Shown piece after piece: positions 1-64,000 of a stretch of 64,000 bases of DNA (position 1 is the first letter of the stretch; each line of letters opens with the position of its first letter). The notes below the pieces were generated by a model. That model searched no databases. It was not told the origin of the DNA and saw nothing but the letters and a program-made list of their open reading frames with translations. The translations under genes and the position numbers were made by a program. Location of the stretch: IMG/VR virus record IMGVR_UViG_3300045988_060960; one strand, 5' to 3'. Origin of the DNA: a virus.

Positions 1-585
1 CTTGGTCAGGTTGCCGAACTGGGTGTAGTTGCCGGCCAGCGTGATGTTCTCCGGCATAATCACCTTGTCGGCATCCACATTACCGGTGATGCTCACCCAG
101 TCCTCGCCGTCGAAACGGTAGGCGGTCATCTCATAGGTGATGCTGTCCACCACAGTGACCACAGCAAACATATCTCCGGCCTTCGGGGTAATGTCGCTGT
201 GCTCAGTGAAGTACGCCTCGATGACCGAAGCGTCGGTCGCTTCAAGGTCGGTCTTGGTGCCGGTGTACACCGCACCGCCGCCCACGCCGTTGAGCGCCTC
301 AGCCAGATCATCGTCGGTTACGTAGCCGTCCAGACTGACGGTGGTATCGTCGAGCAGCTCGACCACACCATCAATCAGGGCGTACACGTCGTAATGGCCG
401 GTCTCATCGTTGTGGACGAGGTACAGCACGTTTTCCTCAGCCGTGCCAGCGTCAGGCACGGTATCGGACTTCTGGAAGCGGGCGTGGCCCGCTTTGGAAA
501 TCGCGGCGAGATATTCCGTCTTAATGCGGGTCGCCGTGTCCTTCAGGGCTTTTACGTTTACGACCTTGGTCTCGTCATAAGCCAT
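1..585 (-). CDS. Tail fibre-like protein, N-terminal 195 codons only (cut by window edge)
   Basis: Exact mirror of 56898..57482(+), the first 585 nt of the 480-aa ORF 56898..58340. Confidence 0.7.
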   Translation of the reverse strand, partial: MAYDETKVVNVKALKDTATRIKTEYLAAISKAGHARFQKSDTVPDAGTAEENVLYLVHNDETGHYDVYALIDGVVELLDDTTVSLDGYVTDDDLAEALNGVGGGAVYTGTKTDLEATDASVIEAYFTEHSDITPKAGDMFAVVTVVDSITYEMTAYRFDGEDWVSITGNVDADKVIMPENITLAGNYTQFGNLTK

Positions 586-606
586 ATTTCGGTCTCCTCC
601 TATTTC

Positions 607-1653
607 TTAGTTTTGCGGTTCGTTTTCCTCGGGCGGGAACACCTCGTCAAGCATCTGCTCCGTGTCGCCGGTGGTCACGATGGCCTCGTCGGGAAGGCCG
701 GAGCCTTCATACGAGAGTGTGCCATCGGGCGTGGTGGAGAATCCGTCGCCGAGTTTTACGCCGCCCAAGCGGTCCTTAGTTGCTACTGGCAATACATAGG
801 TGCCACCCCCTCCACTGATGCCGCCGTCGGCAGACAGCAACACGAGGGTAGCCGCCATGTCCTCCGTCGGCGCTTGCTGCACCCAGAACCGCACAGCGCC
901 GTCAAGCACACGGGAAGATGTGCTCATGCCGGCTGCCTTTGCGATATTCTGGGCGGCTTTATGCAACATGACCTGCGGAATCAAGCCCTCAACAGCCTCC
1001 TCAACGGGGAGGTCCAGATAAAGCTCTCCTTCCACAATGTCTTCTGCATCTTCCAAATCCGCGCTGCTGGCCCAGCCGGCGGCGGGAATCGTGATTTCGA
1101 CCTCGGCCACATCGCCACCGCCGCCCAGACTGCCGCCGTGGGCGTTGGGGTCTGAGTTGTGGTCGGCAATCATCTGCTGCACCTGAGAAACGGTGGCGAT
1201 GGCCTCCGGGTCGATGATCGCAGTGACGGCATCTACGTCACCAACTGCGGCGATGAGGTCAAACGTGGCGAGCTTGCCAACGATGGAGCTGGCAGGCCGA
1301 ATCCACTCCGGTTCGTTTTCAAGGGACAGATAGGTGAACGGGACTTCGCCCTCATCCGGGTCCTCGGCGAACAGCACGATGTTCGTCAGGTAGAAACCCG
1401 CCGCCACGTTGTCGCTTTTGATTTGCACCGTGACTTGGCACTCGCCGTCCACGGGATTGGTGACTGCGGCAATCATCGCATCCATGACGTAGCCAGCAGG
1501 CTCCATCATGGTCTTGGGCGTCAAACCCTCTGGAATCTGGCCGCTGCCTGCTGCCGCCCTCGTGTATTTCATCGAGCATCTACCCGCGAGGACTTTTCCA
1601 ATCAGGCTCACGCCGGTGAGGGAACCGTAGCTCCCGTCTTCAAACTTGGACAT
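607..1653 (-). CDS. Tail fibre protein (P2 gpH N-terminal-like); mirror copy
   Basis: Exact mirror of 55830..56876(+); identical 348-aa ORF in track. Confidence 0.7.
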   Translation of the reverse strand: MSKFEDGSYGSLTGVSLIGKVLAGRCSMKYTRAAAGSGQIPEGLTPKTMMEPAGYVMDAMIAAVTNPVDGECQVTVQIKSDNVAAGFYLTNIVLFAEDPDEGEVPFTYLSLENEPEWIRPASSIVGKLATFDLIAAVGDVDAVTAIIDPEAIATVSQVQQMIADHNSDPNAHGGSLGGGGDVAEVEITIPAAGWASSADLEDAEDIVEGELYLDLPVEEAVEGLIPQVMLHKAAQNIAKAAGMSTSSRVLDGAVRFWVQQAPTEDMAATLVLLSADGGISGGGGTYVLPVATKDRLGGVKLGDGFSTTPDGTLSYEGSGLPDEAIVTTGDTEQMLDEVFPPEENEPQN

Positions 1654-1668
1654 AATCGCTCCTCCTTC

Positions 1669-2511
1669 TTAATCAATTCTTTTGGCCTTGATTCGCGTGT
1701 GATAGACAGCCCCTCCTGCGCCGTCCTGGCGGCCTCTGTGCGCCCTCCTTTCTGGGGGCGGGGTAGATGTCACGGTAGGTGTCTGAACGGCTCCACGCAA
1801 GAGCTGGACGGGCATCTGGGCGGTTCTATCAGCACTGAACGGAGGAGGCTCGAATTTCGCCCCCGCAAACCCGCCGAAGTGGACGCCCAGCACGTCTGTG
1901 CTTTCTCTGTCTTGGCTCACCGGCACAGCGGACACATCGGCGTCCACAAACCCGCAGTGCAGCAAAGTCAGGTCATAGCGGTAGGTGCGGTAGGTGCGAA
2001 GATAAAGCCGCATCCCGACACCGGCCACCAGAATACGCTTGATGGCATAGGCTATCGGCTCGATCAGTTCCTCCCGATCGGGAGAAAGCAGAGCCATATC
2101 CACGTACAGAGCAATCTTGGCTGGGAATACATCATCCAGTTCAACATCGCTCTGCTCTACATCAAGCAGCATAGCTGCCGCCCGAATTACCGTATCTGTG
2201 TCGCCGCCCGAAAGCTGCGCCATGATTTTCACTTTGATTGCGAGGCGGTAAAACCTATCATCAGAGCTGACCCGCTTGACGCCAAAATTCGCGCCGTAGC
2301 GGTCAAGCACAGAGCCGCAGGCATAGTCGAGGTCATCCCACAGCTTTACCAGCGCAGCCTGCTCCTCGACAGTTTCGAGGCCCCACGCCAGAATCGAAAA
2401 TAGCTTTCCGATAACGGTTTCCAGCGGTAGGCCCAGCTTCACATTGTCGTAGTCTTTTCTGCTGTACGCACTGGTCAGCGCATACAGCATTTTGGAAAGG
2501 AACTTATTCAT
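1669..2511 (-). CDS. Baseplate wedge/tail protein, XkdU position; mirror copy
   Basis: Exact mirror of 54972..55814(+); identical 280-aa ORF. Confidence 0.6.
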   Translation of the reverse strand: MNKFLSKMLYALTSAYSRKDYDNVKLGLPLETVIGKLFSILAWGLETVEEQAALVKLWDDLDYACGSVLDRYGANFGVKRVSSDDRFYRLAIKVKIMAQLSGGDTDTVIRAAAMLLDVEQSDVELDDVFPAKIALYVDMALLSPDREELIEPIAYAIKRILVAGVGMRLYLRTYRTYRYDLTLLHCGFVDADVSAVPVSQDRESTDVLGVHFGGFAGAKFEPPPFSADRTAQMPVQLLRGAVQTPTVTSTPPPERRAHRGRQDGAGGAVYHTRIKAKRID

Positions 2512-3686
2512 GCGACCACCACCATGCTCTCATCCGTTACCGCTTTCTCGCGGGCGGCGATGGTGATGTTTTTCCAGCTAAAAGTCTCTCCGTCCGAGCT
2601 GATTTGCAGGTCGAAGTCTACGACACCTTGGACCTTGAAAACCTCGGTGGGCAGGGCCACGCACACGACGTTTTGGCCGATGTTCAGGCCGCCGCGCGTG
2701 TCGGAACCGATGTACTCGGTAAGCCGCTGCTTGATTTGCTCCACGCCGTCCAACGGAAAGGTGTTGTCAGTTTGGAGGTTGAACACCTTGATCCACACGT
2801 TCACCGGAGTGGGCCGGCTGAAGTTGATGGCCTTGATCCGCCCGGAGGCGTCCACGACCGGCACAGATACGTTTCCGTAGGTCTGGATGCCGGCACCTTT
2901 CCGGCGGTGGATAGTGGTGGCGATGGATTCATCCAGCCCTCCGTACACCACCAGCTCTATGGAATGGGGCGGCAAGCCGCTGGCGTTTATTTCGTCGGTA
3001 TCATTTTCCTCTCCGGTTACAGCTATGACGGCTTCTACGTTCTCGTAGATCGCCGCGATAATCGCGTCAATGTTGACGCCGCCGGCAAAATCCGTAGAGA
3101 TGTAATACCGGGCGCGGAACTCAGCATCAGTCTCTGTGTTCCGCCCGCCCTCGAACGGAGCAGCGTTTGACACGGCGGAGATACCGTTCTTCGGGTTGGT
3201 GATAACTGTAATCGTCCCCGCTTCTGTATTGCCATCGGGGCCAGCTACGACTGCGGAAGCCGGAAGCGTAATGCTCCCATCCAAAATCACGCCAGACTGA
3301 AGCGTTATATATTGCTGGCCCGCGATAGTCTCGGCAAGGTAGCCTTCCGGGACCTCCGCGCCTATCTCGCCTGTAAAGGTGAGGTAGCCCACGGCTTTCT
3401 GCGCCCCCAGCAGCCGCAGCCCAATCGCTCGACCGAGGTTGTACAGGCTGTGGCCGACTGCGGTATCAACGAACCGGCTATTGTAGACATCTTCTAGGGT
3501 CGAGAACAGGAGGTTGAGCATCCATGCAAAAATCCGCAGGAAGATACCGAGCGGAGAGCGCACGGTAAGGTTTGCTTTTGAACCGAACAGCTCTCTGGCC
3601 TTGTATTCGAGCGCGTCCAGTAGTTCAGCGTAAGTGGGGCGTCTAAAACCGGCGTCAGTCAAGCCCCAGTCCGTTGTTTTTGCCAT
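2508..3686 (-). CDS. Baseplate J-like protein (XkdT-like); mirror copy
   Basis: Exact mirror of 53797..54975(+); identical 392-aa ORF. Confidence 0.75.
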   Translation of the reverse strand: MAKTTDWGLTDAGFRRPTYAELLDALEYKARELFGSKANLTVRSPLGIFLRIFAWMLNLLFSTLEDVYNSRFVDTAVGHSLYNLGRAIGLRLLGAQKAVGYLTFTGEIGAEVPEGYLAETIAGQQYITLQSGVILDGSITLPASAVVAGPDGNTEAGTITVITNPKNGISAVSNAAPFEGGRNTETDAEFRARYYISTDFAGGVNIDAIIAAIYENVEAVIAVTGEENDTDEINASGLPPHSIELVVYGGLDESIATTIHRRKGAGIQTYGNVSVPVVDASGRIKAINFSRPTPVNVWIKVFNLQTDNTFPLDGVEQIKQRLTEYIGSDTRGGLNIGQNVVCVALPTEVFKVQGVVDFDLQISSDGETFSWKNITIAAREKAVTDESMVVVA

Positions 3687-4057
3687 TATGCTGTCACCTC
3701 CAATGTGATAGTTTCGCCGTTCACCAACGTAGCTGAGAAAGCCACGGAGACCTCTCTGCGCTCACAGGATACGGACATCGAATCAATGCGGGATACATCT
3801 GGCTCTTGGAAAATAGCCTCCCGCATGATCTCTTTGATCTCCTCCTCATCCACGTCGTTCTGATTTACACCGAGAATCCGTTCATAGTCCGTGCCGTGCG
3901 TTTCGTCGGCAAAGAACTCGGCTTTCCACGTCAGGAGAGCGTGACGGACATTTTGAACCGTAGTGTCCCGGTCAAAAATCTTCTGGAAGTGACCATCCTC
4001 GTCCAGAACAAGGTCTCGAGTTTCTGGGTCAATCAGCAGTGTCATGTTGTCTCCCAC
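3686..4057 (-). CDS. Small baseplate protein, XkdS position; mirror copy
   Basis: Exact mirror of 53426..53797(+). Confidence 0.55.
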   Translation of the reverse strand: MGDNMTLLIDPETRDLVLDEDGHFQKIFDRDTTVQNVRHALLTWKAEFFADETHGTDYERILGVNQNDVDEEEIKEIMREAIFQEPDVSRIDSMSVSCERREVSVAFSATLVNGETITLEVTA

Positions 4058-4070
4058 GTGAATCACCTCC

Positions 4071-4667
4071 CTACATAGGTTCACCGGTTACGCCGCCGGA
4101 ATCGCCAAGGTGTTTGTGGTGCGCCCCGCTGACGCGCTCCTCAGAAACGACGTCTTTTGAAGCTGTGATTTTCCCTTCCACATGGACGTCGCCCAAGATT
4201 TGCACCCCGGCCTTCGTGACTGCAACATAAACACTACCGTCGTCCGTTGCGAGAACGAGGCTCTCGCCGGGAAGACCCCGCACCGCGTAGTCACCCGCCA
4301 CGATTCCGCCGATGAAAACAGCGTCCGTGGTTGCGTGGTTTCGTTCGGTGAGCGGTTGAGCTTCTTTGCCTCCGCTCACCGTACTGTCCATATCGTGATC
4401 GAGATAGACCACCACTCCCACGTCGCCCGCTTTTATCCAAGGGCGTATGATAAACCCGCCGCTCCGAGTGCAAGCGACGGGTATGCTCAGAATGGGAGGT
4501 TGGCTTTCATACTTCCCGTTCTGCAAATGTTTCGACAGGGGCTGTACATCCACCGTCATCTTGGCTGGGTCGAATGACTTGACCGACACGACTGCCGCCA
4601 CGCAAATGGATTCAGCCAGCTTCCGGTCGTGAATTTGCTGGTAGTTATATGGCTTTACGTTTGCCAC
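4071..4667 (-). CDS. Baseplate central spike protein (gpV/Gp138-N-like); mirror copy
   Basis: Exact mirror of 52816..53412(+). Confidence 0.65.
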   Translation of the reverse strand: MANVKPYNYQQIHDRKLAESICVAAVVSVKSFDPAKMTVDVQPLSKHLQNGKYESQPPILSIPVACTRSGGFIIRPWIKAGDVGVVVYLDHDMDSTVSGGKEAQPLTERNHATTDAVFIGGIVAGDYAVRGLPGESLVLATDDGSVYVAVTKAGVQILGDVHVEGKITASKDVVSEERVSGAHHKHLGDSGGVTGEPM

Positions 4668-4679
4668 CGGCACACCTCC

Positions 4680-5522
4680 TCAGTACGGTCGCAGCTCCAT
4701 CGAAGTCTCCCAGTCACTTGTCCTGCCGCCGCTATGCTTGCCTTCCACGACAATAAAGCGGCCATTCAGGTCAGCAGACTGAATTTTGATGACCTCTGCG
4801 GTTGCCACACGATAGTTGAGCAGGCAGGAGCGGGAAATAGTGTCTTCCTCCCGGTCCTCCCCAGTTGTCTGCGAGTTCAGGTCGGTTTCAACGGGAATCT
4901 GAACCTTTTCCTCATCTGCTCTGAGCAGCCCGTTCGAGGGCGTCAAGGTCAATCCGTTGTCGATTCCGTCATCGGACTTGGTGATGTAGATTTGCCCCGT
5001 AGTCCGTATGATGAAACGGCTCTTGCACTCATTCACCACGATCTCCGTCAGAACCTGCTTCAGATTTCCCCGGCATACCCGCCCACGCGGATAACTCACG
5101 TCGGTGGTCAGCTCGCATTTTGAGACCTCGACGCCGAAGATGTTCAGCAGGTCTTTCACAATGGCTGACGCCTTAGAGTTCTGCACGTAGGTCTTGTTGA
5201 TGAGCTTGCCGAGGATTTCATCGGCACAAGGCTGTATCGTCAGCGTGGAGGTCCAGTCCACATTGGACTGCTTGTGCTTCAGGCCGACTACTTTCCCAAT
5301 CAGGATGCAGCCGACATCGCCTTCGTATCCCGCATTGAGGATGACGGGGTCCTTTTTCTTGATGCCGGCGCGAGTATTGGCGGAGAGGTTCGTCACCGTC
5401 ACCGTAGCCACCGGCGGCTCATCGCTGTCATCAAACGGGATGCTGAACTTGAAATCCAGATCCGCAAGTGAATATTTCTTGTTCCCGATAACCAGCGTGG
5501 CTTCCCGAATCCAAAACGCCAT
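4680..5522 (-). CDS. Baseplate hub/tail protein, XkdQ position; mirror copy
   Basis: Exact mirror of 51961..52803(+); identical 280-aa ORF. Confidence 0.55.
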   Translation of the reverse strand: MAFWIREATLVIGNKKYSLADLDFKFSIPFDDSDEPPVATVTVTNLSANTRAGIKKKDPVILNAGYEGDVGCILIGKVVGLKHKQSNVDWTSTLTIQPCADEILGKLINKTYVQNSKASAIVKDLLNIFGVEVSKCELTTDVSYPRGRVCRGNLKQVLTEIVVNECKSRFIIRTTGQIYITKSDDGIDNGLTLTPSNGLLRADEEKVQIPVETDLNSQTTGEDREEDTISRSCLLNYRVATAEVIKIQSADLNGRFIVVEGKHSGGRTSDWETSMELRPY

Positions 5523-5523
5523 A

Positions 5524-5880
5524 TCACTCCACCTTCCTTTCGTAGAGGTAGAGCTTGACTTCTTTTCCGAAGTTCTCCGGCGTTACCTCCGAGATTTCCT
5601 CGCCGGTTATGCAGACGGGGATGATGACAGGCAGCGGAAACCGCTCGTCTTCTACCACGTTGAACAGCGCCCTGCCGTAGCGAATAACCTCGCCAAATAC
5701 CAAAACGTCGCCGTTCAGGTCCAGCAGGTCAACGGTGAAGAACTTGCCGATCTCGTTGTACTTGACAGTGAACGTGTATGTCTTATCCGTCAGCTTGACA
5801 GAGAATGAGTACGGCACTTTCGACACATCAATGTTGATGTACTCAATGTCCTCGTTCAGGTCAATCAGTTGCAGCGCCAC
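5524..5880 (-). CDS. Hypothetical tail/baseplate protein; mirror copy
   Basis: Exact mirror of 51603..51959(+); identical 118-aa ORF. Confidence 0.6.
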   Translation of the reverse strand: MALQLIDLNEDIEYINIDVSKVPYSFSVKLTDKTYTFTVKYNEIGKFFTVDLLDLNGDVLVFGEVIRYGRALFNVVEDERFPLPVIIPVCITGEEISEVTPENFGKEVKLYLYERKVE

Positions 5881-5895
5881 ACTCTATCACCTCCG

Positions 5896-6492
5896 TCAGT
5901 TGGCTTCCAGACCGTCATAGCCGCCCGTGCTCCGCGTAAGCGGAGCCGAGCTGCTCGGCGTATCATAGGCTTCTCTGTACCGCTCTGCGCTTGCGGAGCT
6001 GACCGATTGCAGAGAAACCGTTGTCATTCCCACACTGGCTGTTTGCGCCAGCTGCTGGTTATCTGTTTTGCCGGCGTCCTGACTGGACATCAGCACTTCC
6101 GAATCCATCGGCACGAATTCAGAAGAAACCAGCCGTACTTGTTTCAGCGTGGCCGAGAAGGACGCGCCGTTTCTGTTCTTATAGCTGCGGTCAAATTTCA
6201 GACTGGTAAAGACGAGGTTTGCCATGCGGGTCACGCCGGTGTACGTGATGATATCCCGCGAATCCCGCATGGCTTTCAGTGCGTTGATCGCGCTGTCCCC
6301 GCCCACGATGGTGCCTGAAATAGTCAGCTGCCCCGCAGCGTTGTTCACGTGGTCGTTGATATCAGCCCCGCTCTCCACGGGGTTCGAGGTGACAGAGCTG
6401 CTGTAACTCTCACTCTCTTTCTCGACCACACCGTTCTCGAAAGGTACGAAACGAACTGTCCCGCCCTTTCTACCGGTGAGCGTATACGCCAT
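5896..6492 (-). CDS. Tail/baseplate protein, XkdP position; mirror copy
   Basis: Exact mirror of 50991..51587(+); identical 198-aa ORF. Confidence 0.6.
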   Translation of the reverse strand: MAYTLTGRKGGTVRFVPFENGVVEKESESYSSSVTSNPVESGADINDHVNNAAGQLTISGTIVGGDSAINALKAMRDSRDIITYTGVTRMANLVFTSLKFDRSYKNRNGASFSATLKQVRLVSSEFVPMDSEVLMSSQDAGKTDNQQLAQTASVGMTTVSLQSVSSASAERYREAYDTPSSSAPLTRSTGGYDGLEAN

Positions 6493-6506
6493 TCCGACAC
6501 CTCCTA

Positions 6507-9422
6507 TCAGAACGAATACTGGTTCTTCAAGGACATCTGCTGCAATTCCTCCTCGCGGAACTCGTCGTAAAGCTCACGAACAGTGTCACGCAGAGAATCA
6601 CGCATATTGTCCACGGTTTCCTCGGAAACTTCCCCATACACGTGAACTACGATGCTCGGGGAGAATACCGGAGCTGGACTGGCAGGGAAATCGCCATCAG
6701 GCGATACATCCCCTGGCGGCGGCCCTACTTTTGGCTTGTCCCCATCGTCATCCGATCCTTCGGTGTTAGGACCGTTTACCTCGTCCGCAGGCTTCTGATC
6801 CGCCAAAAAGCGAATAAGCTCAGGGCTTACCATGATGACTTGCATAGCCTGCCCACCGAGATCAACGGGGTTGAAATCTCCAACAACCGGATTGACCTTG
6901 TACGAAACATCCGAAACAGGAGGAGTGTTGACGTCGGCCACAACAGGCATCACGCTATACGACACGTCAGACGATACTTTTGTCGGCAAATCAAACTCGG
7001 TAGGAAGGGCATTCTCCATGTCTTTCTTGACACCGCCCATCGACTTATCGAAGCCTTCTCCAACACCGAGCGCCATGTTCTTACCAACTTGGTCGGCAAA
7101 AACAGTGGACGGGCTGTGGATGCCCAGAAGACCTTTGACACCATCAACGATGCCGCCAAAGAATCCGGCCACTTTGTCTTTAATCCAACCTGCCATCGCA
7201 GAAATACCGTTCCAGATACCCTGAACGATATTCTTGCCGATGTCCACGATACCACCCATCAAGGCGCTCATGCCGCTCACGATTGCAGAAATGATCTGCG
7301 GGAGCTGTGCCACCAGTTGAGGAATGGCCTGAATGATGCCGCTCGCCAGCTGAAGCAGAAGCTGCACACCGGTTTCAAGGATCAGCGGCATATTCTCTGC
7401 TATCGTCCCAGTAATCGAGGTGATGATGGATGGCAGCTGTTCCAGCAGAATGGGGATAGCCTGAATGATGCCAAACGCCAGATTGGTGAGAATCTGGATG
7501 CCCTGTTCCATGATGATCGGCATATTCTCCGTGAAGAAAGTGATGAGCGATTCAATGATGACCGGCAGCTGTTCCAACAGCAGAGGCACCGTGTCAACTA
7601 TACCCTGTACGAGATTCATAATGATCGCTGCGCCCTGTTCCAGAATCAGCGGCAGGCTCTCTGTGAGCGCCACAATGATGCCGTCGATGATAAGCGGGAG
7701 TTGCTCAATCAGCATCGGGAGAGCGGTCATAATACCCTCTGCCAGCCCGCTCAGGAGCTGCATACCCGCCTCTATGAGCATCGGGACATTCTCAATCAGA
7801 GATGTTGCCACGGACACGATAGCGTTTACGAACTCCGGTATGAGCGTCGGCAGCATTTGCCCGACCGATGTAATCAGGCTGTCCACCAACTGAATGGCGG
7901 CATCTGCGATGACCGGCACATTCTCTACAAGGGTCTGCGCAATCATCAACACCGCATCAACCGCAACCGGAGCCAGCTCAGGCAGCAGCCCGATCAGAGA
8001 GCTGAGCACCTCGTCGAAGATGCCGGCAGCCGCCTCCACAATGGGCGGAAGCAACCCGCTGATTGCAGGGACTGCCTGCCCCAGCGCCTCCGGGAGAGCA
8101 GCGGCAAGGTTTTCTACGACCGGCGTGACATTCTTCACGACATTTCCGAAGTTGGCCGTGACGTCGTTCACCAGCTTGCCAATGTCAGCATTTTCATTAC
8201 CGAGGCCGGCAAACAGGTTTTCCACGGCAGCTTTTGTGCTGGCCCATGAGCCGCTGATCGTCTCAGCGGCTTCTTTCGCGGTGGTGCCGGTAATGCCCAT
8301 CTCCGTCTGAATGACGTGGATGGCCTCGGTGATGTCCGCAAAGGAGTTGATGTCGAACTTCGTACCAGCCAACTTACCCGCATCATCCAGCAGTCGCTGC
8401 ATTTCGTCCTGAGTGCCACTGTAACCGAGCTTCAGGTTGTCCAACATGGTGTAGTTCTGCATGGAGAATCCGCGATAGGCGTTTTGAATATCCTCCAAGC
8501 TCGTACCCATTTTATTGGAGTTGTCGGCCATGTCTGTGATTGCCAGGTCAACCTGCTTAGCAGCCGCTGCGGTATCGCCGCCGAGGGAGCTTATCATACT
8601 CGCCGAGAAACTCGTAGCGAGATTCATGTAGTTATTCGCCGACATACCAGCGGTCTGGAAAGCGTTTGAAGCGTACTGCTGCACCGTACCAGACGCGCTC
8701 TTGAACAGCGTGTCTACACCGCCTACGAGCTGCTCATAGTCGGCATAGGCAGACACGACCTGTTTGCCGATGGCAATGGCCCCGGCCACCGCAGCGGCGC
8801 TCACGGCTCCGATTGCAGCACCGGCTCCTTTCAGAACACCGCCAAGCCTGCTGAACTTGTCGTTCGTAGAATCAGCAGCGGCGCCCAGCCCATCAACATC
8901 TCTGCGGGCGGCGCCCGCCGAATTTCCGAGATCATCTGTCTGGGTGGCTGCTTGTTGCGCACTTCTCGCCATATCAATCAGGCGAGACCTGGCGTTCTGT
9001 ACGGCGTTGCCAAAGCCGTCTCGGATGGTACTGATGGGGTGAGCAAACTTCGATCCGATACTGGCGATATTGGACGCCGTATTATTCGCAAAATCACGCA
9101 CCTTGCCAGTGACATAATCGAAAGCCCCGCCGACGCCCTGCCGCACAGACGATGAGAAGCTGTCTCCGCTGTCGATACCCCGGAGGAATGATGCGCGGAA
9201 CGCATTCCCGACAGAATTAGCCTGCGTCTGGACACCGCCGAGGCTGCTTGTTACACCTCGGATGCCTGATTCAGCGCCGGATGTGTCAGCGTCCACAGTG
9301 ATGCGGCTGCCGGCACCATTCAGTCCGCCAAGGCCGCTGGTCAGATTGCGAATACTGCTCTCTGCCCGCGAGGTATTGGCCTCGACATTTATGCTGTATG
9401 TTAAGCTGCGAGCCTCATCCAC
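6507..9422 (-). CDS. Tail tape measure protein; mirror copy
   Basis: Exact mirror of 48061..50976(+); identical 971-aa ORF. Confidence 0.85.
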   Translation of the reverse strand: MDEARSLTYSINVEANTSRAESSIRNLTSGLGGLNGAGSRITVDADTSGAESGIRGVTSSLGGVQTQANSVGNAFRASFLRGIDSGDSFSSSVRQGVGGAFDYVTGKVRDFANNTASNIASIGSKFAHPISTIRDGFGNAVQNARSRLIDMARSAQQAATQTDDLGNSAGAARRDVDGLGAAADSTNDKFSRLGGVLKGAGAAIGAVSAAAVAGAIAIGKQVVSAYADYEQLVGGVDTLFKSASGTVQQYASNAFQTAGMSANNYMNLATSFSASMISSLGGDTAAAAKQVDLAITDMADNSNKMGTSLEDIQNAYRGFSMQNYTMLDNLKLGYSGTQDEMQRLLDDAGKLAGTKFDINSFADITEAIHVIQTEMGITGTTAKEAAETISGSWASTKAAVENLFAGLGNENADIGKLVNDVTANFGNVVKNVTPVVENLAAALPEALGQAVPAISGLLPPIVEAAAGIFDEVLSSLIGLLPELAPVAVDAVLMIAQTLVENVPVIADAAIQLVDSLITSVGQMLPTLIPEFVNAIVSVATSLIENVPMLIEAGMQLLSGLAEGIMTALPMLIEQLPLIIDGIIVALTESLPLILEQGAAIIMNLVQGIVDTVPLLLEQLPVIIESLITFFTENMPIIMEQGIQILTNLAFGIIQAIPILLEQLPSIITSITGTIAENMPLILETGVQLLLQLASGIIQAIPQLVAQLPQIISAIVSGMSALMGGIVDIGKNIVQGIWNGISAMAGWIKDKVAGFFGGIVDGVKGLLGIHSPSTVFADQVGKNMALGVGEGFDKSMGGVKKDMENALPTEFDLPTKVSSDVSYSVMPVVADVNTPPVSDVSYKVNPVVGDFNPVDLGGQAMQVIMVSPELIRFLADQKPADEVNGPNTEGSDDDGDKPKVGPPPGDVSPDGDFPASPAPVFSPSIVVHVYGEVSEETVDNMRDSLRDTVRELYDEFREEELQQMSLKNQYSF

Positions 9423-9441
9423 ACATCATCCCTCCTTTCCA

Positions 9442-9675
9442 TCAGGATTTTTTATTCCACTCATTTTGCCACAGGAGGCGGGCCTGCTCAGCTTCTGTAA
9501 ACTCAAACAGATCCATTTCTTTCAGCTCTGTATAGCTGATTCCCCCCATGCAGAATGTCATCCGCCAAAAGCGTTCATTCCTGCGCGCTCGTTTCTCGGC
9601 GGCTTTAGGATTTTGCTCGCTCCGCAAGAAAGTTTTCGATCTCGCGTACCAGCTCACCCGGCGTTGCGAGATCAT
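9442..9675 (-). CDS. Overlapping +1-frame ORF downstream of tail assembly chaperone (possible frameshift extension); mirror copy
   Basis: Exact mirror of 47808..48041(+). Confidence 0.35.
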   Translation of the reverse strand: MISQRRVSWYARSKTFLRSEQNPKAAEKRARRNERFWRMTFCMGGISYTELKEMDLFEFTEAEQARLLWQNEWNKKS

Positions 9676-9886
9676 CCTGATCGTCGAAGTAACGGATTCC
9701 GCCCTTCGAGACTTCCACGGGCGCAGTTACGCAGCCCTTGATGAGTGCGTCCGCGTATTTCGCGGTATTCTTTCTTCCATTGGCGGGGTTGATGTAGAGG
9801 TCAGTCAGGTTCGAGTACCACGAAAAGGTGACACTCTGAAGCTGGTAATCCACGCCACCGACGGTGACTGTTTTAGTACGGGCCAT
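9605..9886 (-). CDS. Tail assembly chaperone (XkdN position); mirror copy
   Basis: Exact mirror of 47597..47878(+); identical 93-aa ORF. Confidence 0.6.
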   Translation of the reverse strand: MARTKTVTVGGVDYQLQSVTFSWYSNLTDLYINPANGRKNTAKYADALIKGCVTAPVEVSKGGIRYFDDQDDLATPGELVREIENFLAERAKS

Positions 9887-10213
9887 AGGTCAACACTCCT
9901 TCTGAAACATTCAGCCGTTTCGCGCGCGCGTACTATGCACGAATTAGGCGTATTAGAGAGAATAGGCGTATACGTGCTGCACACGAATACGCCTAAATAC
10001 TCTATTTTAGATATTATTAGGAATAAATGTTTCAATGTTTCAAAACGGTCAAAACCCCAGTAAATACGGGGATTTTGGGTGAAACATTGCCGATACATTG
10101 GCGAAACTTTGAAACATTCGGGGGCTGAAACATTGGGTTGAATTTCCCGCCTAAACTTCGACTTTCGTGTCTAATGTTAGACTTTAATTCAGATGTATCA
10201 CCCCAATGTTTCA
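9887..10213. repeat. Non-coding motif array (TGAAACATT/AATGTTTCA x7, 33-nt near-palindrome, (CG)5); mirror copy
   Basis: Exact mirror of 47270..47596; see that entry. Confidence 0.85.
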
Positions 10214-10606
10214 GTTTTGCAGCGTCAGATCCGGGATGATAAAGATGATGGAAACGTCCGCAGCTTCCTTCGCACGGGAGCGGTCGGGCAGCTTGGACAC
10301 CATCACATTCCGGGCAAAAATCACAGTGCCGTTGTCATTGGCATCCGTGACAGCCAGATTGCCCATTGTGTTCTGCTCGGCGCACCGCTCGATGAACGAG
10401 ATGTCCGGAGAATCGGGCTGAAGCGTGATGGTCAGCTTAGCAGCCTTGTTGGCGTTCAGGATGTAGGTCCCGTCGCCCTTCACGCCTTTCTTCAGCGTCA
10501 CGTTATCCTCGTCTCTTGCAAGGGTGAACAAGCTGTCACCGAACATACGGAGCTGATGATTGTTGAAGGTCACGTTTACCTTCTGGGGATCGTAGGTCTG
10601 TAACAT
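10211..10606 (-). CDS. Tail tube protein; mirror copy
   Basis: Exact mirror of 46877..47272(+); identical 131-aa ORF. Confidence 0.65.
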   Translation of the reverse strand: MLQTYDPQKVNVTFNNHQLRMFGDSLFTLARDEDNVTLKKGVKGDGTYILNANKAAKLTITLQPDSPDISFIERCAEQNTMGNLAVTDANDNGTVIFARNVMVSKLPDRSRAKEAADVSIIFIIPDLTLQN

Positions 10607-10625
10607 AGTTTCTCACACTCCTTCT

Positions 10626-12107
10626 TTACAGAGAAACGCGGAGGACGCCCTTGGTTTTAACCTGATGCACGGCGCCAGAGAGCTGCGCTTCCCAGTAGAT
10701 GTCGGGCATAACGCGATTCCGGCGCTGATCGTCCGTGGCGTCTGCAAACTTGGGGATAGTGACGGTGTACAGCCCGGCGCGGCTTTTCTGGTCAACGGCA
10801 ACGATTTTGTGGTCGTCGTCAGCGGCCTCGGCGAGAGTCTGCAAGACGGCAGATGCAATCAGCCCGAAGCCGGCATCATCGTAGTCGATGTTGGCGTTTT
10901 CGAGCATGATGTCGTAGAGCAGGTCACGCATACGTTTTGCGATCCAGTCTCCGCCGAGAACAACGTCGATGAACTCGCCGTTGAGGCACACGCCCTCCTT
11001 CACATACTGGCGTTTGTACTCCTCCGTGAGGAAGTTCACGTGGTTTTCCAGAAGCTGCTCCCGCTCGGCGTCGGTCAGACGCGGGAGCGAGATGAGTTTC
11101 TCACCCTCGCTGGTGTTGGCGTTGCCGTCTTGGGGGCGCTTGAATTTCCAAGTGACCGCCTTCGGATAAAAGGGACCCACATTTCCGGTGTAAGAGGCGT
11201 CCGGTTCCTCGTTCAGATACTCCTCATCCGTGTAGATTACAGCGGCCCGAGCGGTGGAGCTGACGAGCTGCTTATTGCTGGTCTGCCCCATGTAGAACTT
11301 TCGGTGGTCTTCAACACCAGCACCAAGCTCTGCCTCAGTAGGTTCACTGGCCTCCGCAAACTTCGCGAGGGCAATGACGTATTCGTCGTCGTCCTTGTCG
11401 GTCAGCAGGTAGTACCAGTCATTCGTTACCTCCGTCTGAAATTGCTTGATGGCGTTTACGAGATTATCAGCAGCGCTGATCTCGTCCGAGCCGTTTACAA
11501 ACTCCGCAGTCAGTTCGGCGGCGAAGGGAGTGGTCATGCCTTCGTCCTCGAAGATTTCAACCCGCTCGGGGATGGAATCTGCTTCACCGGAAACGGTAGC
11601 CGTGTAGAGGACGGTATCACCCACAGCCGCGCCGGAGTAAGTTTTCCCGCCAATCTCAAAGCTGGTTCCATCAAACAACGCGGCAAACTGTGCTGCGGTA
11701 GTTACGGCTGATTTGGCGGTCACTTTCACAAGGGCCTTGCCGTCTCCGCCAATTCTCGCCCACAGCTCCTTGCTTGCGTCCACACTCTGCGGTTCCGCGA
11801 ATGTTACAGCGAAGGTTGCGGTCACGGCAGGAGATGCGCTGGGAGGCTCAAAGCCTACGATTTTGAACTTGCTGATAAGGGTGTCCGCGAGGGTCGTTTT
11901 ACCCTGATTTAGCAAGGTTGTCACCTTGCGAACGATTTTGGAGTTGGGGCAAGGCCCGTCGGGGCCAAACACGGCCTCAACACTCGCCAGATCCCGGTAC
12001 GTGTTCACCGGATATTCGCCGGTGGTGGACACGAGAAGGATGTCGAGGCTCTCCTTTTCAGTGGGCAGCGCGTCTCGCTGCACCACGACGATGATGTCTT
12101 TTGCCAT
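10626..12107 (-). CDS. Contractile tail sheath protein; mirror copy
   Basis: Exact mirror of 45376..46857(+); identical 493-aa ORF. Confidence 0.75.
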   Translation of the reverse strand: MAKDIIVVVQRDALPTEKESLDILLVSTTGEYPVNTYRDLASVEAVFGPDGPCPNSKIVRKVTTLLNQGKTTLADTLISKFKIVGFEPPSASPAVTATFAVTFAEPQSVDASKELWARIGGDGKALVKVTAKSAVTTAAQFAALFDGTSFEIGGKTYSGAAVGDTVLYTATVSGEADSIPERVEIFEDEGMTTPFAAELTAEFVNGSDEISAADNLVNAIKQFQTEVTNDWYYLLTDKDDDEYVIALAKFAEASEPTEAELGAGVEDHRKFYMGQTSNKQLVSSTARAAVIYTDEEYLNEEPDASYTGNVGPFYPKAVTWKFKRPQDGNANTSEGEKLISLPRLTDAEREQLLENHVNFLTEEYKRQYVKEGVCLNGEFIDVVLGGDWIAKRMRDLLYDIMLENANIDYDDAGFGLIASAVLQTLAEAADDDHKIVAVDQKSRAGLYTVTIPKFADATDDQRRNRVMPDIYWEAQLSGAVHQVKTKGVLRVSL

Positions 12108-12122
12108 AAGGCTTCCTCCTTC

Positions 12123-12653
12123 TTATGAATGAGCATTTCCCGAAGGATCGTTTACTCGCTCGACTGTTACTGTCGGCATCTCATCGGTTCTGACAAACGA
12201 GATGCGGATGTCGAATCCATACCGGCGAACGGAATCCTCTACGAGAAAGCTGGTGCGGTTTGCGGCGGCGCCCACATTATTCACAACAACATCGCCAAAT
12301 TCGGTTCTGATGTTGTGTCCGTTCAGCAAGAAAAAGCCTAAGCCTTTTTCACAAAGGGCGAGGGCTTCATCCTCTCCGTACACAAAACCATTTTCAGTTT
12401 CACGGTTCATGCTGCAAAAAGTGAAGGACATTGTAGCCATCACAGGTTCTGACCTGCGACGGATGAACTCTCCGTCTTTCTCGATCAGCTCTTGCAAGCC
12501 GAAAGCGTGTTCTGAAATTCGCGGAGCAAGAATGCTGTAATAGCAATACGGATAATCTGGCATATCTTCGATCTGCTCAGATAGCCGAACCGGTCGTCCG
12601 ATGTGGGCTTCCAGTCCTGCAACGATTGCGTTGCGAGCTTGTTCCAGCGTCAT
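12123..12653 (-). CDS. Hypothetical neck/tail-completion protein; mirror copy
   Basis: Exact mirror of 44830..45360(+); identical 176-aa ORF. Confidence 0.6.
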   Translation of the reverse strand: MTLEQARNAIVAGLEAHIGRPVRLSEQIEDMPDYPYCYYSILAPRISEHAFGLQELIEKDGEFIRRRSEPVMATMSFTFCSMNRETENGFVYGEDEALALCEKGLGFFLLNGHNIRTEFGDVVVNNVGAAANRTSFLVEDSVRRYGFDIRISFVRTDEMPTVTVERVNDPSGNAHS

Positions 12654-13000
12654 TTCTTTACCACCCCTTCCACCAAAAAGCGGAGCATGGGGTGAATAGA
12701 GTTGTGCGACAGTTTTTGCGTGACGGTGTACTGCTGACCGTCGTAGGTGTCTCGGATAATCTGTCCGGGAGAAATGTCGATCGGGTCATCGGTGTACAGC
12801 TTCTGAGAGTTTTGTGTGTAGGTTCCTTCAGGAAGCATCTTCCAATCCAAGTTGGAAAGGGGGAGCACTACGCCCCAGAAGCTCTTTACCGGTTTTTCCA
12901 CGGGCCTCGACTGCCCGCCGGGGCCGCGCTCGAATGTGCGGTCTGTCACGGTCAGAATGTGTAAAAGCGCTCGTGGAAGTCTTGGTGTTGCACGAAGCAT
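12650..13000 (-). CDS. Hypothetical neck protein; mirror copy
   Basis: Exact mirror of 44483..44833(+); identical 116-aa ORF. Confidence 0.6.
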   Translation of the reverse strand: MLRATPRLPRALLHILTVTDRTFERGPGGQSRPVEKPVKSFWGVVLPLSNLDWKMLPEGTYTQNSQKLYTDDPIDISPGQIIRDTYDGQQYTVTQKLSHNSIHPMLRFLVEGVVKK

Positions 13001-13003
13001 AGA

Positions 13004-13432
13004 TTACTCCTCCACTTTGTACGCGATGCGGTCTCTGATGTGAGTACCTGTTTCATACAGCGTCGTGTGCTGCGTTTTCTTTGAGAAATCAGATTGCGGC
13101 TTGACACGGTTATCGTCGATGAAGTTCTGCACGAGTTGAGCAGCCTGCGCCCCAATGGCGTTCGCTGCGGAACTTGCGGATGTTTCACCTGTCAGAACCT
13201 TGTCTACCTGCTTTGTAACAATGCCGCTGAGCTTTTCTTGGTCGGCATCGAAACTCGCTCGTATGAACGAGCGTTCTGGCAGCTTATCAGTACCGTACTC
13301 ATGCGCGTGGGCAATCGCGATAACTTCCGAATCTGCCTCGCCCACAATCCCGACAATGATTTTCTTGCCCGCCATCTCACGGCAGGCGGATTTCAGGCGC
13401 TCAAAGTCGCTGAGTATCGCATTGGTGTCCAC
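13004..13432 (-). CDS. HK97 gp10-like head-tail joining protein; mirror copy
   Basis: Exact mirror of 44051..44479(+). Confidence 0.6.
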   Translation of the reverse strand: MDTNAILSDFERLKSACREMAGKKIIVGIVGEADSEVIAIAHAHEYGTDKLPERSFIRASFDADQEKLSGIVTKQVDKVLTGETSASSAANAIGAQAAQLVQNFIDDNRVKPQSDFSKKTQHTTLYETGTHIRDRIAYKVEE

Positions 13433-13434
13433 GA

Positions 13435-14058
13435 TCAATACCTCCGATACATATTGATAATCTGGGACCAAGATTCAGGCTGAGACTTGTCGAAATTCCA
13501 TGTCACGTCAGAGATAGAGAAAGACGACAGCCCCTGAGAACCATTTTGCAGATTGGTATACGCCTGAGAGACGATATCCCAAATCAGCCCTTCAAGATCC
13601 GCAGGCAGGGTCTGAGGGTCATCGGCAGTGGCATCCTTTGGTAAAACATATCCCGCCGTGTAGCTCACTTCGATGGCCCTCTTGGGCGCTACAATGTCGT
13701 AGGCCAGACCTCTGCGGTATCCTGCTTTCAGCCAGCCCTCGTCCCGGTAAATCACCCCGATCTGTCCGTCCTGCGAGAAGTCATAGGTTTTCGGGTCAAC
13801 TACTTTGCCGTCTTCCTTGACATACTCCACACTGATGATGGGGTATTCCAGAGTGACGAGTTCCTGCTGTCCGTCGGCATCGTATTTTTGCCGGTAAGAC
13901 CGGCGGCCCAAATGCCTGCCGATCTGGCGCTCGATCCACGAGGACGCCCGGTTAATCAGGAGCGTGATGACCTCATCAGTTTGAGCATCCTCTACTCCTG
14001 CCAACCCCAGCATCAGCTTCATTCTGTCGAGGGTTGTGAGCGCATTGTCTGCAAGCAT
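13435..14058 (-). CDS. Head-tail connector (gp6-like) protein; mirror copy
   Basis: Exact mirror of 43425..44048(+); identical 207-aa ORF. Confidence 0.65.
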   Translation of the reverse strand: MLADNALTTLDRMKLMLGLAGVEDAQTDEVITLLINRASSWIERQIGRHLGRRSYRQKYDADGQQELVTLEYPIISVEYVKEDGKVVDPKTYDFSQDGQIGVIYRDEGWLKAGYRRGLAYDIVAPKRAIEVSYTAGYVLPKDATADDPQTLPADLEGLIWDIVSQAYTNLQNGSQGLSSFSISDVTWNFDKSQPESWSQIINMYRRY

Positions 14059-14087
14059 ATAGACCTCCTAAATGAGAGGCGGCAAGA

Positions 14088-14234
14088 TTATTTCTCGCCG
14101 CCAGCGTCTTTCTTTTTGTCGTCGGGCTTTACGCCCCCGGCGGGTGCGGGTGCCGCCGAGCCGGGAGCCTTGTTGCTGCTGGGGCCAGTTGCCTTGTTGG
14201 CGGAAGGCCCGACAGGTTTGTAGATTCTCGGCAT
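14088..14234 (-). CDS. Small Pro/Ala/Gly-rich basic ORF (48 aa); mirror copy
   Basis: Exact mirror of 43249..43395(+). Confidence 0.3.
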   Translation of the reverse strand: MPRIYKPVGPSANKATGPSSNKAPGSAAPAPAGGVKPDDKKKDAGGEK

Positions 14235-14248
14235 GGTCATTCCCTCCG

Positions 14249-14617
14249 TTACACGGGCTGGGTGTGCTTGTCGCCGAGAGCGATGGACAGGGCAGTGCCG
14301 GTAGCGGCAGCGCCGGAGGCGGTAATCTTCACAAAGTCCTTCAGACCCAGCAGGTCGATGTCGATGTTCACGACATCATCTTTTGCCAGCTCCTCAGTGG
14401 TGAAGGTACCGCCCTCGGTCTGCTTCTCAGGAAACACCTGAACATCGGTTACGGGGACGAAATCGGAATTGTCATCACTGTGGGTGACGGTCAGGGTCAG
14501 CGCACCGGCGGTCCCGATCTTGGCGCCAATCACGCCGGACAGGAAACCGGACCGGTCAATGGCCTCCCCAGAGGTGTAGGGCAGAACTTTGACGTTCTGA
14601 AGCAGTTCTCTTTTCAT
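14249..14617 (-). CDS. Hypothetical head protein (possible decoration protein); mirror copy
   Basis: Exact mirror of 42866..43234(+); identical 122-aa ORF. Confidence 0.6.
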   Translation of the reverse strand: MKRELLQNVKVLPYTSGEAIDRSGFLSGVIGAKIGTAGALTLTVTHSDDNSDFVPVTDVQVFPEKQTEGGTFTTEELAKDDVVNIDIDLLGLKDFVKITASGAAATGTALSIALGDKHTQPV

Positions 14618-14633
14618 TGCTGTTTACCTCCTA

Positions 14634-16256
14634 TTACACGGGGACAGAAACCTTGGAGGCCACGGCGAAACTCTCGTCATGGCGCAGGCCGGTGTCCACA
14701 TTGTTGATGGCGCGAACCAGCGTCTGGTCGTTCTCGAAAGCGGAGATCAGGTTGCCGGCGTCATCGGTCCAAGAGCCTTCACGGCTGGTCTCGATTTCCA
14801 GAGCGCCCTGCTCGCCGATAACCAGATCGTTCCAGTTGCCGAAGATGATCTGGGTTTTACCGCCCACAGTTTCCAGCAGGTTGGTGGTCTTGTAGGGGTA
14901 GCCAACCAGAGTGCCGTTCTTGTTCATCTCGTCAGCGAAGATGAAGCCGCCAACATTGTCGCGAAGGGACTTGAAGAACTGTTCCACGCTGGTGTTGAAC
15001 ACGAAGCCCAGACCGTCGGCATAGACGTTGTTCTTCAGGACGGAAGCCACGAGGTAGTTGGGGAAGGCGGCGGTCAGGACGCCGGCAGTGCTGGCGTATT
15101 CAGTGCCGAGGCTGGTCACGTCCAGATTCAGGACGTTCTTGTTGCGGGTGATACCGAGAGGCTGGAACTCACCGCCGGAACCCAGAAGCGCGCCGAAGTC
15201 AACGCCGAGGGCCATCTGCTTGGTGACATCCTGACCAACGATGACGTCGTTGTCGAAGTTGGTAGAGCGCAGCAGATCGTTACTCATGGGGATGAGGGCG
15301 GTCAGCTTCTTGGCAGACAGCTTCAGGTTGCCGAACTTGGGAGCGGACTTGGGCAGAGAACGGCTCTCACCAGTAAACAGAGCACGGGAACCGGTCTTGA
15401 TCTTGGGGATGTTCAGGTTGCCATTATTCATGCCGAGCCGGCGGGCGCCCAGGCTATAAATAACGGTGGAGGGGTACAGCAGCTCGATGATCTCGTTGGC
15501 GTACACCTCGGGAACCAGATAACCACCGTCGGAAGGAGAGGTCACAGACAGGGCCTTAAACTCATGCGCCATCTCAGTGTCGCCGAATTTACGCTCCGCA
15601 GTGAAAGCGGCCTTCTCGGCGTCGCCGCCGGATGCGTGGATGCACTTCACAGCACGGCCAAACATACCGTAGGCAGCTTTGCGGCGCTCGGGGCCGGACA
15701 TGGATTCCATACGAGCCTTGAAGCCGGTAGTCCGCACACTGTCACGAGAAGCGCCGGTAGAGAGGAACAGGCTTGCGTACTTGCGCTGGGGAGCGCCCAC
15801 ACGCTCACCAGAGCGGGCCGCCTTGGTCTCAGTGACACCGGCGGTACCCTTTGTCTCAGAGGCGGGAGCGGCGCTCTTGGCGCCCTCAGAAGCGCCCATA
15901 GCACCCAGAGCGGCGATCACCTTGGCGATCAGCTCGGGAGACACGGCAGCGCCCATGTCTTCGCCTTCGCCCTTCTCAGCGACGACGCCAGCAGCGGGAG
16001 CGGCAAAAGCGAGCGGGTCGGTAACAGCGAGCGGGTCGGTAACAGCAGCTGCGGCAACACCGTCGCCTTCGCTCTCACCAGAGCCAAAGCCTTCGTCACC
16101 CAGCGCGCCGAGGATGTTGTTTACCTCGGAGATAATATCATCGGTGGAGAAGCCGCCGGGGGCACCTTCGCCCTCCTTGCAAGCCTTGCGACGCTCGTCG
16201 AGATTGGAAAACACCTTCGCAATCAGTTCGGCGAGCTGTTCCTGAGTAAGTTTCAT
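14634..16256 (-). CDS. Major capsid protein, HK97 fold; mirror copy
   Basis: Exact mirror of 41227..42849(+); identical 540-aa ORF. Confidence 0.85.
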   Translation of the reverse strand: MKLTQEQLAELIAKVFSNLDERRKACKEGEGAPGGFSTDDIISEVNNILGALGDEGFGSGESEGDGVAAAAVTDPLAVTDPLAFAAPAAGVVAEKGEGEDMGAAVSPELIAKVIAALGAMGASEGAKSAAPASETKGTAGVTETKAARSGERVGAPQRKYASLFLSTGASRDSVRTTGFKARMESMSGPERRKAAYGMFGRAVKCIHASGGDAEKAAFTAERKFGDTEMAHEFKALSVTSPSDGGYLVPEVYANEIIELLYPSTVIYSLGARRLGMNNGNLNIPKIKTGSRALFTGESRSLPKSAPKFGNLKLSAKKLTALIPMSNDLLRSTNFDNDVIVGQDVTKQMALGVDFGALLGSGGEFQPLGITRNKNVLNLDVTSLGTEYASTAGVLTAAFPNYLVASVLKNNVYADGLGFVFNTSVEQFFKSLRDNVGGFIFADEMNKNGTLVGYPYKTTNLLETVGGKTQIIFGNWNDLVIGEQGALEIETSREGSWTDDAGNLISAFENDQTLVRAINNVDTGLRHDESFAVASKVSVPV

Positions 16257-16261
16257 TTTCG

Positions 16262-17014
16262 TTACCTCCTGTTAGGTGAGGGGACAATCTCGAAGACAAT
16301 CCCCGATGTTTTGGTCTGCTCAGGTTTCTGCGCAGATTTTTGGATGTTGTTCTGGGTCTGAGTTTCCTCCGGCGGCGCCGGTTCAAGGAACGGGCCGAGG
16401 ATTTCAGCAAGTTCCCGGACAACTGCGATAAAGGGTTTCAGAGCGTCAAGCCGTGCGCGGGTAATTTTGCCAGCCTTGATCTCAGAACGGAGATCTTCGG
16501 CGAGCGATTTTACCTCGTTGATCTTGGCCTGGTCATTCATAGCCCAGGTCACAATGGAAACTTCCCACAGCCTGATTTCTTTCAGATGCCGAACGCCATC
16601 ATCTTTGTCGAAGTCGAAAGATACTGCATCGTAGCCGATAGACAGTTCTGTCAGTACGCCGTCTCTGAGCAGCGTTTTGATGTCGCGGCCCATAGAGGTG
16701 TCACTGATTTTGCCCCGGATGAAAAGACCTCTCTCATCCTCACGCAGTTCCAATGGTCTGCCGACAGGAAGCCAGCAATCGTTGTGCAGCGCGAGGATCT
16801 TGATTCGGTCAAAATCCTCTCTGATGGTCTTGGAGAACGCGCCTTTCTCGATGATGTCATCGCCGCTGTCCCTGTTTCCAAACACAGCCGCGTACCCAGA
16901 GAACTCGCCACTCTCATCAGAGTTTTCCAGTTCAAACTTGAACGCCTTGTACTCACAAGTAGAGGCTTTCGGCTCCGGCGTAGCACCGGCAGCTCGTTTT
17001 CCCTTAATAGCCAT
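16262..17014 (-). CDS. HK97-family prohead protease; mirror copy
   Basis: Exact mirror of 40469..41221(+); identical 250-aa ORF. Confidence 0.8.
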   Translation of the reverse strand: MAIKGKRAAGATPEPKASTCEYKAFKFELENSDESGEFSGYAAVFGNRDSGDDIIEKGAFSKTIREDFDRIKILALHNDCWLPVGRPLELREDERGLFIRGKISDTSMGRDIKTLLRDGVLTELSIGYDAVSFDFDKDDGVRHLKEIRLWEVSIVTWAMNDQAKINEVKSLAEDLRSEIKAGKITRARLDALKPFIAVVRELAEILGPFLEPAPPEETQTQNNIQKSAQKPEQTKTSGIVFEIVPSPNRR

Positions 17015-17050
17015 ACGGTTTACCTCCTTTCCTCAGAGATTAGGGCAATC

Positions 17051-19171
17051 TTAAAAACCGCCGTATGTCAGGTAACAACGGCAGTTGATAAGCTCTTCCG
17101 GGCGAGGGTCCTGCGGATCACGCGGATAGCGCAAACCGTTAGAGAACCTGCCATCAATCGGCACGGTCTCGCCATTTAGGATTACATGGTTAGGTCCATT
17201 CGACCCGTCCCTCGGGTTTTTCTGTGGCCTGTGATGCCATGTTTTAGTTTTCGCGCCGGCAGATTTCATCATGTCAAACTGCCCTGTGGCCAGTGTCGTC
17301 ATGGTTTCTTGCCGCGCAATGGTTTTCACGCGGGCAGCAGACGCAAAATTCATCTCGTCCTTGATGTACTGTCGCAAGGTGGCTTGGCTCGAACCCTCCG
17401 CCACTCCGCGCGATATGATTTCCGCAATCTTACGCTTGGTGGCTTGTTCAATACCGACGATCCTTTGCCCGCCGTTCACCTTGGCGTGGGTTACGAATTC
17501 AGGCCGGTCCACTTCAGTGAGGTTGTAGATTTCCTCACTGATTTTTACGCCATCGGAGTAGGTTTTCCGCCAGATCGGGTTAAAAAGTTGAATCAACTTC
17601 TCGGCTTCAGCGTTCCAATCCAGCAGCCCATCGGCAATGGCCTCGGTGATCCGGCGCTGCTCATCTTCTGGCAGAGCGTCCCACAGGTCAGGGTCGAACA
17701 TACCGTCGTCTGTGAGGAACCGGGACAGTGCCTCGAATACGTCGTCTGCGACGGCCTTGCTCGTGAGGCCGAGAGCCTCTGACACAGCGTCGATCTGGTC
17801 GCGGAAGTGTTTGGTCACGGCAGCCTCGAAAAGCCGCACGTCGGCCCGCTCGGCCTCAGCTTCGCGGCGGACGAGAGCTTCGGGGTTTACTCTGGCCCTC
17901 TTTTTCTCTCCCCATCCCCAGGACTGCTGCAACGCAAGATCATCTTGGAGCATGGATTGAGAAACGTCAGCCATGCTGTCTGTTTCATTCAAGAACAGGT
18001 CGTTGATGGAAACTTTGAATACATTCCCACCTTCGATGTCGGGCATATCCAGAAGTCTCCGAGCCTCGTTCTGCATGAGCAGGCCGGAGTTCCAGCCGTC
18101 GAGAGCCTTTGCCTTATCGAACTCCTTATCGTAGGGAATCACAGGGTCAAATCGCCAGATAAGTCCGTCTCCGAACAGGGGGAGCAGCTGCTTGTTGATG
18201 GCTTCCTCACGCATTTTGATGCGCGGGGCGAGTACATTCTTGGCGTAGATATACTGCGCAGCGTCGGCAGTTGCGCGGTTGCTGTTCTCGGTGATGCCCA
18301 TGATCTCGCGCGGAACACCAAAGTGTTCCAGAACAGCATCTCGAATTGCGATGCGGCTTTCCACGAAGCTCAGGTTCTTTCCGTTGCTGCTCCCCAGTTC
18401 TTTCACATCTACACGGCCCGAAAAGGCAGCTGCTAGGTGGCTGTTCTCCACTCCGCGATGCTTCTGGTTCCAGCGGGCCAGAAAGGCATCCCGCTGGTCA
18501 TCCGTGGCATCCGGCATGAGGAATACCACCGGGGGCGTGGCGTCGTTGTAGAAGAAGCGCTTTTGGAACCTTGCGGCGTACTCGTCAATTTCGACCTCAT
18601 CAGCTATGCTCTCGGCAATACCGAGGCCGCGCAAGAACGGGTCGAGCGGGTTAAGCTGCTTCATCACGAACATATCATCGACGGGGACCTGCATTGTCAG
18701 CCCTCCGGGGGAGACAATGGTATAGGTTGGGCTGCCGAGATACGGCGTCATCTTTACCCAATGCGGGGGGACATTCCACAGCTCAACGGGACGATTCCGT
18801 TCATCCCGCTCGATAAGGAAAAAGCTCTCACCGACGAGCATCAGATAAATCTCATGTAGTCGCCAGATGGCGGAGCTGGTCATCTCGTACAGAGGGTTGG
18901 GCTGCTCCATGAAATCGAGAAAACGATGGCTCGTAATCTCAGTTTCTGTTCCGTCCTCCTCCACTTTCAACAGCTTCCCGCTGATGGTGGCAAGGTCGCT
19001 CGCAATACGGTCCACCACAGCAAGTCGAGGGCTTTTGGAGAACATATCCAGCCACTGCGCCGTGTTCAAAGAGGGCGGTCTCGCCCAGCGCGAAACGAAG
19101 TTATCCTTGGCGGTTTTCATATACTCGTCCCGGACACTTCGGCGCGTGATTTCAAGATTAAAGATTCTCAT
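17051..19171 (-). CDS. Portal protein fused to MuF/SPP1 gp7-like minor head domain; mirror copy
   Basis: Exact mirror of 38312..40432(+); identical 706-aa ORF. Confidence 0.8.
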   Translation of the reverse strand: MRIFNLEITRRSVRDEYMKTAKDNFVSRWARPPSLNTAQWLDMFSKSPRLAVVDRIASDLATISGKLLKVEEDGTETEITSHRFLDFMEQPNPLYEMTSSAIWRLHEIYLMLVGESFFLIERDERNRPVELWNVPPHWVKMTPYLGSPTYTIVSPGGLTMQVPVDDMFVMKQLNPLDPFLRGLGIAESIADEVEIDEYAARFQKRFFYNDATPPVVFLMPDATDDQRDAFLARWNQKHRGVENSHLAAAFSGRVDVKELGSSNGKNLSFVESRIAIRDAVLEHFGVPREIMGITENSNRATADAAQYIYAKNVLAPRIKMREEAINKQLLPLFGDGLIWRFDPVIPYDKEFDKAKALDGWNSGLLMQNEARRLLDMPDIEGGNVFKVSINDLFLNETDSMADVSQSMLQDDLALQQSWGWGEKKRARVNPEALVRREAEAERADVRLFEAAVTKHFRDQIDAVSEALGLTSKAVADDVFEALSRFLTDDGMFDPDLWDALPEDEQRRITEAIADGLLDWNAEAEKLIQLFNPIWRKTYSDGVKISEEIYNLTEVDRPEFVTHAKVNGGQRIVGIEQATKRKIAEIISRGVAEGSSQATLRQYIKDEMNFASAARVKTIARQETMTTLATGQFDMMKSAGAKTKTWHHRPQKNPRDGSNGPNHVILNGETVPIDGRFSNGLRYPRDPQDPRPEELINCRCYLTYGGF

Positions 19172-19183
19172 ATTTCACCTCGA

Positions 19184-20644
19184 TTAGAAATTGAAAGAGA
19201 AGCCGAACGGCTGCTTTTCTTCCAGTTCAAGGTAGGCGTTTGCTGACGCATCCACCATATCTTTCAGTTTCCCTACGGGGAAGTTTTCAAGCTGCCTGAA
19301 ATACTCGTCATTCCACTCTGCGAGTTTTACATCGACATTTCCGGCAAGCCACTGAGAGGAAAATGGTTCTGCTCTTGTTACCTTGTCTCCGCTTTCAAGC
19401 GAGGTGGTAACAGTGAAGCCTCCCAGCATTCTCACAAAGCTCTGGGCCTGATCCTTTCCAGCTTGTCCGGGGTCCTGCGGAAGTCGGATAGTCACATTTC
19501 CGTAGAGCGCATTGTCGCTCTGGGCAGTGTTCAGAATGAGTTGTCGCACATCAGCGCCGTTTTCGCGGACATTTATGACGTCCGCGACAAAGATCCGGCC
19601 ATTCTTTCTCTTTCCGAGAAGAACGCCTGCTGTATAAGCGCTGCTGTCGCTACGACTGTTTTTACGTAGAGCCTGCGGCAGTCCGTCAAGTTCGTCCACT
19701 TCACCGGGCGCCGTAGCGGCAAGGTCCCAAGCACGAACCCACCGAACAACGTCGGTAGGCACCGCATGGAACATCTGCCCGACTTTGGAGCGTTTGAAGT
19801 AATGCCCGGCGGATCTTCGGATTTTCCAGTTGCCGTTCAGCAGCTGTTCCTGGTCGAACTCAGACATCGCTCTCAGAGCGCCCATGTATCCAGGGTCGTG
19901 TTTCATCATGGCGGCGTTGTCCGTCAGCTTGGCGCTGATGAAGGATACGGACTTTACGTCTTCTTGCTCCTCCGGGGAATACAGACGGAAAGTTTCGTAC
20001 AGTTCCTGCGGAGTATCGGCCCAGTGGATGATGTTATTTCGCCGGACGAAGTATCGCAGCTTTCCGCATTTACTTTCGTCAGCGTACCCGGTTTCCGGGT
20101 CGATCCACCAGTCGATGAACTTCGCCACCCAGCTCTCGCCGTCAGGGTTGCAAGTGGCGCGGATATGCGGCTTTACGCCGCAGGTTGAGCGGTTACGAGA
20201 GAACATATAGAAAAACTGGCTCTCCGTGAAATGCACGAGTTCGTCGAACATCAGGAGCGGGATCTGAGAACCCTGCCAGTTGTATTTCTCTTTCTCGTAG
20301 AACATATGAGCGAACGTCACTTTGGCGCCAGACTGAAATCGCCACTGCACATTTGGCGTCAAAACGCTTGTCGCACCAAGATACGGATAGATCTCTTGGC
20401 TTGTGGCGTACAGACCGCCAGCGCTCATAATCTGCGGTCTGGACTGGCGGAATATTACGGCCTCGAACAGTTTGTTATCTACGTGCCGCAGACATTCAAG
20501 CAGCAGCGCAAAGGTCTTTCCGCCGCCCGCTGCGCCGCCATAAATACAAATGTCAGCCGGGGACCGCAGAAACATTTCCTGCTTTCCCTTTTGCGGGCGA
20601 ATAATTACCGGGCAGCTGCCGGAATCAGTCTTTCTTTTTGCCAT
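19184..20644 (-). CDS. terL: Terminase large subunit; mirror copy
   Basis: Exact mirror of 36839..38299(+). Confidence 0.9.
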   Translation of the reverse strand: MAKRKTDSGSCPVIIRPQKGKQEMFLRSPADICIYGGAAGGGKTFALLLECLRHVDNKLFEAVIFRQSRPQIMSAGGLYATSQEIYPYLGATSVLTPNVQWRFQSGAKVTFAHMFYEKEKYNWQGSQIPLLMFDELVHFTESQFFYMFSRNRSTCGVKPHIRATCNPDGESWVAKFIDWWIDPETGYADESKCGKLRYFVRRNNIIHWADTPQELYETFRLYSPEEQEDVKSVSFISAKLTDNAAMMKHDPGYMGALRAMSEFDQEQLLNGNWKIRRSAGHYFKRSKVGQMFHAVPTDVVRWVRAWDLAATAPGEVDELDGLPQALRKNSRSDSSAYTAGVLLGKRKNGRIFVADVINVRENGADVRQLILNTAQSDNALYGNVTIRLPQDPGQAGKDQAQSFVRMLGGFTVTTSLESGDKVTRAEPFSSQWLAGNVDVKLAEWNDEYFRQLENFPVGKLKDMVDASANAYLELEEKQPFGFSFNF

Positions 20645-21059
20645 TCTCACCAACCTCCGAATCTCTCTCAGGCAGGTAAATCTGGACCTGCGGCTGGACA
20701 GAAAGGGGAGTTCCAGTGATCTTGGCCTCCACAGCTTTCCGGTCGTTGAAGAAGTCGCCGCCGTACACCTTCAAGGCATAAATTATGGCGGTCGTATCTC
20801 CACTCGACACGCGCTCCATCAATTTGTTCTGGCACATAGCCACAACGGCAAGACGGCCATTCTTGATGGCTTTCTCCAAAGCAGCGTGTTCTTTTTGGAG
20901 GTTTTGCAAGGTTCGTCTGGTGATGTCGAACACTTTCGCGATCTCATCCATCGACTTACCCTGCATGGCGAGGGACTGCACAATGGCGAGGTTGTTTTCA
21001 ACCTCGCCAGATTCTATCCACTGCTCGAACAGGTCCTTTCTCTTTTTCTCATTAGCCAT
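20625..21059 (-). CDS. terS: Terminase small subunit (HTH); mirror copy
   Basis: Exact mirror of 36424..36858(+); identical 144-aa ORF. Confidence 0.7.
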   Translation of the reverse strand: MANEKKRKDLFEQWIESGEVENNLAIVQSLAMQGKSMDEIAKVFDITRRTLQNLQKEHAALEKAIKNGRLAVVAMCQNKLMERVSSGDTTAIIYALKVYGGDFFNDRKAVEAKITGTPLSVQPQVQIYLPERDSEVGENGKKKD

Positions 21060-22446
21060 ACCTCTCCGCTACCTTTTCGATTAGGGCAGTCATAAGACCT
21101 ACGTGCTTGTTGTGCTTGAAGCCGCCGGGGTACTCGATGTTCAGCTCCTTTTCCAGATAAGTCTCATAGACTTCGTCGGGAAGCTGCTTGGGCTTCATGC
21201 AGGCGCAGTAGATATACCCAGCATTGCAGGCCAGAACGCCGACCTCATCGAAATAGTTTTCGAGGAGCGCAACATAGCTCTCACGGGTGTGGAACTTCTG
21301 CTTAAACACGATGCCGTTGGTGACGCCAAGCGTGTAGTTCTTGTCATCAAGATACCACAGGCAGTCACCCGCTCCGGCGGACAGCTTGGTTTTGTCGTAT
21401 GCCTTCTCAACATACGCAAGGTTTCTGGTGCAGGTAATCAGAACGCCGCTGGCTTTCAGAACGGCATTACAGGCGGTGAGAACCGCCTTCTCGAACTCAT
21501 CGTCCACGACAGAGTTGATTACGGCTTCCAGAACGCAGTAATCGAACAATCCGTCTGTGCGGACGTGCCGCTCGGCGCTCAGAATGTTGGCGATGATGCC
21601 CTTCATGTCCAGCTTGTTCGCGCCCTTCACCATAAGGGACGGCTCATACGCATGAATGTCGTAGCCCTTGGATTTCAGCAGCTTCACATAGGCCATGCGC
21701 CCCGCCCCGATGTCGATGATACTGTCCGACCGCTGCAAGCGTGGAATCAGGTACTTCTCATACAGGACAGAAGAATTGGACTGCCGGCCATCCGTACTCA
21801 GGCGCTTGGGCTGCGCAAGGAACTGGTGGTAGGTCTGAACACCGAGATTGTCGAAGTTGTACTTGCCGTACTCGACGCCCATACATTCGAGGAACTCGGC
21901 AACATCCTCGTTTTGGATGGCGTAGCACAGAACGCCGTAGCCCAGCTTCTTGGAGCAGTAGGCATACTCGGAGTTGAGGATGACATTGCCATCCCCATCC
22001 GTAACAACACTGCCCCACTCGCCGTAGCGGGACATCAGCTTGGTGATCTCCGAGCACACGAGAACATTCTGCGGCTCGCTCTCGATCTTGATTTTGTCCG
22101 AGGGGCAATAGTGGTAGCCGCCCACCGTGAACTCCTCGATGCGAACCGTGGTTTTGCTGGTCTCAATCGAGTTGTGCATCAGGTTGAACAGAATCTCGTC
22201 CTGAAGATTGGGGCTTTTGATTCTGATACAAGGCAGGTACTCCAAGCCGATGGCAGTGGCCGCCTTCTTTCTCTGGTGGCCGGCGGTGATGACATTGTTG
22301 GTGGAGTTGACAATCAGGGGCTTAACCATGCCAAACCGACGGATGCTGTGCTGAAGGGCTTCCAGCGCCTCTGGCGTGATGGAGCGGGGGTTGTACTCTG
22401 ATCCGGTTACTTCGTCGATCGGAACCTTCTCCACGAAATCAATCAC
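21052..22446 (-). CDS. ParB-like N-terminal domain fused to class I SAM-dependent methyltransferase; mirror copy
   Basis: Exact mirror of 35037..36431(+). Confidence 0.75.
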   Translation of the reverse strand: MIDFVEKVPIDEVTGSEYNPRSITPEALEALQHSIRRFGMVKPLIVNSTNNVITAGHQRKKAATAIGLEYLPCIRIKSPNLQDEILFNLMHNSIETSKTTVRIEEFTVGGYHYCPSDKIKIESEPQNVLVCSEITKLMSRYGEWGSVVTDGDGNVILNSEYAYCSKKLGYGVLCYAIQNEDVAEFLECMGVEYGKYNFDNLGVQTYHQFLAQPKRLSTDGRQSNSSVLYEKYLIPRLQRSDSIIDIGAGRMAYVKLLKSKGYDIHAYEPSLMVKGANKLDMKGIIANILSAERHVRTDGLFDYCVLEAVINSVVDDEFEKAVLTACNAVLKASGVLITCTRNLAYVEKAYDKTKLSAGAGDCLWYLDDKNYTLGVTNGIVFKQKFHTRESYVALLENYFDEVGVLACNAGYIYCACMKPKQLPDEVYETYLEKELNIEYPGGFKHNKHVGLMTALIEKVAERYG

Positions 22447-23296
22447 GGTTTTCAACCCCCTTCAGAAGATAATTCGCAAAGCTCTCCGCCAGAATTGCGC
22501 CAGAGTCGATGTACTCCTTGTACTTCTCGTTCAGCCGGTCCATCTCCACCTGGGAGATGAAGAACGACACATCGCCGAACCGGAACTGACAGAACGGAAG
22601 AGCTGCTTTGGATTCCTTTTTCTGAGGCTCGTCATCGGCTTCGGGGGCCTCATAGGACGCTGCGTTTTCGGCTGCGGGAACGGAAGCGGCGGGCACATCA
22701 GGCTGGGACGCCAGCGTGGGATAGGAAACCTCCGGCGTCGGGGCCGTATCAACTTCATCATACCCGCCCGCAACTGCATCATTTTCTGCGTTGATGATGG
22801 AATTGCTGTCAACGGTGTGGACGGTGGGCTTCTTGGCCTTGGGCTTGTCGTTTACGCCCATGAAGTTGAAAGCCGGAATCTTGATCTCAGCCTGCTCCGG
22901 CTCGATGTCAAACACCTCGGTGCTCAGCTCGAAGCGATCCAACAGCAGCTGGTTCTTGTCAAGCGTGAGGTCAACGAGGGACAGTTCTTCTTTCAGCTTC
23001 TCAAAGTCCCAGTCGCTGTACTCGCTGGTTTTGTTGTCAACCAGTCGGAACAGATTGATCTGCTCCTCAGACAGCTCATCTGCGACGATGCAGGGAACAG
23101 TCTGGATTCCCATTTCACGGCAGGCCCGCACACGGGTGTGACCGCACACGATTGTGTAATTCATGTCGATAACAACCGGGAACAAGAAGCCGAACCGCTC
23201 GATGCTGTATTTCACCTTCTCTACGGCAAGGTCGTTGTTTCGCGGGTTGTTCTCATATTCCCGCAGACGGGATACGGAAACTTCTCTGATGTTCAT
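22439..23296 (-). CDS. ParB-like N-terminal domain protein 2; mirror copy
   Basis: Exact mirror of 34187..35044(+); identical 285-aa ORF. Confidence 0.75.
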   Translation of the reverse strand: MNIREVSVSRLREYENNPRNNDLAVEKVKYSIERFGFLFPVVIDMNYTIVCGHTRVRACREMGIQTVPCIVADELSEEQINLFRLVDNKTSEYSDWDFEKLKEELSLVDLTLDKNQLLLDRFELSTEVFDIEPEQAEIKIPAFNFMGVNDKPKAKKPTVHTVDSNSIINAENDAVAGGYDEVDTAPTPEVSYPTLASQPDVPAASVPAAENAASYEAPEADDEPQKKESKAALPFCQFRFGDVSFFISQVEMDRLNEKYKEYIDSGAILAESFANYLLKGVENRD

Positions 23297-23820
23297 TCTG
23301 CATTACCTCCCGTCAGATACAGGACAAAACCAAGGTAGGTCTTGTTCTTTTCGATATACGCGTCGTATACGGCCTTCAGGCGGGCGTATTCTTCTTCGGA
23401 CAGCGGAAGTTCTGTGCTGCCGAAAATGAGGCATTTGTGCTCAGTGAAGAACTTTCTGTCCCTGTTCGGCGTGAAGAAGGTGGTCTTGAAATCCATGCCG
23501 ATGCCGCTCAGCTCTTTGTGCAGCTTACCGACATCCCACGTGGAATACTCGTGGCTCTTGTTGTCGATGATCCGGGCCAACTTGGCATCTTCCTCAGACA
23601 TTTCCTGAACAATGCAGGGAACCTCGGTCATTCCAAGCCGTTTCGCGGCCTTCAATCTGGTGTGGCCGGAGATGATGACATTATTCGCGTCGATAGTGAT
23701 AGGGTTGAGGAATCCGAACTCGCGGATGCTTTCTGCAACCTTCGCGACACCGCCATCATTCCGGCGGGCATTTCCCTCGTATTCAACGAGTTCATCTACC
23801 CGCTTGTAAACAATTTCCAT
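23293..23820 (-). CDS. ParB-like N-terminal domain protein 1; mirror copy
   Basis: Exact mirror of 33663..34190(+); identical 175-aa ORF. Confidence 0.75.
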   Translation of the reverse strand: MEIVYKRVDELVEYEGNARRNDGGVAKVAESIREFGFLNPITIDANNVIISGHTRLKAAKRLGMTEVPCIVQEMSEEDAKLARIIDNKSHEYSTWDVGKLHKELSGIGMDFKTTFFTPNRDRKFFTEHKCLIFGSTELPLSEEEYARLKAVYDAYIEKNKTYLGFVLYLTGGNAE

Positions 23821-23846
23821 GTCGTGTCCTCCTTGTGTGTGAGCAT

Positions 23847-23880
23847 AAAAAATGGGAGCCTTTCAGAACGGAAGGCTCCC
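23847..23880 (-). terminator. Rho-independent terminator; mirror copy
   Basis: Exact mirror of 33603..33636(+). Confidence 0.7.
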
Positions 23881-23905
23881 AAATTTATCAGGTATTCAGT
23901 TTCCG

Positions 23906-24700
23906 TTAAAACAGGCCCCACTCAGCGAACTTTTCAAAACCGCCGCAGTTCTTGATAAACTCTCTGGCGATCTCAACGATTTCGCTGTAAGGCTTCCCGT
24001 CAACCTCGTCGTCGCCGATGGCGCAGAACAGCTTGACCGGCTTGCCGGTATGCTGCGCTTTGAGGAAAGCGTAAATATTGACGGACACATCCGCCTTGGA
24101 CAGGTCCTTTCCGTGCAGCCCGCCGCCCGTGACAGAATCAGCCATGTCAGAGCCGAGCTTTCGGTTAGTTGCTCCGGTATCAACATCCGTTCCGCCAGTC
24201 CAGTCGCCGAGCGGGTTGATCTCGGCGGTGGGGTACATCTTTTCGAGGTCTGCCTTCGCAGCGTTGCTCTGGCAGATAATGAGCTGATCTTCGCTCTTGA
24301 TATACTTGCCGTCAAACGGATAGGCTGCATAGATGTCGTGGGCAATCGCGGAGAGCGTCTTCTGCTCCTCCGTGAGCGGCATCCCTTTGAAGATACCGTT
24401 GTCGCCGCAGTGAACACCCCGCTCCTGATTTCCTGCGAGGTGTACATCCTGCGGGACGATAACGAGGTCGATCTGCACGAAGCCAGCGATGCGGCGGATC
24501 GCGTTGTGGATTGCAACGACAACTTCGGGCATAAGAAGCGGCGCCGAAGTCTCGACAACCGCATGGCATACGCCGTGGCCCACCAGAACCTCAACCGCGA
24601 TTTTGGGGTCGGGCTGTACCTGATAGGCAATGTCTACGATCGCGCCGGCAATCCGGTCTGCGATTTTGTCCGGGTGGGACGGATTTACTTTCTCAATCAT
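23906..24700 (-). CDS. Compact S-adenosylmethionine synthetase (MetK/MAT) homologue; mirror copy
   Basis: Exact mirror of 32783..33577(+); identical 264-aa ORF. Confidence 0.75.
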   Translation of the reverse strand: MIEKVNPSHPDKIADRIAGAIVDIAYQVQPDPKIAVEVLVGHGVCHAVVETSAPLLMPEVVVAIHNAIRRIAGFVQIDLVIVPQDVHLAGNQERGVHCGDNGIFKGMPLTEEQKTLSAIAHDIYAAYPFDGKYIKSEDQLIICQSNAAKADLEKMYPTAEINPLGDWTGGTDVDTGATNRKLGSDMADSVTGGGLHGKDLSKADVSVNIYAFLKAQHTGKPVKLFCAIGDDEVDGKPYSEIVEIAREFIKNCGGFEKFAEWGLF

Positions 24701-24704
24701 GGTC

Positions 24705-25541
24705 TCAGTTCCTTTGCTTTATTTTTTCGTTCCCGTTGAGAGGCGGCCCGAGGAGGTCGCAATCCACGTCAGGAGCGGGCTGAACATAGCCGTAGTGGTT
24801 TGCATAACAGTAGGCGCAGCCGTTGCTGCAAGTGCTGTACGCACCGATATCGACGCTCTCAACGCATTGGCAAAGGCCGCGCTGGTTGCGGTCCTTTGGC
24901 TTGTCAACGCCAAACATTTTTCCATCGACGCAGCAAGAATGGGGTATTCCCAAATCCTCTGCGCAGGAACTTAAAACGATCCCGTGCTGCCGTGCAATCT
25001 CGAAAAGTTCCTGCGCAAATTCGCGCTGCTGCTCCGGCGACAAGGGCTGTATTTTGAGCGGTCGGAGGTCTACGCTTCGGTAGGAATCGACGAAGCTCAT
25101 CACCGCCTTATACGTGTGGCCTTCGAGCGCCTCCGCGATTTTGGTAAAAGCCCTGACGTGATAATCCCAGGTGTATTTCTCATTCAGAAAGACGGGATCG
25201 TAACGCCAGATGGCCTTATCCGCCCCGATCTTTTTGAACGCCGGAATAACAATCTCGTTCTTATCGGGAATATTCCGCTCCACATCCCGGCCATACGGGG
25301 TGATGGTGTACTGGAAATAATATTTGAACGCATCCAGCTCGTGAATTCTATCGAGCATGGGGGCTGCGTTTTTGGTCCAAAAAACAAACCCATCTACTTT
25401 GTCGGGCGTGAGGGATACACGCCCGACTTGTAGAGGGTTGTATGGGTTTCTAAGGAGGACAAATCCCTTACCCACGCGGTTGTAAAACCACTCGGAGAAC
25501 AAAGCCGGGATGTCCGTCCGTCTACTTGCGCTCACGATCAT
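24705..25541 (-). CDS. DUF1848-type protein with C-terminal Cys cluster (putative Fe-S enzyme); mirror copy
   Basis: Exact mirror of 31942..32778(+). Confidence 0.6.
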   Translation of the reverse strand: MIVSASRRTDIPALFSEWFYNRVGKGFVLLRNPYNPLQVGRVSLTPDKVDGFVFWTKNAAPMLDRIHELDAFKYYFQYTITPYGRDVERNIPDKNEIVIPAFKKIGADKAIWRYDPVFLNEKYTWDYHVRAFTKIAEALEGHTYKAVMSFVDSYRSVDLRPLKIQPLSPEQQREFAQELFEIARQHGIVLSSCAEDLGIPHSCCVDGKMFGVDKPKDRNQRGLCQCVESVDIGAYSTCSNGCAYCYANHYGYVQPAPDVDCDLLGPPLNGNEKIKQRN

Positions 25542-26008
25542 AATGGCATCCCATCCTTCAAGTAATTCGCAAATATCCAGTTTCGGCAGGTCCGCTGAGA
25601 CTTTGTATAAACTCCGGGCGGATTCGGAACATAGTCCCAGAAGTGAATTCTGCGGGCGTTTGTGATGTCGAGCTTGATTCTGTCGTTTTCGATGTGAACT
25701 TCCGAATTGCTGTCCGGCACAAACGCGACGTGCGTATTCAACTCCCACACAAAACCATCGCTCAGCCCGCAAAGATAATACGCTTTCGCTCGCGGGCTTT
25801 GCCCCACCATGATGTCAACAACGGCCTGCGATTTGTGCAGTGTTCCGTAGTAGACCCGGTTGTCCTTCTCGCCGATAAAACACTTGGCGCAGCATTGCGA
25901 GATGTCAACGTCCCGAATGTCTCGGAGCCAGAAGAAATTGCATTTCTTCCGAATCTCCAATCGCAGGTGCATCGGCGCGTGTGTAACTATGAAATCCGAT
26001 GGTATCAT
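25538..26008 (-). CDS. Hypothetical protein (156 aa); mirror copy
   Basis: Exact mirror of 31475..31945(+). Confidence 0.65.
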   Translation of the reverse strand: MIPSDFIVTHAPMHLRLEIRKKCNFFWLRDIRDVDISQCCAKCFIGEKDNRVYYGTLHKSQAVVDIMVGQSPRAKAYYLCGLSDGFVWELNTHVAFVPDSNSEVHIENDRIKLDITNARRIHFWDYVPNPPGVYTKSQRTCRNWIFANYLKDGMPL

Positions 26009-26032
26009 TATAGCACCCCCTTAAATGACAGG

Positions 26033-26440
26033 TCAATGACAGCTTTGTGACACGACGGAGACCCCTTGAATTTCAGGGTTCTGCGCCATGATCCAGTTCC
26101 CGAACTCGGTCAGGATCACCTCGCAGGGGCAAGAAAGCGCCGGCAAGAACTCCACGCCGGTCTCACTCATCGCACTGCGAACCGCAATGAACTCGCGGTC
26201 ATACCCGCTCACACGAGTTCTGGAAACCTTGGCTCGGTCGCCGTGGTCAGTGAAGCTCTCGAACAATGCGTGAGCGAGCGGATTTCCGGCGCTCAGCGAT
26301 TCACCCACAGTGAGCCGAGCTAAAACAACTTTGTAGCCTCCCGGAACAGTACCGACGAGGGTGTATTCACTGACGTTGCTCACGTAGTTCGGGAGAGGAT
26401 TGCCGCCCTCAAAGGGCTGCGGAATAAAATTCTTAATCAT
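26033..26440 (-). CDS. Hypothetical protein (135 aa); mirror copy
   Basis: Exact mirror of 31043..31450(+). Confidence 0.65.
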   Translation of the reverse strand: MIKNFIPQPFEGGNPLPNYVSNVSEYTLVGTVPGGYKVVLARLTVGESLSAGNPLAHALFESFTDHGDRAKVSRTRVSGYDREFIAVRSAMSETGVEFLPALSCPCEVILTEFGNWIMAQNPEIQGVSVVSQSCH

Positions 26441-26681
26441 CGTTGTCTACAACCTCCACAAAAGTATTTTCATCTTCGCAGTCCAGAGCGAGCATCAGGT
26501 CTGTATAGCTGGCGTTCTGAATTTCGATGGAACGCGAATTGGTGAGATCGCGTACCGTGATTTTCCGAGTGGGATGAAGGGCAGATACGAGATCAACCAG
26601 GTATTTCAAAACGCAGCAAACCAGAACCGTAAAACCGAGCCAGATCCAGAAGCTCGAAAAGATAAACTTAATAAATTCCAT
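26433..26681 (-). CDS. Small membrane protein (82 aa); mirror copy
   Basis: Exact mirror of 30802..31050(+). Confidence 0.55.
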   Translation of the reverse strand: MEFIKFIFSSFWIWLGFTVLVCCVLKYLVDLVSALHPTRKITVRDLTNSRSIEIQNASYTDLMLALDCEDENTFVEVVDNDD

Positions 26682-27223
26682 CACACGTTTCCTCCTCCAA
26701 CTGTTGAATCGTGCCACTGCAAACCGCGCTTTTTGTAAAGCGGAATCCAATGTTCGGCGTAGAAATCATAACCGGCTCCGTCGATTCCGAAGAAGTACCC
26801 CCACTCATCGTGGTGATAAATTCGGAATCCGCAGTCCGACATCGCACGAATGCCATCCTCATTTTCGAGCCAGTAATCATCGCAGGAATCTCCGAAGCTC
26901 CACATCGTTCCCCACATGGGGAGCGGATCATCGTTTGCCAATTCCAGATTATCCGGTTCTACGAGGATGGAAGGTCCTCCATCCAGATCCACACGGTACT
27001 TGTCGATCTCCGCGGAATACGCGACGACCTCGCCGAGATGTTCCAGCGTGTCACAATTTTCGGGCAGATCGAATACGTAAACCCGCCTGCCGGCACTGGG
27101 AAACGTCAGCTCCTCCCACTCCTCGCACTTAGACTGCATGAGCCGCTCAATCATACCCTGCGGAATGGCATTGAACTCGCGGACCCATTTTTGAGTGGCG
27201 TCATTTATAGATAAGCCTTTCAT
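26681..27223 (-). CDS. Hypothetical protein (180 aa); mirror copy
   Basis: Exact mirror of 30260..30802(+). Confidence 0.7.
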   Translation of the reverse strand: MKGLSINDATQKWVREFNAIPQGMIERLMQSKCEEWEELTFPSAGRRVYVFDLPENCDTLEHLGEVVAYSAEIDKYRVDLDGGPSILVEPDNLELANDDPLPMWGTMWSFGDSCDDYWLENEDGIRAMSDCGFRIYHHDEWGYFFGIDGAGYDFYAEHWIPLYKKRGLQWHDSTVGGGNV

Positions 27224-27238
27224 GTCCTTTTCACCTCC

Positions 27239-27940
27239 TTACAGTTCATACTCTTTGGGTCGCCCAGCCTTTCCCTTGTACCGAACGCTGGGACGCACCC
27301 ACACAGTTTTGCCGGACTTGTAATGCCGCAAGTGGCCTCTGATATTGACCTCGTGCTCAGGCTTGGTATACTTGCGCTTGGCGCCTTCCGGCTTCGGCAA
27401 ATCCTCCGGCTGGAAATCGCCGAGCGTGTAGATGCGTCGGATGAGGGGCTGCGGTCGCCGTATGTGGCGGCCTTTTTTCTTGGACTTCGCAGGTCGATGC
27501 TCCGTTCGCTGCTCGACCTTGACCACCTCCCGGTAGTGGGTCATAAACAGCATCAGCGCGTGATACTTCTGCGCCTCTTTCCGGCACATATTGTCCGACA
27601 TGACGAGCACATTGAGCAGCTCCAAATCCACCGCAGTCTGACTACCTGCCGGAGCCACCCGGCGGTTTCGGATTTCGGTGGTCTCCGGGTCATAGTCGAA
27701 CGCCACGATGGGCGGGAGGTTCGGCTTCGTTGTGACATACACAACGATCTCCGCGAAGCTGCCCTTGCTCTCGAACGTGAACTCGACCTGCTCCTCGCAA
27801 AGTTCCACAACACCGGATTCCATAGGGGCCAGAAATTTCTCGCGGTCGAGCCAGTTGAAGTTCTCGAAGTACCAATCGAGAACCAGCTGCATACGAGCGT
27901 TGCTCTTAACAATGATGCGATCAGCCGAGTTCCTGTTCAC
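27239..27940 (-). CDS. Hypothetical protein with basic C-terminal tail (233 aa); mirror copy
   Basis: Exact mirror of 29543..30244(+). Confidence 0.7.
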   Translation of the reverse strand: MNRNSADRIIVKSNARMQLVLDWYFENFNWLDREKFLAPMESGVVELCEEQVEFTFESKGSFAEIVVYVTTKPNLPPIVAFDYDPETTEIRNRRVAPAGSQTAVDLELLNVLVMSDNMCRKEAQKYHALMLFMTHYREVVKVEQRTEHRPAKSKKKGRHIRRPQPLIRRIYTLGDFQPEDLPKPEGAKRKYTKPEHEVNIRGHLRHYKSGKTVWVRPSVRYKGKAGRPKEYEL

Positions 27941-27943
27941 AGG

Positions 27944-28561
27944 TCAACCCTCCAATCTGGTGCTCCACCGAGCAGCTTTTTCGCGGATGAACCGCTCAAC
28001 TTCATCCTGGTCCAATCCCAAAGCTGCCGCGCACACAACCACATCGGCGAACTCCTCATTCAAAGCGCGGGACGCCTCACTCGTACTGACCGGGGTGCGG
28101 TTGCGCTTGTCAATAGTTCTGCGCAACTTCAGTGCGGCCTGAGACAATTCAGCGGCTTCCTCTGCCAGCCCTGCCAGAAGCTCACAGCAGCCAAGCAAAG
28201 TGTGTACTTCCGCAAGCTCACGGCCCCAGTCTTCGAGAGCCTTTTCGATACTTACCTCCGGGCGAATTACCTCGCGGATAATCTCTACCCGAAGGCAGCC
28301 CTCGATATCCTCCGATTCGTCGGCATGGTCATAATCAGCGAGCTTAACTTTCAGAGCCAGATCCCGAGACGGGATGAAAGCATCCACAATGGAGGGGATG
28401 CAGCTGAACCCGTTGTCGGTGTTCCAGCAGACTGCGAAGTCCTTCCCGCTTTGCCGCAGAACGTAGCACAGCTCGTTCAGCGAGCGAGGGTTGCTCTTGG
28501 CGAGGAGCGGGTGCTTTGCAAACTCCTCGTCAAGCCAGGTCTTGAATTGCTCAATATTCAT
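27944..28561 (-). CDS. MazG-like NTP pyrophosphohydrolase domain protein; mirror copy
   Basis: Exact mirror of 28922..29539(+). Confidence 0.5.
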   Translation of the reverse strand: MNIEQFKTWLDEEFAKHPLLAKSNPRSLNELCYVLRQSGKDFAVCWNTDNGFSCIPSIVDAFIPSRDLALKVKLADYDHADESEDIEGCLRVEIIREVIRPEVSIEKALEDWGRELAEVHTLLGCCELLAGLAEEAAELSQAALKLRRTIDKRNRTPVSTSEASRALNEEFADVVVCAAALGLDQDEVERFIREKAARWSTRLEG

Positions 28562-28586
28562 CTCATGTCCTCCTTTTTTGGGCAAT

Positions 28587-28615
28587 AGAAAAAGGCCCGC
28601 CGGTTTGGCGGGCCT
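28587..28615 (-). terminator. Rho-independent terminator; mirror copy
   Basis: Exact mirror of 28868..28896(+). Confidence 0.65.
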
Positions 28616-28653
28616 CTCGGTATAGGCAAATTCAGCTATCTATCAAGGTGGAA

Positions 28654-28682
28654 ACTATACCAAAAAGTCTTTTGGACTTCAA
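28654..28682 (-). promoter_or_regulatory. Candidate sigma-A-type promoter; mirror copy
   Basis: Exact mirror of 28801..28829(+). Confidence 0.25.
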
Positions 28683-28800
28683 TGTATCACCGCCTATTCG
28701 CAATCTTTATGTCACAGAACAGCCATTAGTCACACGGGGTATACCCCGTGTGACTAATGGCTGTTCTGTGACATAAAGATTGCGAATAGGCGGTGATACA

Positions 28801-28829
28801 TTGAAGTCCAAAAGACTTTTTGGTATAGT
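28801..28829 (+). promoter_or_regulatory. Candidate sigma-A/sigma-70-type promoter
   Basis: TTGAAG (28801-28806), a 17-nt spacer, then TATAGT (28824-28829). Found by eye only. It lies upstream of the terminator at 28868, so it would produce a short terminated leader or sRNA unless read through. Confidence 0.25.
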
Positions 28830-28867
28830 TTCCACCTTGATAGATAGCTGAATTTGCCTATACCGAG

Positions 28868-28896
28868 AGGCCCGCCAAACCGGCGGGCCTTTTTCT
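28868..28896 (+). terminator. Rho-independent terminator
   Basis: Stem AGGCCCGCC / GGCGGGCCT with loop AAACC, followed by TTTTCT. It lies 26 nt upstream of the ATG at 28922. Confidence 0.65.
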
Positions 28897-28921
28897 ATTG
28901 CCCAAAAAAGGAGGACATGAG

Positions 28922-29539
28922 ATGAATATTGAGCAATTCAAGACCTGGCTTGACGAGGAGTTTGCAAAGCACCCGCTCCTCGCCAAGAGCAACCCTCGCT
29001 CGCTGAACGAGCTGTGCTACGTTCTGCGGCAAAGCGGGAAGGACTTCGCAGTCTGCTGGAACACCGACAACGGGTTCAGCTGCATCCCCTCCATTGTGGA
29101 TGCTTTCATCCCGTCTCGGGATCTGGCTCTGAAAGTTAAGCTCGCTGATTATGACCATGCCGACGAATCGGAGGATATCGAGGGCTGCCTTCGGGTAGAG
29201 ATTATCCGCGAGGTAATTCGCCCGGAGGTAAGTATCGAAAAGGCTCTCGAAGACTGGGGCCGTGAGCTTGCGGAAGTACACACTTTGCTTGGCTGCTGTG
29301 AGCTTCTGGCAGGGCTGGCAGAGGAAGCCGCTGAATTGTCTCAGGCCGCACTGAAGTTGCGCAGAACTATTGACAAGCGCAACCGCACCCCGGTCAGTAC
29401 GAGTGAGGCGTCCCGCGCTTTGAATGAGGAGTTCGCCGATGTGGTTGTGTGCGCGGCAGCTTTGGGATTGGACCAGGATGAAGTTGAGCGGTTCATCCGC
29501 GAAAAAGCTGCTCGGTGGAGCACCAGATTGGAGGGTTGA
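28922..29539 (+). CDS. MazG-like NTP pyrophosphohydrolase domain protein (205 aa)
   Basis: ATG 28922 follows the SD AAGGAGGA by 6 nt. The track ORF starts at TTG 28898, upstream of that SD, which is unlikely to be the true start. The C-terminal ~90 aa shows the all-alpha MazG pattern (LAEEAAELSQAALKLRR ... EEFADVVVCAAALGL). The N-terminal half is unrecognised. Confidence 0.5.
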   Translation: MNIEQFKTWLDEEFAKHPLLAKSNPRSLNELCYVLRQSGKDFAVCWNTDNGFSCIPSIVDAFIPSRDLALKVKLADYDHADESEDIEGCLRVEIIREVIRPEVSIEKALEDWGRELAEVHTLLGCCELLAGLAEEAAELSQAALKLRRTIDKRNRTPVSTSEASRALNEEFADVVVCAAALGLDQDEVERFIREKAARWSTRLEG

Positions 29540-29542
29540 CCT

Positions 29543-30244
29543 GTGAACAGGAACTCGGCTGATCGCATCATTGTTAAGAGCAACGCTCGTATGCAGCTGG
29601 TTCTCGATTGGTACTTCGAGAACTTCAACTGGCTCGACCGCGAGAAATTTCTGGCCCCTATGGAATCCGGTGTTGTGGAACTTTGCGAGGAGCAGGTCGA
29701 GTTCACGTTCGAGAGCAAGGGCAGCTTCGCGGAGATCGTTGTGTATGTCACAACGAAGCCGAACCTCCCGCCCATCGTGGCGTTCGACTATGACCCGGAG
29801 ACCACCGAAATCCGAAACCGCCGGGTGGCTCCGGCAGGTAGTCAGACTGCGGTGGATTTGGAGCTGCTCAATGTGCTCGTCATGTCGGACAATATGTGCC
29901 GGAAAGAGGCGCAGAAGTATCACGCGCTGATGCTGTTTATGACCCACTACCGGGAGGTGGTCAAGGTCGAGCAGCGAACGGAGCATCGACCTGCGAAGTC
30001 CAAGAAAAAAGGCCGCCACATACGGCGACCGCAGCCCCTCATCCGACGCATCTACACGCTCGGCGATTTCCAGCCGGAGGATTTGCCGAAGCCGGAAGGC
30101 GCCAAGCGCAAGTATACCAAGCCTGAGCACGAGGTCAATATCAGAGGCCACTTGCGGCATTACAAGTCCGGCAAAACTGTGTGGGTGCGTCCCAGCGTTC
30201 GGTACAAGGGAAAGGCTGGGCGACCCAAAGAGTATGAACTGTAA
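29543..30244 (+). CDS. Hypothetical protein with strongly basic C-terminal tail (233 aa)
   Basis: GTG start with GGAGGG SD. The C-terminus (KSKKKGRHIRRPQPLIRR ... HLRHYKSGKTVWVRPSVRYKGKAGRPKEYEL) suggests nucleic-acid binding. No family recognised. Confidence 0.7.
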   Translation: MNRNSADRIIVKSNARMQLVLDWYFENFNWLDREKFLAPMESGVVELCEEQVEFTFESKGSFAEIVVYVTTKPNLPPIVAFDYDPETTEIRNRRVAPAGSQTAVDLELLNVLVMSDNMCRKEAQKYHALMLFMTHYREVVKVEQRTEHRPAKSKKKGRHIRRPQPLIRRIYTLGDFQPEDLPKPEGAKRKYTKPEHEVNIRGHLRHYKSGKTVWVRPSVRYKGKAGRPKEYEL

Positions 30245-30259
30245 GGAGGTGAAAAGGAC

Positions 30260-30802
30260 ATGAAAGGCTTATCTATAAATGACGCCACTCAAAAATGGGT
30301 CCGCGAGTTCAATGCCATTCCGCAGGGTATGATTGAGCGGCTCATGCAGTCTAAGTGCGAGGAGTGGGAGGAGCTGACGTTTCCCAGTGCCGGCAGGCGG
30401 GTTTACGTATTCGATCTGCCCGAAAATTGTGACACGCTGGAACATCTCGGCGAGGTCGTCGCGTATTCCGCGGAGATCGACAAGTACCGTGTGGATCTGG
30501 ATGGAGGACCTTCCATCCTCGTAGAACCGGATAATCTGGAATTGGCAAACGATGATCCGCTCCCCATGTGGGGAACGATGTGGAGCTTCGGAGATTCCTG
30601 CGATGATTACTGGCTCGAAAATGAGGATGGCATTCGTGCGATGTCGGACTGCGGATTCCGAATTTATCACCACGATGAGTGGGGGTACTTCTTCGGAATC
30701 GACGGAGCCGGTTATGATTTCTACGCCGAACATTGGATTCCGCTTTACAAAAAGCGCGGTTTGCAGTGGCACGATTCAACAGTTGGAGGAGGAAACGTGT
30801 GA
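30260..30802 (+). CDS. Hypothetical protein (180 aa), acidic, Trp-rich
   Basis: ATG with AAGGAGGTG SD. Conserved-looking C-terminus FFGIDGAGYDFYAEHWIPLYKKRGLQWHD. No family named with confidence. Confidence 0.7.
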   Translation: MKGLSINDATQKWVREFNAIPQGMIERLMQSKCEEWEELTFPSAGRRVYVFDLPENCDTLEHLGEVVAYSAEIDKYRVDLDGGPSILVEPDNLELANDDPLPMWGTMWSFGDSCDDYWLENEDGIRAMSDCGFRIYHHDEWGYFFGIDGAGYDFYAEHWIPLYKKRGLQWHDSTVGGGNV

Positions 30803-31050
30803 TGGAATTTATTAAGTTTATCTTTTCGAGCTTCTGGATCTGGCTCGGTTTTACGGTTCTGGTTTGCTGCGTTTTGAAATACCTGGTTGATCTCGTATCT
30901 GCCCTTCATCCCACTCGGAAAATCACGGTACGCGATCTCACCAATTCGCGTTCCATCGAAATTCAGAACGCCAGCTATACAGACCTGATGCTCGCTCTGG
31001 ACTGCGAAGATGAAAATACTTTTGTGGAGGTTGTAGACAACGATGATTAA
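30802..31050 (+). CDS. Small membrane protein (82 aa)
   Basis: ATG 30802 lies behind GGAGGAGG. The track ORF 30733 adds 23 codons that overlap the previous gene. One clear hydrophobic helix, FIFSSFWIWLGFTVLVCCVLKYLV. Confidence 0.55.
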   Translation: MEFIKFIFSSFWIWLGFTVLVCCVLKYLVDLVSALHPTRKITVRDLTNSRSIEIQNASYTDLMLALDCEDENTFVEVVDNDD

Positions 31051-31450
31051 GAATTTTATTCCGCAGCCCTTTGAGGGCGGCAATCCTCTCCCGAACTACG
31101 TGAGCAACGTCAGTGAATACACCCTCGTCGGTACTGTTCCGGGAGGCTACAAAGTTGTTTTAGCTCGGCTCACTGTGGGTGAATCGCTGAGCGCCGGAAA
31201 TCCGCTCGCTCACGCATTGTTCGAGAGCTTCACTGACCACGGCGACCGAGCCAAGGTTTCCAGAACTCGTGTGAGCGGGTATGACCGCGAGTTCATTGCG
31301 GTTCGCAGTGCGATGAGTGAGACCGGCGTGGAGTTCTTGCCGGCGCTTTCTTGCCCCTGCGAGGTGATCCTGACCGAGTTCGGGAACTGGATCATGGCGC
31401 AGAACCCTGAAATTCAAGGGGTCTCCGTCGTGTCACAAAGCTGTCATTGA
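31043..31450 (+). CDS. Hypothetical protein (135 aa)
   Basis: ATG with GGAGG SD; overlaps the previous stop by 8 nt; no family recognised. Confidence 0.65.
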   Translation: MIKNFIPQPFEGGNPLPNYVSNVSEYTLVGTVPGGYKVVLARLTVGESLSAGNPLAHALFESFTDHGDRAKVSRTRVSGYDREFIAVRSAMSETGVEFLPALSCPCEVILTEFGNWIMAQNPEIQGVSVVSQSCH

Positions 31451-31474
31451 CCTGTCATTTAAGGGGGTGCTATA

Positions 31475-31945
31475 ATGATACCATCGGATTTCATAGTTAC
31501 ACACGCGCCGATGCACCTGCGATTGGAGATTCGGAAGAAATGCAATTTCTTCTGGCTCCGAGACATTCGGGACGTTGACATCTCGCAATGCTGCGCCAAG
31601 TGTTTTATCGGCGAGAAGGACAACCGGGTCTACTACGGAACACTGCACAAATCGCAGGCCGTTGTTGACATCATGGTGGGGCAAAGCCCGCGAGCGAAAG
31701 CGTATTATCTTTGCGGGCTGAGCGATGGTTTTGTGTGGGAGTTGAATACGCACGTCGCGTTTGTGCCGGACAGCAATTCGGAAGTTCACATCGAAAACGA
31801 CAGAATCAAGCTCGACATCACAAACGCCCGCAGAATTCACTTCTGGGACTATGTTCCGAATCCGCCCGGAGTTTATACAAAGTCTCAGCGGACCTGCCGA
31901 AACTGGATATTTGCGAATTACTTGAAGGATGGGATGCCATTATGA
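31475..31945 (+). CDS. Hypothetical Cys-containing protein (156 aa)
   Basis: ATG with AAGGGGGTG SD; its stop overlaps the next start (ATGA); no family recognised. Confidence 0.65.
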   Translation: MIPSDFIVTHAPMHLRLEIRKKCNFFWLRDIRDVDISQCCAKCFIGEKDNRVYYGTLHKSQAVVDIMVGQSPRAKAYYLCGLSDGFVWELNTHVAFVPDSNSEVHIENDRIKLDITNARRIHFWDYVPNPPGVYTKSQRTCRNWIFANYLKDGMPL

Positions 31946-32778
31946 TCGTGAGCGCAAGTAGACGGACGGACATCCCGGCTTTGTTCTCCGAGTGGTTTTA
32001 CAACCGCGTGGGTAAGGGATTTGTCCTCCTTAGAAACCCATACAACCCTCTACAAGTCGGGCGTGTATCCCTCACGCCCGACAAAGTAGATGGGTTTGTT
32101 TTTTGGACCAAAAACGCAGCCCCCATGCTCGATAGAATTCACGAGCTGGATGCGTTCAAATATTATTTCCAGTACACCATCACCCCGTATGGCCGGGATG
32201 TGGAGCGGAATATTCCCGATAAGAACGAGATTGTTATTCCGGCGTTCAAAAAGATCGGGGCGGATAAGGCCATCTGGCGTTACGATCCCGTCTTTCTGAA
32301 TGAGAAATACACCTGGGATTATCACGTCAGGGCTTTTACCAAAATCGCGGAGGCGCTCGAAGGCCACACGTATAAGGCGGTGATGAGCTTCGTCGATTCC
32401 TACCGAAGCGTAGACCTCCGACCGCTCAAAATACAGCCCTTGTCGCCGGAGCAGCAGCGCGAATTTGCGCAGGAACTTTTCGAGATTGCACGGCAGCACG
32501 GGATCGTTTTAAGTTCCTGCGCAGAGGATTTGGGAATACCCCATTCTTGCTGCGTCGATGGAAAAATGTTTGGCGTTGACAAGCCAAAGGACCGCAACCA
32601 GCGCGGCCTTTGCCAATGCGTTGAGAGCGTCGATATCGGTGCGTACAGCACTTGCAGCAACGGCTGCGCCTACTGTTATGCAAACCACTACGGCTATGTT
32701 CAGCCCGCTCCTGACGTGGATTGCGACCTCCTCGGGCCGCCTCTCAACGGGAACGAAAAAATAAAGCAAAGGAACTGA
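31942..32778 (+). CDS. DUF1848-type protein, putative Fe-S enzyme (278 aa)
   Basis: The N-terminus MIVSASRRTDIPALFSEWFYNRV...FVFWTKN...YYFQYTITPYG matches my memory of the DUF1848 family. The C-terminal Cys cluster is CQCVESVDIGAYSTCSNGCAYCYAN. I prefer the start at ATG 31942 (ATGA overlap). The track start at 31711 would overlap the upstream gene by 235 nt. Confidence 0.6.
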   Translation: MIVSASRRTDIPALFSEWFYNRVGKGFVLLRNPYNPLQVGRVSLTPDKVDGFVFWTKNAAPMLDRIHELDAFKYYFQYTITPYGRDVERNIPDKNEIVIPAFKKIGADKAIWRYDPVFLNEKYTWDYHVRAFTKIAEALEGHTYKAVMSFVDSYRSVDLRPLKIQPLSPEQQREFAQELFEIARQHGIVLSSCAEDLGIPHSCCVDGKMFGVDKPKDRNQRGLCQCVESVDIGAYSTCSNGCAYCYANHYGYVQPAPDVDCDLLGPPLNGNEKIKQRN

Positions 32779-32782
32779 GACC

Positions 32783-33577
32783 ATGATTGAGAAAGTAAAT
32801 CCGTCCCACCCGGACAAAATCGCAGACCGGATTGCCGGCGCGATCGTAGACATTGCCTATCAGGTACAGCCCGACCCCAAAATCGCGGTTGAGGTTCTGG
32901 TGGGCCACGGCGTATGCCATGCGGTTGTCGAGACTTCGGCGCCGCTTCTTATGCCCGAAGTTGTCGTTGCAATCCACAACGCGATCCGCCGCATCGCTGG
33001 CTTCGTGCAGATCGACCTCGTTATCGTCCCGCAGGATGTACACCTCGCAGGAAATCAGGAGCGGGGTGTTCACTGCGGCGACAACGGTATCTTCAAAGGG
33101 ATGCCGCTCACGGAGGAGCAGAAGACGCTCTCCGCGATTGCCCACGACATCTATGCAGCCTATCCGTTTGACGGCAAGTATATCAAGAGCGAAGATCAGC
33201 TCATTATCTGCCAGAGCAACGCTGCGAAGGCAGACCTCGAAAAGATGTACCCCACCGCCGAGATCAACCCGCTCGGCGACTGGACTGGCGGAACGGATGT
33301 TGATACCGGAGCAACTAACCGAAAGCTCGGCTCTGACATGGCTGATTCTGTCACGGGCGGCGGGCTGCACGGAAAGGACCTGTCCAAGGCGGATGTGTCC
33401 GTCAATATTTACGCTTTCCTCAAAGCGCAGCATACCGGCAAGCCGGTCAAGCTGTTCTGCGCCATCGGCGACGACGAGGTTGACGGGAAGCCTTACAGCG
33501 AAATCGTTGAGATCGCCAGAGAGTTTATCAAGAACTGCGGCGGTTTTGAAAAGTTCGCTGAGTGGGGCCTGTTTTAA
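32783..33577 (+). CDS. Compact S-adenosylmethionine synthetase (MetK/MAT) homologue (264 aa)
   Basis: Four MAT signature blocks are present: SHPDKIADRIAGAIVD (cf. GHPDKICDQISD), CGDNGIFKG (cf. GDQGLMFGY), DTGATNRKLG (cf. GLTGRKII) and GGGLHGKDLSKADVS (cf. GGGAFSGKDPSKVDRS). It is about 120 aa shorter than bacterial MetK. Confidence 0.75.
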   Translation: MIEKVNPSHPDKIADRIAGAIVDIAYQVQPDPKIAVEVLVGHGVCHAVVETSAPLLMPEVVVAIHNAIRRIAGFVQIDLVIVPQDVHLAGNQERGVHCGDNGIFKGMPLTEEQKTLSAIAHDIYAAYPFDGKYIKSEDQLIICQSNAAKADLEKMYPTAEINPLGDWTGGTDVDTGATNRKLGSDMADSVTGGGLHGKDLSKADVSVNIYAFLKAQHTGKPVKLFCAIGDDEVDGKPYSEIVEIAREFIKNCGGFEKFAEWGLF

Positions 33578-33602
33578 CGGAAACTGAATACCTGATAAAT
33601 TT

Positions 33603-33636
33603 GGGAGCCTTCCGTTCTGAAAGGCTCCCATTTTTT
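33603..33636 (+). terminator. Rho-independent terminator
   Basis: Stem GGGAGCCTT / AAGGCTCCC with loop CCGTTCTGA, followed by ATTTTTTAT. It separates the early/accessory block from the ParB-terminase block. Confidence 0.7.
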
Positions 33637-33662
33637 ATGCTCACACACAAGGAGGACACGAC

Positions 33663-34190
33663 ATGGAAATTGTTTACAAGCGGGTAGATGAACTCGTTGA
33701 ATACGAGGGAAATGCCCGCCGGAATGATGGCGGTGTCGCGAAGGTTGCAGAAAGCATCCGCGAGTTCGGATTCCTCAACCCTATCACTATCGACGCGAAT
33801 AATGTCATCATCTCCGGCCACACCAGATTGAAGGCCGCGAAACGGCTTGGAATGACCGAGGTTCCCTGCATTGTTCAGGAAATGTCTGAGGAAGATGCCA
33901 AGTTGGCCCGGATCATCGACAACAAGAGCCACGAGTATTCCACGTGGGATGTCGGTAAGCTGCACAAAGAGCTGAGCGGCATCGGCATGGATTTCAAGAC
34001 CACCTTCTTCACGCCGAACAGGGACAGAAAGTTCTTCACTGAGCACAAATGCCTCATTTTCGGCAGCACAGAACTTCCGCTGTCCGAAGAAGAATACGCC
34101 CGCCTGAAGGCCGTATACGACGCGTATATCGAAAAGAACAAGACCTACCTTGGTTTTGTCCTGTATCTGACGGGAGGTAATGCAGAATGA
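33663..34190 (+). CDS. ParB-like N-terminal (ParB/Srx fold) domain protein 1 (175 aa)
   Basis: VDELVEYEGNARRND ... IREFGFLNPITIDANNVIISGHTRLKAAKRLGMTEVPC is the typical phage ParB-like nuclease-domain pattern. Strong SD. Confidence 0.75.
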   Translation: MEIVYKRVDELVEYEGNARRNDGGVAKVAESIREFGFLNPITIDANNVIISGHTRLKAAKRLGMTEVPCIVQEMSEEDAKLARIIDNKSHEYSTWDVGKLHKELSGIGMDFKTTFFTPNRDRKFFTEHKCLIFGSTELPLSEEEYARLKAVYDAYIEKNKTYLGFVLYLTGGNAE

Positions 34191-35044
34191 ACATCAGAGA
34201 AGTTTCCGTATCCCGTCTGCGGGAATATGAGAACAACCCGCGAAACAACGACCTTGCCGTAGAGAAGGTGAAATACAGCATCGAGCGGTTCGGCTTCTTG
34301 TTCCCGGTTGTTATCGACATGAATTACACAATCGTGTGCGGTCACACCCGTGTGCGGGCCTGCCGTGAAATGGGAATCCAGACTGTTCCCTGCATCGTCG
34401 CAGATGAGCTGTCTGAGGAGCAGATCAATCTGTTCCGACTGGTTGACAACAAAACCAGCGAGTACAGCGACTGGGACTTTGAGAAGCTGAAAGAAGAACT
34501 GTCCCTCGTTGACCTCACGCTTGACAAGAACCAGCTGCTGTTGGATCGCTTCGAGCTGAGCACCGAGGTGTTTGACATCGAGCCGGAGCAGGCTGAGATC
34601 AAGATTCCGGCTTTCAACTTCATGGGCGTAAACGACAAGCCCAAGGCCAAGAAGCCCACCGTCCACACCGTTGACAGCAATTCCATCATCAACGCAGAAA
34701 ATGATGCAGTTGCGGGCGGGTATGATGAAGTTGATACGGCCCCGACGCCGGAGGTTTCCTATCCCACGCTGGCGTCCCAGCCTGATGTGCCCGCCGCTTC
34801 CGTTCCCGCAGCCGAAAACGCAGCGTCCTATGAGGCCCCCGAAGCCGATGACGAGCCTCAGAAAAAGGAATCCAAAGCAGCTCTTCCGTTCTGTCAGTTC
34901 CGGTTCGGCGATGTGTCGTTCTTCATCTCCCAGGTGGAGATGGACCGGCTGAACGAGAAGTACAAGGAGTACATCGACTCTGGCGCAATTCTGGCGGAGA
35001 GCTTTGCGAATTATCTTCTGAAGGGGGTTGAAAACCGTGATTGA
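34187..35044 (+). CDS. ParB-like N-terminal domain protein 2 (285 aa)
   Basis: LREYENNPRNND ... IERFGFLFPVVIDMNYTIVCGHTRVRACREMGIQTVPC. The C-terminal half is acidic and low-complexity. The ATGA-type overlap with the upstream gene suggests translational coupling. Confidence 0.75.
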   Translation: MNIREVSVSRLREYENNPRNNDLAVEKVKYSIERFGFLFPVVIDMNYTIVCGHTRVRACREMGIQTVPCIVADELSEEQINLFRLVDNKTSEYSDWDFEKLKEELSLVDLTLDKNQLLLDRFELSTEVFDIEPEQAEIKIPAFNFMGVNDKPKAKKPTVHTVDSNSIINAENDAVAGGYDEVDTAPTPEVSYPTLASQPDVPAASVPAAENAASYEAPEADDEPQKKESKAALPFCQFRFGDVSFFISQVEMDRLNEKYKEYIDSGAILAESFANYLLKGVENRD

Positions 35045-36431
35045 TTTCGTGGAGAAGGTTCCGATCGACGAAGTAACCGGATCAGAGTACAACCCCCGCT
35101 CCATCACGCCAGAGGCGCTGGAAGCCCTTCAGCACAGCATCCGTCGGTTTGGCATGGTTAAGCCCCTGATTGTCAACTCCACCAACAATGTCATCACCGC
35201 CGGCCACCAGAGAAAGAAGGCGGCCACTGCCATCGGCTTGGAGTACCTGCCTTGTATCAGAATCAAAAGCCCCAATCTTCAGGACGAGATTCTGTTCAAC
35301 CTGATGCACAACTCGATTGAGACCAGCAAAACCACGGTTCGCATCGAGGAGTTCACGGTGGGCGGCTACCACTATTGCCCCTCGGACAAAATCAAGATCG
35401 AGAGCGAGCCGCAGAATGTTCTCGTGTGCTCGGAGATCACCAAGCTGATGTCCCGCTACGGCGAGTGGGGCAGTGTTGTTACGGATGGGGATGGCAATGT
35501 CATCCTCAACTCCGAGTATGCCTACTGCTCCAAGAAGCTGGGCTACGGCGTTCTGTGCTACGCCATCCAAAACGAGGATGTTGCCGAGTTCCTCGAATGT
35601 ATGGGCGTCGAGTACGGCAAGTACAACTTCGACAATCTCGGTGTTCAGACCTACCACCAGTTCCTTGCGCAGCCCAAGCGCCTGAGTACGGATGGCCGGC
35701 AGTCCAATTCTTCTGTCCTGTATGAGAAGTACCTGATTCCACGCTTGCAGCGGTCGGACAGTATCATCGACATCGGGGCGGGGCGCATGGCCTATGTGAA
35801 GCTGCTGAAATCCAAGGGCTACGACATTCATGCGTATGAGCCGTCCCTTATGGTGAAGGGCGCGAACAAGCTGGACATGAAGGGCATCATCGCCAACATT
35901 CTGAGCGCCGAGCGGCACGTCCGCACAGACGGATTGTTCGATTACTGCGTTCTGGAAGCCGTAATCAACTCTGTCGTGGACGATGAGTTCGAGAAGGCGG
36001 TTCTCACCGCCTGTAATGCCGTTCTGAAAGCCAGCGGCGTTCTGATTACCTGCACCAGAAACCTTGCGTATGTTGAGAAGGCATACGACAAAACCAAGCT
36101 GTCCGCCGGAGCGGGTGACTGCCTGTGGTATCTTGATGACAAGAACTACACGCTTGGCGTCACCAACGGCATCGTGTTTAAGCAGAAGTTCCACACCCGT
36201 GAGAGCTATGTTGCGCTCCTCGAAAACTATTTCGATGAGGTCGGCGTTCTGGCCTGCAATGCTGGGTATATCTACTGCGCCTGCATGAAGCCCAAGCAGC
36301 TTCCCGACGAAGTCTATGAGACTTATCTGGAAAAGGAGCTGAACATCGAGTACCCCGGCGGCTTCAAGCACAACAAGCACGTAGGTCTTATGACTGCCCT
36401 AATCGAAAAGGTAGCGGAGAGGTATGGCTAA
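35037..36431 (+). CDS. ParB-like N-terminal domain fused to class I SAM-dependent methyltransferase (~464 aa)
   Basis: The N-terminus is a third ParB-fold copy: SEYNPRSITPEALEALQHSIRRFGMVKPLIVNSTNNVITAGHQRKKAATAIGLEYLPC. The C-terminus has Rossmann MTase motif I, SIIDIGAGRMAYVKLLKSKGYDIHAYEP. No (D/N/S)PP(Y/F/W) tetrapeptide was seen. The start is uncertain: GTG 35037 is 9 nt after GGGGG, whereas the track uses TTG 35028. Confidence 0.75.
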   Translation: MIDFVEKVPIDEVTGSEYNPRSITPEALEALQHSIRRFGMVKPLIVNSTNNVITAGHQRKKAATAIGLEYLPCIRIKSPNLQDEILFNLMHNSIETSKTTVRIEEFTVGGYHYCPSDKIKIESEPQNVLVCSEITKLMSRYGEWGSVVTDGDGNVILNSEYAYCSKKLGYGVLCYAIQNEDVAEFLECMGVEYGKYNFDNLGVQTYHQFLAQPKRLSTDGRQSNSSVLYEKYLIPRLQRSDSIIDIGAGRMAYVKLLKSKGYDIHAYEPSLMVKGANKLDMKGIIANILSAERHVRTDGLFDYCVLEAVINSVVDDEFEKAVLTACNAVLKASGVLITCTRNLAYVEKAYDKTKLSAGAGDCLWYLDDKNYTLGVTNGIVFKQKFHTRESYVALLENYFDEVGVLACNAGYIYCACMKPKQLPDEVYETYLEKELNIEYPGGFKHNKHVGLMTALIEKVAERYG

Positions 36432-36858
36432 TGAGAAAAAGAGAAAGGACCTGTTCGAGCAGTGGATAGAATCTGGCGAGGTTGAAAACAACCTCGCCAT
36501 TGTGCAGTCCCTCGCCATGCAGGGTAAGTCGATGGATGAGATCGCGAAAGTGTTCGACATCACCAGACGAACCTTGCAAAACCTCCAAAAAGAACACGCT
36601 GCTTTGGAGAAAGCCATCAAGAATGGCCGTCTTGCCGTTGTGGCTATGTGCCAGAACAAATTGATGGAGCGCGTGTCGAGTGGAGATACGACCGCCATAA
36701 TTTATGCCTTGAAGGTGTACGGCGGCGACTTCTTCAACGACCGGAAAGCTGTGGAGGCCAAGATCACTGGAACTCCCCTTTCTGTCCAGCCGCAGGTCCA
36801 GATTTACCTGCCTGAGAGAGATTCGGAGGTTGGTGAGAATGGCAAAAAGAAAGACTGA
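36424..36858 (+). CDS. terS: Terminase small subunit (144 aa)
   Basis: Lies immediately upstream of and overlapping terL. It has a helix-turn-helix (KSMDEIAKVFDITRRTLQNLQKEH) followed by an oligomerisation-like helical region, which is the typical size and layout. Confidence 0.7.
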   Translation: MANEKKRKDLFEQWIESGEVENNLAIVQSLAMQGKSMDEIAKVFDITRRTLQNLQKEHAALEKAIKNGRLAVVAMCQNKLMERVSSGDTTAIIYALKVYGGDFFNDRKAVEAKITGTPLSVQPQVQIYLPERDSEVGENGKKKD

Positions 36859-38299
36859 TTCCGGCAGCTGCCCGGTAATTATTCGCCCGCAAAAGGGAAA
36901 GCAGGAAATGTTTCTGCGGTCCCCGGCTGACATTTGTATTTATGGCGGCGCAGCGGGCGGCGGAAAGACCTTTGCGCTGCTGCTTGAATGTCTGCGGCAC
37001 GTAGATAACAAACTGTTCGAGGCCGTAATATTCCGCCAGTCCAGACCGCAGATTATGAGCGCTGGCGGTCTGTACGCCACAAGCCAAGAGATCTATCCGT
37101 ATCTTGGTGCGACAAGCGTTTTGACGCCAAATGTGCAGTGGCGATTTCAGTCTGGCGCCAAAGTGACGTTCGCTCATATGTTCTACGAGAAAGAGAAATA
37201 CAACTGGCAGGGTTCTCAGATCCCGCTCCTGATGTTCGACGAACTCGTGCATTTCACGGAGAGCCAGTTTTTCTATATGTTCTCTCGTAACCGCTCAACC
37301 TGCGGCGTAAAGCCGCATATCCGCGCCACTTGCAACCCTGACGGCGAGAGCTGGGTGGCGAAGTTCATCGACTGGTGGATCGACCCGGAAACCGGGTACG
37401 CTGACGAAAGTAAATGCGGAAAGCTGCGATACTTCGTCCGGCGAAATAACATCATCCACTGGGCCGATACTCCGCAGGAACTGTACGAAACTTTCCGTCT
37501 GTATTCCCCGGAGGAGCAAGAAGACGTAAAGTCCGTATCCTTCATCAGCGCCAAGCTGACGGACAACGCCGCCATGATGAAACACGACCCTGGATACATG
37601 GGCGCTCTGAGAGCGATGTCTGAGTTCGACCAGGAACAGCTGCTGAACGGCAACTGGAAAATCCGAAGATCCGCCGGGCATTACTTCAAACGCTCCAAAG
37701 TCGGGCAGATGTTCCATGCGGTGCCTACCGACGTTGTTCGGTGGGTTCGTGCTTGGGACCTTGCCGCTACGGCGCCCGGTGAAGTGGACGAACTTGACGG
37801 ACTGCCGCAGGCTCTACGTAAAAACAGTCGTAGCGACAGCAGCGCTTATACAGCAGGCGTTCTTCTCGGAAAGAGAAAGAATGGCCGGATCTTTGTCGCG
37901 GACGTCATAAATGTCCGCGAAAACGGCGCTGATGTGCGACAACTCATTCTGAACACTGCCCAGAGCGACAATGCGCTCTACGGAAATGTGACTATCCGAC
38001 TTCCGCAGGACCCCGGACAAGCTGGAAAGGATCAGGCCCAGAGCTTTGTGAGAATGCTGGGAGGCTTCACTGTTACCACCTCGCTTGAAAGCGGAGACAA
38101 GGTAACAAGAGCAGAACCATTTTCCTCTCAGTGGCTTGCCGGAAATGTCGATGTAAAACTCGCAGAGTGGAATGACGAGTATTTCAGGCAGCTTGAAAAC
38201 TTCCCCGTAGGGAAACTGAAAGATATGGTGGATGCGTCAGCAAACGCCTACCTTGAACTGGAAGAAAAGCAGCCGTTCGGCTTCTCTTTCAATTTCTAA
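36839..38299 (+). CDS. terL: Terminase large subunit (486 aa)
   Basis: Walker A is YGGAAGGGKTFALL and Walker B-like is LLMFDELVHF. The C-terminal nuclease-like half contains WDLAAT...D. ATG 36839 is 9 nt after GGAGG; the track starts 9 nt earlier at TTG. Confidence 0.9.
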   Translation: MAKRKTDSGSCPVIIRPQKGKQEMFLRSPADICIYGGAAGGGKTFALLLECLRHVDNKLFEAVIFRQSRPQIMSAGGLYATSQEIYPYLGATSVLTPNVQWRFQSGAKVTFAHMFYEKEKYNWQGSQIPLLMFDELVHFTESQFFYMFSRNRSTCGVKPHIRATCNPDGESWVAKFIDWWIDPETGYADESKCGKLRYFVRRNNIIHWADTPQELYETFRLYSPEEQEDVKSVSFISAKLTDNAAMMKHDPGYMGALRAMSEFDQEQLLNGNWKIRRSAGHYFKRSKVGQMFHAVPTDVVRWVRAWDLAATAPGEVDELDGLPQALRKNSRSDSSAYTAGVLLGKRKNGRIFVADVINVRENGADVRQLILNTAQSDNALYGNVTIRLPQDPGQAGKDQAQSFVRMLGGFTVTTSLESGDKVTRAEPFSSQWLAGNVDVKLAEWNDEYFRQLENFPVGKLKDMVDASANAYLELEEKQPFGFSFNF

Positions 38300-38311
38300 T
38301 CGAGGTGAAAT

Positions 38312-40432
38312 ATGAGAATCTTTAATCTTGAAATCACGCGCCGAAGTGTCCGGGACGAGTATATGAAAACCGCCAAGGATAACTTCGTTTCGCGCTGGGC
38401 GAGACCGCCCTCTTTGAACACGGCGCAGTGGCTGGATATGTTCTCCAAAAGCCCTCGACTTGCTGTGGTGGACCGTATTGCGAGCGACCTTGCCACCATC
38501 AGCGGGAAGCTGTTGAAAGTGGAGGAGGACGGAACAGAAACTGAGATTACGAGCCATCGTTTTCTCGATTTCATGGAGCAGCCCAACCCTCTGTACGAGA
38601 TGACCAGCTCCGCCATCTGGCGACTACATGAGATTTATCTGATGCTCGTCGGTGAGAGCTTTTTCCTTATCGAGCGGGATGAACGGAATCGTCCCGTTGA
38701 GCTGTGGAATGTCCCCCCGCATTGGGTAAAGATGACGCCGTATCTCGGCAGCCCAACCTATACCATTGTCTCCCCCGGAGGGCTGACAATGCAGGTCCCC
38801 GTCGATGATATGTTCGTGATGAAGCAGCTTAACCCGCTCGACCCGTTCTTGCGCGGCCTCGGTATTGCCGAGAGCATAGCTGATGAGGTCGAAATTGACG
38901 AGTACGCCGCAAGGTTCCAAAAGCGCTTCTTCTACAACGACGCCACGCCCCCGGTGGTATTCCTCATGCCGGATGCCACGGATGACCAGCGGGATGCCTT
39001 TCTGGCCCGCTGGAACCAGAAGCATCGCGGAGTGGAGAACAGCCACCTAGCAGCTGCCTTTTCGGGCCGTGTAGATGTGAAAGAACTGGGGAGCAGCAAC
39101 GGAAAGAACCTGAGCTTCGTGGAAAGCCGCATCGCAATTCGAGATGCTGTTCTGGAACACTTTGGTGTTCCGCGCGAGATCATGGGCATCACCGAGAACA
39201 GCAACCGCGCAACTGCCGACGCTGCGCAGTATATCTACGCCAAGAATGTACTCGCCCCGCGCATCAAAATGCGTGAGGAAGCCATCAACAAGCAGCTGCT
39301 CCCCCTGTTCGGAGACGGACTTATCTGGCGATTTGACCCTGTGATTCCCTACGATAAGGAGTTCGATAAGGCAAAGGCTCTCGACGGCTGGAACTCCGGC
39401 CTGCTCATGCAGAACGAGGCTCGGAGACTTCTGGATATGCCCGACATCGAAGGTGGGAATGTATTCAAAGTTTCCATCAACGACCTGTTCTTGAATGAAA
39501 CAGACAGCATGGCTGACGTTTCTCAATCCATGCTCCAAGATGATCTTGCGTTGCAGCAGTCCTGGGGATGGGGAGAGAAAAAGAGGGCCAGAGTAAACCC
39601 CGAAGCTCTCGTCCGCCGCGAAGCTGAGGCCGAGCGGGCCGACGTGCGGCTTTTCGAGGCTGCCGTGACCAAACACTTCCGCGACCAGATCGACGCTGTG
39701 TCAGAGGCTCTCGGCCTCACGAGCAAGGCCGTCGCAGACGACGTATTCGAGGCACTGTCCCGGTTCCTCACAGACGACGGTATGTTCGACCCTGACCTGT
39801 GGGACGCTCTGCCAGAAGATGAGCAGCGCCGGATCACCGAGGCCATTGCCGATGGGCTGCTGGATTGGAACGCTGAAGCCGAGAAGTTGATTCAACTTTT
39901 TAACCCGATCTGGCGGAAAACCTACTCCGATGGCGTAAAAATCAGTGAGGAAATCTACAACCTCACTGAAGTGGACCGGCCTGAATTCGTAACCCACGCC
40001 AAGGTGAACGGCGGGCAAAGGATCGTCGGTATTGAACAAGCCACCAAGCGTAAGATTGCGGAAATCATATCGCGCGGAGTGGCGGAGGGTTCGAGCCAAG
40101 CCACCTTGCGACAGTACATCAAGGACGAGATGAATTTTGCGTCTGCTGCCCGCGTGAAAACCATTGCGCGGCAAGAAACCATGACGACACTGGCCACAGG
40201 GCAGTTTGACATGATGAAATCTGCCGGCGCGAAAACTAAAACATGGCATCACAGGCCACAGAAAAACCCGAGGGACGGGTCGAATGGACCTAACCATGTA
40301 ATCCTAAATGGCGAGACCGTGCCGATTGATGGCAGGTTCTCTAACGGTTTGCGCTATCCGCGTGATCCGCAGGACCCTCGCCCGGAAGAGCTTATCAACT
40401 GCCGTTGTTACCTGACATACGGCGGTTTTTAA
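38312..40432 (+). CDS. Portal protein (HK97-family-like) fused to MuF/SPP1 gp7-like minor head protein domain (706 aa)
   Basis: The N-terminal ~420 aa shows the portal pattern (FMEQPNPLYEMTSSAIWRLHEIYLMLVGESFFLIERDERNRPVELW). The C-terminal ~200 aa shows the MuF pattern, ending HVILNGETVPIDGRFSNGLRYPRDPQDPRPEELINCRCYLTY. Confidence 0.8.
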   Translation: MRIFNLEITRRSVRDEYMKTAKDNFVSRWARPPSLNTAQWLDMFSKSPRLAVVDRIASDLATISGKLLKVEEDGTETEITSHRFLDFMEQPNPLYEMTSSAIWRLHEIYLMLVGESFFLIERDERNRPVELWNVPPHWVKMTPYLGSPTYTIVSPGGLTMQVPVDDMFVMKQLNPLDPFLRGLGIAESIADEVEIDEYAARFQKRFFYNDATPPVVFLMPDATDDQRDAFLARWNQKHRGVENSHLAAAFSGRVDVKELGSSNGKNLSFVESRIAIRDAVLEHFGVPREIMGITENSNRATADAAQYIYAKNVLAPRIKMREEAINKQLLPLFGDGLIWRFDPVIPYDKEFDKAKALDGWNSGLLMQNEARRLLDMPDIEGGNVFKVSINDLFLNETDSMADVSQSMLQDDLALQQSWGWGEKKRARVNPEALVRREAEAERADVRLFEAAVTKHFRDQIDAVSEALGLTSKAVADDVFEALSRFLTDDGMFDPDLWDALPEDEQRRITEAIADGLLDWNAEAEKLIQLFNPIWRKTYSDGVKISEEIYNLTEVDRPEFVTHAKVNGGQRIVGIEQATKRKIAEIISRGVAEGSSQATLRQYIKDEMNFASAARVKTIARQETMTTLATGQFDMMKSAGAKTKTWHHRPQKNPRDGSNGPNHVILNGETVPIDGRFSNGLRYPRDPQDPRPEELINCRCYLTYGGF

Positions 40433-40468
40433 GATTGCCCTAATCTCTGAGGAAAGGAGGTAAACCGT

Positions 40469-41221
40469 ATGGCTATTAAGGGAAAACGAGCTGCCGGTGC
40501 TACGCCGGAGCCGAAAGCCTCTACTTGTGAGTACAAGGCGTTCAAGTTTGAACTGGAAAACTCTGATGAGAGTGGCGAGTTCTCTGGGTACGCGGCTGTG
40601 TTTGGAAACAGGGACAGCGGCGATGACATCATCGAGAAAGGCGCGTTCTCCAAGACCATCAGAGAGGATTTTGACCGAATCAAGATCCTCGCGCTGCACA
40701 ACGATTGCTGGCTTCCTGTCGGCAGACCATTGGAACTGCGTGAGGATGAGAGAGGTCTTTTCATCCGGGGCAAAATCAGTGACACCTCTATGGGCCGCGA
40801 CATCAAAACGCTGCTCAGAGACGGCGTACTGACAGAACTGTCTATCGGCTACGATGCAGTATCTTTCGACTTCGACAAAGATGATGGCGTTCGGCATCTG
40901 AAAGAAATCAGGCTGTGGGAAGTTTCCATTGTGACCTGGGCTATGAATGACCAGGCCAAGATCAACGAGGTAAAATCGCTCGCCGAAGATCTCCGTTCTG
41001 AGATCAAGGCTGGCAAAATTACCCGCGCACGGCTTGACGCTCTGAAACCCTTTATCGCAGTTGTCCGGGAACTTGCTGAAATCCTCGGCCCGTTCCTTGA
41101 ACCGGCGCCGCCGGAGGAAACTCAGACCCAGAACAACATCCAAAAATCTGCGCAGAAACCTGAGCAGACCAAAACATCGGGGATTGTCTTCGAGATTGTC
41201 CCCTCACCTAACAGGAGGTAA
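40469..41221 (+). CDS. HK97-family prohead (maturation) protease (250 aa)
   Basis: FSGYAAVFGNRDSGDDIIEKGAFSKT...ILALHN...PVG...EDERGLFIRGKIS...LSIGY matches the S78/U35 prohead protease pattern. It sits between portal and capsid genes. Confidence 0.8.
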   Translation: MAIKGKRAAGATPEPKASTCEYKAFKFELENSDESGEFSGYAAVFGNRDSGDDIIEKGAFSKTIREDFDRIKILALHNDCWLPVGRPLELREDERGLFIRGKISDTSMGRDIKTLLRDGVLTELSIGYDAVSFDFDKDDGVRHLKEIRLWEVSIVTWAMNDQAKINEVKSLAEDLRSEIKAGKITRARLDALKPFIAVVRELAEILGPFLEPAPPEETQTQNNIQKSAQKPEQTKTSGIVFEIVPSPNRR

Positions 41222-41226
41222 CGAAA

Positions 41227-42849
41227 ATGAAACTTACTCAGGAACAGCTCGCCGAACTGATTGCGAAGGTGTTTTCCAATCTCGACGAGCGTCGCAAGGC
41301 TTGCAAGGAGGGCGAAGGTGCCCCCGGCGGCTTCTCCACCGATGATATTATCTCCGAGGTAAACAACATCCTCGGCGCGCTGGGTGACGAAGGCTTTGGC
41401 TCTGGTGAGAGCGAAGGCGACGGTGTTGCCGCAGCTGCTGTTACCGACCCGCTCGCTGTTACCGACCCGCTCGCTTTTGCCGCTCCCGCTGCTGGCGTCG
41501 TCGCTGAGAAGGGCGAAGGCGAAGACATGGGCGCTGCCGTGTCTCCCGAGCTGATCGCCAAGGTGATCGCCGCTCTGGGTGCTATGGGCGCTTCTGAGGG
41601 CGCCAAGAGCGCCGCTCCCGCCTCTGAGACAAAGGGTACCGCCGGTGTCACTGAGACCAAGGCGGCCCGCTCTGGTGAGCGTGTGGGCGCTCCCCAGCGC
41701 AAGTACGCAAGCCTGTTCCTCTCTACCGGCGCTTCTCGTGACAGTGTGCGGACTACCGGCTTCAAGGCTCGTATGGAATCCATGTCCGGCCCCGAGCGCC
41801 GCAAAGCTGCCTACGGTATGTTTGGCCGTGCTGTGAAGTGCATCCACGCATCCGGCGGCGACGCCGAGAAGGCCGCTTTCACTGCGGAGCGTAAATTCGG
41901 CGACACTGAGATGGCGCATGAGTTTAAGGCCCTGTCTGTGACCTCTCCTTCCGACGGTGGTTATCTGGTTCCCGAGGTGTACGCCAACGAGATCATCGAG
42001 CTGCTGTACCCCTCCACCGTTATTTATAGCCTGGGCGCCCGCCGGCTCGGCATGAATAATGGCAACCTGAACATCCCCAAGATCAAGACCGGTTCCCGTG
42101 CTCTGTTTACTGGTGAGAGCCGTTCTCTGCCCAAGTCCGCTCCCAAGTTCGGCAACCTGAAGCTGTCTGCCAAGAAGCTGACCGCCCTCATCCCCATGAG
42201 TAACGATCTGCTGCGCTCTACCAACTTCGACAACGACGTCATCGTTGGTCAGGATGTCACCAAGCAGATGGCCCTCGGCGTTGACTTCGGCGCGCTTCTG
42301 GGTTCCGGCGGTGAGTTCCAGCCTCTCGGTATCACCCGCAACAAGAACGTCCTGAATCTGGACGTGACCAGCCTCGGCACTGAATACGCCAGCACTGCCG
42401 GCGTCCTGACCGCCGCCTTCCCCAACTACCTCGTGGCTTCCGTCCTGAAGAACAACGTCTATGCCGACGGTCTGGGCTTCGTGTTCAACACCAGCGTGGA
42501 ACAGTTCTTCAAGTCCCTTCGCGACAATGTTGGCGGCTTCATCTTCGCTGACGAGATGAACAAGAACGGCACTCTGGTTGGCTACCCCTACAAGACCACC
42601 AACCTGCTGGAAACTGTGGGCGGTAAAACCCAGATCATCTTCGGCAACTGGAACGATCTGGTTATCGGCGAGCAGGGCGCTCTGGAAATCGAGACCAGCC
42701 GTGAAGGCTCTTGGACCGATGACGCCGGCAACCTGATCTCCGCTTTCGAGAACGACCAGACGCTGGTTCGCGCCATCAACAATGTGGACACCGGCCTGCG
42801 CCATGACGAGAGTTTCGCCGTGGCCTCCAAGGTTTCTGTCCCCGTGTAA
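41227..42849 (+). CDS. Major capsid protein, HK97 fold, with long acidic/Ala-Gly-rich N-terminal (scaffold/delta-like) region (540 aa)
   Basis: The C-terminal ~300 aa carries the Phage_capsid pattern (GGYLVPEVYANEIIELLYPSTVIYSLGARRLGMNNGNLNIPKIKTGSRALFTGE). It lies directly after the protease. Confidence 0.85.
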   Translation: MKLTQEQLAELIAKVFSNLDERRKACKEGEGAPGGFSTDDIISEVNNILGALGDEGFGSGESEGDGVAAAAVTDPLAVTDPLAFAAPAAGVVAEKGEGEDMGAAVSPELIAKVIAALGAMGASEGAKSAAPASETKGTAGVTETKAARSGERVGAPQRKYASLFLSTGASRDSVRTTGFKARMESMSGPERRKAAYGMFGRAVKCIHASGGDAEKAAFTAERKFGDTEMAHEFKALSVTSPSDGGYLVPEVYANEIIELLYPSTVIYSLGARRLGMNNGNLNIPKIKTGSRALFTGESRSLPKSAPKFGNLKLSAKKLTALIPMSNDLLRSTNFDNDVIVGQDVTKQMALGVDFGALLGSGGEFQPLGITRNKNVLNLDVTSLGTEYASTAGVLTAAFPNYLVASVLKNNVYADGLGFVFNTSVEQFFKSLRDNVGGFIFADEMNKNGTLVGYPYKTTNLLETVGGKTQIIFGNWNDLVIGEQGALEIETSREGSWTDDAGNLISAFENDQTLVRAINNVDTGLRHDESFAVASKVSVPV

Positions 42850-42865
42850 TAGGAGGTAAACAGCA

Positions 42866-43234
42866 ATGAAAAGAGAACTGCTTCAGAACGTCAAAGTTCT
42901 GCCCTACACCTCTGGGGAGGCCATTGACCGGTCCGGTTTCCTGTCCGGCGTGATTGGCGCCAAGATCGGGACCGCCGGTGCGCTGACCCTGACCGTCACC
43001 CACAGTGATGACAATTCCGATTTCGTCCCCGTAACCGATGTTCAGGTGTTTCCTGAGAAGCAGACCGAGGGCGGTACCTTCACCACTGAGGAGCTGGCAA
43101 AAGATGATGTCGTGAACATCGACATCGACCTGCTGGGTCTGAAGGACTTTGTGAAGATTACCGCCTCCGGCGCTGCCGCTACCGGCACTGCCCTGTCCAT
43201 CGCTCTCGGCGACAAGCACACCCAGCCCGTGTAA
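42866..43234 (+). CDS. Hypothetical head protein (possible decoration protein, 122 aa)
   Basis: Strong SD; position directly after the capsid gene; no family recognised. Confidence 0.6.
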   Translation: MKRELLQNVKVLPYTSGEAIDRSGFLSGVIGAKIGTAGALTLTVTHSDDNSDFVPVTDVQVFPEKQTEGGTFTTEELAKDDVVNIDIDLLGLKDFVKITASGAAATGTALSIALGDKHTQPV

Positions 43235-43248
43235 CGGAGGGAATGACC

Positions 43249-43395
43249 ATGCCGAGAATCTACAAACCTGTCGGGCCTTCCGCCAACAAGGCAACTGGCC
43301 CCAGCAGCAACAAGGCTCCCGGCTCGGCGGCACCCGCACCCGCCGGGGGCGTAAAGCCCGACGACAAAAAGAAAGACGCTGGCGGCGAGAAATAA
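43249..43395 (+). CDS. Small Pro/Ala/Gly-rich basic ORF (48 aa)
   Basis: Below the 60-aa track cutoff; read by hand: MPRIYKPVGPSANKATGPSSNKAPGSAAPAPAGGVKPDDKKKDAGGEK. GGAGGG SD 7 nt upstream. It fills an otherwise empty 190-nt gap. Confidence 0.3.
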   Translation: MPRIYKPVGPSANKATGPSSNKAPGSAAPAPAGGVKPDDKKKDAGGEK

Positions 43396-43424
43396 TCTTG
43401 CCGCCTCTCATTTAGGAGGTCTAT

Positions 43425-44048
43425 ATGCTTGCAGACAATGCGCTCACAACCCTCGACAGAATGAAGCTGATGCTGGGGTTGGCAGGAGTAGAGGATGCTC
43501 AAACTGATGAGGTCATCACGCTCCTGATTAACCGGGCGTCCTCGTGGATCGAGCGCCAGATCGGCAGGCATTTGGGCCGCCGGTCTTACCGGCAAAAATA
43601 CGATGCCGACGGACAGCAGGAACTCGTCACTCTGGAATACCCCATCATCAGTGTGGAGTATGTCAAGGAAGACGGCAAAGTAGTTGACCCGAAAACCTAT
43701 GACTTCTCGCAGGACGGACAGATCGGGGTGATTTACCGGGACGAGGGCTGGCTGAAAGCAGGATACCGCAGAGGTCTGGCCTACGACATTGTAGCGCCCA
43801 AGAGGGCCATCGAAGTGAGCTACACGGCGGGATATGTTTTACCAAAGGATGCCACTGCCGATGACCCTCAGACCCTGCCTGCGGATCTTGAAGGGCTGAT
43901 TTGGGATATCGTCTCTCAGGCGTATACCAATCTGCAAAATGGTTCTCAGGGGCTGTCGTCTTTCTCTATCTCTGACGTGACATGGAATTTCGACAAGTCT
44001 CAGCCTGAATCTTGGTCCCAGATTATCAATATGTATCGGAGGTATTGA
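43425..44048 (+). CDS. Head-tail connector protein (gp6-like N-terminal domain, 207 aa)
   Basis: LTTLDRMKLMLGLAGVEDAQTDEVITLLINRASSWIERQIGRHL matches the gp6-like head-tail connector pattern. Confidence 0.65.
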   Translation: MLADNALTTLDRMKLMLGLAGVEDAQTDEVITLLINRASSWIERQIGRHLGRRSYRQKYDADGQQELVTLEYPIISVEYVKEDGKVVDPKTYDFSQDGQIGVIYRDEGWLKAGYRRGLAYDIVAPKRAIEVSYTAGYVLPKDATADDPQTLPADLEGLIWDIVSQAYTNLQNGSQGLSSFSISDVTWNFDKSQPESWSQIINMYRRY

Positions 44049-44050
44049 TC

Positions 44051-44479
44051 GTGGACACCAATGCGATACTCAGCGACTTTGAGCGCCTGAAATCCGCCTG
44101 CCGTGAGATGGCGGGCAAGAAAATCATTGTCGGGATTGTGGGCGAGGCAGATTCGGAAGTTATCGCGATTGCCCACGCGCATGAGTACGGTACTGATAAG
44201 CTGCCAGAACGCTCGTTCATACGAGCGAGTTTCGATGCCGACCAAGAAAAGCTCAGCGGCATTGTTACAAAGCAGGTAGACAAGGTTCTGACAGGTGAAA
44301 CATCCGCAAGTTCCGCAGCGAACGCCATTGGGGCGCAGGCTGCTCAACTCGTGCAGAACTTCATCGACGATAACCGTGTCAAGCCGCAATCTGATTTCTC
44401 AAAGAAAACGCAGCACACGACGCTGTATGAAACAGGTACTCACATCAGAGACCGCATCGCGTACAAAGTGGAGGAGTAA
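44051..44479 (+). CDS. HK97 gp10-like head-tail joining protein (142 aa)
   Basis: IIVGIVGEADSEVIAIAHAHEYGTDKLPERSFIRASFD matches the gp10-family pattern. GTG 44051 behind GGAGG is preferred over the track ATG 44012, which overlaps the upstream gene. Confidence 0.6.
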   Translation: MDTNAILSDFERLKSACREMAGKKIIVGIVGEADSEVIAIAHAHEYGTDKLPERSFIRASFDADQEKLSGIVTKQVDKVLTGETSASSAANAIGAQAAQLVQNFIDDNRVKPQSDFSKKTQHTTLYETGTHIRDRIAYKVEE

Positions 44480-44482
44480 TCT

Positions 44483-44833
44483 ATGCTTCGTGCAACACCA
44501 AGACTTCCACGAGCGCTTTTACACATTCTGACCGTGACAGACCGCACATTCGAGCGCGGCCCCGGCGGGCAGTCGAGGCCCGTGGAAAAACCGGTAAAGA
44601 GCTTCTGGGGCGTAGTGCTCCCCCTTTCCAACTTGGATTGGAAGATGCTTCCTGAAGGAACCTACACACAAAACTCTCAGAAGCTGTACACCGATGACCC
44701 GATCGACATTTCTCCCGGACAGATTATCCGAGACACCTACGACGGTCAGCAGTACACCGTCACGCAAAAACTGTCGCACAACTCTATTCACCCCATGCTC
44801 CGCTTTTTGGTGGAAGGGGTGGTAAAGAAATGA
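44483..44833 (+). CDS. Hypothetical neck protein (116 aa)
   Basis: SD GGAGGAG; position in the head-tail joining block; no family recognised. Confidence 0.6.
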   Translation: MLRATPRLPRALLHILTVTDRTFERGPGGQSRPVEKPVKSFWGVVLPLSNLDWKMLPEGTYTQNSQKLYTDDPIDISPGQIIRDTYDGQQYTVTQKLSHNSIHPMLRFLVEGVVKK

Positions 44834-45360
44834 CGCTGGAACAAGCTCGCAACGCAATCGTTGCAGGACTGGAAGCCCACATCGGACGACCGGTTCGGCT
44901 ATCTGAGCAGATCGAAGATATGCCAGATTATCCGTATTGCTATTACAGCATTCTTGCTCCGCGAATTTCAGAACACGCTTTCGGCTTGCAAGAGCTGATC
45001 GAGAAAGACGGAGAGTTCATCCGTCGCAGGTCAGAACCTGTGATGGCTACAATGTCCTTCACTTTTTGCAGCATGAACCGTGAAACTGAAAATGGTTTTG
45101 TGTACGGAGAGGATGAAGCCCTCGCCCTTTGTGAAAAAGGCTTAGGCTTTTTCTTGCTGAACGGACACAACATCAGAACCGAATTTGGCGATGTTGTTGT
45201 GAATAATGTGGGCGCCGCCGCAAACCGCACCAGCTTTCTCGTAGAGGATTCCGTTCGCCGGTATGGATTCGACATCCGCATCTCGTTTGTCAGAACCGAT
45301 GAGATGCCGACAGTAACAGTCGAGCGAGTAAACGATCCTTCGGGAAATGCTCATTCATAA
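44830..45360 (+). CDS. Hypothetical neck/tail-completion protein (176 aa)
   Basis: ATGA overlap with the previous gene; directly upstream of the sheath gene, the position of a tail terminator or completion protein. Confidence 0.6.
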   Translation: MTLEQARNAIVAGLEAHIGRPVRLSEQIEDMPDYPYCYYSILAPRISEHAFGLQELIEKDGEFIRRRSEPVMATMSFTFCSMNRETENGFVYGEDEALALCEKGLGFFLLNGHNIRTEFGDVVVNNVGAAANRTSFLVEDSVRRYGFDIRISFVRTDEMPTVTVERVNDPSGNAHS

Positions 45361-45375
45361 GAAGGAGGAAGCCTT

Positions 45376-46857
45376 ATGGCAAAAGACATCATCGTCGTGG
45401 TGCAGCGAGACGCGCTGCCCACTGAAAAGGAGAGCCTCGACATCCTTCTCGTGTCCACCACCGGCGAATATCCGGTGAACACGTACCGGGATCTGGCGAG
45501 TGTTGAGGCCGTGTTTGGCCCCGACGGGCCTTGCCCCAACTCCAAAATCGTTCGCAAGGTGACAACCTTGCTAAATCAGGGTAAAACGACCCTCGCGGAC
45601 ACCCTTATCAGCAAGTTCAAAATCGTAGGCTTTGAGCCTCCCAGCGCATCTCCTGCCGTGACCGCAACCTTCGCTGTAACATTCGCGGAACCGCAGAGTG
45701 TGGACGCAAGCAAGGAGCTGTGGGCGAGAATTGGCGGAGACGGCAAGGCCCTTGTGAAAGTGACCGCCAAATCAGCCGTAACTACCGCAGCACAGTTTGC
45801 CGCGTTGTTTGATGGAACCAGCTTTGAGATTGGCGGGAAAACTTACTCCGGCGCGGCTGTGGGTGATACCGTCCTCTACACGGCTACCGTTTCCGGTGAA
45901 GCAGATTCCATCCCCGAGCGGGTTGAAATCTTCGAGGACGAAGGCATGACCACTCCCTTCGCCGCCGAACTGACTGCGGAGTTTGTAAACGGCTCGGACG
46001 AGATCAGCGCTGCTGATAATCTCGTAAACGCCATCAAGCAATTTCAGACGGAGGTAACGAATGACTGGTACTACCTGCTGACCGACAAGGACGACGACGA
46101 ATACGTCATTGCCCTCGCGAAGTTTGCGGAGGCCAGTGAACCTACTGAGGCAGAGCTTGGTGCTGGTGTTGAAGACCACCGAAAGTTCTACATGGGGCAG
46201 ACCAGCAATAAGCAGCTCGTCAGCTCCACCGCTCGGGCCGCTGTAATCTACACGGATGAGGAGTATCTGAACGAGGAACCGGACGCCTCTTACACCGGAA
46301 ATGTGGGTCCCTTTTATCCGAAGGCGGTCACTTGGAAATTCAAGCGCCCCCAAGACGGCAACGCCAACACCAGCGAGGGTGAGAAACTCATCTCGCTCCC
46401 GCGTCTGACCGACGCCGAGCGGGAGCAGCTTCTGGAAAACCACGTGAACTTCCTCACGGAGGAGTACAAACGCCAGTATGTGAAGGAGGGCGTGTGCCTC
46501 AACGGCGAGTTCATCGACGTTGTTCTCGGCGGAGACTGGATCGCAAAACGTATGCGTGACCTGCTCTACGACATCATGCTCGAAAACGCCAACATCGACT
46601 ACGATGATGCCGGCTTCGGGCTGATTGCATCTGCCGTCTTGCAGACTCTCGCCGAGGCCGCTGACGACGACCACAAAATCGTTGCCGTTGACCAGAAAAG
46701 CCGCGCCGGGCTGTACACCGTCACTATCCCCAAGTTTGCAGACGCCACGGACGATCAGCGCCGGAATCGCGTTATGCCCGACATCTACTGGGAAGCGCAG
46801 CTCTCTGGCGCCGTGCATCAGGTTAAAACCAAGGGCGTCCTCCGCGTTTCTCTGTAA
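45376..46857 (+). CDS. Contractile tail sheath protein (493 aa)
   Basis: Size and position (before the tube gene). Sheath-like C-terminus (DYDDAGFGLIASAVLQTLAEAA...LYTVTIPKFADATDDQRRNRVMPDIYWEAQLSGAVHQVKTKGVLRVSL), as in XkdK-type sheaths. Confidence 0.75.
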   Translation: MAKDIIVVVQRDALPTEKESLDILLVSTTGEYPVNTYRDLASVEAVFGPDGPCPNSKIVRKVTTLLNQGKTTLADTLISKFKIVGFEPPSASPAVTATFAVTFAEPQSVDASKELWARIGGDGKALVKVTAKSAVTTAAQFAALFDGTSFEIGGKTYSGAAVGDTVLYTATVSGEADSIPERVEIFEDEGMTTPFAAELTAEFVNGSDEISAADNLVNAIKQFQTEVTNDWYYLLTDKDDDEYVIALAKFAEASEPTEAELGAGVEDHRKFYMGQTSNKQLVSSTARAAVIYTDEEYLNEEPDASYTGNVGPFYPKAVTWKFKRPQDGNANTSEGEKLISLPRLTDAEREQLLENHVNFLTEEYKRQYVKEGVCLNGEFIDVVLGGDWIAKRMRDLLYDIMLENANIDYDDAGFGLIASAVLQTLAEAADDDHKIVAVDQKSRAGLYTVTIPKFADATDDQRRNRVMPDIYWEAQLSGAVHQVKTKGVLRVSL

Positions 46858-46876
46858 AGAAGGAGTGTGAGAAACT

Positions 46877-47272
46877 ATGTTACAGACCTACGATCCCCAG
46901 AAGGTAAACGTGACCTTCAACAATCATCAGCTCCGTATGTTCGGTGACAGCTTGTTCACCCTTGCAAGAGACGAGGATAACGTGACGCTGAAGAAAGGCG
47001 TGAAGGGCGACGGGACCTACATCCTGAACGCCAACAAGGCTGCTAAGCTGACCATCACGCTTCAGCCCGATTCTCCGGACATCTCGTTCATCGAGCGGTG
47101 CGCCGAGCAGAACACAATGGGCAATCTGGCTGTCACGGATGCCAATGACAACGGCACTGTGATTTTTGCCCGGAATGTGATGGTGTCCAAGCTGCCCGAC
47201 CGCTCCCGTGCGAAGGAAGCTGCGGACGTTTCCATCATCTTTATCATCCCGGATCTGACGCTGCAAAACTGA
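46877..47272 (+). CDS. Tail tube protein (131 aa)
   Basis: Follows the sheath gene, with XkdM-like size. The N-terminus TYDPQKVNVTFNNHQLRMFGDSLFTLARDED is typical of this tube family. Confidence 0.65.
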   Translation: MLQTYDPQKVNVTFNNHQLRMFGDSLFTLARDEDNVTLKKGVKGDGTYILNANKAAKLTITLQPDSPDISFIERCAEQNTMGNLAVTDANDNGTVIFARNVMVSKLPDRSRAKEAADVSIIFIIPDLTLQN

Positions 47273-47596
47273 AACATTGGGGTGATACATCTGAATTAAA
47301 GTCTAACATTAGACACGAAAGTCGAAGTTTAGGCGGGAAATTCAACCCAATGTTTCAGCCCCCGAATGTTTCAAAGTTTCGCCAATGTATCGGCAATGTT
47401 TCACCCAAAATCCCCGTATTTACTGGGGTTTTGACCGTTTTGAAACATTGAAACATTTATTCCTAATAATATCTAAAATAGAGTATTTAGGCGTATTCGT
47501 GTGCAGCACGTATACGCCTATTCTCTCTAATACGCCTAATTCGTGCATAGTACGCGCGCGCGAAACGGCTGAATGTTTCAGAAGGAGTGTTGACCT
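47270..47596. repeat. Non-coding motif array between tube and chaperone genes
   Basis: There are seven exact copies of the 9-mer. TGAAACATT occurs at 47270, 47441 and 47449; its complement AATGTTTCA occurs at 47349, 47365, 47395 and 47572. Variants are CAATGTATC at 47383 and GATACAT at 47284. A 33-nt near-perfect palindrome TAGGCGTATTCGTGTGCAGCACGTATACGCCTA spans 47488-47520, and a third ATACGCCTA lies at 47530. (CG)5 spans 47553-47562. A small palindrome GTCTAACATTAGAC spans 47301-47314. Confidence 0.85.
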
Positions 47597-47878
47597 ATGG
47601 CCCGTACTAAAACAGTCACCGTCGGTGGCGTGGATTACCAGCTTCAGAGTGTCACCTTTTCGTGGTACTCGAACCTGACTGACCTCTACATCAACCCCGC
47701 CAATGGAAGAAAGAATACCGCGAAATACGCGGACGCACTCATCAAGGGCTGCGTAACTGCGCCCGTGGAAGTCTCGAAGGGCGGAATCCGTTACTTCGAC
47801 GATCAGGATGATCTCGCAACGCCGGGTGAGCTGGTACGCGAGATCGAAAACTTTCTTGCGGAGCGAGCAAAATCCTAA
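47597..47878 (+). CDS. Tail assembly chaperone (XkdN position, 93 aa)
   Basis: Small acidic protein directly upstream of the tape measure gene; SD GAAGGAG. Confidence 0.6.
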   Translation: MARTKTVTVGGVDYQLQSVTFSWYSNLTDLYINPANGRKNTAKYADALIKGCVTAPVEVSKGGIRYFDDQDDLATPGELVREIENFLAERAKS

Positions 47879-48041
47879 AGCCGCCGAGAAACGAGCGCGC
47901 AGGAATGAACGCTTTTGGCGGATGACATTCTGCATGGGGGGAATCAGCTATACAGAGCTGAAAGAAATGGATCTGTTTGAGTTTACAGAAGCTGAGCAGG
48001 CCCGCCTCCTGTGGCAAAATGAGTGGAATAAAAAATCCTGA
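47808..48041 (+). CDS. Overlapping +1-frame ORF (77 aa as tracked); possible frameshift extension of the chaperone or a small independent ORF
   Basis: It is open in the +1 frame across the chaperone stop and ends 20 nt before the tape measure start. The internal ATGs (47923, 47935) have no convincing SD. This is the classical gpG/gpGT position. Confidence 0.35.
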   Translation: MISQRRVSWYARSKTFLRSEQNPKAAEKRARRNERFWRMTFCMGGISYTELKEMDLFEFTEAEQARLLWQNEWNKKS

Positions 48042-48060
48042 TGGAAAGGAGGGATGATGT

Positions 48061-50976
48061 GTGGATGAGGCTCGCAGCTTAACATACAGCATAAATGTCG
48101 AGGCCAATACCTCGCGGGCAGAGAGCAGTATTCGCAATCTGACCAGCGGCCTTGGCGGACTGAATGGTGCCGGCAGCCGCATCACTGTGGACGCTGACAC
48201 ATCCGGCGCTGAATCAGGCATCCGAGGTGTAACAAGCAGCCTCGGCGGTGTCCAGACGCAGGCTAATTCTGTCGGGAATGCGTTCCGCGCATCATTCCTC
48301 CGGGGTATCGACAGCGGAGACAGCTTCTCATCGTCTGTGCGGCAGGGCGTCGGCGGGGCTTTCGATTATGTCACTGGCAAGGTGCGTGATTTTGCGAATA
48401 ATACGGCGTCCAATATCGCCAGTATCGGATCGAAGTTTGCTCACCCCATCAGTACCATCCGAGACGGCTTTGGCAACGCCGTACAGAACGCCAGGTCTCG
48501 CCTGATTGATATGGCGAGAAGTGCGCAACAAGCAGCCACCCAGACAGATGATCTCGGAAATTCGGCGGGCGCCGCCCGCAGAGATGTTGATGGGCTGGGC
48601 GCCGCTGCTGATTCTACGAACGACAAGTTCAGCAGGCTTGGCGGTGTTCTGAAAGGAGCCGGTGCTGCAATCGGAGCCGTGAGCGCCGCTGCGGTGGCCG
48701 GGGCCATTGCCATCGGCAAACAGGTCGTGTCTGCCTATGCCGACTATGAGCAGCTCGTAGGCGGTGTAGACACGCTGTTCAAGAGCGCGTCTGGTACGGT
48801 GCAGCAGTACGCTTCAAACGCTTTCCAGACCGCTGGTATGTCGGCGAATAACTACATGAATCTCGCTACGAGTTTCTCGGCGAGTATGATAAGCTCCCTC
48901 GGCGGCGATACCGCAGCGGCTGCTAAGCAGGTTGACCTGGCAATCACAGACATGGCCGACAACTCCAATAAAATGGGTACGAGCTTGGAGGATATTCAAA
49001 ACGCCTATCGCGGATTCTCCATGCAGAACTACACCATGTTGGACAACCTGAAGCTCGGTTACAGTGGCACTCAGGACGAAATGCAGCGACTGCTGGATGA
49101 TGCGGGTAAGTTGGCTGGTACGAAGTTCGACATCAACTCCTTTGCGGACATCACCGAGGCCATCCACGTCATTCAGACGGAGATGGGCATTACCGGCACC
49201 ACCGCGAAAGAAGCCGCTGAGACGATCAGCGGCTCATGGGCCAGCACAAAAGCTGCCGTGGAAAACCTGTTTGCCGGCCTCGGTAATGAAAATGCTGACA
49301 TTGGCAAGCTGGTGAACGACGTCACGGCCAACTTCGGAAATGTCGTGAAGAATGTCACGCCGGTCGTAGAAAACCTTGCCGCTGCTCTCCCGGAGGCGCT
49401 GGGGCAGGCAGTCCCTGCAATCAGCGGGTTGCTTCCGCCCATTGTGGAGGCGGCTGCCGGCATCTTCGACGAGGTGCTCAGCTCTCTGATCGGGCTGCTG
49501 CCTGAGCTGGCTCCGGTTGCGGTTGATGCGGTGTTGATGATTGCGCAGACCCTTGTAGAGAATGTGCCGGTCATCGCAGATGCCGCCATTCAGTTGGTGG
49601 ACAGCCTGATTACATCGGTCGGGCAAATGCTGCCGACGCTCATACCGGAGTTCGTAAACGCTATCGTGTCCGTGGCAACATCTCTGATTGAGAATGTCCC
49701 GATGCTCATAGAGGCGGGTATGCAGCTCCTGAGCGGGCTGGCAGAGGGTATTATGACCGCTCTCCCGATGCTGATTGAGCAACTCCCGCTTATCATCGAC
49801 GGCATCATTGTGGCGCTCACAGAGAGCCTGCCGCTGATTCTGGAACAGGGCGCAGCGATCATTATGAATCTCGTACAGGGTATAGTTGACACGGTGCCTC
49901 TGCTGTTGGAACAGCTGCCGGTCATCATTGAATCGCTCATCACTTTCTTCACGGAGAATATGCCGATCATCATGGAACAGGGCATCCAGATTCTCACCAA
50001 TCTGGCGTTTGGCATCATTCAGGCTATCCCCATTCTGCTGGAACAGCTGCCATCCATCATCACCTCGATTACTGGGACGATAGCAGAGAATATGCCGCTG
50101 ATCCTTGAAACCGGTGTGCAGCTTCTGCTTCAGCTGGCGAGCGGCATCATTCAGGCCATTCCTCAACTGGTGGCACAGCTCCCGCAGATCATTTCTGCAA
50201 TCGTGAGCGGCATGAGCGCCTTGATGGGTGGTATCGTGGACATCGGCAAGAATATCGTTCAGGGTATCTGGAACGGTATTTCTGCGATGGCAGGTTGGAT
50301 TAAAGACAAAGTGGCCGGATTCTTTGGCGGCATCGTTGATGGTGTCAAAGGTCTTCTGGGCATCCACAGCCCGTCCACTGTTTTTGCCGACCAAGTTGGT
50401 AAGAACATGGCGCTCGGTGTTGGAGAAGGCTTCGATAAGTCGATGGGCGGTGTCAAGAAAGACATGGAGAATGCCCTTCCTACCGAGTTTGATTTGCCGA
50501 CAAAAGTATCGTCTGACGTGTCGTATAGCGTGATGCCTGTTGTGGCCGACGTCAACACTCCTCCTGTTTCGGATGTTTCGTACAAGGTCAATCCGGTTGT
50601 TGGAGATTTCAACCCCGTTGATCTCGGTGGGCAGGCTATGCAAGTCATCATGGTAAGCCCTGAGCTTATTCGCTTTTTGGCGGATCAGAAGCCTGCGGAC
50701 GAGGTAAACGGTCCTAACACCGAAGGATCGGATGACGATGGGGACAAGCCAAAAGTAGGGCCGCCGCCAGGGGATGTATCGCCTGATGGCGATTTCCCTG
50801 CCAGTCCAGCTCCGGTATTCTCCCCGAGCATCGTAGTTCACGTGTATGGGGAAGTTTCCGAGGAAACCGTGGACAATATGCGTGATTCTCTGCGTGACAC
50901 TGTTCGTGAGCTTTACGACGAGTTCCGCGAGGAGGAATTGCAGCAGATGTCCTTGAAGAACCAGTATTCGTTCTGA
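48061..50976 (+). CDS. Tail tape measure protein (971 aa)
   Basis: Size and position. A long helical core has roughly 30-aa periodic repeats (ENVPVIADAAIQLV / ENVPMLIEAGMQLL / ESLPLILEQGAAII / ENMPIIMEQGIQIL / ENMPLILETGVQLL with LPxLIEQLPxII linkers). GTG start 7 nt after AGGAGGG. Confidence 0.85.
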   Translation: MDEARSLTYSINVEANTSRAESSIRNLTSGLGGLNGAGSRITVDADTSGAESGIRGVTSSLGGVQTQANSVGNAFRASFLRGIDSGDSFSSSVRQGVGGAFDYVTGKVRDFANNTASNIASIGSKFAHPISTIRDGFGNAVQNARSRLIDMARSAQQAATQTDDLGNSAGAARRDVDGLGAAADSTNDKFSRLGGVLKGAGAAIGAVSAAAVAGAIAIGKQVVSAYADYEQLVGGVDTLFKSASGTVQQYASNAFQTAGMSANNYMNLATSFSASMISSLGGDTAAAAKQVDLAITDMADNSNKMGTSLEDIQNAYRGFSMQNYTMLDNLKLGYSGTQDEMQRLLDDAGKLAGTKFDINSFADITEAIHVIQTEMGITGTTAKEAAETISGSWASTKAAVENLFAGLGNENADIGKLVNDVTANFGNVVKNVTPVVENLAAALPEALGQAVPAISGLLPPIVEAAAGIFDEVLSSLIGLLPELAPVAVDAVLMIAQTLVENVPVIADAAIQLVDSLITSVGQMLPTLIPEFVNAIVSVATSLIENVPMLIEAGMQLLSGLAEGIMTALPMLIEQLPLIIDGIIVALTESLPLILEQGAAIIMNLVQGIVDTVPLLLEQLPVIIESLITFFTENMPIIMEQGIQILTNLAFGIIQAIPILLEQLPSIITSITGTIAENMPLILETGVQLLLQLASGIIQAIPQLVAQLPQIISAIVSGMSALMGGIVDIGKNIVQGIWNGISAMAGWIKDKVAGFFGGIVDGVKGLLGIHSPSTVFADQVGKNMALGVGEGFDKSMGGVKKDMENALPTEFDLPTKVSSDVSYSVMPVVADVNTPPVSDVSYKVNPVVGDFNPVDLGGQAMQVIMVSPELIRFLADQKPADEVNGPNTEGSDDDGDKPKVGPPPGDVSPDGDFPASPAPVFSPSIVVHVYGEVSEETVDNMRDSLRDTVRELYDEFREEELQQMSLKNQYSF

Positions 50977-50990
50977 TAGGAGGTGTCGGA

Positions 50991-51587
50991 ATGGCGTATA
51001 CGCTCACCGGTAGAAAGGGCGGGACAGTTCGTTTCGTACCTTTCGAGAACGGTGTGGTCGAGAAAGAGAGTGAGAGTTACAGCAGCTCTGTCACCTCGAA
51101 CCCCGTGGAGAGCGGGGCTGATATCAACGACCACGTGAACAACGCTGCGGGGCAGCTGACTATTTCAGGCACCATCGTGGGCGGGGACAGCGCGATCAAC
51201 GCACTGAAAGCCATGCGGGATTCGCGGGATATCATCACGTACACCGGCGTGACCCGCATGGCAAACCTCGTCTTTACCAGTCTGAAATTTGACCGCAGCT
51301 ATAAGAACAGAAACGGCGCGTCCTTCTCGGCCACGCTGAAACAAGTACGGCTGGTTTCTTCTGAATTCGTGCCGATGGATTCGGAAGTGCTGATGTCCAG
51401 TCAGGACGCCGGCAAAACAGATAACCAGCAGCTGGCGCAAACAGCCAGTGTGGGAATGACAACGGTTTCTCTGCAATCGGTCAGCTCCGCAAGCGCAGAG
51501 CGGTACAGAGAAGCCTATGATACGCCGAGCAGCTCGGCTCCGCTTACGCGGAGCACGGGCGGCTATGACGGTCTGGAAGCCAACTGA
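50991..51587 (+). CDS. Tail/baseplate protein, XkdP position (198 aa)
   Basis: First gene after the tape measure; no LysM motif recognised; strong SD. Confidence 0.6.
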   Translation: MAYTLTGRKGGTVRFVPFENGVVEKESESYSSSVTSNPVESGADINDHVNNAAGQLTISGTIVGGDSAINALKAMRDSRDIITYTGVTRMANLVFTSLKFDRSYKNRNGASFSATLKQVRLVSSEFVPMDSEVLMSSQDAGKTDNQQLAQTASVGMTTVSLQSVSSASAERYREAYDTPSSSAPLTRSTGGYDGLEAN

Positions 51588-51602
51588 CGGAGGTGATAGA
51601 GT

Positions 51603-51959
51603 GTGGCGCTGCAACTGATTGACCTGAACGAGGACATTGAGTACATCAACATTGATGTGTCGAAAGTGCCGTACTCATTCTCTGTCAAGCTGACGGATAA
51701 GACATACACGTTCACTGTCAAGTACAACGAGATCGGCAAGTTCTTCACCGTTGACCTGCTGGACCTGAACGGCGACGTTTTGGTATTTGGCGAGGTTATT
51801 CGCTACGGCAGGGCGCTGTTCAACGTGGTAGAAGACGAGCGGTTTCCGCTGCCTGTCATCATCCCCGTCTGCATAACCGGCGAGGAAATCTCGGAGGTAA
51901 CGCCGGAGAACTTCGGAAAAGAAGTCAAGCTCTACCTCTACGAAAGGAAGGTGGAGTGA
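51603..51959 (+). CDS. Hypothetical tail/baseplate protein (118 aa)
   Basis: GTG start behind GGAGGTG; position in the baseplate block. Confidence 0.6.
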   Translation: MALQLIDLNEDIEYINIDVSKVPYSFSVKLTDKTYTFTVKYNEIGKFFTVDLLDLNGDVLVFGEVIRYGRALFNVVEDERFPLPVIIPVCITGEEISEVTPENFGKEVKLYLYERKVE

Positions 51960-51960
51960 T

Positions 51961-52803
51961 ATGGCGTTTTGGATTCGGGAAGCCACGCTGGTTATCGGGA
52001 ACAAGAAATATTCACTTGCGGATCTGGATTTCAAGTTCAGCATCCCGTTTGATGACAGCGATGAGCCGCCGGTGGCTACGGTGACGGTGACGAACCTCTC
52101 CGCCAATACTCGCGCCGGCATCAAGAAAAAGGACCCCGTCATCCTCAATGCGGGATACGAAGGCGATGTCGGCTGCATCCTGATTGGGAAAGTAGTCGGC
52201 CTGAAGCACAAGCAGTCCAATGTGGACTGGACCTCCACGCTGACGATACAGCCTTGTGCCGATGAAATCCTCGGCAAGCTCATCAACAAGACCTACGTGC
52301 AGAACTCTAAGGCGTCAGCCATTGTGAAAGACCTGCTGAACATCTTCGGCGTCGAGGTCTCAAAATGCGAGCTGACCACCGACGTGAGTTATCCGCGTGG
52401 GCGGGTATGCCGGGGAAATCTGAAGCAGGTTCTGACGGAGATCGTGGTGAATGAGTGCAAGAGCCGTTTCATCATACGGACTACGGGGCAAATCTACATC
52501 ACCAAGTCCGATGACGGAATCGACAACGGATTGACCTTGACGCCCTCGAACGGGCTGCTCAGAGCAGATGAGGAAAAGGTTCAGATTCCCGTTGAAACCG
52601 ACCTGAACTCGCAGACAACTGGGGAGGACCGGGAGGAAGACACTATTTCCCGCTCCTGCCTGCTCAACTATCGTGTGGCAACCGCAGAGGTCATCAAAAT
52701 TCAGTCTGCTGACCTGAATGGCCGCTTTATTGTCGTGGAAGGCAAGCATAGCGGCGGCAGGACAAGTGACTGGGAGACTTCGATGGAGCTGCGACCGTAC
52801 TGA
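51961..52803 (+). CDS. Baseplate hub/tail protein, XkdQ position (280 aa)
   Basis: Gene order matches the PBSX xkdO-P-Q-R-S-T-U series. The N-terminal pattern ATLVIGNKKYSLADLDFKFSIPF...VTVTNLSANTRAGIKKKDPVILNAGYEGD is typical of this tail-protein class. Confidence 0.55.
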   Translation: MAFWIREATLVIGNKKYSLADLDFKFSIPFDDSDEPPVATVTVTNLSANTRAGIKKKDPVILNAGYEGDVGCILIGKVVGLKHKQSNVDWTSTLTIQPCADEILGKLINKTYVQNSKASAIVKDLLNIFGVEVSKCELTTDVSYPRGRVCRGNLKQVLTEIVVNECKSRFIIRTTGQIYITKSDDGIDNGLTLTPSNGLLRADEEKVQIPVETDLNSQTTGEDREEDTISRSCLLNYRVATAEVIKIQSADLNGRFIVVEGKHSGGRTSDWETSMELRPY

Positions 52804-52815
52804 GGAGGTGTGCCG

Positions 52816-53412
52816 GTGGCAAACGTAAAGCCATATAACTACCAGCAAATTCACGACCGGAAGCTGGCTGAATCCATTTGCGTGGCGGCAGTCGTGTCGG
52901 TCAAGTCATTCGACCCAGCCAAGATGACGGTGGATGTACAGCCCCTGTCGAAACATTTGCAGAACGGGAAGTATGAAAGCCAACCTCCCATTCTGAGCAT
53001 ACCCGTCGCTTGCACTCGGAGCGGCGGGTTTATCATACGCCCTTGGATAAAAGCGGGCGACGTGGGAGTGGTGGTCTATCTCGATCACGATATGGACAGT
53101 ACGGTGAGCGGAGGCAAAGAAGCTCAACCGCTCACCGAACGAAACCACGCAACCACGGACGCTGTTTTCATCGGCGGAATCGTGGCGGGTGACTACGCGG
53201 TGCGGGGTCTTCCCGGCGAGAGCCTCGTTCTCGCAACGGACGACGGTAGTGTTTATGTTGCAGTCACGAAGGCCGGGGTGCAAATCTTGGGCGACGTCCA
53301 TGTGGAAGGGAAAATCACAGCTTCAAAAGACGTCGTTTCTGAGGAGCGCGTCAGCGGGGCGCACCACAAACACCTTGGCGATTCCGGCGGCGTAACCGGT
53401 GAACCTATGTAG
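52816..53412 (+). CDS. Baseplate central spike protein (gpV / Gp138 N-terminal-like, 198 aa)
   Basis: VVSVKSFDPAKMTVDVQPL...PILSIPVAC...IIRPWIKAGDVGVVVYLDHDMD matches the OB-fold spike pattern. The C-terminal HHKHLGDSGG is a His-rich tip-like motif. GTG 52816 is preferred on SD spacing; the track uses GTG 52810. Confidence 0.65.
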   Translation: MANVKPYNYQQIHDRKLAESICVAAVVSVKSFDPAKMTVDVQPLSKHLQNGKYESQPPILSIPVACTRSGGFIIRPWIKAGDVGVVVYLDHDMDSTVSGGKEAQPLTERNHATTDAVFIGGIVAGDYAVRGLPGESLVLATDDGSVYVAVTKAGVQILGDVHVEGKITASKDVVSEERVSGAHHKHLGDSGGVTGEPM

Positions 53413-53425
53413 GGAGGTGATTCAC

Positions 53426-53797
53426 GTGGGAGACAACATGACACTGCTGATTGACCCAGAAACTCGAGACCTTGTTCTGGACGAGGATGGTCACTTCCAG
53501 AAGATTTTTGACCGGGACACTACGGTTCAAAATGTCCGTCACGCTCTCCTGACGTGGAAAGCCGAGTTCTTTGCCGACGAAACGCACGGCACGGACTATG
53601 AACGGATTCTCGGTGTAAATCAGAACGACGTGGATGAGGAGGAGATCAAAGAGATCATGCGGGAGGCTATTTTCCAAGAGCCAGATGTATCCCGCATTGA
53701 TTCGATGTCCGTATCCTGTGAGCGCAGAGAGGTCTCCGTGGCTTTCTCAGCTACGTTGGTGAACGGCGAAACTATCACATTGGAGGTGACAGCATAA
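53426..53797 (+). CDS. Small baseplate protein, XkdS position (about 123 aa)
   Basis: MTLLIDPETRDLVLDEDGHFQKI...VQNVRHALLTWKAEFFADETHG resembles the XkdS/gp25-neighbour family. The start is either GTG 53426 or ATG 53438. Confidence 0.55.
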   Translation: MGDNMTLLIDPETRDLVLDEDGHFQKIFDRDTTVQNVRHALLTWKAEFFADETHGTDYERILGVNQNDVDEEEIKEIMREAIFQEPDVSRIDSMSVSCERREVSVAFSATLVNGETITLEVTA

Positions 53798-54975
53798 TGG
53801 CAAAAACAACGGACTGGGGCTTGACTGACGCCGGTTTTAGACGCCCCACTTACGCTGAACTACTGGACGCGCTCGAATACAAGGCCAGAGAGCTGTTCGG
53901 TTCAAAAGCAAACCTTACCGTGCGCTCTCCGCTCGGTATCTTCCTGCGGATTTTTGCATGGATGCTCAACCTCCTGTTCTCGACCCTAGAAGATGTCTAC
54001 AATAGCCGGTTCGTTGATACCGCAGTCGGCCACAGCCTGTACAACCTCGGTCGAGCGATTGGGCTGCGGCTGCTGGGGGCGCAGAAAGCCGTGGGCTACC
54101 TCACCTTTACAGGCGAGATAGGCGCGGAGGTCCCGGAAGGCTACCTTGCCGAGACTATCGCGGGCCAGCAATATATAACGCTTCAGTCTGGCGTGATTTT
54201 GGATGGGAGCATTACGCTTCCGGCTTCCGCAGTCGTAGCTGGCCCCGATGGCAATACAGAAGCGGGGACGATTACAGTTATCACCAACCCGAAGAACGGT
54301 ATCTCCGCCGTGTCAAACGCTGCTCCGTTCGAGGGCGGGCGGAACACAGAGACTGATGCTGAGTTCCGCGCCCGGTATTACATCTCTACGGATTTTGCCG
54401 GCGGCGTCAACATTGACGCGATTATCGCGGCGATCTACGAGAACGTAGAAGCCGTCATAGCTGTAACCGGAGAGGAAAATGATACCGACGAAATAAACGC
54501 CAGCGGCTTGCCGCCCCATTCCATAGAGCTGGTGGTGTACGGAGGGCTGGATGAATCCATCGCCACCACTATCCACCGCCGGAAAGGTGCCGGCATCCAG
54601 ACCTACGGAAACGTATCTGTGCCGGTCGTGGACGCCTCCGGGCGGATCAAGGCCATCAACTTCAGCCGGCCCACTCCGGTGAACGTGTGGATCAAGGTGT
54701 TCAACCTCCAAACTGACAACACCTTTCCGTTGGACGGCGTGGAGCAAATCAAGCAGCGGCTTACCGAGTACATCGGTTCCGACACGCGCGGCGGCCTGAA
54801 CATCGGCCAAAACGTCGTGTGCGTGGCCCTGCCCACCGAGGTTTTCAAGGTCCAAGGTGTCGTAGACTTCGACCTGCAAATCAGCTCGGACGGAGAGACT
54901 TTTAGCTGGAAAAACATCACCATCGCCGCCCGCGAGAAAGCGGTAACGGATGAGAGCATGGTGGTGGTCGCATGA
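53797..54975 (+). CDS. Baseplate J-like protein (XkdT-like, 392 aa)
   Basis: The N-terminus (GFRRPTYAELLDALEYKARELFG...) and overall size are typical of the Baseplate_J family. Synteny also supports the call. Confidence 0.75.
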   Translation: MAKTTDWGLTDAGFRRPTYAELLDALEYKARELFGSKANLTVRSPLGIFLRIFAWMLNLLFSTLEDVYNSRFVDTAVGHSLYNLGRAIGLRLLGAQKAVGYLTFTGEIGAEVPEGYLAETIAGQQYITLQSGVILDGSITLPASAVVAGPDGNTEAGTITVITNPKNGISAVSNAAPFEGGRNTETDAEFRARYYISTDFAGGVNIDAIIAAIYENVEAVIAVTGEENDTDEINASGLPPHSIELVVYGGLDESIATTIHRRKGAGIQTYGNVSVPVVDASGRIKAINFSRPTPVNVWIKVFNLQTDNTFPLDGVEQIKQRLTEYIGSDTRGGLNIGQNVVCVALPTEVFKVQGVVDFDLQISSDGETFSWKNITIAAREKAVTDESMVVVA

Positions 54976-55814
54976 ATAAGTTCCTTTCCAAAATGCTGTA
55001 TGCGCTGACCAGTGCGTACAGCAGAAAAGACTACGACAATGTGAAGCTGGGCCTACCGCTGGAAACCGTTATCGGAAAGCTATTTTCGATTCTGGCGTGG
55101 GGCCTCGAAACTGTCGAGGAGCAGGCTGCGCTGGTAAAGCTGTGGGATGACCTCGACTATGCCTGCGGCTCTGTGCTTGACCGCTACGGCGCGAATTTTG
55201 GCGTCAAGCGGGTCAGCTCTGATGATAGGTTTTACCGCCTCGCAATCAAAGTGAAAATCATGGCGCAGCTTTCGGGCGGCGACACAGATACGGTAATTCG
55301 GGCGGCAGCTATGCTGCTTGATGTAGAGCAGAGCGATGTTGAACTGGATGATGTATTCCCAGCCAAGATTGCTCTGTACGTGGATATGGCTCTGCTTTCT
55401 CCCGATCGGGAGGAACTGATCGAGCCGATAGCCTATGCCATCAAGCGTATTCTGGTGGCCGGTGTCGGGATGCGGCTTTATCTTCGCACCTACCGCACCT
55501 ACCGCTATGACCTGACTTTGCTGCACTGCGGGTTTGTGGACGCCGATGTGTCCGCTGTGCCGGTGAGCCAAGACAGAGAAAGCACAGACGTGCTGGGCGT
55601 CCACTTCGGCGGGTTTGCGGGGGCGAAATTCGAGCCTCCTCCGTTCAGTGCTGATAGAACCGCCCAGATGCCCGTCCAGCTCTTGCGTGGAGCCGTTCAG
55701 ACACCTACCGTGACATCTACCCCGCCCCCAGAAAGGAGGGCGCACAGAGGCCGCCAGGACGGCGCAGGAGGGGCTGTCTATCACACGCGAATCAAGGCCA
55801 AAAGAATTGATTAA
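54972..55814 (+). CDS. Baseplate wedge/tail protein, XkdU position (280 aa)
   Basis: ATGA overlap with the baseplate J gene; position equivalent to P2 gpI / XkdU. Confidence 0.6.
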   Translation: MNKFLSKMLYALTSAYSRKDYDNVKLGLPLETVIGKLFSILAWGLETVEEQAALVKLWDDLDYACGSVLDRYGANFGVKRVSSDDRFYRLAIKVKIMAQLSGGDTDTVIRAAAMLLDVEQSDVELDDVFPAKIALYVDMALLSPDREELIEPIAYAIKRILVAGVGMRLYLRTYRTYRYDLTLLHCGFVDADVSAVPVSQDRESTDVLGVHFGGFAGAKFEPPPFSADRTAQMPVQLLRGAVQTPTVTSTPPPERRAHRGRQDGAGGAVYHTRIKAKRID

Positions 55815-55829
55815 GAAGGAGGAGCGATT

Positions 55830-56876
55830 ATGTCCAAGTTTGAAGACGGGAGCTACGGTTCCCTCACCGGCGTGAGCCTGATTGGAAAAGTCCTCGCGGG
55901 TAGATGCTCGATGAAATACACGAGGGCGGCAGCAGGCAGCGGCCAGATTCCAGAGGGTTTGACGCCCAAGACCATGATGGAGCCTGCTGGCTACGTCATG
56001 GATGCGATGATTGCCGCAGTCACCAATCCCGTGGACGGCGAGTGCCAAGTCACGGTGCAAATCAAAAGCGACAACGTGGCGGCGGGTTTCTACCTGACGA
56101 ACATCGTGCTGTTCGCCGAGGACCCGGATGAGGGCGAAGTCCCGTTCACCTATCTGTCCCTTGAAAACGAACCGGAGTGGATTCGGCCTGCCAGCTCCAT
56201 CGTTGGCAAGCTCGCCACGTTTGACCTCATCGCCGCAGTTGGTGACGTAGATGCCGTCACTGCGATCATCGACCCGGAGGCCATCGCCACCGTTTCTCAG
56301 GTGCAGCAGATGATTGCCGACCACAACTCAGACCCCAACGCCCACGGCGGCAGTCTGGGCGGCGGTGGCGATGTGGCCGAGGTCGAAATCACGATTCCCG
56401 CCGCCGGCTGGGCCAGCAGCGCGGATTTGGAAGATGCAGAAGACATTGTGGAAGGAGAGCTTTATCTGGACCTCCCCGTTGAGGAGGCTGTTGAGGGCTT
56501 GATTCCGCAGGTCATGTTGCATAAAGCCGCCCAGAATATCGCAAAGGCAGCCGGCATGAGCACATCTTCCCGTGTGCTTGACGGCGCTGTGCGGTTCTGG
56601 GTGCAGCAAGCGCCGACGGAGGACATGGCGGCTACCCTCGTGTTGCTGTCTGCCGACGGCGGCATCAGTGGAGGGGGTGGCACCTATGTATTGCCAGTAG
56701 CAACTAAGGACCGCTTGGGCGGCGTAAAACTCGGCGACGGATTCTCCACCACGCCCGATGGCACACTCTCGTATGAAGGCTCCGGCCTTCCCGACGAGGC
56801 CATCGTGACCACCGGCGACACGGAGCAGATGCTTGACGAGGTGTTCCCGCCCGAGGAAAACGAACCGCAAAACTAA
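55830..56876 (+). CDS. Tail fibre protein with P2 gpH-like N-terminal domain (348 aa)
   Basis: The N-terminal ~150 aa follow the gpH/tail-collar fibre N-domain layout (KYTRAAAGSGQIPEG...FYLTNIVLFAEDPDEGEVPFTY...ATFDLIAAVGDVDAVTAII). It is the first gene after the baseplate. Confidence 0.7.
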   Translation: MSKFEDGSYGSLTGVSLIGKVLAGRCSMKYTRAAAGSGQIPEGLTPKTMMEPAGYVMDAMIAAVTNPVDGECQVTVQIKSDNVAAGFYLTNIVLFAEDPDEGEVPFTYLSLENEPEWIRPASSIVGKLATFDLIAAVGDVDAVTAIIDPEAIATVSQVQQMIADHNSDPNAHGGSLGGGGDVAEVEITIPAAGWASSADLEDAEDIVEGELYLDLPVEEAVEGLIPQVMLHKAAQNIAKAAGMSTSSRVLDGAVRFWVQQAPTEDMAATLVLLSADGGISGGGGTYVLPVATKDRLGGVKLGDGFSTTPDGTLSYEGSGLPDEAIVTTGDTEQMLDEVFPPEENEPQN

Positions 56877-56897
56877 GAAATAGGAGGAGACCGAAAT

Positions 56898-58340
56898 ATG
56901 GCTTATGACGAGACCAAGGTCGTAAACGTAAAAGCCCTGAAGGACACGGCGACCCGCATTAAGACGGAATATCTCGCCGCGATTTCCAAAGCGGGCCACG
57001 CCCGCTTCCAGAAGTCCGATACCGTGCCTGACGCTGGCACGGCTGAGGAAAACGTGCTGTACCTCGTCCACAACGATGAGACCGGCCATTACGACGTGTA
57101 CGCCCTGATTGATGGTGTGGTCGAGCTGCTCGACGATACCACCGTCAGTCTGGACGGCTACGTAACCGACGATGATCTGGCTGAGGCGCTCAACGGCGTG
57201 GGCGGCGGTGCGGTGTACACCGGCACCAAGACCGACCTTGAAGCGACCGACGCTTCGGTCATCGAGGCGTACTTCACTGAGCACAGCGACATTACCCCGA
57301 AGGCCGGAGATATGTTTGCTGTGGTCACTGTGGTGGACAGCATCACCTATGAGATGACCGCCTACCGTTTCGACGGCGAGGACTGGGTGAGCATCACCGG
57401 TAATGTGGATGCCGACAAGGTGATTATGCCGGAGAACATCACGCTGGCCGGCAACTACACCCAGTTCGGCAACCTGACCAAGAACGCGGACGGCACCGCC
57501 ACTCTCAGCTCTAAGGGCAAGAGTGTGCTGGACGTGTTCACCGAAATCCTGAGCAAACGCCTTCAGCCCACTATCACCGCCCAGCCCAGCATCAGCGGGT
57601 TCAACCTGTCCGGTGCGAAGGCTGTGGAGGCCGGCACCTCTCTGGCGTCTGCTGCGTATACGGCAGGCAATCTGAACCCCGGCAGCTACCAGTACGGCCC
57701 GGAGACCGGTGTCACCGCCTCCAACTGGGTGGTGCAGCGTATCACTGACGGCGGCACTGAGCAGATTGCCAGCGTGGACGCTGCCAGCCTGAGCGCCGGT
57801 TCCGATAACAATGGCGGCGATGGCTTTATCATCGGAGACCAGGGCGGCGAGAACGTCGTGGCGTCCCTGAAGTACAAGGCCATCGCCACTCACGGCGCTG
57901 GTGTGACTGCCAACGACAACCTCGGCAGCGCCTCTGACCCTGCCGTGAACATCGCTTCCGGTACGAAGGAGAAGACCACCGGGGCCTACACGCCCTACCG
58001 GAACTACTTCTACGGGGCCACCACAGAGAAGCCCACCGTTGACAGTGCCTACATCCGGGGTCTGACCAAGAGCAACAAGGCGTATGCCGCCGGTACGCTG
58101 ACTATCAACGTCCCTGCCGGGGCGCAGCGTGTGGTCATCGCCTGCATCGCTGGCAAGACCGGCGTGACCAAGGTCATCAACGAGACCGCGATGAACGCCG
58201 ACGTGACCGGCACCTTTACGCAGTCTTCCGTCAATGTCGAGGGCGCTGAGGGCTACACCGCCGTTGCGTACAACGTGTGGGTGTTTGAGCCTGCTGTGCC
58301 TTACGAGAACGCCGCGACCCTGAAGGTCACGCTGGGCTGA
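56898..58340 (+). CDS. Tail fibre-like protein (480 aa)
   Basis: Strong SD; Thr/Gly/Ala-rich beta-type composition. The N-terminus MAYDETKVVNVKALKDTATRIKTEYLAAI is shared in pattern with the 58741 protein. The palindrome boundary (57482) falls inside this gene only because of the window edge. Confidence 0.7.
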   Translation: MAYDETKVVNVKALKDTATRIKTEYLAAISKAGHARFQKSDTVPDAGTAEENVLYLVHNDETGHYDVYALIDGVVELLDDTTVSLDGYVTDDDLAEALNGVGGGAVYTGTKTDLEATDASVIEAYFTEHSDITPKAGDMFAVVTVVDSITYEMTAYRFDGEDWVSITGNVDADKVIMPENITLAGNYTQFGNLTKNADGTATLSSKGKSVLDVFTEILSKRLQPTITAQPSISGFNLSGAKAVEAGTSLASAAYTAGNLNPGSYQYGPETGVTASNWVVQRITDGGTEQIASVDAASLSAGSDNNGGDGFIIGDQGGENVVASLKYKAIATHGAGVTANDNLGSASDPAVNIASGTKEKTTGAYTPYRNYFYGATTEKPTVDSAYIRGLTKSNKAYAAGTLTINVPAGAQRVVIACIAGKTGVTKVINETAMNADVTGTFTQSSVNVEGAEGYTAVAYNVWVFEPAVPYENAATLKVTLG

Positions 58341-58356
58341 GAGGAGGGAATGAAGT

Positions 58357-58707
58357 ATGGCTATCAACGGTTCTGACAAGAGTTTTGCCTTTATGGAGTT
58401 CCCGCTGAGTATGTCCCGGCAGGATGCTTTCCCGCTGGACAAAAACTCGGTGTTCTACTCTATGTCCGACGCGCAAACCTACGCACAGACCAACCCGACC
58501 GCCTATGTCGGTCAGGTCATCGCTGTGGTGGAGGAAGGCGTCTCCACCGTCTACCAGATTAAGAACGCCGCCGGCGAGCTGGAAGCTCTCGGCACCGGAG
58601 ACCTCGAAGGCGACGTGGACGCCATCGTGGATGACCGTATCGCCACTGACGGCGAAGTCGCTGAGATGATTTCCGAAATCTTTGGCTCGGAAGACCCCGA
58701 AGCCTGA
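58357..58707 (+). CDS. Hypothetical fibre-associated protein (116 aa)
   Basis: Strong SD. The C-terminal DGEVAEMISEIFGSEDPEA motif is shared with neighbouring fibre proteins. Confidence 0.6.
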   Translation: MAINGSDKSFAFMEFPLSMSRQDAFPLDKNSVFYSMSDAQTYAQTNPTAYVGQVIAVVEEGVSTVYQIKNAAGELEALGTGDLEGDVDAIVDDRIATDGEVAEMISEIFGSEDPEA

Positions 58708-58740
58708 GATAATACCAAAACTTATTAGGAGGATTTTATC

Positions 58741-59658
58741 ATGAGTTACGATGTCAACAAGCTCACCAAGCTCGGCCACCTGAAGTCTCTGGCGAACAAG
58801 ATCAAGTCTGATTACGCCACCAAAGCGGAGCTGGCCGCCATCAAGGTCCCCGAGTACAGCGTGGCCAAGCAGGCTACTGCTGAGACCGGCTTCCTGTCCA
58901 CCTACTATCTGACCAAGGATGGTGCCCAGGTGGGCGAGAAGATTAACATTCCCAAGGACTTCCTCGTCAACAGTGCTGACATCAAGACCGTCGAAACCGC
59001 TGATACCCCCTACGAGGGTGCTCAGGTGGGCGACCTGTACATCGACTTTGTTATCAACAGCAAGAGCGCCGATGACACCGCCTCCCACGTCTACCTGCCC
59101 GTCAATGAGCTGGTGGACGCCTACACCGGCGGCAACGGCATCGAGGTCAGCGCCCAGAACCTGATTTCTGCAAGGATTGACACCGCCAATGCCAACGGCC
59201 TCGGCGTGACCGCTGCCGGCTTCAAGCTGGATGTGGCTACCGCCAGCACCGCCGGCGCTATGTCCGCCGCTGACAAGGCCAAGCTGGACGGCATCGCAGA
59301 GGGCGCAAACAACTACACCCACCCTGCCCACACTGCTCACGAGAGCGGGCTGTACAAGGTAACTGTGGACGCTCAGGGTCATGTGTCTGACGCTGAGGCT
59401 GTCACCAAGGAGGACATCACCGGTCTGGGCATCCCCGGTCAGGACACCACCTACCAGAAGGCCACTGCTGAGGCCGACGGTCTGATGTCCAAGGAGCACT
59501 TCGCCAAGGTCGAGGACGTCGCCGCTGGCGCGACTAAGGTCGAGGCCAGCACCACTCCCGGCAACATCAAGATTAACGGTTCCGAGACCCCCGTGGTGAC
59601 TATCGCCACCGATGAGGAGGTCACGGAAATGCTGGCCGAGATTTTCCCCACCGCCTAA
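58741..59658 (+). CDS. Tail fibre-like protein (305 aa)
   Basis: N-terminal coiled-coil-like KLTKLGHLKSLANKIKSDYATKAEL. It contains the fibre repeat motifs AGAMSAADKAKLDGI and DGLMSKEHFAKVEDV. C-terminus DEEVTEMLAEIFPTA. Confidence 0.7.
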   Translation: MSYDVNKLTKLGHLKSLANKIKSDYATKAELAAIKVPEYSVAKQATAETGFLSTYYLTKDGAQVGEKINIPKDFLVNSADIKTVETADTPYEGAQVGDLYIDFVINSKSADDTASHVYLPVNELVDAYTGGNGIEVSAQNLISARIDTANANGLGVTAAGFKLDVATASTAGAMSAADKAKLDGIAEGANNYTHPAHTAHESGLYKVTVDAQGHVSDAEAVTKEDITGLGIPGQDTTYQKATAEADGLMSKEHFAKVEDVAAGATKVEASTTPGNIKINGSETPVVTIATDEEVTEMLAEIFPTA

Positions 59659-59738
59659 GATAGAGACCTGACGAGCGGACCGATGGGCGGGTTGTGGAGG
59701 GCTGGTCCGTTCTCAGAAAAATTAGGAGGTGATTCACA

Positions 59739-60128
59739 TTGGCAGTTGTAACCCTTGACCATCTGAAGTCTTTGGCTCTGCAAGCGAAGTCCGAAATTGC
59801 CGAAGTAGCGAGCGCCGCTGCGGAGGCTTTGGAGGAAATGGATGCTCAGAAGCCGGACAAGTCGCAGGAGGTGTCGGCAACGATTCCAGCGACAGGGTGG
59901 TCTGCTGATACCAATGCTTACCCGCAATACTACGACTTCACCGCAGCGGGCGTTACGGCGGCTGATGACGTGAGGGTCTTCCTCGATCCTGCCTCTGTCA
60001 GTGCTGCTGTTGCTTGCGGCCTCTGCCCGACTGTGGAGACGCAGGACGGCAAGCTCCGGTTCCGCGCTTTGCAGGTCCCGGCGTCGGCCATCTCTGTGAA
60101 GTATCGGATTCAGGAAGGAAAGGAGTAA
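59739..60128 (+). CDS. Hypothetical fibre-associated protein (129 aa)
   Basis: TTG start 7 nt after AGGAGGTGA. The N-terminus TLDHLKSLALQAKSEIAEV echoes the fibre N-termini. Confidence 0.55.
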   Translation: MAVVTLDHLKSLALQAKSEIAEVASAAAEALEEMDAQKPDKSQEVSATIPATGWSADTNAYPQYYDFTAAGVTAADDVRVFLDPASVSAAVACGLCPTVETQDGKLRFRALQVPASAISVKYRIQEGKE

Positions 60129-60132
60129 GCCT

Positions 60133-62232
60133 ATGGGCTATGGAAGTGTAAACGTACCCGGCGTGAGCGGTCCCGAGCTTGAAGCGGTTCGCGCCCTTGC
60201 CAACAGCGCGTTGGAGAAGGCGAACGAGGCGCTTGAAGGGGGCGGCGGTTCCGGGTGCGTCCTGAAAATCACGTTCGACGCTGACTTTGCCGGCCAGCAG
60301 TACACGGTTACTGACGGCGCGGGGGACACCAAGACCGGCACCGTGCCGGAGGGTCTTGTGGATTCCGTCAGCGTCAAGAACTGCAACACGGAGTACACCG
60401 TCAGCGCGAGCACAGCGTCTGGCGAGCAGTATTCCGCAACCGTGACCACCGGCGCGTACTTCGGCCAGTATGAAGTCACGCTGGCCGTGTTCACCGCGAC
60501 CATTACGGTCACGACTGCCCCCAACGCGGAGGCAAAGGCTGTCCTCGGTGGCAGCGCCTACACCGCAACCGCCAACGGCAGCGGCGTGGCTGCGATCTCG
60601 GTCAAGAAGGCCGGCAAATACACGGTAAGCGCCACAATTTCCGGCAAGACCTCTGCGTCCGTAGAGGTCAACGTGACGGAGGCCGACGAGAACTACACCG
60701 CCACCGTCAAAATCCCCATTGCGGCCATCCCGTCTCAGGGCGAGAGCTTGACCTACACCGGTCAGGCGCAGACCCCCACGTTCGACGATTACAACAGCGC
60801 CGAGCTGACACTGGGCGGCACGACCAGCGGCACCAACGCCGGCAGCTACAATGCCAGCTTCACTCCGAAGCCCGGCTACCAGTGGAGCGACGGCACGACC
60901 ACCGCCAAGACCGTGGCGTGGAGCATTGCCAAGGCTGCTGGCTCTCTGAGCCTCAATCCGACTTCGCTGTCGCTGAACGGCGATTCGCCTACCGGCTCCG
61001 TCACTGTGACCCGTGCGGGCGACGGTGCGATTACCGCCACGTCCGGCGACCCCGATGTCGTCAGCGTGTCGGTCAGCGGCAACAAGGTAAACGTCACCGC
61101 GCTCGATGAGGGCAACGTGACTGTAACCGTAAAGGTCGCGGCTGGCACGAACCACAACGCTCCCGCCAACAAGACCTTTACGGTCAACGTGACCAACATG
61201 GTCCACATCTACGGCGCGAGCTGGGATGGCAGCAGCACGACCAAGTGGACCCGCACCGATGAGGCGGCGGGCTTCACTGACCCCGTGCCGTATGTGCAGG
61301 GCGCAAGTAAGTACAGCTCTCCCTTCGACGATTTGCAGCCGTGGGCGGGCATGGTCAAGAGCGAGCGCACCGGCGGTACGATGGTCGCCATCCCGAAGTT
61401 CTGGTACAAGCTGACCCAGAACGGCAACGGCCTGAAAATCCAGATCGCCGACAGAGCGCAGAGCGGCTTTTCTGTTTCCCCCGCCCACATGGACAGGGGC
61501 GACGGCAAGGGCGAGCGCGATGTCGTGTACATCGGTCGTTATCACTGCGGCACGTCCAGCAACAAGTCCACCAGCGGCCAGCGCCCCAAGGCGAACATCA
61601 CCCGGTCCAGTGCTCGTTCCACCATTCATGGCCTCGGCGCGAACATCTGGCAGATGGACTTCCTGATGCGTTTCACCATCTGGCTGCTCTACATTGTGGA
61701 GTTCGCCGATTGGAACTCTCAGGCGAAAATCGGGTATGGCTGCGGTAACGACAGCAACACCGAGAATATGGGGTACACCGACAGTATGCCCTACCATACC
61801 GGCACCACGAAGAACTCCCGCACCACCTACGGCTGCGGTACCCAGTACCGCAACATCGAGGGCTTGTGGGATAACGTGTACGACTGGATGGACGGTTGCT
61901 ATTACAACGGCAGCGGCCTGAACGTCATCAAGAATCCCAACCAGTTCAGCGACAGCGCCAACGGCGTGAACGTGGGTACGCTAACGAGCGGTTATCCTTC
62001 TAAGTTCACAGTGAGAACTCAGGCTGGGTTCCCGGTGTTCGCGCCGTCTGCGTCCAGTGGCAGCGATTCTACGTATTCGTGCGATTACTGGTACTTCAAC
62101 TCGTCGTACCCGTGCCTCTGCGTTGGTGGCTACTACGTCCAGAGCACCTACCGCGGCCTGTTCTTCGTCTACTTCAACGGCGTCTCGTACTCGTACGCGA
62201 ACATCGGCTGCCGCCTCCAAGAACTCCCCTAA
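60133..62232 (+). CDS. DGR target protein: tail fibre / receptor-binding protein with Ig-like (Big_2-type) domain and C-terminal C-type-lectin/FGE-sulfatase-fold variable domain (699 aa)
   Basis: The Big_2-like segment is LSLNPTSLSLNGDSPTGSVTVTRAGDGAITATSGDPDVVSVSVSGNKVNVTALDEGNVTVTV. The CLec/FGE-type block is YRNIEGLWDNVYDWMDG. The VR-encoded end ...CDYWYFNSSYPCLCVGGYYVQSTYRGLFFVYFNGVSYSYANIGCRLQELP lies 18 nt before the stop. Confidence 0.88.
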   Translation: MGYGSVNVPGVSGPELEAVRALANSALEKANEALEGGGGSGCVLKITFDADFAGQQYTVTDGAGDTKTGTVPEGLVDSVSVKNCNTEYTVSASTASGEQYSATVTTGAYFGQYEVTLAVFTATITVTTAPNAEAKAVLGGSAYTATANGSGVAAISVKKAGKYTVSATISGKTSASVEVNVTEADENYTATVKIPIAAIPSQGESLTYTGQAQTPTFDDYNSAELTLGGTTSGTNAGSYNASFTPKPGYQWSDGTTTAKTVAWSIAKAAGSLSLNPTSLSLNGDSPTGSVTVTRAGDGAITATSGDPDVVSVSVSGNKVNVTALDEGNVTVTVKVAAGTNHNAPANKTFTVNVTNMVHIYGASWDGSSTTKWTRTDEAAGFTDPVPYVQGASKYSSPFDDLQPWAGMVKSERTGGTMVAIPKFWYKLTQNGNGLKIQIADRAQSGFSVSPAHMDRGDGKGERDVVYIGRYHCGTSSNKSTSGQRPKANITRSSARSTIHGLGANIWQMDFLMRFTIWLLYIVEFADWNSQAKIGYGCGNDSNTENMGYTDSMPYHTGTTKNSRTTYGCGTQYRNIEGLWDNVYDWMDGCYYNGSGLNVIKNPNQFSDSANGVNVGTLTSGYPSKFTVRTQAGFPVFAPSASSGSDSTYSCDYWYFNSSYPCLCVGGYYVQSTYRGLFFVYFNGVSYSYANIGCRLQELP
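62078..62214 (+). repeat. DGR variable region (VR)
   Basis: 137-nt block aligned to 62338..62474 at offset 260. There are 16 mismatches, all where the TR has A (11 A-to-T, 5 A-to-G). The identical 3-prime anchor is GCGAACATCGGCTGCCGC. Confidence 0.9.
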
Positions 62233-62289
62233 TGGGGGAGTTTGAGGGGGCGAAGCCCCCTCATAAGGGACCCGCGCCGTAGGCGCGGG
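62224..62289 (+). promoter_or_regulatory. Three tandem GC-rich hairpins immediately downstream of VR (candidate DGR target-recognition/cruciform element)
   Basis: Hairpin 1 is CTCCCC-taatg-GGGGAG (62224-62240, spanning the stop codon). Hairpin 2 is GAGGGGGC-GAA-GCCCCCTC (62244-62262). Hairpin 3 is CCCGCGCC-GTA-GGCGCGGG (62271-62289). None is followed by a T-tract. Confidence 0.5.
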
Positions 62290-62337
62290 GACCAACCGGG
62301 GCTACCTGTGCAGTGCCGATGTCATCGTTCTGGGTTA

Positions 62338-62474
62338 CGTGCGATAACTGGAACTTCAACTCGTCGAACCCGTGCCTCTACGTTGGTGGCAACTACAACC
62401 AGAACACCAACCACGGCCTGTTCTACGTCAACTACAACGACGTCTCGAACTCGAACGCGAACATCGGCTGCCGC
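62338..62474 (+). repeat. DGR template region (TR)
   Basis: Adenine-rich, AAC-codon-rich counterpart of the VR. Read in the VR frame it gives CDNWNFNSSNPCLYVGGNYNQNTNHGLFYVNYNDVSNSNANIGCR. It lies in non-coding sequence between the target gene and the RT. Confidence 0.9.
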
Positions 62475-62621
62475 ATCCTTTTTGTGCTTTGCTTAATCCT
62501 CCATTTCACGGCACAGGTAGTCGCGCACCCCTTGGTGAAGATAAGCAAATTTGGGGAGCGGGTTAGTACACCTCTGCGGAGGCGCTGGAAAGCCCGTACA
62601 GCTAAAAGGAGGAACATCCCT

Positions 62622-63818
62622 GTGAAGCGAGCAAAGAATCTCTTTGAGAAGCTCGTATCTGATGACAACCTGCTGCTTGCCATCGACGAGGTGAACCGCA
62701 CTCACCACTGGCGAACGCATCATCGTCCGAACTCTTGCACCGCATGGGTGGAGGAAACAAAGGAGGAGCGCGTCAAGGAGCTGCGGCAAATCATCATCGA
62801 CGGTTTCGAGCAGAAGAAACCTCACGTGTCTCAGCGATGGGACGCCAGCGCCCGGAAATGGCGCACGGTCAGCGAGCCGGTCCAGTGGCCCGACCAGTAC
62901 GTCCACCACGCTCTGATTCAGGTGTTGCAGCCTGTGTTCATGCGCGGGATGGATTACTACTGCTGCGGGAGCATCCGTGACAGAGGCCCGCATCACGCCC
63001 GGAAAGCCATCGAGATCTGGATGGACAAAGACCCTCGCGGGACGAAGTATGAGTTCTGCGGTGACATCCACCACTTCTACGACAGCCTGAAGCCGGAGGT
63101 CGTGATGGACCGTATGCGCCAGCTCATCAAAGACTATCGCGTTCTCGACCTCATTTGGCGCGTCATCAAGGATGGCGTTTTGATTGGGGCCTATACCTCT
63201 CAGTGGTTTGCCAACACGGTCTTGCAGCCGCTGGACATGCTTATCCGGGAGAGCGGGCTGTGCAAGCACTACGTCCGCTACATGGATAACCTTACCATTT
63301 TTGGCTCGAACAAACGCAAGCTGAAGAAGCTGCGTGTGCTCGTGGAGACATGGCTGAATGCCCATCAGCTCCGGCTCAAAGCCGATTGGCAGATATTCCC
63401 GACAGTGAGGAGGAATCCACGCGTCCCGTTAAACCCTCCAAGACGCGGGTATGAGAGGCCGAAAGAGCGTATGCCTGATGCAGTAGGCTATCGCTATGGG
63501 CGCGGTTACACCATCCCGCGTAAACACAATCTTCTCCGCATTAAACGGGCTATCGCTCGTTATCGAAAGCGGAGACGCTTGAAAAAGCGCATTTTGGCAG
63601 GAGCGGCGGCCAGTCTGCTCTCCCGCCTCGGGCAGTTGAAACACTGCAATAATCACAACATCTATCGGATGCTGTTCCAAGGTGAACGTCTCATGCGTGA
63701 GCTGAAGCGCATCATCCGGCAGAAGCAGCGAAAGGAGGAACTCACTTGGAATACGTATTTGGAACGCAGGGCGAAATCGAAGTCCTCAAAACAAAGGGCG
63801 ATTCCCACACCGACCTGA
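62622..63818 (+). CDS. DGR reverse transcriptase (398 aa) with YMDN in place of YxDD and a long basic C-terminal extension
   Basis: GTG 62622 is 9 nt after AAGGAGG, giving MKRAKNLFEKLVSDDNLLLAIDE, a typical DGR RT N-terminus. Motifs seen: CGSIRDRGPHHA, YEFCGDIHHFYDSL, the DGR hallmark LIGAYTSQWFANTVLQPLD, and YVRYMDNLTIFG. The track ORF 62313..63818 wrongly fuses TR and spacer to the RT. Confidence 0.88.
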   Translation: MKRAKNLFEKLVSDDNLLLAIDEVNRTHHWRTHHRPNSCTAWVEETKEERVKELRQIIIDGFEQKKPHVSQRWDASARKWRTVSEPVQWPDQYVHHALIQVLQPVFMRGMDYYCCGSIRDRGPHHARKAIEIWMDKDPRGTKYEFCGDIHHFYDSLKPEVVMDRMRQLIKDYRVLDLIWRVIKDGVLIGAYTSQWFANTVLQPLDMLIRESGLCKHYVRYMDNLTIFGSNKRKLKKLRVLVETWLNAHQLRLKADWQIFPTVRRNPRVPLNPPRRGYERPKERMPDAVGYRYGRGYTIPRKHNLLRIKRAIARYRKRRRLKKRILAGAAASLLSRLGQLKHCNNHNIYRMLFQGERLMRELKRIIRQKQRKEELTWNTYLERRAKSKSSKQRAIPTPT

Positions 63819-64000
63819 CCGGGTTCCACCAGATCGAGCAGACATTCCCCGACCAGACCATCACCGATAACTTCCGCGTCGTGCGGAAAATCGAGAGCGC
63901 CGAGGACGTGGAGGGCAACTGCTACGACTGGTACGAGATCGACCGGCATTACCGTGCCGTCGATAAGACCGGGCCTGTTATCCAGCAGGTCAACGAGAGC
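63746..64000 (+). CDS. Hypothetical acidic protein, N-terminal 85 codons (runs off window)
   Basis: TTG 63746 is 6 nt after AAGGAGGA, and the frame stays open to the window end (MEYVFGTQGEIEVLKTKGDSHTDLTGFHQIEQTFPDQ...). It overlaps the RT 3-prime end by 73 nt, so the start is uncertain. It is not in the ORF track because no stop is reached. Confidence 0.45.
   Translation, partial: MEYVFGTQGEIEVLKTKGDSHTDLTGFHQIEQTFPDQTITDNFRVVRKIESAEDVEGNCYDWYEIDRHYRAVDKTGPVIQQVNES

What the first reader, a model, noticed from the sequence alone, without database searches (positions are those of the whole stretch)
1..57482. The window is one giant perfect palindrome: arms of at least 28,741 bp meet with zero spacer at 28741|28742
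Every position x in 1..57482 is the reverse complement of 57483-x. I checked this directly at the apex (...GTCACACGGGGTA|TACCCCGTGTGAC...) and at the outer edge (1-40 versus 57443-57482). Every six-frame ORF also occurs as an identical-length, identical-sequence pair whose coordinates sum to 57483; for example, the 971-aa tape measure is at 6507..9422(-) and 48061..50976(+). I see no mismatch anywhere and no loop at the apex. The symmetry stops only at the left window edge, so 57483..64000 probably also has a mirror image upstream of the window. About 35 phage genes are therefore duplicated head to head. No gene annotation explains this structure. I see two competing explanations. (a) It is a fold-back or inverted-duplication chimera from amplification (MDA), library preparation (a long read running through a hairpin adapter) or assembly. 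This is the most parsimonious reading given 0 percent divergence. (b) It is read-through of a covalently closed hairpin telomere, or a head-to-head replicative dimer, of a linear phage or plasmid-prophage genome (N15/PY54/phiKO2-type biology). In that case the apex would be the telomere-resolution site. No protelomerase gene is in this window. The apex lies in non-coding DNA 126 bp upstream of a terminator, not at an obvious module boundary. Long perfect palindromes are unstable in most bacteria (SbcCD/replication slippage), which argues against stable chromosomal maintenance.
Basis: partly seen in the sequence, partly recalled or inferred. Interest (0 to 1): 0.85.

Follow-up and report, generated by a model that had tools for sequence, protein, structure and literature searches.

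The report
Fold-back chimera at a natural palindrome
The 57-kb perfect mirror image is really in the sequence, but it turns round on a small natural palindrome in DNA next to an integrated gut prophage, so it is most likely a sequencing or assembly fold-back and not a hairpin end of a linear phage genome.

Summary
Positions 1-57482 are an exact reverse-complement palindrome with 0 mismatches and its apex at 28741|28742.

The hairpin-telomere reading fails. The apex is not a phage end. The prophage starts at a TT crossover (28837-28838). Beyond it, seven other assemblies of the same phage carry seven different flanks, and two carry the circular attP junction. The phage (about 61 kb) encodes a large serine recombinase and no detectable protelomerase.

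The 95 bp between the apex and the phage is foreign flank. It is 98% identical to an unrelated gut phage-like element. In 22 independent contigs of that element the apex sequence is the centre of a natural 28-bp perfect palindrome (AGTCACACGGGGTA|TACCCCGTGTGACT) with unlike flanks, read straight through.

So the giant palindrome was seeded by the only strong short palindrome in the region. This fits snap-back or template-switch chimeras made during amplification or library preparation, or a low-k assembler turning round. One MEGAHIT contig of the identical locus keeps only 30 nt of fold-back.

Verdict: most likely a technical artefact (about 0.8). A rare inverted dimer formed in the cell is the main rival. 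Interest is low.

The parts
1..28741 (-). Left arm: exact reverse complement of 28742-57482. It holds a mirror copy of the flank and of the first 28.6 kb or so of the prophage.
   Evidence: 0 mismatches.
28742..57482 (+). Right arm. This is the orientation in which the flank and prophage occur in other assemblies.
   Evidence: L002 (ENA k119_67851) is 100% identical over 21,721 bp.
28728..28755 (.). Natural 28-bp perfect palindrome AGTCACACGGGGTA|TACCCCGTGTGACT. Its centre is the apex of the giant palindrome.
   Evidence: The palindrome sits with unlike flanks inside L001 and 21 gut metagenome contigs. As single-stranded DNA the 26-nt core folds at -12.7 kcal/mol, z = -5.7.
28742..28836 (+). 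95 bp of non-phage flanking DNA (mirror copy at 28647-28741). It belongs to an unrelated phage-like element, the 'L001 type'.
   Evidence: It is 98% identical to MT837738.1 and to 21 metagenome contigs, and the homology ends at the att crossover. Other assemblies of the phage have different DNA here.
28837..28838 (+). TT crossover dinucleotide of the integration junction (mirror copy at 28645-28646).
   Evidence: TT is invariant at 11 near-end junctions (8 different flanks plus the circular attP form) and at 8 far-end junctions of relatives.
28839..28862 (+). Prophage near-end arm of attP, GATAGATAGCTGAATTTGCCTATA.
   Evidence: This arm is shared by all contigs. In the circular junctions (L050/L051) it faces the imperfect inverted arm TATAGGCAAATAGAGCTAACCATC across TT.
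28869..28894 (+). Terminator-like GC hairpin plus T run, just inside the phage end.
   Evidence: Sequence read. It is conserved in all contigs.
28922..29539 (+). First phage gene, 205 aa, with weak similarity to NTP pyrophosphohydrolases.
36839..38299 (+). Terminase large subunit.
   Evidence: Terminase_6N/6C and phrog_979 at 1.7e-151.
38312..40432 (+). Portal protein fused to a Mu-F-like domain.
48061..50976 (+). 971-aa ORF, called tape measure protein from its position only.
   Evidence: It has no family hit and lies just upstream of the Dit-like gene.
60133..62232 (+). 699-aa tail-fibre-like target gene of the diversity-generating retroelement (DGR), with the variable repeat at 62078-62218. 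It lies outside the mirrored part.
62319..63818 (+). DGR reverse transcriptase, with the template repeat at 62338-62478.
   Evidence: RVT_1 hit. All 17 TR/VR differences fall at A positions of the TR.

Best explanation
The giant palindrome is a fold-back (inverted-duplication) chimera and not a feature of the phage genome. Each arm consists of 95 bp of foreign flanking DNA, a TT integration crossover, and an integrated temperate prophage of about 61 kb. The prophage is myovirus-like and carries a DGR. It inserts at many sites, presumably through its large serine recombinase (the enzyme assignment is inferred). The turning point is the exact centre of a natural 28-bp perfect palindrome in that flank.

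Inferred mechanism, in one or both of two forms. (1) A strand ending in or passing through this palindrome snapped back on itself, or a polymerase switched strands there. This would have happened during amplification, end repair or another library step, and the strand was then copied, giving molecules or reads that run from the phage through the flank and back. (2) An assembler using k shorter than the palindrome met self-complementary k-mers where the true left flank had little or no coverage. It then walked back along the same path.

Either way the two arms come from the same reads, so 0% divergence follows by construction.
For: Shown directly:
- The palindrome is exact.
- The apex is the centre of a natural palindrome that has unlike flanks in L001 and in 21 independent gut contigs. 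None of these ends or folds there.
- It is the only zero-spacer palindrome with arms of 8 nt or more in the unique arm, and it forms a stable DNA hairpin.
- The phage boundary lies 95 bp inside the arm. Seven other contigs (L052, L053, L055-L059) have seven different flanks up to the same TT, and two contigs (L050, L051) show the circular attP junction.
- Relatives show far-end junctions to different bacterial genes after the same ...CTATC-TT.
- More than ten assemblies of the phage are 60-62 kb single copies.
- The MEGAHIT contig of the 100%-identical locus (L002/L054) carries only 30 nt of fold-back. The JGI contig stops, by coordinate arithmetic, before the apex.
- Contig ends with other flanks show no fold-back.

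From the literature:
- More than 85% of MDA chimeras are inverted and prime at short complementary stretches (PMC1855051).
- Whole-genome amplification gives artificial palindromic long reads (PMC6218980).
- Long-read fold-back artefacts are documented (PMC12870357).
- Library preparation produces chimeric reads at natural inverted repeats and palindromes (PMC10908179).
- Exactly mirrored 'palindromic contigs' in single-cell assemblies have been removed as very likely assembly artefacts (PMC12755884).
Against: - No raw reads or coverage are available, so I cannot tell a library chimera from an assembler error, and I cannot exclude real molecules.
- The 30-nt fold-back in L002/L054 goes 16 nt beyond the natural palindrome. 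That implies at least some reads in that sample contained the fold-back junction, so it is not purely an in-silico effect there.
- That assembly did not continue into the natural left flank, which is unexplained.
- The window, L002, L003 and L004 are 100% identical, so they may not be independent samples.
Confidence: 0.8

Rival explanations
1. A real inverted dimer formed in the cell. The natural palindrome extrudes or stalls a replication fork, for example during in-situ replication of the induced prophage. Template switching, or a hairpin-capped break that is then replicated, would give a head-to-head duplication of flank plus prophage. This would be a rare or transient molecule picked up by the assembler.
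For: - The apex lies exactly on a perfect palindrome, the substrate expected for such events.
- L024 carries a tandem duplication of the 38-bp palindrome unit, so the site does rearrange in nature or in assembly.
- Reads with fold-back arms of at least 30 nt seem to exist in the sample behind L002/L054.
- The phage encodes VRR_NUC and PDDEXK nucleases.
- Palindrome-driven inverted duplications and hairpin-capped breaks are established in E. coli and yeast (own knowledge).
Against: - The 28-bp palindrome is short for cruciform extrusion in vivo (own knowledge).
- None of 22 contigs holding the palindrome without the phage folds there.
- All other assemblies of the phage are single copies.
- Long perfect palindromes are unstable in bacteria (own knowledge).
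- 0% divergence fits an artefact equally well.
Confidence: 0.12
2. The apex is a hairpin telomere (telomere-resolution site) of the flanking L001-type element. In this reading that element is a linear plasmid-prophage, the window's phage has inserted 95 bp from its end, and the contig wraps round the hairpin as PacBio contigs do in Borrelia.
For: - A perfect palindrome with zero spacer is what a tel site looks like.
- Wrap-around contigs at hairpin ends are documented (PMC10353223).
- Next to the 28-bp palindrome sits a second, overlapping 24-bp palindrome with repeated TGTGAC motifs, which could be protein-binding sites.
Against: - All 22 contigs of the L001-type element read straight through the site into unlike flanks. 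They come from a faecal phage record and from gut metagenomes, and include contigs of 97 and 152 kb.
- No protelomerase was found in the 14 kb around the site. That stretch holds sigma factors, DUF4367, a helicase, a sliding clamp and lysins.
- On the opposite strand the palindromes are followed by a T run, which fits a terminator.
Confidence: 0.04
3. One reading: the window's phage is an N15-type linear phage, and the apex is its own hairpin telomere or the junction of a head-to-head replicative dimer.
For: Only the zero-spacer perfect palindrome and the three ParB_N-domain genes.
Against: - The apex is 95 bp outside the phage, in DNA that other copies of the phage do not have.
- The circular attP junction and many host junctions are observed.
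- A large serine recombinase is present.
- No gene of the roughly 61-kb genome has a protelomerase or tyrosine-recombinase Pfam hit on record.
- PHROGs and Pfam scans of 10 unannotated far-end genes, taken from a close relative (L040), found none either.
- The one large unknown protein (560 aa, 98%-identical representative modelled) matches no solved fold, so it gave no sign of a protelomerase fold.
- The ParB_N proteins sit in front of the terminase genes, one is fused to a methyltransferase, and no ParA was seen.
Confidence: 0.02

Closest known systems
Inverted (fold-back) chimeras of multiple displacement amplification, artificial palindromic reads and contigs (PMC1855051, PMC6218980, PMC12755884), and long-read fold-back artefacts (PMC12870357)
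   Same: The two halves are exact mirror images with no spacer and 0% divergence. The junction is primed at a short self-complementary sequence. Other assemblies of the same locus lack the duplication.
   Different: I do not know whether the source sample was amplified, or which platform and assembler were used. Random long-read fold-backs turn at fragment ends. This one turns exactly on a natural palindrome, which points to snap-back priming or k-mer ambiguity and away from a missed adapter.
Library-preparation chimeric reads at natural inverted repeats and palindromes (PDSM model, PMC10908179)
   Same: Short fold-back reads centred on a genomic palindrome would explain the 30-nt fold-back kept in the MEGAHIT contig L002/L054.
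   Different: Those artefacts were described as low-frequency reads in human capture libraries. Here an assembler would have had to extend one into a contig arm of at least 28.7 kb.
Wrap-around contigs at covalently closed hairpin telomeres (Borrelia, PMC10353223) and N15/PY54/phiKO2 telomere phages (own knowledge)
   Same: A long perfect inverted repeat with zero spacer, centred on a short palindromic site.
   Different: There is no protelomerase. The centre is not at a replicon end. The site is internal and read through in 22 contigs. The phage integrates by site-specific recombination.
Multi-targeting large serine recombinases with a TT core (Durrant et al. 2022, PMC10083194; TnpX/TndX-type, own knowledge)
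   Same: This applies to the prophage inside the arms, not to the palindrome. The attP consists of imperfect inverted arms of about 24 bp around TT. The 466-aa recombinase has the Resolvase, Recombinase and Zn_ribbon_recom domains. At least 8 unrelated flanks all join at TT.
   Different: No DUF4368 domain was detected. The recombinase gene lies about 24 kb from attP. That this enzyme makes the junctions is inferred.

Membership tests
N15-type hairpin-telomere (protelomerase) phage | Encodes a protelomerase (TelN/TelK/ResT family) | tested here: not met
   No gene across the whole genome of about 61 kb has such a Pfam hit on record. Pfam and PHROGs scans of 10 unannotated far-end genes of a close relative (L040) were negative. 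The 560-aa unknown protein (AF2 model, pLDDT 75) has no PDB fold match with E below 0.05. Sensitivity to very divergent enzymes is limited.
N15-type hairpin-telomere (protelomerase) phage | The palindrome centre is the end of the phage replicon (telL/telR) | tested here: not met
   The phage ends at the TT at 28837-28838. The 95 bp up to the apex are replaced by other DNA in 7 contigs and by the phage's far end in 2 circular junctions.
N15-type hairpin-telomere (protelomerase) phage | The prophage is kept as a linear plasmid and is not integrated | tested here: not met
   Junctions to different bacterial genes are seen at both ends, an attP junction is seen, and a large serine recombinase gene is present.
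Technical fold-back or palindromic chimera | The arms are identical and the junction lies on a short self-complementary sequence | tested here: met
   0 mismatches. The apex is the centre of the natural 28-bp palindrome.
Technical fold-back or palindromic chimera | Independent assemblies of the same locus lack the duplication | tested here: inconclusive
   L002/L054 keeps only 30 nt of fold-back, and the JGI contig none by coordinate arithmetic. The true left flank was not recovered for this insertion in any contig. Whether the samples are independent is unknown, because the sequences are 100% identical.
Technical fold-back or palindromic chimera | Raw reads or coverage do not support the junction at full depth | not testable with these tools
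   No reads, coverage or assembly metadata are available.
Large serine recombinase integration (multi-targeting type) | Recombinase with Resolvase, Recombinase and Zn_ribbon_recom domains; attP with imperfect inverted arms around a central dinucleotide that is kept at all junctions | tested here: met
   One search gives the domains. Searches give the attP arms (20 of 24 positions complementary, counted by eye) and the TT at 19 junctions. Catalysis by this enzyme is inferred.
Diversity-generating retroelement | Reverse transcriptase plus TR/VR pair whose differences are confined to adenines of the TR | tested here: met
   RVT_1 hit. The 141-nt repeat pair is 88% identical. All 17 differences fall at A positions of the TR.

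The most novel reading that the evidence does not exclude
The fold-back molecules are real. During prophage induction, replication through the perfect 28-bp palindrome in the neighbouring element, or its cleavage as a cruciform by phage nucleases, creates a hairpin-capped end. Once replicated, this becomes a head-to-head dimer of flank plus prophage. That would be a natural case of palindrome-driven inverted duplication caught in a gut metagenome.
Probability: 0.1. Interest if true: 0.5.

Novelty: not a real feature. Interest (0 to 1): 0.15.

Why it matters
Taken at face value, the contig would suggest a new hairpin-telomere phage in gut Clostridia, or a genome of about 120 kb with every gene duplicated. 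Showing that the turning point is a natural palindrome outside the prophage stops that mis-annotation. It also gives a practical rule for giant zero-spacer palindromes in metagenomic contigs: check whether the apex is a short natural palindrome that other assemblies read through. The genuine biology in the window is of known kinds. It is a widespread gut prophage of about 61 kb with a DGR and multi-site serine-recombinase integration, here inserted in another mobile element.

Tried and rejected
- IMG/VR scans for the palindrome core, a shorter core and the 39-nt flank found nothing.
- A GTDB genome scan for the core found nothing. The phage-end motif gave one hit, an uncultured Clostridia MAG, which I did not analyse further.
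- The phage and plasmid collections gave only unannotated faecal phage fragments and one irrelevant 57-bp hit.
- I could not fetch the far end of the very contigs that share the window's flank (ENA k119_67851, JGI Ga0252363_000220). The predicted far-end junction ...AACCATC-TT-GATAATAGGACTGC is therefore untested.
- An IMG/VR search with the DUF2800 protein gave only distant relatives.
- A Mu-like transposable-phage reading was considered because the flanks vary. I dropped it because no DDE transposase was found, an attP circle junction exists, TT is kept at the junctions, and a serine recombinase is present. Target-site duplication could not be checked, because no contig with both flanks was available.
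- I tested the 560-aa unknown protein as a cryptic protelomerase. The PDB profile search gave only zinc-finger noise and the fold search gave nothing significant.
- No tRNA lies at or near the apex.
- The idea that MEGAHIT's 30-nt remnant equals (59+1)/2, from its folding of palindromic unitigs, rests on my memory of the code and is unverified.


Full report
**Observation.** A direct comparison of every position x in 1..57482 with 57483-x gave 0 mismatches. The apex is ...AGTCACACGGGGTA|TACCCCGTGTGACT... at 28741|28742 with no spacer, and the symmetry runs to the left window edge. ORFs occur as mirrored pairs, and the right arm carries the genes on the + strand.

**What the arms contain.** The right arm is a phage. 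In order it encodes an NTP-pyrophosphohydrolase-like gene, DUF1848, a SAM-synthetase-like protein, three ParB_N-domain proteins (the last fused to a methyltransferase), small and large terminase, a portal fused to a Mu-F-like domain, a protease, a probable capsid protein (by position), a sheath-like protein, a 971-aa ORF that is tape measure by position only, baseplate proteins and a 699-aa fibre-like gene. Beyond the mirrored part the window holds a diversity-generating retroelement. It has a reverse transcriptase and a 141-nt TR/VR pair, and all 17 differences fall at adenines of the TR.

Look-ups of window proteins recovered the rest of the genome from other assemblies. It holds a lysin, a 466-aa large serine recombinase (Resolvase + Recombinase + Zn_ribbon_recom), CI/Cro-like regulators, SNF2, VRR_NUC, a VapE-type primase, DNA polymerase A, an Enc34-type ssDNA-binding protein, a PDDEXK nuclease and a block of small unknown genes with a PemK toxin. 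More than ten assemblies, made with different assemblers, give single-copy contigs of 60-62 kb.

**Where the phage ends.** I aligned the region upstream of the first gene in eleven contigs. All share TT-GATAGATAGCTGAATTTGCCTATACC... (window 28837 onward). Left of the TT, seven other contigs carry seven unrelated sequences. Two contigs carry the phage's own far end, which is the circular attP junction: TATAGGCAAATAGAGCTAACCATC-TT-GATAGATAGCTGAATTTGCCTATA, two imperfect inverted arms around TT. In close relatives the far end stops at ...GGCTATC-TT and is then followed by different bacterial genes in each contig: aminotransferase/TusA, an FMN oxidoreductase with an MFS transporter, Rrf2, and PrpR.

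This is the pattern of a temperate phage that integrates at many sites with a TT core. Multi-targeting large serine recombinases with this behaviour are already described (PMC10083194). That the 466-aa enzyme makes these junctions is inferred.

**What the apex is.** Window 28742-28836 is therefore not phage DNA. It is 98% identical to a faecal 'Bacteriophage sp.' scaffold (MT837738.1 = L001) and to 21 human-gut metagenome contigs that contain the exact 26-nt core. Homology ends at the att crossover. L001 shows the empty site GGTATAGTTTCCACC-TT-GATAATAGGACTGC.

In all 22 contigs the apex sequence is a natural 28-bp perfect palindrome (14-nt arms). Its flanks are unlike each other. On one side lies a second, overlapping 24-bp palindrome TGTGACTTGCATATGCAAGTCACA and the end of a sigma/anti-sigma operon. 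On the other side lie the 95 bp and a sigma-like gene. None of these contigs ends or folds at the site, and one (L024) has a tandem duplication of the 38-bp unit.

The palindrome is the only zero-spacer palindrome with arms of 8 nt or more in the unique arm. As single-stranded DNA the 26-nt core folds at -12.7 kcal/mol. The giant palindrome thus turns exactly on the one sequence in the region that can snap back on itself, 95 bp outside the prophage.

**Test of the telomere idea.**
- No gene of the genome has a protelomerase or tyrosine-recombinase Pfam hit on record.
- Pfam and PHROGs scans of ten unannotated far-end genes, taken from a close relative (L040), found none.
- The one large unknown protein (560 aa) has a conserved N-terminal domain and Cys-rich zinc-ribbon repeats. 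Its profile hits only zinc fingers in the PDB. An AlphaFold model of a 98%-identical representative (pLDDT 75) has no significant fold match, so there is no sign of a protelomerase fold.
- The apex is outside the phage, and the phage has circular and integrated forms.

A telomere belonging to the flanking element is also unlikely, because 22 of 22 contigs read through the site.

**How the fold-back most likely arose.** The MEGAHIT contig of the identical locus (L002/L054, ENA ERZ27263616) begins with a 60-nt perfect palindrome, which is 30 nt of fold-back, and then runs as a single copy for 62 kb. By coordinate arithmetic the JGI contig stops 43 nt short of the apex.

Thirty nucleotides is 16 more than the natural arm. 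Some reads in that sample therefore carried the fold-back junction. Thirty also equals (59+1)/2, the length I recall MEGAHIT keeping when it folds a palindromic unitig at k=59 (own recollection, unverified). Contig ends with other flanks show no fold-back.

Known sources fit this picture:
- MDA chimeras are mostly inverted and prime on short complementary stretches (PMC1855051).
- Amplification gives artificial palindromic long reads (PMC6218980).
- Long-read fold-back artefacts are documented (PMC12870357).
- Library preparation makes chimeric reads at natural inverted repeats and palindromes (PMC10908179).
- Exactly mirrored contigs in single-cell assemblies have been treated as artefacts (PMC12755884).

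An assembler using k below 28 could also turn round at the self-complementary k-mers if the true left flank had little coverage. Low flank coverage is plausible, because flank stubs in other contigs are only 50-95 nt long. I cannot separate these routes without reads.

**Rivals and verdict.** A real inverted dimer formed in the cell at the palindrome remains possible, at about 0.1. The site is a proper substrate, it rearranges in L024, and fold-back reads seem to exist. Against this, the palindrome is short, no other contig shows a fold-back, and long perfect palindromes are unstable. A telomere of the flanking element gets about 0.04, and a telomere of the phage about 0.02.

I conclude, at about 0.8, that the feature is a technical fold-back seeded by a natural palindrome in flanking DNA. 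Interest is low. The real biology in the window is a DGR-bearing prophage with multi-site integration, sitting in another mobile element, and it belongs to known kinds.

Noticed in passing
window 28837-28862; L050 about 9900-9960 (attP); L042-L048 far ends; L052-L059 near ends: The prophage integrates at many unrelated sites, always at a TT core. Its attP has imperfect inverted arms of about 24 bp. The flanks just before the TT are mostly pyrimidine-rich and weakly resemble the attP arm. This fits a multi-targeting large serine recombinase (PMC10083194), although the 466-aa recombinase gene lies about 24 kb from attP and no DUF4368 domain was detected.
   Followed up: partly
window 28742-28836; L001 4340-4500; L005-L025: The prophage copy in the window sits inside another mobile, phage-like element that encodes sigma factors, DUF4367, a helicase, a sliding clamp and CHAP and tail lysins. 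It lies 95 bp from two overlapping perfect palindromes (28 bp and 24 bp) that share GTCACA/TGTGAC motifs. On the opposite strand these are followed by TTTTCTTTCG, so they may form a terminator or an operator. L024 has a tandem duplication of the 38-bp unit.
   Followed up: partly
window 62078-62218 (VR), 62338-62478 (TR), 62319-63818 (RT): A canonical diversity-generating retroelement targets the C-terminus of the 699-aa fibre-like protein. All 17 TR/VR differences fall at TR adenines. Relatives differ in the RT gene call (398 or 499 aa, or no RT gene called).
   Followed up: yes
L040 7301-8983 (-); equivalents in L042-L051 (outside the window): A conserved protein of about 560 aa has no family or fold match. 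It has a helical and beta-strand N-terminal domain followed by about eight CxxC zinc-ribbon repeats. It always sits next to an M20/M28-like peptidase gene near the phage's far end, and in L050 it is split into 182-aa and 375-aa ORFs.
   Followed up: partly
window 33663-36431: Three consecutive ParB_N-domain genes lie directly upstream of the small terminase gene. The third is fused to a SAM-dependent methyltransferase. No ParA was seen, so they are probably not a partition system.
   Followed up: no
starts of L056-L059 and the JGI contig (near end): Contigs from different samples stop a near-constant 50-52 nt outside the TT crossover, each with a different flank. This is probably a k=55 graph effect at a branch, but a fixed packaging cut outside the prophage end would look the same.
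   Followed up: no
window 28712-64000 compared with L002, L003, L004: The window is 100.000% identical over 11-22 kb to contigs from ENA ERZ27263616, JGI 3300058045 and Logan ERR260171. Either one strain is shared between samples or the same data were assembled several times. This limits how independent the evidence is.
   Followed up: partly

Follow-up and report, generated by a model that had tools for sequence, protein, structure and literature searches.

Do the five consecutive genes that lie just upstream of the terminase genes in this viral DNA belong to one enzymatic system? The window, the whole stretch of 64,000 nucleotides that was analyzed, contains a perfect palindrome with arms of 28.7 kb (1-28741 and 28742-57482). 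The locus consists of five plus-strand ORFs at 31942-36431, and its exact reverse complement lies on the minus strand of the other arm, at 21052..25541. A sequence-only reading had described both copies, had named the products as a DUF1848 protein, a compact S-adenosylmethionine (SAM) synthetase homologue (mini-MAT) and three ParB-fold proteins, the last fused to a methyltransferase (MTase), and had proposed that together they make up a single SAM-centered module without a described counterpart. The ORFs and the Pfam and PHROG matches bear out the position and identity of all five genes. However, three units make up the region, which lies at the early/late gene junction of a temperate gut prophage of Oscillospiraceae/Lachnospiraceae type, and it has the look of a DNA-marking toolkit put together from parts rather than of a single new five-gene pathway.

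The upstream unit starts with a conserved hypothetical gene, orf156 (31475..31945, plus strand), the last 4 nt of which overlap the start of DUF1848. It is 74-99% identical among lineage relatives, and searches of Pfam, PHROG and PADLOC returned no match, with a non-significant one in NCBIfam. Immediately 5' of orf156, on the same strand, is a sigma-70-like promoter sequence (31447..31476; TTGACC, an 18-nt spacer and TG-TATAAT) that matches 11 of 12 consensus positions and has the extended -10 TG. Promoter-like sites in the region do not exceed chance (3 found, 5.4 expected), and this one is only suggestive of a start for the orf156-DUF1848-mini-MAT unit. The end of that unit is marked by an intrinsic terminator on the plus strand (33602..33638), a hairpin at 33602-33630 followed by a U-run. 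The terminator noticed earlier is real: its dG is -19 kcal/mol (z -4.5), and none of 200 shuffled sequences was as stable; a consensus scanner overlooked it solely because the loop has 9 nt. A comparable hairpin stands directly 3' of DUF1848 in locus L004, which lacks mini-MAT.

This strong terminator occupies the 85-nt gap before ParB1, and from there on every gene overlaps the next (ParB1/ParB2 by 4 nt, ParB2/MTase by 8, MTase/TerS by 8 and TerS/TerL by 29). ParB1, ParB2, ParB-MTase, TerS and TerL are thus one tightly overlapping late operon with ParB1 as its first gene, and the ParB and methyltransferase genes are translationally coupled to those of the terminase. TerS (36424-36858, plus strand) matches phrog_309, 'terminase small subunit', and TerL, the large terminase subunit (36830-38299, plus strand), has homologous genes in close relatives that match Pfam Terminase_6N/6C.

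Neither DUF1848 nor mini-MAT was found in any of 55 distant ParB-MTase loci, and the middle/MTase part of the fusion was found in none of 38 distant DUF1848 loci; a ParB_N gene is present in just two of those 38, where it lies at a distance of about 3 kb and encodes a long canonical ParB. Within the lineage DUF1848 is always present and the five genes are collinear in 20 members, with mini-MAT occurring in 20 of 32 loci and absent from the other 12. Given the absence of co-occurrence outside the lineage, the gaps in mini-MAT within it and the terminator between the genes, the five therefore largely do not travel as one conserved system. The SAM theme is not accidental, since mini-MAT recurs with ParB-methyltransferases and DUF1848 with class I methyltransferases, and to that extent the original proposal holds. 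Mini-MAT and DUF1848 look like two SAM-related genes acquired separately from the ParB-methyltransferase set.

The conserved and widespread core is a small ParB, duplicated here as ParB1 and ParB2, together with the ParB-MTase. IMG/VR holds 431 relatives of the fusion, and a small ParB lies directly upstream of it in at least 26 of 46 distant loci. In Bacteroides phage BS-TP3 the genes ParB, ParB-MTase, TerS and TerL are spaced just as tightly, and the arrangement recurs, with homologues, in Brochothrix, Yersinia and E. coli phages or phage-plasmids.

The fusion gene (35037..36431, plus strand; phrog_5475) encodes a ParB_N domain, a middle domain and a class I SAM methyltransferase of Methyltransf_23 type. 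Its longest ORF, 35028-36431, opens with TTG, and the start is most likely the GTG at 35037, which has the ribosome-binding site GAAGGGGG upstream and gives a protein of 464 aa, as in homologues. The previously quoted IIDIGAGRMAY begins at residue 246; D245, G247 and G249 of SAM motif I are invariant, and the acidic E268 of motif II is at least 90% conserved. The protein has no [DNS]PP[YFWH] or ENV motif, and its sole 'PC' falls in the ParB domain. Judged by motif and Pfam match the enzyme is not an N6A/N4C or C5 DNA methyltransferase, in agreement with the first reading. Its fold resembles those of small-molecule and sugar-nucleotide methyltransferases: glycine N-MTase, glycine sarcosine N-MTase, sugar C3-MTases and generic Methyltransf_11/23/25 enzymes lead the structural matches, and no DNA methyltransferase is among the top 50 in the PDB. 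Comparison by hhalign gave the middle domain (residues 104-195) no significant similarity to a second ParB fold (E 0.27). Among 1.84 billion proteins the middle+MTase module matches just 316 representative clusters, and nearly all full-length proteins among the 150 matches listed have about 100 extra residues N-terminal to the match; ParB_N was found in 34 of 35 diverse family members, 31 of which match Methyltransf_23.

The view that nothing described resembles these genes proved too strong, as both this fusion class and phage MAT-plus-methylase cassettes are already in the literature; what survives of the earlier interpretation is the list of parts, the atypical methyltransferase and the SAM theme. 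ParB-fold fusions to SAM methyltransferases bind ATP, and those to N6_N4 MTase (PF01555) and Methyltransf_23 (PF13489) are enriched in phages and prophages (PMC12704722, PNAS 2025). The fusion studied here shares that phage/prophage enrichment and has the identical architecture, an N-terminal ParB_N followed by a Methyltransf_23-type domain, with the P-motif arginine kept (GHQR). It differs in its conserved middle domain, in the one or two stand-alone ParB paralogues alongside and in its terminase coupling, whereas the survey gave no function, substrate or gene context for the class.

ParB1 (33663-34190, plus strand), whose start is preceded by a GGAGG ribosome-binding site, is a small ParB/Srx-fold protein (ParB_N E 3.9e-9; phrog_620 E 6e-44) with a nucleotide-binding domain, a short C-terminal domain and no HTH. 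Its paralogue ParB2 (34187-35044, plus strand) is 50% identical to it over 110 aa (E 3e-34), the C-terminal domains being weakly similar, and has an acidic, Pro-rich linker of about 120 aa ahead of the C-terminal domain. ParB1, ParB2 and ParB-MTase each score above the ParB_N gathering threshold, and none of the three has an identified DNA-binding domain. The ParB motifs here, YNPR (Q to N) and GH(T/Q)R (E to H), mark a 'regulator' type, and the same substitutions were described for ParBs required for phage 5mYOX activity (bioRxiv 10.1101/2025.08.14.668559). Those regulators of 5mYOX thymine dioxygenases, with Q-to-N and E-to-H/D changes, likewise have a nucleotide-binding domain, an unstructured linker and a C-terminal domain without HTH, and in both systems the ParBs are encoded beside a DNA-modification-type enzyme. 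The partner here is a SAM methyltransferase with a ParB domain of its own, whereas 5mYOX is an Fe/2OG dioxygenase, and relatives have no 5mYOX gene within 10 kb. The small ParBs share their structural class with the ParB-like activators of phage thymine dioxygenases, and the methyltransferase may depend on them.

Mini-MAT (32783-33577, plus strand), at 264 aa, is 120 residues shorter than the 384-aa E. coli MetK. S-AdoMet_synt_N is the one domain to pass in Pfam (41.2 bits against a cut-off of 33.1), the central and C-terminal MetK domains going undetected; the protein also matches phrog_1569 (E 2e-66) and MAT structures in the PDB, and its 47 bits fall far under the 309-bit TIGR01034 equivalog cut-off. 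Aligned to the verified E. coli MetK, this putative synthetase keeps the HPDK motif and His14, Asp16, Lys17, Glu42, Asp118, Asp238, Arg244, Lys245, Lys265, Lys269 and Asp271, whereas the Lys165 region is deleted or rearranged. It is a variable, movable accessory insert with relatives on at least 437 IMG/VR contigs. Outside the lineage a ParB_N gene lies directly 3' of mini-MAT in 36 of 46 loci, and 35 of those 36 genes encode a ParB-N6/N4 DNA methyltransferase beside the terminase, the usual order being HNH-TerS-MAT-ParB::MTase. Such an arrangement, a MAT adjoining a ParB-fused methylase upstream of the terminase, was annotated in Phi1207.3 in 2014 (PMC4260502). Carriers of this cassette among Firmicutes and Actinobacteria phages include Phi1207.3 (orf29/orf32), Streptococcus Javan phages, Gardnerella vB_Gva_AB1 and gut NatCom phages, and their MATs belong to the same family (about 66-72% protein identity; DNA matches 67-71% identical). 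In the cassette, MAT is directly upstream of the fused methyltransferase, beside packaging genes, in the order TerS-MAT-MTase, with a canonical N6/N4 DNA methyltransferase as the methylase. In contrast, the methylase here is of Methyltransf_23 type with two free ParBs before it, and mini-MAT sits behind DUF1848 and ahead of the terminator. The class I enzyme therefore takes a slot that bona fide DNA methylases fill elsewhere.

That slot bears on what the enzyme modifies. We consider it unlikely that the ParB folds are NTP switches or partition/packaging accessories and that the methyltransferase acts on a protein (for example terminase, capsid or a host factor), on RNA, or on a small molecule or a nucleotide, perhaps to counter defenses. 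The small-molecule character of the structural matches, the missing DNA methyltransferase motifs and the tight coupling to TerS would all suit such a target, and kinases and ATPases, SerK and Srx for example, likewise use the ParB fold (PMC12704722), in line with the NCBIfam SerK matches that we obtained. Moreover, 75 of 76 homologous places in E. coli are on plasmids of about 48 kb, a phage-plasmid size, so that the core may have a role in plasmid maintenance. Some relatives have VirB4/VirB3 genes. Against these points, relatives have no ParA, HTH or centromere-binding domain within 10 kb, the module is also found in integrated prophages adjoining the integrase, and genuine ParB-DNA methylases occupy its place in other mini-MAT phages. 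Documented partners of ParB-like proteins, those of Dnd and Dpd among them, are DNA-modifying enzymes.

The DUF1848 protein (31942-32778, plus strand; 278 aa) matches the full PF08902 profile (E 8.5e-88). Its C-terminal Cys cluster, CQCVESVDIGAYSTCSNGCAYCYAN from residue 224 as first reported, includes the canonical radical-SAM spacing C238-x3-C242-x2-C245 (CX3CX2C), and an alignment reveals four further invariant Cys. An AF2 model (pLDDT 92.9) is a beta/alpha barrel, for which the best low-rmsd Foldseek matches are Cfr, Elp3, PFL-AE, NifB and GDGT-MAS. With radical SAM enzymes (Cfr/RlmN, Elp3, PFL-AE, NifB) it thus has in common a partial barrel and a CX3CX2C in which an aromatic residue precedes the last Cys, the radical SAM signature. 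However, the motif of those enzymes follows strand beta-1, where DUF1848 has an invariant SxSRRTDxP, its own motif being C-terminal; TM-scores are just 0.32-0.40, and Pfam Radical_SAM (PF04055) does not match (E 0.3), even with a circularly permuted sequence. Membership of the superfamily is not established by sequence, and we presume a [4Fe-4S] radical-SAM-like enzyme.

Elsewhere the partners of DUF1848 are other class I methyltransferases, both in defense-like islands and in UG25, a methylase-RT fusion with DUF1848 (Mestre et al. 2022, PMC9226505). Such pairing was seen in 12 of 29 distant viral loci, plus one UG35-like MTase, and recurs in cellular loci. UG25 and a two-gene cassette of a Cys-rich class I MTase with DUF1848 resemble our locus in the DUF1848 family, in a methyltransferase nearby and in all seven invariant Cys. 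In both, the methyltransferase adjoins DUF1848 and is of another subfamily, whereas DUF1848 here adjoins orf156 and mini-MAT, with the nearest methyltransferase past the terminator, three genes downstream (two where mini-MAT is absent); by hhalign, the MTase domain has no specific relationship to the DUF1848-partner methyltransferases.

We find it more doubtful still that DUF1848, rather than modifying its substrate, works in DNA repair or as a restriction-type enzyme, either an Fe-S enzyme that would remove aberrant or collateral methylation damage left by promiscuous methyltransferases, or a TIM-barrel nuclease that would form a defense or exclusion pair with a methyltransferase. The family has been seen with an RE_NgoFVII-like protein on one side and a C5 DNA methylase on the other, beside a Dam methylase and a DUF87 ATPase and, on viral contigs, flanked by recombinases and an HsdS-like gene; the Foldseek matches further include xylose-isomerase-like and AP-endonuclease-type TIM barrels, and PADLOC, whose RTasDUF1848 profile matches (E 1e-39), carries DUF1848 solely as a DRT accessory. 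Yet all of the contextual points fit a modification role too, the Cys motif is that of radical SAM enzymes, and no nuclease motif was identified. Least probable is an integrated hypermodification pathway in which mini-MAT would feed SAM to DUF1848, as a radical SAM enzyme, and to the ParB-tethered methyltransferase, and the enzymes together would give phage DNA or nucleotides a non-canonical modification. In its favor, each of the three enzymes makes or uses SAM or plausibly does so, the genes are collinear in the 20 members, DUF1848 pairs with class I methyltransferases in three independent settings (viral, cellular and UG25) and radical SAM enzymes reportedly participate in phage thymidine hypermodification, but co-occurrence is confined to one closely related lineage with incomplete mini-MAT, a terminator divides the genes, the MTase domain shows no specific kinship by hhalign with the methyltransferases that accompany DUF1848, and the sequence of DUF1848 does not establish it as a radical SAM enzyme.

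We return to the composite reading, a late ParB-MTase-terminase core with DUF1848 and a mobile mini-MAT, to which we give about even credence; the missing catalytic motifs of known DNA methyltransferases, the small-molecule character of the structural matches, the failure to identify a DNA-binding domain in the ParB proteins, the non-significant similarity of the middle domain to a ParB fold and the plasmid location in E. coli count against it. The most likely function is methylation of phage DNA before it is packaged, gated by NTP and assisted by ParB, with an extra supply of SAM. The small ParBs would bind NTP, join the ParB_N domain of the methyltransferase in an assembly on phage DNA and load or activate the class I enzyme, while mini-MAT would make SAM locally and so sustain a late-infection burst of SAM-dependent reactions. 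DUF1848, the penultimate gene of the preceding unit and the last in relatives that lack mini-MAT, is not an obligatory partner of the core, and elsewhere its family goes with a class I methyltransferase. Its probable target is nucleic acid, in a role tied to methylation, whether a further modification step or repair, and the affinity of its family for methyltransferases leaves room for a functional link with the core. Replicated phage DNA would be methylated just before or during packaging, and DNA methylated at that stage would be shielded from, or marked against, host restriction-type defenses.

The five genes at 31942-36431 on the + strand, just before the terminase genes, are best read as a composite of three units: a core of ParB proteins and a ParB-methyltransferase fusion (ParB-MTase), a DUF1848 protein, and a small methionine adenosyltransferase (mini-MAT). 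The five consecutive + strand ORFs of the sequence-only reading were confirmed in place: DUF1848 at 31942-32778 (278 aa), mini-MAT at 32783-33577 (264 aa), ParB1 at 33663-34190 (175 aa), ParB2 at 34187-35044 (285 aa) and ParB-MTase at 35028-36431. The last range is the longest ORF; the true start is most likely the GTG at 35037, with GAAGGGGG as its ribosome-binding site, and the resulting length of 464 aa agrees with nearly all homologues. The genes for the small terminase (TerS, 36424-36858, +) and large terminase (TerL, 36830-38299, +) follow, and then those for portal, protease and capsid. From ParB1 to TerL, successive genes overlap by 4, 8, 8 and 29 nt. Upstream, a good sigma-70-like promoter (31447-31476) stands just before orf156, whose stop overlaps the DUF1848 start by 4 nt (ATGA). 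The terminator that had been noted after mini-MAT is a strong hairpin (33602-33630) with a U-run directly after it (dG -19 kcal/mol, z -4.5), overlooked by a consensus terminator scan because its loop is 9 nt. The promoter, the gene overlaps and the terminator that closes the upstream unit together indicate two transcription units.

The window contains a perfect inverted repeat, with arms 1-28741 and 28742-57482 that are 100% complementary and have no spacer, and 31942-36431 thus has an exact reverse complement at 21052-25541. Since this duplicate is exact, only the + strand copy was analysed. The axis at 28741/28742 (…ACACGGGGTA|TACCCCGTGT…) is located in a region of small early genes, with DUF1848 ~3.2 kb downstream, and at the corresponding point the relatives continue into unrelated unique sequence. 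The 28,741-nt repeat has the look of a fold-back that arose in assembly or amplification, or of a hairpin end that was read through, and not of a biological duplication of the module. PHROG searches weakly linked an ORF at 28898-29539, which lies 2.4 kb before the module, to MazG-like nucleoside triphosphate pyrophosphohydrolases (E about 1.6e-7), making it a candidate nucleotide-pool enzyme.

ParB-MTase comprises a ParB_N domain (residues 1-100), a conserved middle domain (~104-195), a class I methyltransferase domain (~230-425) and a conserved tail; its structure model had a pLDDT of 82.6. The window protein scored 23.8 bits against Methyltransf_23, just under the cut-off of 27, and among 35 diverse family members 31 matched Methyltransf_23 (best E 2e-13) and 34 matched ParB_N. 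D245, G247 and G249 of SAM motif I are invariant in the same 35 sequences, conservation reaches at least 90% for E268 (acidic, motif II) and N311 (motif IV position), and the ParB-pocket residues N19, R21, G56, R59 and N92 are invariant family-wide. We predict from sequence and a Rossmann-like fold that ParB-MTase is a class I SAM-dependent methyltransferase of the Methyltransf_23 type. Fusions of the ParB-CTPase fold to Methyltransf_23 are enriched in phages and prophages, and ParB-fold fusions to SAM methyltransferases bind ATP (Hocher, Le and colleagues, PMC12704722); the window protein, a prophage product that joins ParB_N to Methyltransf_23 in a single chain, is of the same class. A Foldseek search against BFVD returned ParB_N matches and nothing further. 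That the middle domain is a second, degenerate ParB fold is a conjecture, suggested by the same order of secondary structures; hhalign paired the expected segments, but at a non-significant E of 0.27.

The family is widespread. A search of 1.84 billion proteins with the middle and methyltransferase regions together gave only 316 clusters (50% identity); of the 150 matches listed, nearly all are 455-480 aa long, with the match beginning at about residue 100-135. In IMG/VR, 431 contigs carry ParB-MTase relatives. An alignment of close homologues (A2) reached only the same lineage there, and distant members were obtained once homologues from cultured phages were added (A3). Full-length homologues with 27-41% identity occur in cultured phages, including Yersinia phages, E. 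coli phages, Brochothrix phage BtpYZU02 and Bacteroides phage BS-TP3, the last with the order ParB, ParB-MTase, TerS, TerL. Among 5426 complete E. coli genomes, 71 have a homologue, and 75 of the 76 places are on plasmids, in replicons of ~48 kb that are presumably phage-plasmids. The E. coli pairs of small ParB and ParB-MTase are ~99.5% identical among themselves (e.g. NZ_CP048340.1 18878-20874). In E. coli phage vB_EcoM-613R2 (locus L080), the large terminase gene is itself immediately preceded by another small ParB, the second of that locus. Of 46 analysable distant loci, at least 26 have a small ParB as the gene immediately before ParB-MTase. We suggest that the conserved core is one or more small ParB proteins plus a ParB-tethered class I methyltransferase, which would be co-translated with the terminase.

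Mini-MAT matches phrog_1569 (E 2e-66), annotated as 'unknown function'. Of the three MAT domains (N-terminal, central and C-terminal), only the first passed in Pfam (41.2 bits), and the score against the MetK equivalog TIGR01034 was 47.1, far below the cut-off of 309.4. When aligned with E. coli MetK (the sequence used agrees exactly with PDB 7ll3), mini-MAT was found to be ~120 residues shorter, with loops and peripheral elements gone. It keeps HPDK (His14, Asp16, Lys17), Glu42, Asp118, Asp238, Arg244/Lys245, Lys265, Lys269 and Asp271, and the equivalents of the MetK catalytic and ligand-binding residues are conserved across four phage mini-MATs, the K165 region being uncertain. Judging from these residues, it is probably an active, minimised MAT, and it would probably raise the SAM supply. 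It is present in 20 of the 32 loci of the window's lineage; where it is absent, a hairpin directly follows DUF1848, so mini-MAT is an insert between DUF1848 and the terminator of the upstream unit. At least 437 IMG/VR contigs contain a relative. Outside the window's lineage, a ParB_N gene directly follows mini-MAT in 36 of the 46 copies with a downstream gene, and 35 of those 36 encode a ParB-N6/N4 DNA methylase. The usual order in these other phages is HNH-TerS-MAT-ParB::MTase, with annotated examples of MAT-ParB::MTase in NatCom_991, Gardnerella vB_Gva_AB1 and Streptococcus Javan191; ParB-MTase thus occupies the slot of their ParB-N6/N4 DNA methylases. A full-length MAT occurs in the same setting in Phi1207.3, where it was proposed to supply the methyl donor (PMC4260502). 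We found nothing in the literature on phage MAT as an anti-defence factor.

The ParB_N (PF02195) scores of ParB1, ParB2 and the fusion were 36.9, 37.4 and 40.3 bits (gathering cut-off 26.3), and Foldseek matched the ParB/Srx fold to CTP-bound ParB 7bnk with an rmsd of 2.2 A. ParB1 and ParB2 are paralogues (50% identity over 110 residues, E 3e-34) whose small C-terminal domains are weakly similar, and ParB2 contains an acidic, Pro-rich linker of ~120 residues. This linker (window 34500-34900; residues about 105-235) is a low-complexity, Pro/Ala-rich stretch between the nucleotide-binding and C-terminal domains. It appears to be evolving rapidly: ParB2 is 184-293 aa long across relatives and in one of them, L006, was called as two ORFs. 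The pocket motifs of both proteins are YxxN(A/P)R, here YE(G/N)N(A/P)R, and GHTR, changes of Q to N and E to H relative to the canonical QPR and GERR; the fusion protein has GHQR. DndB and DpdB are ParB-like components of DNA-modification systems. A subclass of phage thymine dioxygenases (5mYOX) is inactive without a cognate ParB-like protein, which has a nucleotide-binding domain, an unstructured linker, a C-terminal domain, no HTH, and the substitutions Q52 to N and E93 to H/D (NEB preprint, bioRxiv 10.1101/2025.08.14.668559). ParB1 and ParB2 share this architecture, with a linker, a small C-terminal domain, no HTH and both substitutions; however, a survey of called genes up to 10 kb away in the window's relatives turned up no Tet/JBP-type family.

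Given the ParB-dependent dioxygenases, DndB and DpdB, and the positional equivalence with ParB-N6/N4 methylases, we propose that the core carries out NTP-gated DNA methylation. The methyltransferase would be loaded onto phage DNA and activated there just before packaging, for counter-restriction or self-marking, and we regard the chances of this proposal as evenly balanced. The same enzyme might instead methylate a target other than DNA, a rival reading that we take seriously although we think it rather unlikely. The main weakness of the DNA reading is that the catalytic domain resembles small-molecule methyltransferases and is without a DNA-methylase motif. Its PDB neighbours are glycine N-methyltransferase (GNMT), glycine sarcosine N-methyltransferase (GSMT), the NDP-sugar C3-methyltransferases TcaB9, MtmC and KijD1, and generic Methyltransf_11/25 proteins, with a Foldseek probability of 1.0 for ParB-MTase to GNMT, GSMT and TcaB9; there was no DNA methyltransferase among the top 50 PDB matches. 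Both peptide strings quoted in the sequence-only reading are present in the sequence, and its remarks on motifs held up: a regular-expression search of ParB-MTase found neither the N6A/N4C motif (D/N/S)PP(Y/F/W) nor ENV. There is likewise no PF01555/PF02384-type Pfam match and no PF00145, the sole PC lies within the ParB domain, and the matches of ParB-MTase to PADLOC MTase_II and phrog_498 cover the ParB_N part alone.

The DUF1848 protein matches Pfam PF08902 over its entire length (295 bits against a cut-off of 30.5, profile positions 1-262 of 262, E 8.5e-88); profile searches gave no PHROG or NCBIfam family. The PDB contains no relative by sequence or profile, only spurious matches (Cas12i2, adiponectin, PTPN21), and the profile search there returned no radical SAM proteins. 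Seven Cys residues (C193, C204, C224, C226, C238, C242 and C245) are invariant in 32 sequences down to 50% identity. C238-x3-C242-x2-C245 forms CX3CX2C with a Tyr before the last Cys, the radical SAM signature, at a C-terminal position that is non-canonical for radical SAM. The AlphaFold2 model is a beta/alpha barrel (pLDDT 92.9, pTM 0.91), and its lowest-rmsd Foldseek superpositions are with Cfr, Elp3, PFL-AE, NifB and GDGT-MAS (probability 0.94-1.0, TMq 0.32-0.40, rmsd 3.9-5.4 A); generic TIM barrels were matched too. The native sequence did not match the Radical_SAM profile PF04055. As a circular permutation, with the C-terminal Cys segment moved to the N-terminus, it gave a non-significant E of 0.3 over 15 residues. 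We therefore call DUF1848 a predicted radical-SAM-like Fe-S enzyme and do not place it in the radical SAM superfamily.

The literature on DUF1848 holds nothing beyond its note as the partner of a UG25 methylase-reverse transcriptase fusion (Mestre et al., PMC9226505). In 12 of the 29 distant loci with neighbours examined, a Cys-rich, class I methyltransferase-like gene of ~300 aa lies immediately upstream of DUF1848, and one further locus of the 29 has a methyltransferase related to the N-terminus of the UG35 reverse transcriptase. A cellular contig contains the pair as well, next to genes for a Dam methylase and a DUF87 ATPase (hmmsearch E 5e-103). As a two-gene cassette (e.g. L182 4082-5936), it consists of DUF1848 and an overlapping or directly adjoining methyltransferase (PADLOC 'C3a159 methyl transferase') with a Cys-rich N-terminal region and a class I core; the methyltransferase is at gene -1 in L035, L036, L039, L044, L045, L047, L049, L050, L056, L059 and L061, and at gene -3 in L048. 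The flanks include serine/tyrosine recombinases, an HsdS-like gene, Dam methylase and DUF87 ATPase. We regard the pair, which is not a PADLOC v2 system, as a candidate uncharacterised defence or modification pair. In L186 (2990-8104), the genes on either side of DUF1848 encode an RE_NgoFVII-like protein (665 aa) and a C5 DNA methylase, which places the family in a setting resembling restriction-modification. The Cys-rich methyltransferase of L050 (4569-5999) is extended at its N-terminus, and the additional stretch matches the RnlA toxin domain just below threshold (26 bits, cut-off 27; E 1.1e-5). In the window, orf156 (31475-31945) matched no family in any library and is 74-99% conserved across the lineage; it may be a lineage-specific DUF1848 partner, in the slot held elsewhere by the Cys-rich methyltransferase. 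We dropped the idea that ParB-MTase is the displaced cognate of DUF1848, as profile comparison with the Cys-rich partner methyltransferases showed no specific relationship. DUF1848 probably has nucleic acid as its substrate and a role linked to methylation, in an extra modification step or in repair.

The close relatives are carried as prophages by contigs of Oscillospiraceae/Lachnospiraceae type; one of them adjoins an integrase and a tRNA-synthetase gene, and the prophage context of ParB-MTase includes an integrase and a head-tail module. They conserve the block orf135-orf156-DUF1848-ParB1-ParB2-ParB-MTase-TerS-TerL. Some, such as L007 (1-5000) and L009 (1-3400), have T2SSE-like, VirB3 and VirB4/TrbE (type IV secretion) genes 2-7 kb upstream of this block and a different portal and head module, which suggests mosaicism with a conjugative element.

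The earlier claim that the five genes form a single system did not survive comparison with distant loci. Neither DUF1848 nor mini-MAT is present in any of the 46 analysable distant ParB-MTase loci, tblastn with 32 DUF1848 and 4 MAT queries found no match in 55 such loci, and none of 38 distant DUF1848 loci of viral contigs contains a homologue of the middle and methyltransferase region; within the lineage itself, mini-MAT is in just the 20 of 32 loci. Rather than a system, the five-gene 'island' is a mosaic, and we suggest that DUF1848 and mini-MAT would be lineage-specific additions from a SAM-dependent functional guild. An integrated five-gene pathway is improbable and could exist only as a lineage-specific innovation. 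We likewise give little credence to the fullest version of such a pathway, in which the Methyltransf_23-type enzyme, loaded by ParB1/ParB2, would represent a new DNA methyltransferase class without DPPY or PC/ENV and, with a C-terminally 'permuted' radical-SAM-like DUF1848, would in this lineage give phage DNA a non-canonical modification (such as a C-methylated or further processed base) before packaging, using SAM from the phage synthetase. A partition role for the three ParB proteins was rejected: profile searches detected no HTH family in them, their TIGR00180 (partition ParB) scores of 40.6, 32.4 and 30.2 are below the cut-off of 58.45, no ParA-type Pfam family lies within 10 kb in relatives, and those relatives are integrated prophages. 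The suggestion of an undescribed system stands in part: earlier work already covers the fusion class, the modification of phage DNA with the help of ParB proteins, and the cassette in which phages pair MAT with a methylase.

Together with its small ParB, the ParB_N-middle-Methyltransf_23 family is compact and almost exclusively phage-borne, and its position immediately before the terminase recurs in phages from three or more bacterial phyla. Homologues on E. coli phage-plasmids, in 71 complete genomes, make this core amenable to experiment. In mobile elements and defence-like islands, DUF1848 repeatedly accompanies class I methyltransferases, and it emerges as a candidate non-canonical radical SAM family; a minimised SAM synthetase paired with late methylases in hundreds of phages offers a testable case of viral cofactor supply. 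Should DNA prove to be the substrate of ParB-MTase, the enzyme would represent a new catalytic type among DNA methyltransferases, and ParB-gated DNA modification would have its second case, the 5mYOX dioxygenases being the first; otherwise, the enzyme would point to an unrecognised methylation step coupled to packaging.

What the first reader, a model, noticed from the sequence alone, without database searches (positions are those of the whole stretch)
60133..63818. Diversity-generating retroelement targeting a tail-fibre receptor-binding protein
The last 137 nt before the end of the 699-aa fibre gene (VR, 62078..62214) recur 260 bp downstream in non-coding DNA (TR, 62338..62474). The two copies differ at 16 positions, and at every one the TR base is A (11 A-to-T, 5 A-to-G). 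All other bases are identical, including an 18-nt 3-prime anchor GCGAACATCGGCTGCCGC. Adenine-specific TR-to-VR mismatches are the defining DGR signature. The TR is rich in AAC codons, and 15 VR codons are altered (N to Y/V/S, H to R, Y to C/F, D to G). The VR sits in a C-terminal CLec/FGE-sulfatase-type domain (YRNIEGLWDNVYDWMDG ... ANIGCRL). An RT with the DGR hallmark ...LIGAYTSQWFAN... follows a 147-nt spacer. Its location at the end of a four-gene fibre cassette implies tropism switching, as with Bordetella phage BPP-1 Mtd, but here in a PBSX-like myophage.
Basis: seen in the sequence. Interest (0 to 1): 0.75.

Follow-up and report, generated by a model that had tools for sequence, protein, structure and literature searches.

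The report
DGR diversifying a phage tail fibre
This is a genuine diversity-generating retroelement in a temperate gut phage with a contractile tail: it rewrites the tip of a tail-fibre-like protein through error-prone reverse transcription. It is a well-known kind of system, here in an accessory-free form with a few unusual details.

Summary
VR 62078-62214 and TR 62338-62474 are offset by 260 nt and differ at 16 positions, all of them TR adenines (chance about 5e-10).

The downstream ORF is a DGR-type reverse transcriptase. It starts at GTG 62622, is 398 aa long, passes Pfam RVT_1, and its best solved-structure match is an RT aligned over the IGxxTSQxFAN motif.

The VR-bearing C-terminal domain folds like known DGR variable proteins (TaqVP, Mtd, TvpA, then FGE).

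Across 25 related loci, 409 of 415 core VR/TR mismatches lie at TR adenines. Five different VRs share this exact TR and differ only at adenine positions.

The TR-RT spacer is the Rfam motif RT-18. A covarying 19-bp duplex brackets the TR, resembling the "cPRT Stop" duplex of the Bordetella phage DGR RNA.

No Avd or HRDC gene was found, which corresponds to the known accessory-free "Architecture A". The RT lineage carries YMDN where other RTs have YxDD.

The host is probably Flavonifractor or another Oscillospiraceae member, and the phage has a contractile tail.

Verdict: a real and probably active DGR, and a new member of a known kind. Separately, window 1-57482 is a perfect palindrome, probably an assembly artefact.

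The parts
60133..62232 (+). DGR target gene, 699 aa. It has a short N-terminal helix and Gly-rich linker, a beta-rich/Ig-like middle part, and a C-terminal CLec/FGE-type domain.
   Evidence: ORF. PHROG phrog_37900 covers residues 196-356 and phrog_5302 'tail protein' covers 412-699. Relatives carry Big_2 PF02368. The gene lies downstream of baseplate J and tail-fibre genes.
61201..62229 (+). C-terminal ligand-binding domain (residues 357-699) with the CLec/FGE-type fold; carries the VR.
   Evidence: AlphaFold2 model with pLDDT 84.4 and pTM 0.90. Foldseek against the PDB: TaqVP 5vf4 (E 1.7e-8, TM 0.55), then Mtd 1yu*, TvpA 2y3c, then FGEs. No Pfam or PDB sequence hit.
62078..62214 (+). Variable repeat (VR). 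Repeat homology runs from 62077 to 62218.
   Evidence: 16 of 16 mismatches to the TR are at TR adenines. Across 61 close relatives, entropy is 1.90 bits at TR-A codons against 0.35 bits at other VR codons.
62205..62218 (+). GC-rich invariant 3' end of the VR (CGGCTGCCGCCTCC), IMH-like. Position 62215 is C in every VR but A, C or T in the TRs.
   Evidence: The assignment as IMH is by analogy with BPP-1 (inference).
62221..62243 (+). Hairpin 1 immediately after the VR (GAACTCCCCT-AAT-GGGGGAGTTT), with the stop codon TAA in the loop.
   Evidence: ViennaRNA fold. Conserved in all relatives.
62244..62262 (+). Hairpin 2 (GAGGGGGC-GAA-GCCCCCTC), a GC-rich 8-bp stem. It is the candidate DNA hairpin/cruciform for target recognition.
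   Evidence: Fold and conservation of the stem with variable loops in all relatives, including distant ones. Analogy with Guo 2011, PMC3240598.
62267..62293 (+). Hairpin 3 (core CCCGCGCC-GTA-GGCGCGGG).
   Evidence: Fold. Present in the closer relatives only.
62297..62315 (+). 5' arm of the long-range RNA duplex that brackets the TR.
   Evidence: Inverted repeat I8. Recovered in the MFE fold. 7 of 19 pairs show compensatory double changes, and 0 of 500 shuffles reach the observed values.
62338..62474 (+). Template repeat (TR), non-coding. It has 36 adenines, all at codon positions 1 or 2 of the VR frame (13 AAC codons). No stop codon is reachable, and about 10^21 protein variants are possible.
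   Evidence: The TR is 100% identical in loci whose VRs differ.
62479..62506 (+). U-rich linker between the TR and the 3' duplex arm, with conserved UUGCUAA and CCUCC elements and no stable stem-loop. It is the candidate location of the priming strand.
   Evidence: Alignment A1. The functional assignment is inference.
62507..62525 (+). 3' arm of the TR-bracketing duplex.
62526..62611 (+). RT-18 RNA motif (Rfam RF03021), the structured part of the TR-RT spacer. Its 3' tail contains the RT's Shine-Dalgarno sequence.
   Evidence: 69.7 bits against a gathering score of 41.3, E 1.9e-12. Found at the same place in 15 of 15 lineage loci scanned. Its helices covary.
62622..63818 (+). DGR reverse transcriptase, 398 aa, GTG start. 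It has the motif IGAYTSQWFAN, the catalytic box YMDN (residues 220-223), and a very basic C-terminal third.
   Evidence: Pfam RVT_1, 38 bits against a cut-off of 29.6. phrog_1423, 1.3e-68. PDB 8ub7, E 5.5e-13. YMDN is conserved in the lineage. Residues 264-398 have pI 11.8.

Best explanation
This is a diversity-generating retroelement of the accessory-free TR-RT type (Architecture A1 of Wu et al.), carried by a temperate contractile-tailed phage of gut Oscillospiraceae.

Proposed mechanism:
1. An RNA spanning roughly 62297-62625 is transcribed. It contains the 5' duplex arm, the TR, a linker, the 3' duplex arm and RT-18.
2. The 19-bp duplex bracketing the TR and the RT-18 fold scaffold the 398-aa RT on its own template.
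3. cDNA synthesis starts in the GC-rich 3' end of the TR (3' of A62463) and runs 5'-ward. It copies C, G and U faithfully but misincorporates opposite the 36 adenines.
4. The cDNA replaces the VR (62078-62214) of the fibre gene. Directionality comes from the VR-specific 3' end and the GC-rich hairpins just downstream.
5. The result is recoding of up to 23 codons (13 of them AAC) on the ligand-binding face of a C-type-lectin-fold domain. No stop codon can arise, and about 10^21 variants are possible.

This most likely lets the phage retarget its receptor-binding fibre.

Shown here: the repeat anatomy, the adenine specificity, the RT family, the fold, the RNA structure covariation, and population hypervariation.

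Inferred: the RNA boundaries, the priming site, the roles of the hairpins, Avd-independence, and the biological role in tropism.
For: - 16 of 16 mismatches fall at TR adenines, p = 5e-10.
- In 25 distinct VR/TR pairs from relatives, 409 of 415 core mismatches are at TR-A (A>G 245, A>T 148, A>C 16). 34 of the 36 adenines are seen mutated somewhere.
- Five different VRs share this exact TR, and all 30 positions at which they differ are TR adenines.
- P0001 and P0002 are identical except in the VR.
- Entropy is 1.90 bits at TR-A codons against 0.35 bits at other VR codons.
- All adenines lie at codon positions 1 or 2, and no stop codon is reachable.
- The RT passes Pfam RVT_1, matches phrog_1423, and has 8ub7 as its best PDB hit with the IGxxxSQ motif.
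- The fold matches TaqVP, Mtd and TvpA.
- RT-18 scores above the gathering threshold here and in 15 of 15 lineage loci.
- The TR-bracketing duplex and the RT-18 helices covary. A comparable duplex of sequences upstream and downstream of the TR is an essential element of the BPP-1 DGR RNP.
- Hairpins downstream of the VR are conserved, as described by Guo 2011.
- No Avd or HRDC was found among 90 small ORFs or among called genes within 10 kb either side. This agrees with the accessory-free architecture seen in 29% of curated DGRs.
Against: - No reads were available, so ongoing activity of this particular copy is not shown. The same VR occurs on the other contigs that carry this exact protein: L001 and L002 were read, from two samples.
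- The RT has YMDN instead of the canonical YxDD box. In other RTs the second Asp is usually considered catalytic. Conservation of YMDN in a lineage with diversified VRs argues that it is functional, but this is indirect.
- No sigma-70-like promoter was found for the TR-RT unit.
- The hairpin loops (AAT, GAA, GTA) do not fit the 4-nt GRNA consensus reported for other phage DGRs.
- The receptor-binding role of the target is inferred only from gene position, a PHROG 'tail protein' label and the fold.
Confidence: 0.95

Rival explanations
1. The element is a DGR by descent, but this copy is now inactive: a fossil whose VR was fixed after past diversification.
For: The same VR is seen on independent contigs from two samples (L001 from JGI 3300058045, L002 from ERR260171). 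The RT box is YMDN rather than YMDD. Decayed relatives exist (L038/L065, with a truncated TR and an RT remnant).
Against: The RT is full length and 95-97% identical to those of sister phages. The TR is 100% identical to TRs paired with four other VRs that differ only at adenine positions. YMDN is ancestral to the whole diversifying lineage. The RNA elements and hairpins are intact.
Confidence: 0.12
2. The DGR is active, but the target is not the primary receptor-binding fibre. Instead it would be an accessory adhesin (Ig-like domains plus a lectin tip) used for binding mucus, glycans or other environmental ligands, so it would not switch host tropism.
For: Ig-like (Big_2) domains occur in the middle of the protein and in relatives. 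The phage encodes several other fibre-like proteins upstream (348, 480 and 305 aa). The gut-phage DGR literature discusses Hoc-like/adhesin targets.
Against: The gene sits in the baseplate/tail-fibre module, and its C-terminal domain matches a PHROG annotated as a tail protein. DGR-less relatives carry one or two paralogous CLec fibres at the same place, followed by the same small acidic gene. That arrangement looks like a fibre plus an assembly factor.
Confidence: 0.25
3. The repeat is an ordinary duplication or recombination product, and the adenine bias is a coincidence or a compositional artefact.
For: None beyond the a priori possibility. TR adenines make up 26% of the repeat.
Against: p = 5e-10 for this pair alone. 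The same bias holds for 409 of 415 mismatches in 25 independent VR/TR pairs. There is an adjacent DGR-type RT and a CLec fold.
Confidence: 0.01

Closest known systems
Bordetella phage BPP-1 DGR (mtd-avd-TR-brt)
   Same: - Phage-borne, with the VR at the 3' end of a tail-module gene that has a CLec fold.
- TR immediately upstream of the RT, and adenine-specific mutagenesis.
- GC-rich VR end with hairpin(s) downstream.
[quoted passage not shown]
   Different: - No avd gene, and no stem-loop directly after the TR, which is where the Avd-binding stem-loop sits in BPP-1.
- The spacer RNA is Rfam RT-18, not RT-10.
- The RT is 398 aa rather than 328 aa, has a very basic C-terminal third, and carries YMDN instead of YMDD.
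- The target is a 699-aa Ig+CLec protein with no sequence similarity to Mtd (Foldseek TM only about 0.30).
- The host is a Gram-positive gut anaerobe.
Accessory-free DGRs, 'Architecture A1' (target, TR-RT) of Wu et al. 2018 (PMC5758913)
   Same: Core TR-RT with an adjacent upstream target and no Avd, HRDC, MSL or CH1 gene. That survey proposed an Avd-independent retrohoming mechanism for such elements.
   Different: I could not place this RT in their tree (no sequences available). The link to RT-18 and to the YxDN box is not mentioned in the text I could read.
DGRs of Faecalibacterium and other Oscillospiraceae prophages (Mushu, Lagaffe, Roos, Pioen, Lelie; PMC11792537)
   Same: Temperate gut Clostridia phages with DGRs that diversify tail- or adhesin-like proteins. 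Activity is shown by adenine-specific variation among cognate genomes, the same kind of evidence as here.
   Different: They have different target families (DUF6273, Mtd-like, Hoc-like/tentaclin). No nucleotide match was found to any deposited phage genome.
Thermus aquaticus TaqVP (PDB 5VF4) and Treponema TvpA (2Y3C) variable proteins
   Same: These are the best structural matches to the VR-bearing domain. [quoted passage not shown]
   Different: They are cellular rather than phage proteins, with only 11-14% sequence identity. Here the domain is fused behind Ig-like domains in a phage tail module.
Rfam RT-18 (RF03021), from Weinberg et al. 2017 (PMC5737381)
   Same: A full-length match well above the gathering score, located upstream of an RT gene as the family was defined.
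   Different: That paper assigned only RT-10 to a DGR and speculated about the others (retrons or DGRs). [quoted passage not shown]

Membership tests
Diversity-generating retroelement (DGR) | TR/VR imperfect repeat whose mismatches are (almost) exclusively at TR adenines | tested here: met
   16 of 16 here. 409 of 415 in 25 VR/TR pairs of relatives.
Diversity-generating retroelement (DGR) | Adjacent reverse transcriptase of the DGR clade ([I/L/V]GxxxSQ in motif 4) | tested here: met
   Passes Pfam RVT_1. IGAYTSQWFAN aligns with IGSLTSQLFAN of PDB 8ub7, E 5.5e-13. The motif is conserved in relatives.
Diversity-generating retroelement (DGR) | Canonical YxDD catalytic box of reverse transcriptases | tested here: not met
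   The box is YMDN at residues 220-223. It is conserved in all lineage members. The N variant occurs in 26 of 115 aligned representatives. The first Asp is retained. The functional consequence is unknown.
Diversity-generating retroelement (DGR) | VR inside the 3' end of a protein-coding target; TR non-coding | tested here: met
   The VR covers codons 649-694 of 699. The ORF that reads through the TR is not conserved in relatives.
Diversity-generating retroelement (DGR) | TR adenines placed at codon positions 1 and 2 (AAY codons), avoiding stop codons | tested here: met
   36 adenines: 15 at position 1, 21 at position 2, none at position 3. There are 13 AAC codons, and no codon can become a stop.
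Diversity-generating retroelement (DGR) | Variable residues displayed on a C-type lectin (or Ig) fold | tested here: met
   AF2 model with pTM 0.90. Top Foldseek hits are TaqVP, Mtd, TvpA and FGE.
Diversity-generating retroelement (DGR) | GC-rich IMH-like VR end and a GC-rich hairpin/cruciform downstream of the VR with a 4-nt GRNA loop | tested here: inconclusive
   The GC-rich end and three GC-rich hairpins lie 3-50 nt after the VR, and two of them are conserved in all relatives. The loops are AAT, GAA and GTA, not GRNA.
Diversity-generating retroelement (DGR) | Accessory gene avd (or HRDC/MSL/CH1); present in about 71-74% of DGRs, so not universal | tested here: not met
   No PF05635 or HRDC among 90 ORFs of 85-190 aa on both strands, plus flanking genes. 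None among called genes within 10 kb either side. The acidic 147-aa ORF after the RT also occurs in DGR-less relatives.
Diversity-generating retroelement (DGR) | Hypervariation of the VR in natural populations with a conserved TR | tested here: met
Diversity-generating retroelement (DGR) | RT-dependent mutagenic retrohoming demonstrated experimentally | not testable with these tools
   Needs reads or wet-lab work.
Rfam RT-18 RNA (RF03021) | Covariance-model score at or above the gathering threshold, with helices supported by covariation | tested here: met
   69.7 bits against 41.3. 15 of 15 lineage loci score 52-73 bits. Compensatory changes occur in all RT-18 helices.
BPP-1-type DGR RNA architecture (Handa et al., bioRxiv 10.1101/2023.10.23.563531) | Duplex between sequences upstream and downstream of the TR ('cPRT Stop' duplex, about 13 bp) | tested here: met
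   62297-62315 pairs with 62507-62525: 19 pairs, 85% of cells paired, 7 pairs with double compensatory changes. Functional equivalence is inferred.
BPP-1-type DGR RNA architecture (Handa et al., bioRxiv 10.1101/2023.10.23.563531) | Avd-binding stem-loop directly downstream of the TR | tested here: not met
   The 28-nt U-rich linker 62479-62506 forms no stable stem in the MFE or centroid fold and varies in length among relatives. This is consistent with the absence of Avd.
Mtd (BPP-1 major tropism determinant) family | Sequence homology to Mtd | tested here: not met
   No Pfam hit and no PDB sequence hit. Only a weak fold match (TM 0.30, E 4e-3).
Tentaclins (PMC10743442) | [quoted passage not shown] | tested here: not met
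   The topology here is the reverse: Ig-like region at residues 196-356, CLec at 357-699, with the VR at the C-terminus.
PBSX-like contractile-tailed phage | Sheath, tube, tape measure and baseplate module, plus the XkdW/XkdX-type small genes after the fibres | tested here: inconclusive
   Sheath phrog_205, tape measure, baseplate hub, wedge and J, and sheath initiator are all present. XkdX scores only 20.5 bits against a cut-off of 23.5. No nucleotide match to any deposited phage.

The most novel reading that the evidence does not exclude
This RT lineage may be a mechanistically distinct DGR subclass. Its traits are a YxDN catalytic box, a 398-aa RT with an extremely basic C-terminal third, no Avd, no Avd-binding stem-loop, a TR-bracketing duplex, and the RT-18 scaffold. 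In this reading the RNA plus the RT's own basic extension do the job of the Avd pentamer, and the Asp-to-Asn change in the catalytic box alters metal binding or fidelity. That would give the orphan Rfam motif RT-18 a function, and by extension RT-17, which sits at the same place in the YMDD-type relative L031. It would also offer a minimal two-component (RT + RNA) DGR for engineering.
Probability: 0.3. Interest if true: 0.55.

Novelty: new member of a known kind. Interest (0 to 1): 0.3.

Why it matters
DGRs are the only known natural systems for targeted protein hypermutation in prokaryotes and their viruses, and they are very common in gut phages. Another example is therefore not surprising.

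What this locus adds is a clean, well-populated natural series: dozens of related phages, five VRs on one identical TR, and relatives with decayed DGRs or none. The DGR in this series works without Avd.

It ties the orphan RNA motif RT-18 to the TR-RT spacer of a diversifying DGR. It shows that the TR-bracketing duplex described for BPP-1 is conserved and covaries in an Avd-less lineage. It documents a conserved YxDN catalytic box.

A compact RT + RNA system with a cultivable probable host (Flavonifractor plautii, or the Butyricicoccus pullicaecorum DSM 23266 prophage) could be a practical model for Avd-independent retrohoming and for engineering.

Tried and rejected
- Pfam and NCBIfam on the target gave nothing, and a PDB sequence search of residues 357-699 gave nothing even at E 10. 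Only the fold comparison worked.
- Megablast of 57483-64000 against deposited phages found no match.
- The 501-aa ORF 62313-63818, which fuses TR and RT, was rejected because its frame is broken by stops in most relatives.
- Avd/HRDC search: Pfam on the neighbours, then on 90 small ORFs, both negative.
- The acidic 147-aa ORF that overlaps the RT end (pI 4.05) was considered as a CH1-like accessory. It was rejected as DGR-specific because homologues directly follow CLec fibre genes in RT-less phages L063, L066 and L070, and it survives DGR decay (L038). A direct comparison with CH1 was impossible because no supplementary data are held.
- The promoter/terminator scan of 61900-62700 found nothing.
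- The whole DGR RNA does not fold significantly better than shuffles (z -0.99), so the structural claims rest on covariation.
- Weak Rfam hits (anti-hemB, Clostridiales-2, Sso133, RT-17) are below gathering and overlap the hairpins or RT-18, so they were disregarded.
- The size of cluster P0002 (3,787 members) cannot be read as a count of target variants, because it also contains 398- and 499-aa RT-length members.
- I could not locate the priming adenosine or the template:primer duplex. Candidate pairings found by eye were not convincing.
- Protelomerase/hairpin-telomere idea for the palindrome: not supported, because independent contigs are not palindromic there.

Full report
**Observation**

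The window carries a 699-aa ORF at 60133-62232. A 141-142-nt direct repeat lies at 62077/8-62218 and 62337/8-62478. An ungapped comparison gives 16 mismatches inside 62078-62214 versus 62338-62474. In all 16 the downstream copy has A: 11 A>T and 5 A>G. They alter 15 codons.

The downstream copy has 36 A in 137 nt, so the chance of 16 of 16 at A is 5.2e-10.

Two further differences sit at the repeat edges (62077/62337 and 62215/62475). They are constant in every VR of related phages while the TR base varies. I therefore read them as boundary differences (IMH versus IMH*-like), not mutagenesis. No other copy of the repeat exists in the window on either strand, even when only non-adenine positions are scored.

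**Reverse transcriptase**

The mechanical ORF 62313-63818 reads through the TR. That frame contains stop codons in most relatives. The conserved start is GTG 62622 (ATG or TTG in some relatives), 8 nt after AAAGGAGGA.

The 398-aa product passes Pfam RVT_1 (38 bits against a cut-off of 29.6) and matches PHROG 1423 'reverse transcriptase' (1.3e-68). Its best solved-structure match is the 328-aa RT of PDB 8ub7 (E 5.5e-13). That alignment pairs IGAYTSQWFAN with IGSLTSQLFAN, which is the [I/L/V]GxxxSQ signature of DGR RTs. I take 8ub7 to be the Bordetella phage bRT of the bRT-Avd-RNA cryo-EM study. The deposit name given is only 'Reverse transcriptase', so that identification is my inference.

One departure from the norm: the catalytic box is YMDN, not YxDD. 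It is YMDN in every lineage member examined, at 66-97% identity. In a MAFFT alignment of 50%-identity representatives, N occupies that position in 26 of 115 sequences. These include nearly all sequences at 42% identity or more to this RT. Most of the more distant DGR-type RTs have YxDD. A full-text search for 'YMDN' with 'reverse transcriptase' found nothing.

**Target protein**

Sequence profiles do not recognise the C-terminal domain. PHROGs label residues 412-699 as 'tail protein' and residues 196-356 as a family of unknown function. Relatives carry Big_2 Ig-like domains.

An AlphaFold2 model of residues 357-699, built from 49 sequences, is confident (pLDDT 84.4, pTM 0.90). Foldseek against the PDB returns, in this order:
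- the DGR variable protein TaqVP (5vf4; E 1.7e-8, TM 0.55)
- Mtd of BPP-1
- TvpA of Treponema
- the formylglycine-generating enzymes

So the VR sits in the FGE-type C-type-lectin fold typical of DGR targets.

**Evidence of diversification**

The exact target protein occurs on several gut-metagenome contigs. RT-based searches fetched 30 IMG/VR loci and 7 genome loci.
- In 25 distinct VR/TR pairs (17 distinct TRs), 409 of 415 core mismatches are at TR adenines: A>G 245, A>T 148, A>C 16. 34 of the 36 adenines are mutated somewhere.
- Five different VRs are paired with a TR identical to this one. All 30 positions at which those VRs differ are TR adenines.
- In these sister phages the TR and the VR-TR interval are 100% identical, while the VR is 85-89% identical and the flanking gene and RT are 84-96% identical.
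- At protein level, P0001 and P0002 are identical for about 650 residues and then diverge in the VR.
- Over 61 close relatives, entropy is 1.90 bits at VR residues whose TR codon has A at position 1 or 2, against 0.35 bits at the other VR residues.
- All 36 adenines are at codon positions 1 or 2 (13 AAC codons). No stop can be generated, and the repertoire is about 10^21 proteins.

This is strong evidence that the lineage is, or very recently was, active. It does not prove activity of this copy.

**RNA and DNA elements**

The TR-RT spacer contains a full-length match to Rfam RT-18 (62526-62611; 69.7 bits, gathering score 41.3). RT-18 is at the same place in all 15 lineage loci scanned. A distant YMDD-type relative (L031) has the sister motif RT-17 there instead. 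Weinberg et al. defined RT-1 to RT-19 only by proximity to RT genes. They assigned RT-10 to the BPP-1 DGR and speculated about the rest.

Immediately 5' of RT-18, a 19-nt segment (62507-62525) pairs with 62297-62315, upstream of the TR. On an alignment of 21 relatives, 7 of these 19 pairs show compensatory double changes, and the RT-18 helices covary too. None of 500 shuffles reaches the observed values, and slid controls collapse. The MFE fold recovers the duplex.

Handa et al. describe an essential duplex between sequences upstream and downstream of the TR in the BPP-1 RNP (the 'cPRT Stop' duplex). In their RNA it is preceded by an Avd-binding stem-loop and followed by RT-binding RNA. They surveyed it only in DGRs that have Avd. 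Here the duplex is present, but the 28-nt U-rich linker after the TR forms no stem-loop.

Downstream of the VR are three GC-rich hairpins (62221-62243, 62244-62262, 62267-62293). The first two are conserved in all relatives. This corresponds to the hairpin/cruciform needed for retrohoming in BPP-1, although the loops are not GRNA.

**Accessory genes**

No Avd (PF05635) or HRDC was found among neighbours or among 90 ORFs of 85-190 aa on both strands. Wu et al. report that 29% of curated DGRs lack accessory genes (Architecture A, core TR-RT) and proposed Avd-independent retrohoming for them.

The acidic 147-aa ORF that overlaps the RT's 3' end (pI 4.05) accompanies the RT in almost all relatives. 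It also directly follows CLec fibre genes in phages with no RT (L063, L066, L070). It is therefore a fibre-module gene, and the TR-RT unit appears inserted between the fibre gene and it.

The RT's last 135 residues are extremely basic (pI 11.8, 40 K/R). Whether they substitute for Avd is speculation.

**Context**

The phage has a tail sheath, tape measure, baseplate hub, wedge and J proteins, and a sheath initiator, so its tail is contractile. On the 61.7-kb JGI contig, an endolysin, a serine recombinase and repressor-like HTH genes lie downstream, so it is temperate. 'PBSX-like' rests only on a sub-threshold XkdX hit.

For the host: a member of the 90% cluster of P0001 is annotated from Flavonifractor plautii on a 501-kb contig. 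RT relatives lie in Butyricicoccus pullicaecorum DSM 23266 and in Oscillospiraceae MAGs.

DGRs in gut Oscillospiraceae prophages are already documented. The target is not a tentaclin, because its topology is reversed.

**Verdict**

The interpretation as a DGR acting on a tail-module CLec protein is supported. It is a new member of a known kind, of the accessory-free architecture.

The modestly novel points are:
- the assignment of RT-18 to a diversifying DGR
- a covarying TR-bracketing duplex in an Avd-less lineage
- the conserved YxDN box

Tropism switching remains an inference.

**Separate observation**

Window 1-28741 is the exact reverse complement of 28742-57482, with 0 mismatches. Independent contigs carrying the same genes diverge from the window left of about 28836 and are not palindromic. 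The foldback is therefore most likely an assembly or sequencing artefact. The DGR lies outside it.

Noticed in passing
window 1-57482 (centre 28741/28742): Window 1-28741 is the exact reverse complement of 28742-57482, with 0 mismatches. Only 28742-64000 is unique sequence. Independent contigs with the same genes (L040-L043) diverge from the window left of about 28836 and are not palindromic, so this looks like a foldback assembly or sequencing artefact rather than a hairpin telomere.
   Followed up: partly
window 63279-63290 (RT residues 220-223): The RT catalytic box is YMDN instead of YxDD. It is conserved in all lineage members and in 26 of 115 aligned representatives (YMDN, YIDN, YLDN, YADN, QMDN, HMDN). 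I found no mention of it in the searchable literature.
   Followed up: partly
window 63746-64000 (runs off the window); full length at L001:13614-14054: A 147-aa strongly acidic ORF (pI 4.05) starts about 70 nt inside the RT's 3' end, in another frame. It keeps this fixed overlap across the lineage, but it also directly follows CLec fibre genes in RT-less phages. It is probably a fibre-associated gene (an assembly factor?), not a DGR accessory.
   Followed up: yes
L005:4173-4360: In this sister phage the target gene runs straight into a VR/TR hybrid repeat. The first roughly 25 nt carry mutated adenines, and the rest is TR-like and followed by the TR's downstream spacer. The 260-nt VR-TR interval is missing. 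This is either VR x TR recombination or assembly collapse.
   Followed up: partly
L013:~4072-4115 (just after the VR): A 21-nt tandem duplication, GCTGCCGCCTCCAAGAACTCCC, at the VR 3' end/IMH-like region. It could be a retrohoming or replication-slippage scar.
   Followed up: no
L038:1747-2250 and L065: A decayed DGR. The VR, hairpin and 5' duplex arm are present, but the TR is truncated after about 75 nt and only the last 81 residues of the RT remain. The acidic ORF is intact.
   Followed up: partly
L066:17-2908 and L070:284-3483: DGR-less relatives carry two tandem paralogous Ig+CLec fibre genes at this position. This suggests an alternative route to receptor-binding diversity: paralogue expansion instead of a DGR.
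   Followed up: no
window 62219-62478 versus flanks (compare L004, L006, L010, L033): The TR and the VR-TR interval are 100% identical among phages whose fibre gene and RT are only 84-96% identical to the window. This suggests very strong constraint on, or recent exchange of, this 400-nt segment.
   Followed up: no
window 62499-62503 and 62608-62612: A conserved CCUCC in the linker after the TR is complementary to the RT's Shine-Dalgarno GGAGG at the 3' end of RT-18. This may allow RNA-level control of RT translation. Seen by eye in alignment A1 only.
   Followed up: no
window 62250-62256 and 62276-62284: Hairpins 2 and 3 have C-GAA-G and C-GTA-G loops. From my own knowledge, the GCGAAGC type is an unusually stable DNA mini-hairpin, which would fit a DNA-level (cruciform) role.
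   Followed up: no
window 56898-60230 (N-termini of the 480-, 305-, 129- and 699-aa ORFs): Several proteins of the fibre cassette begin with similar short amphipathic helices (for example ...LKSLA..K.., ...LEAVRALANSALEKANEAL). These may be a shared docking module. Not analysed.
   Followed up: no
protein cluster of P0002: The 90%-identity cluster of the target (3,787 members) also contains 398- and 499-aa RT-length sequences. They were apparently joined through gene calls that read through the TR. Cluster size therefore overstates the number of target variants.
   Followed up: no
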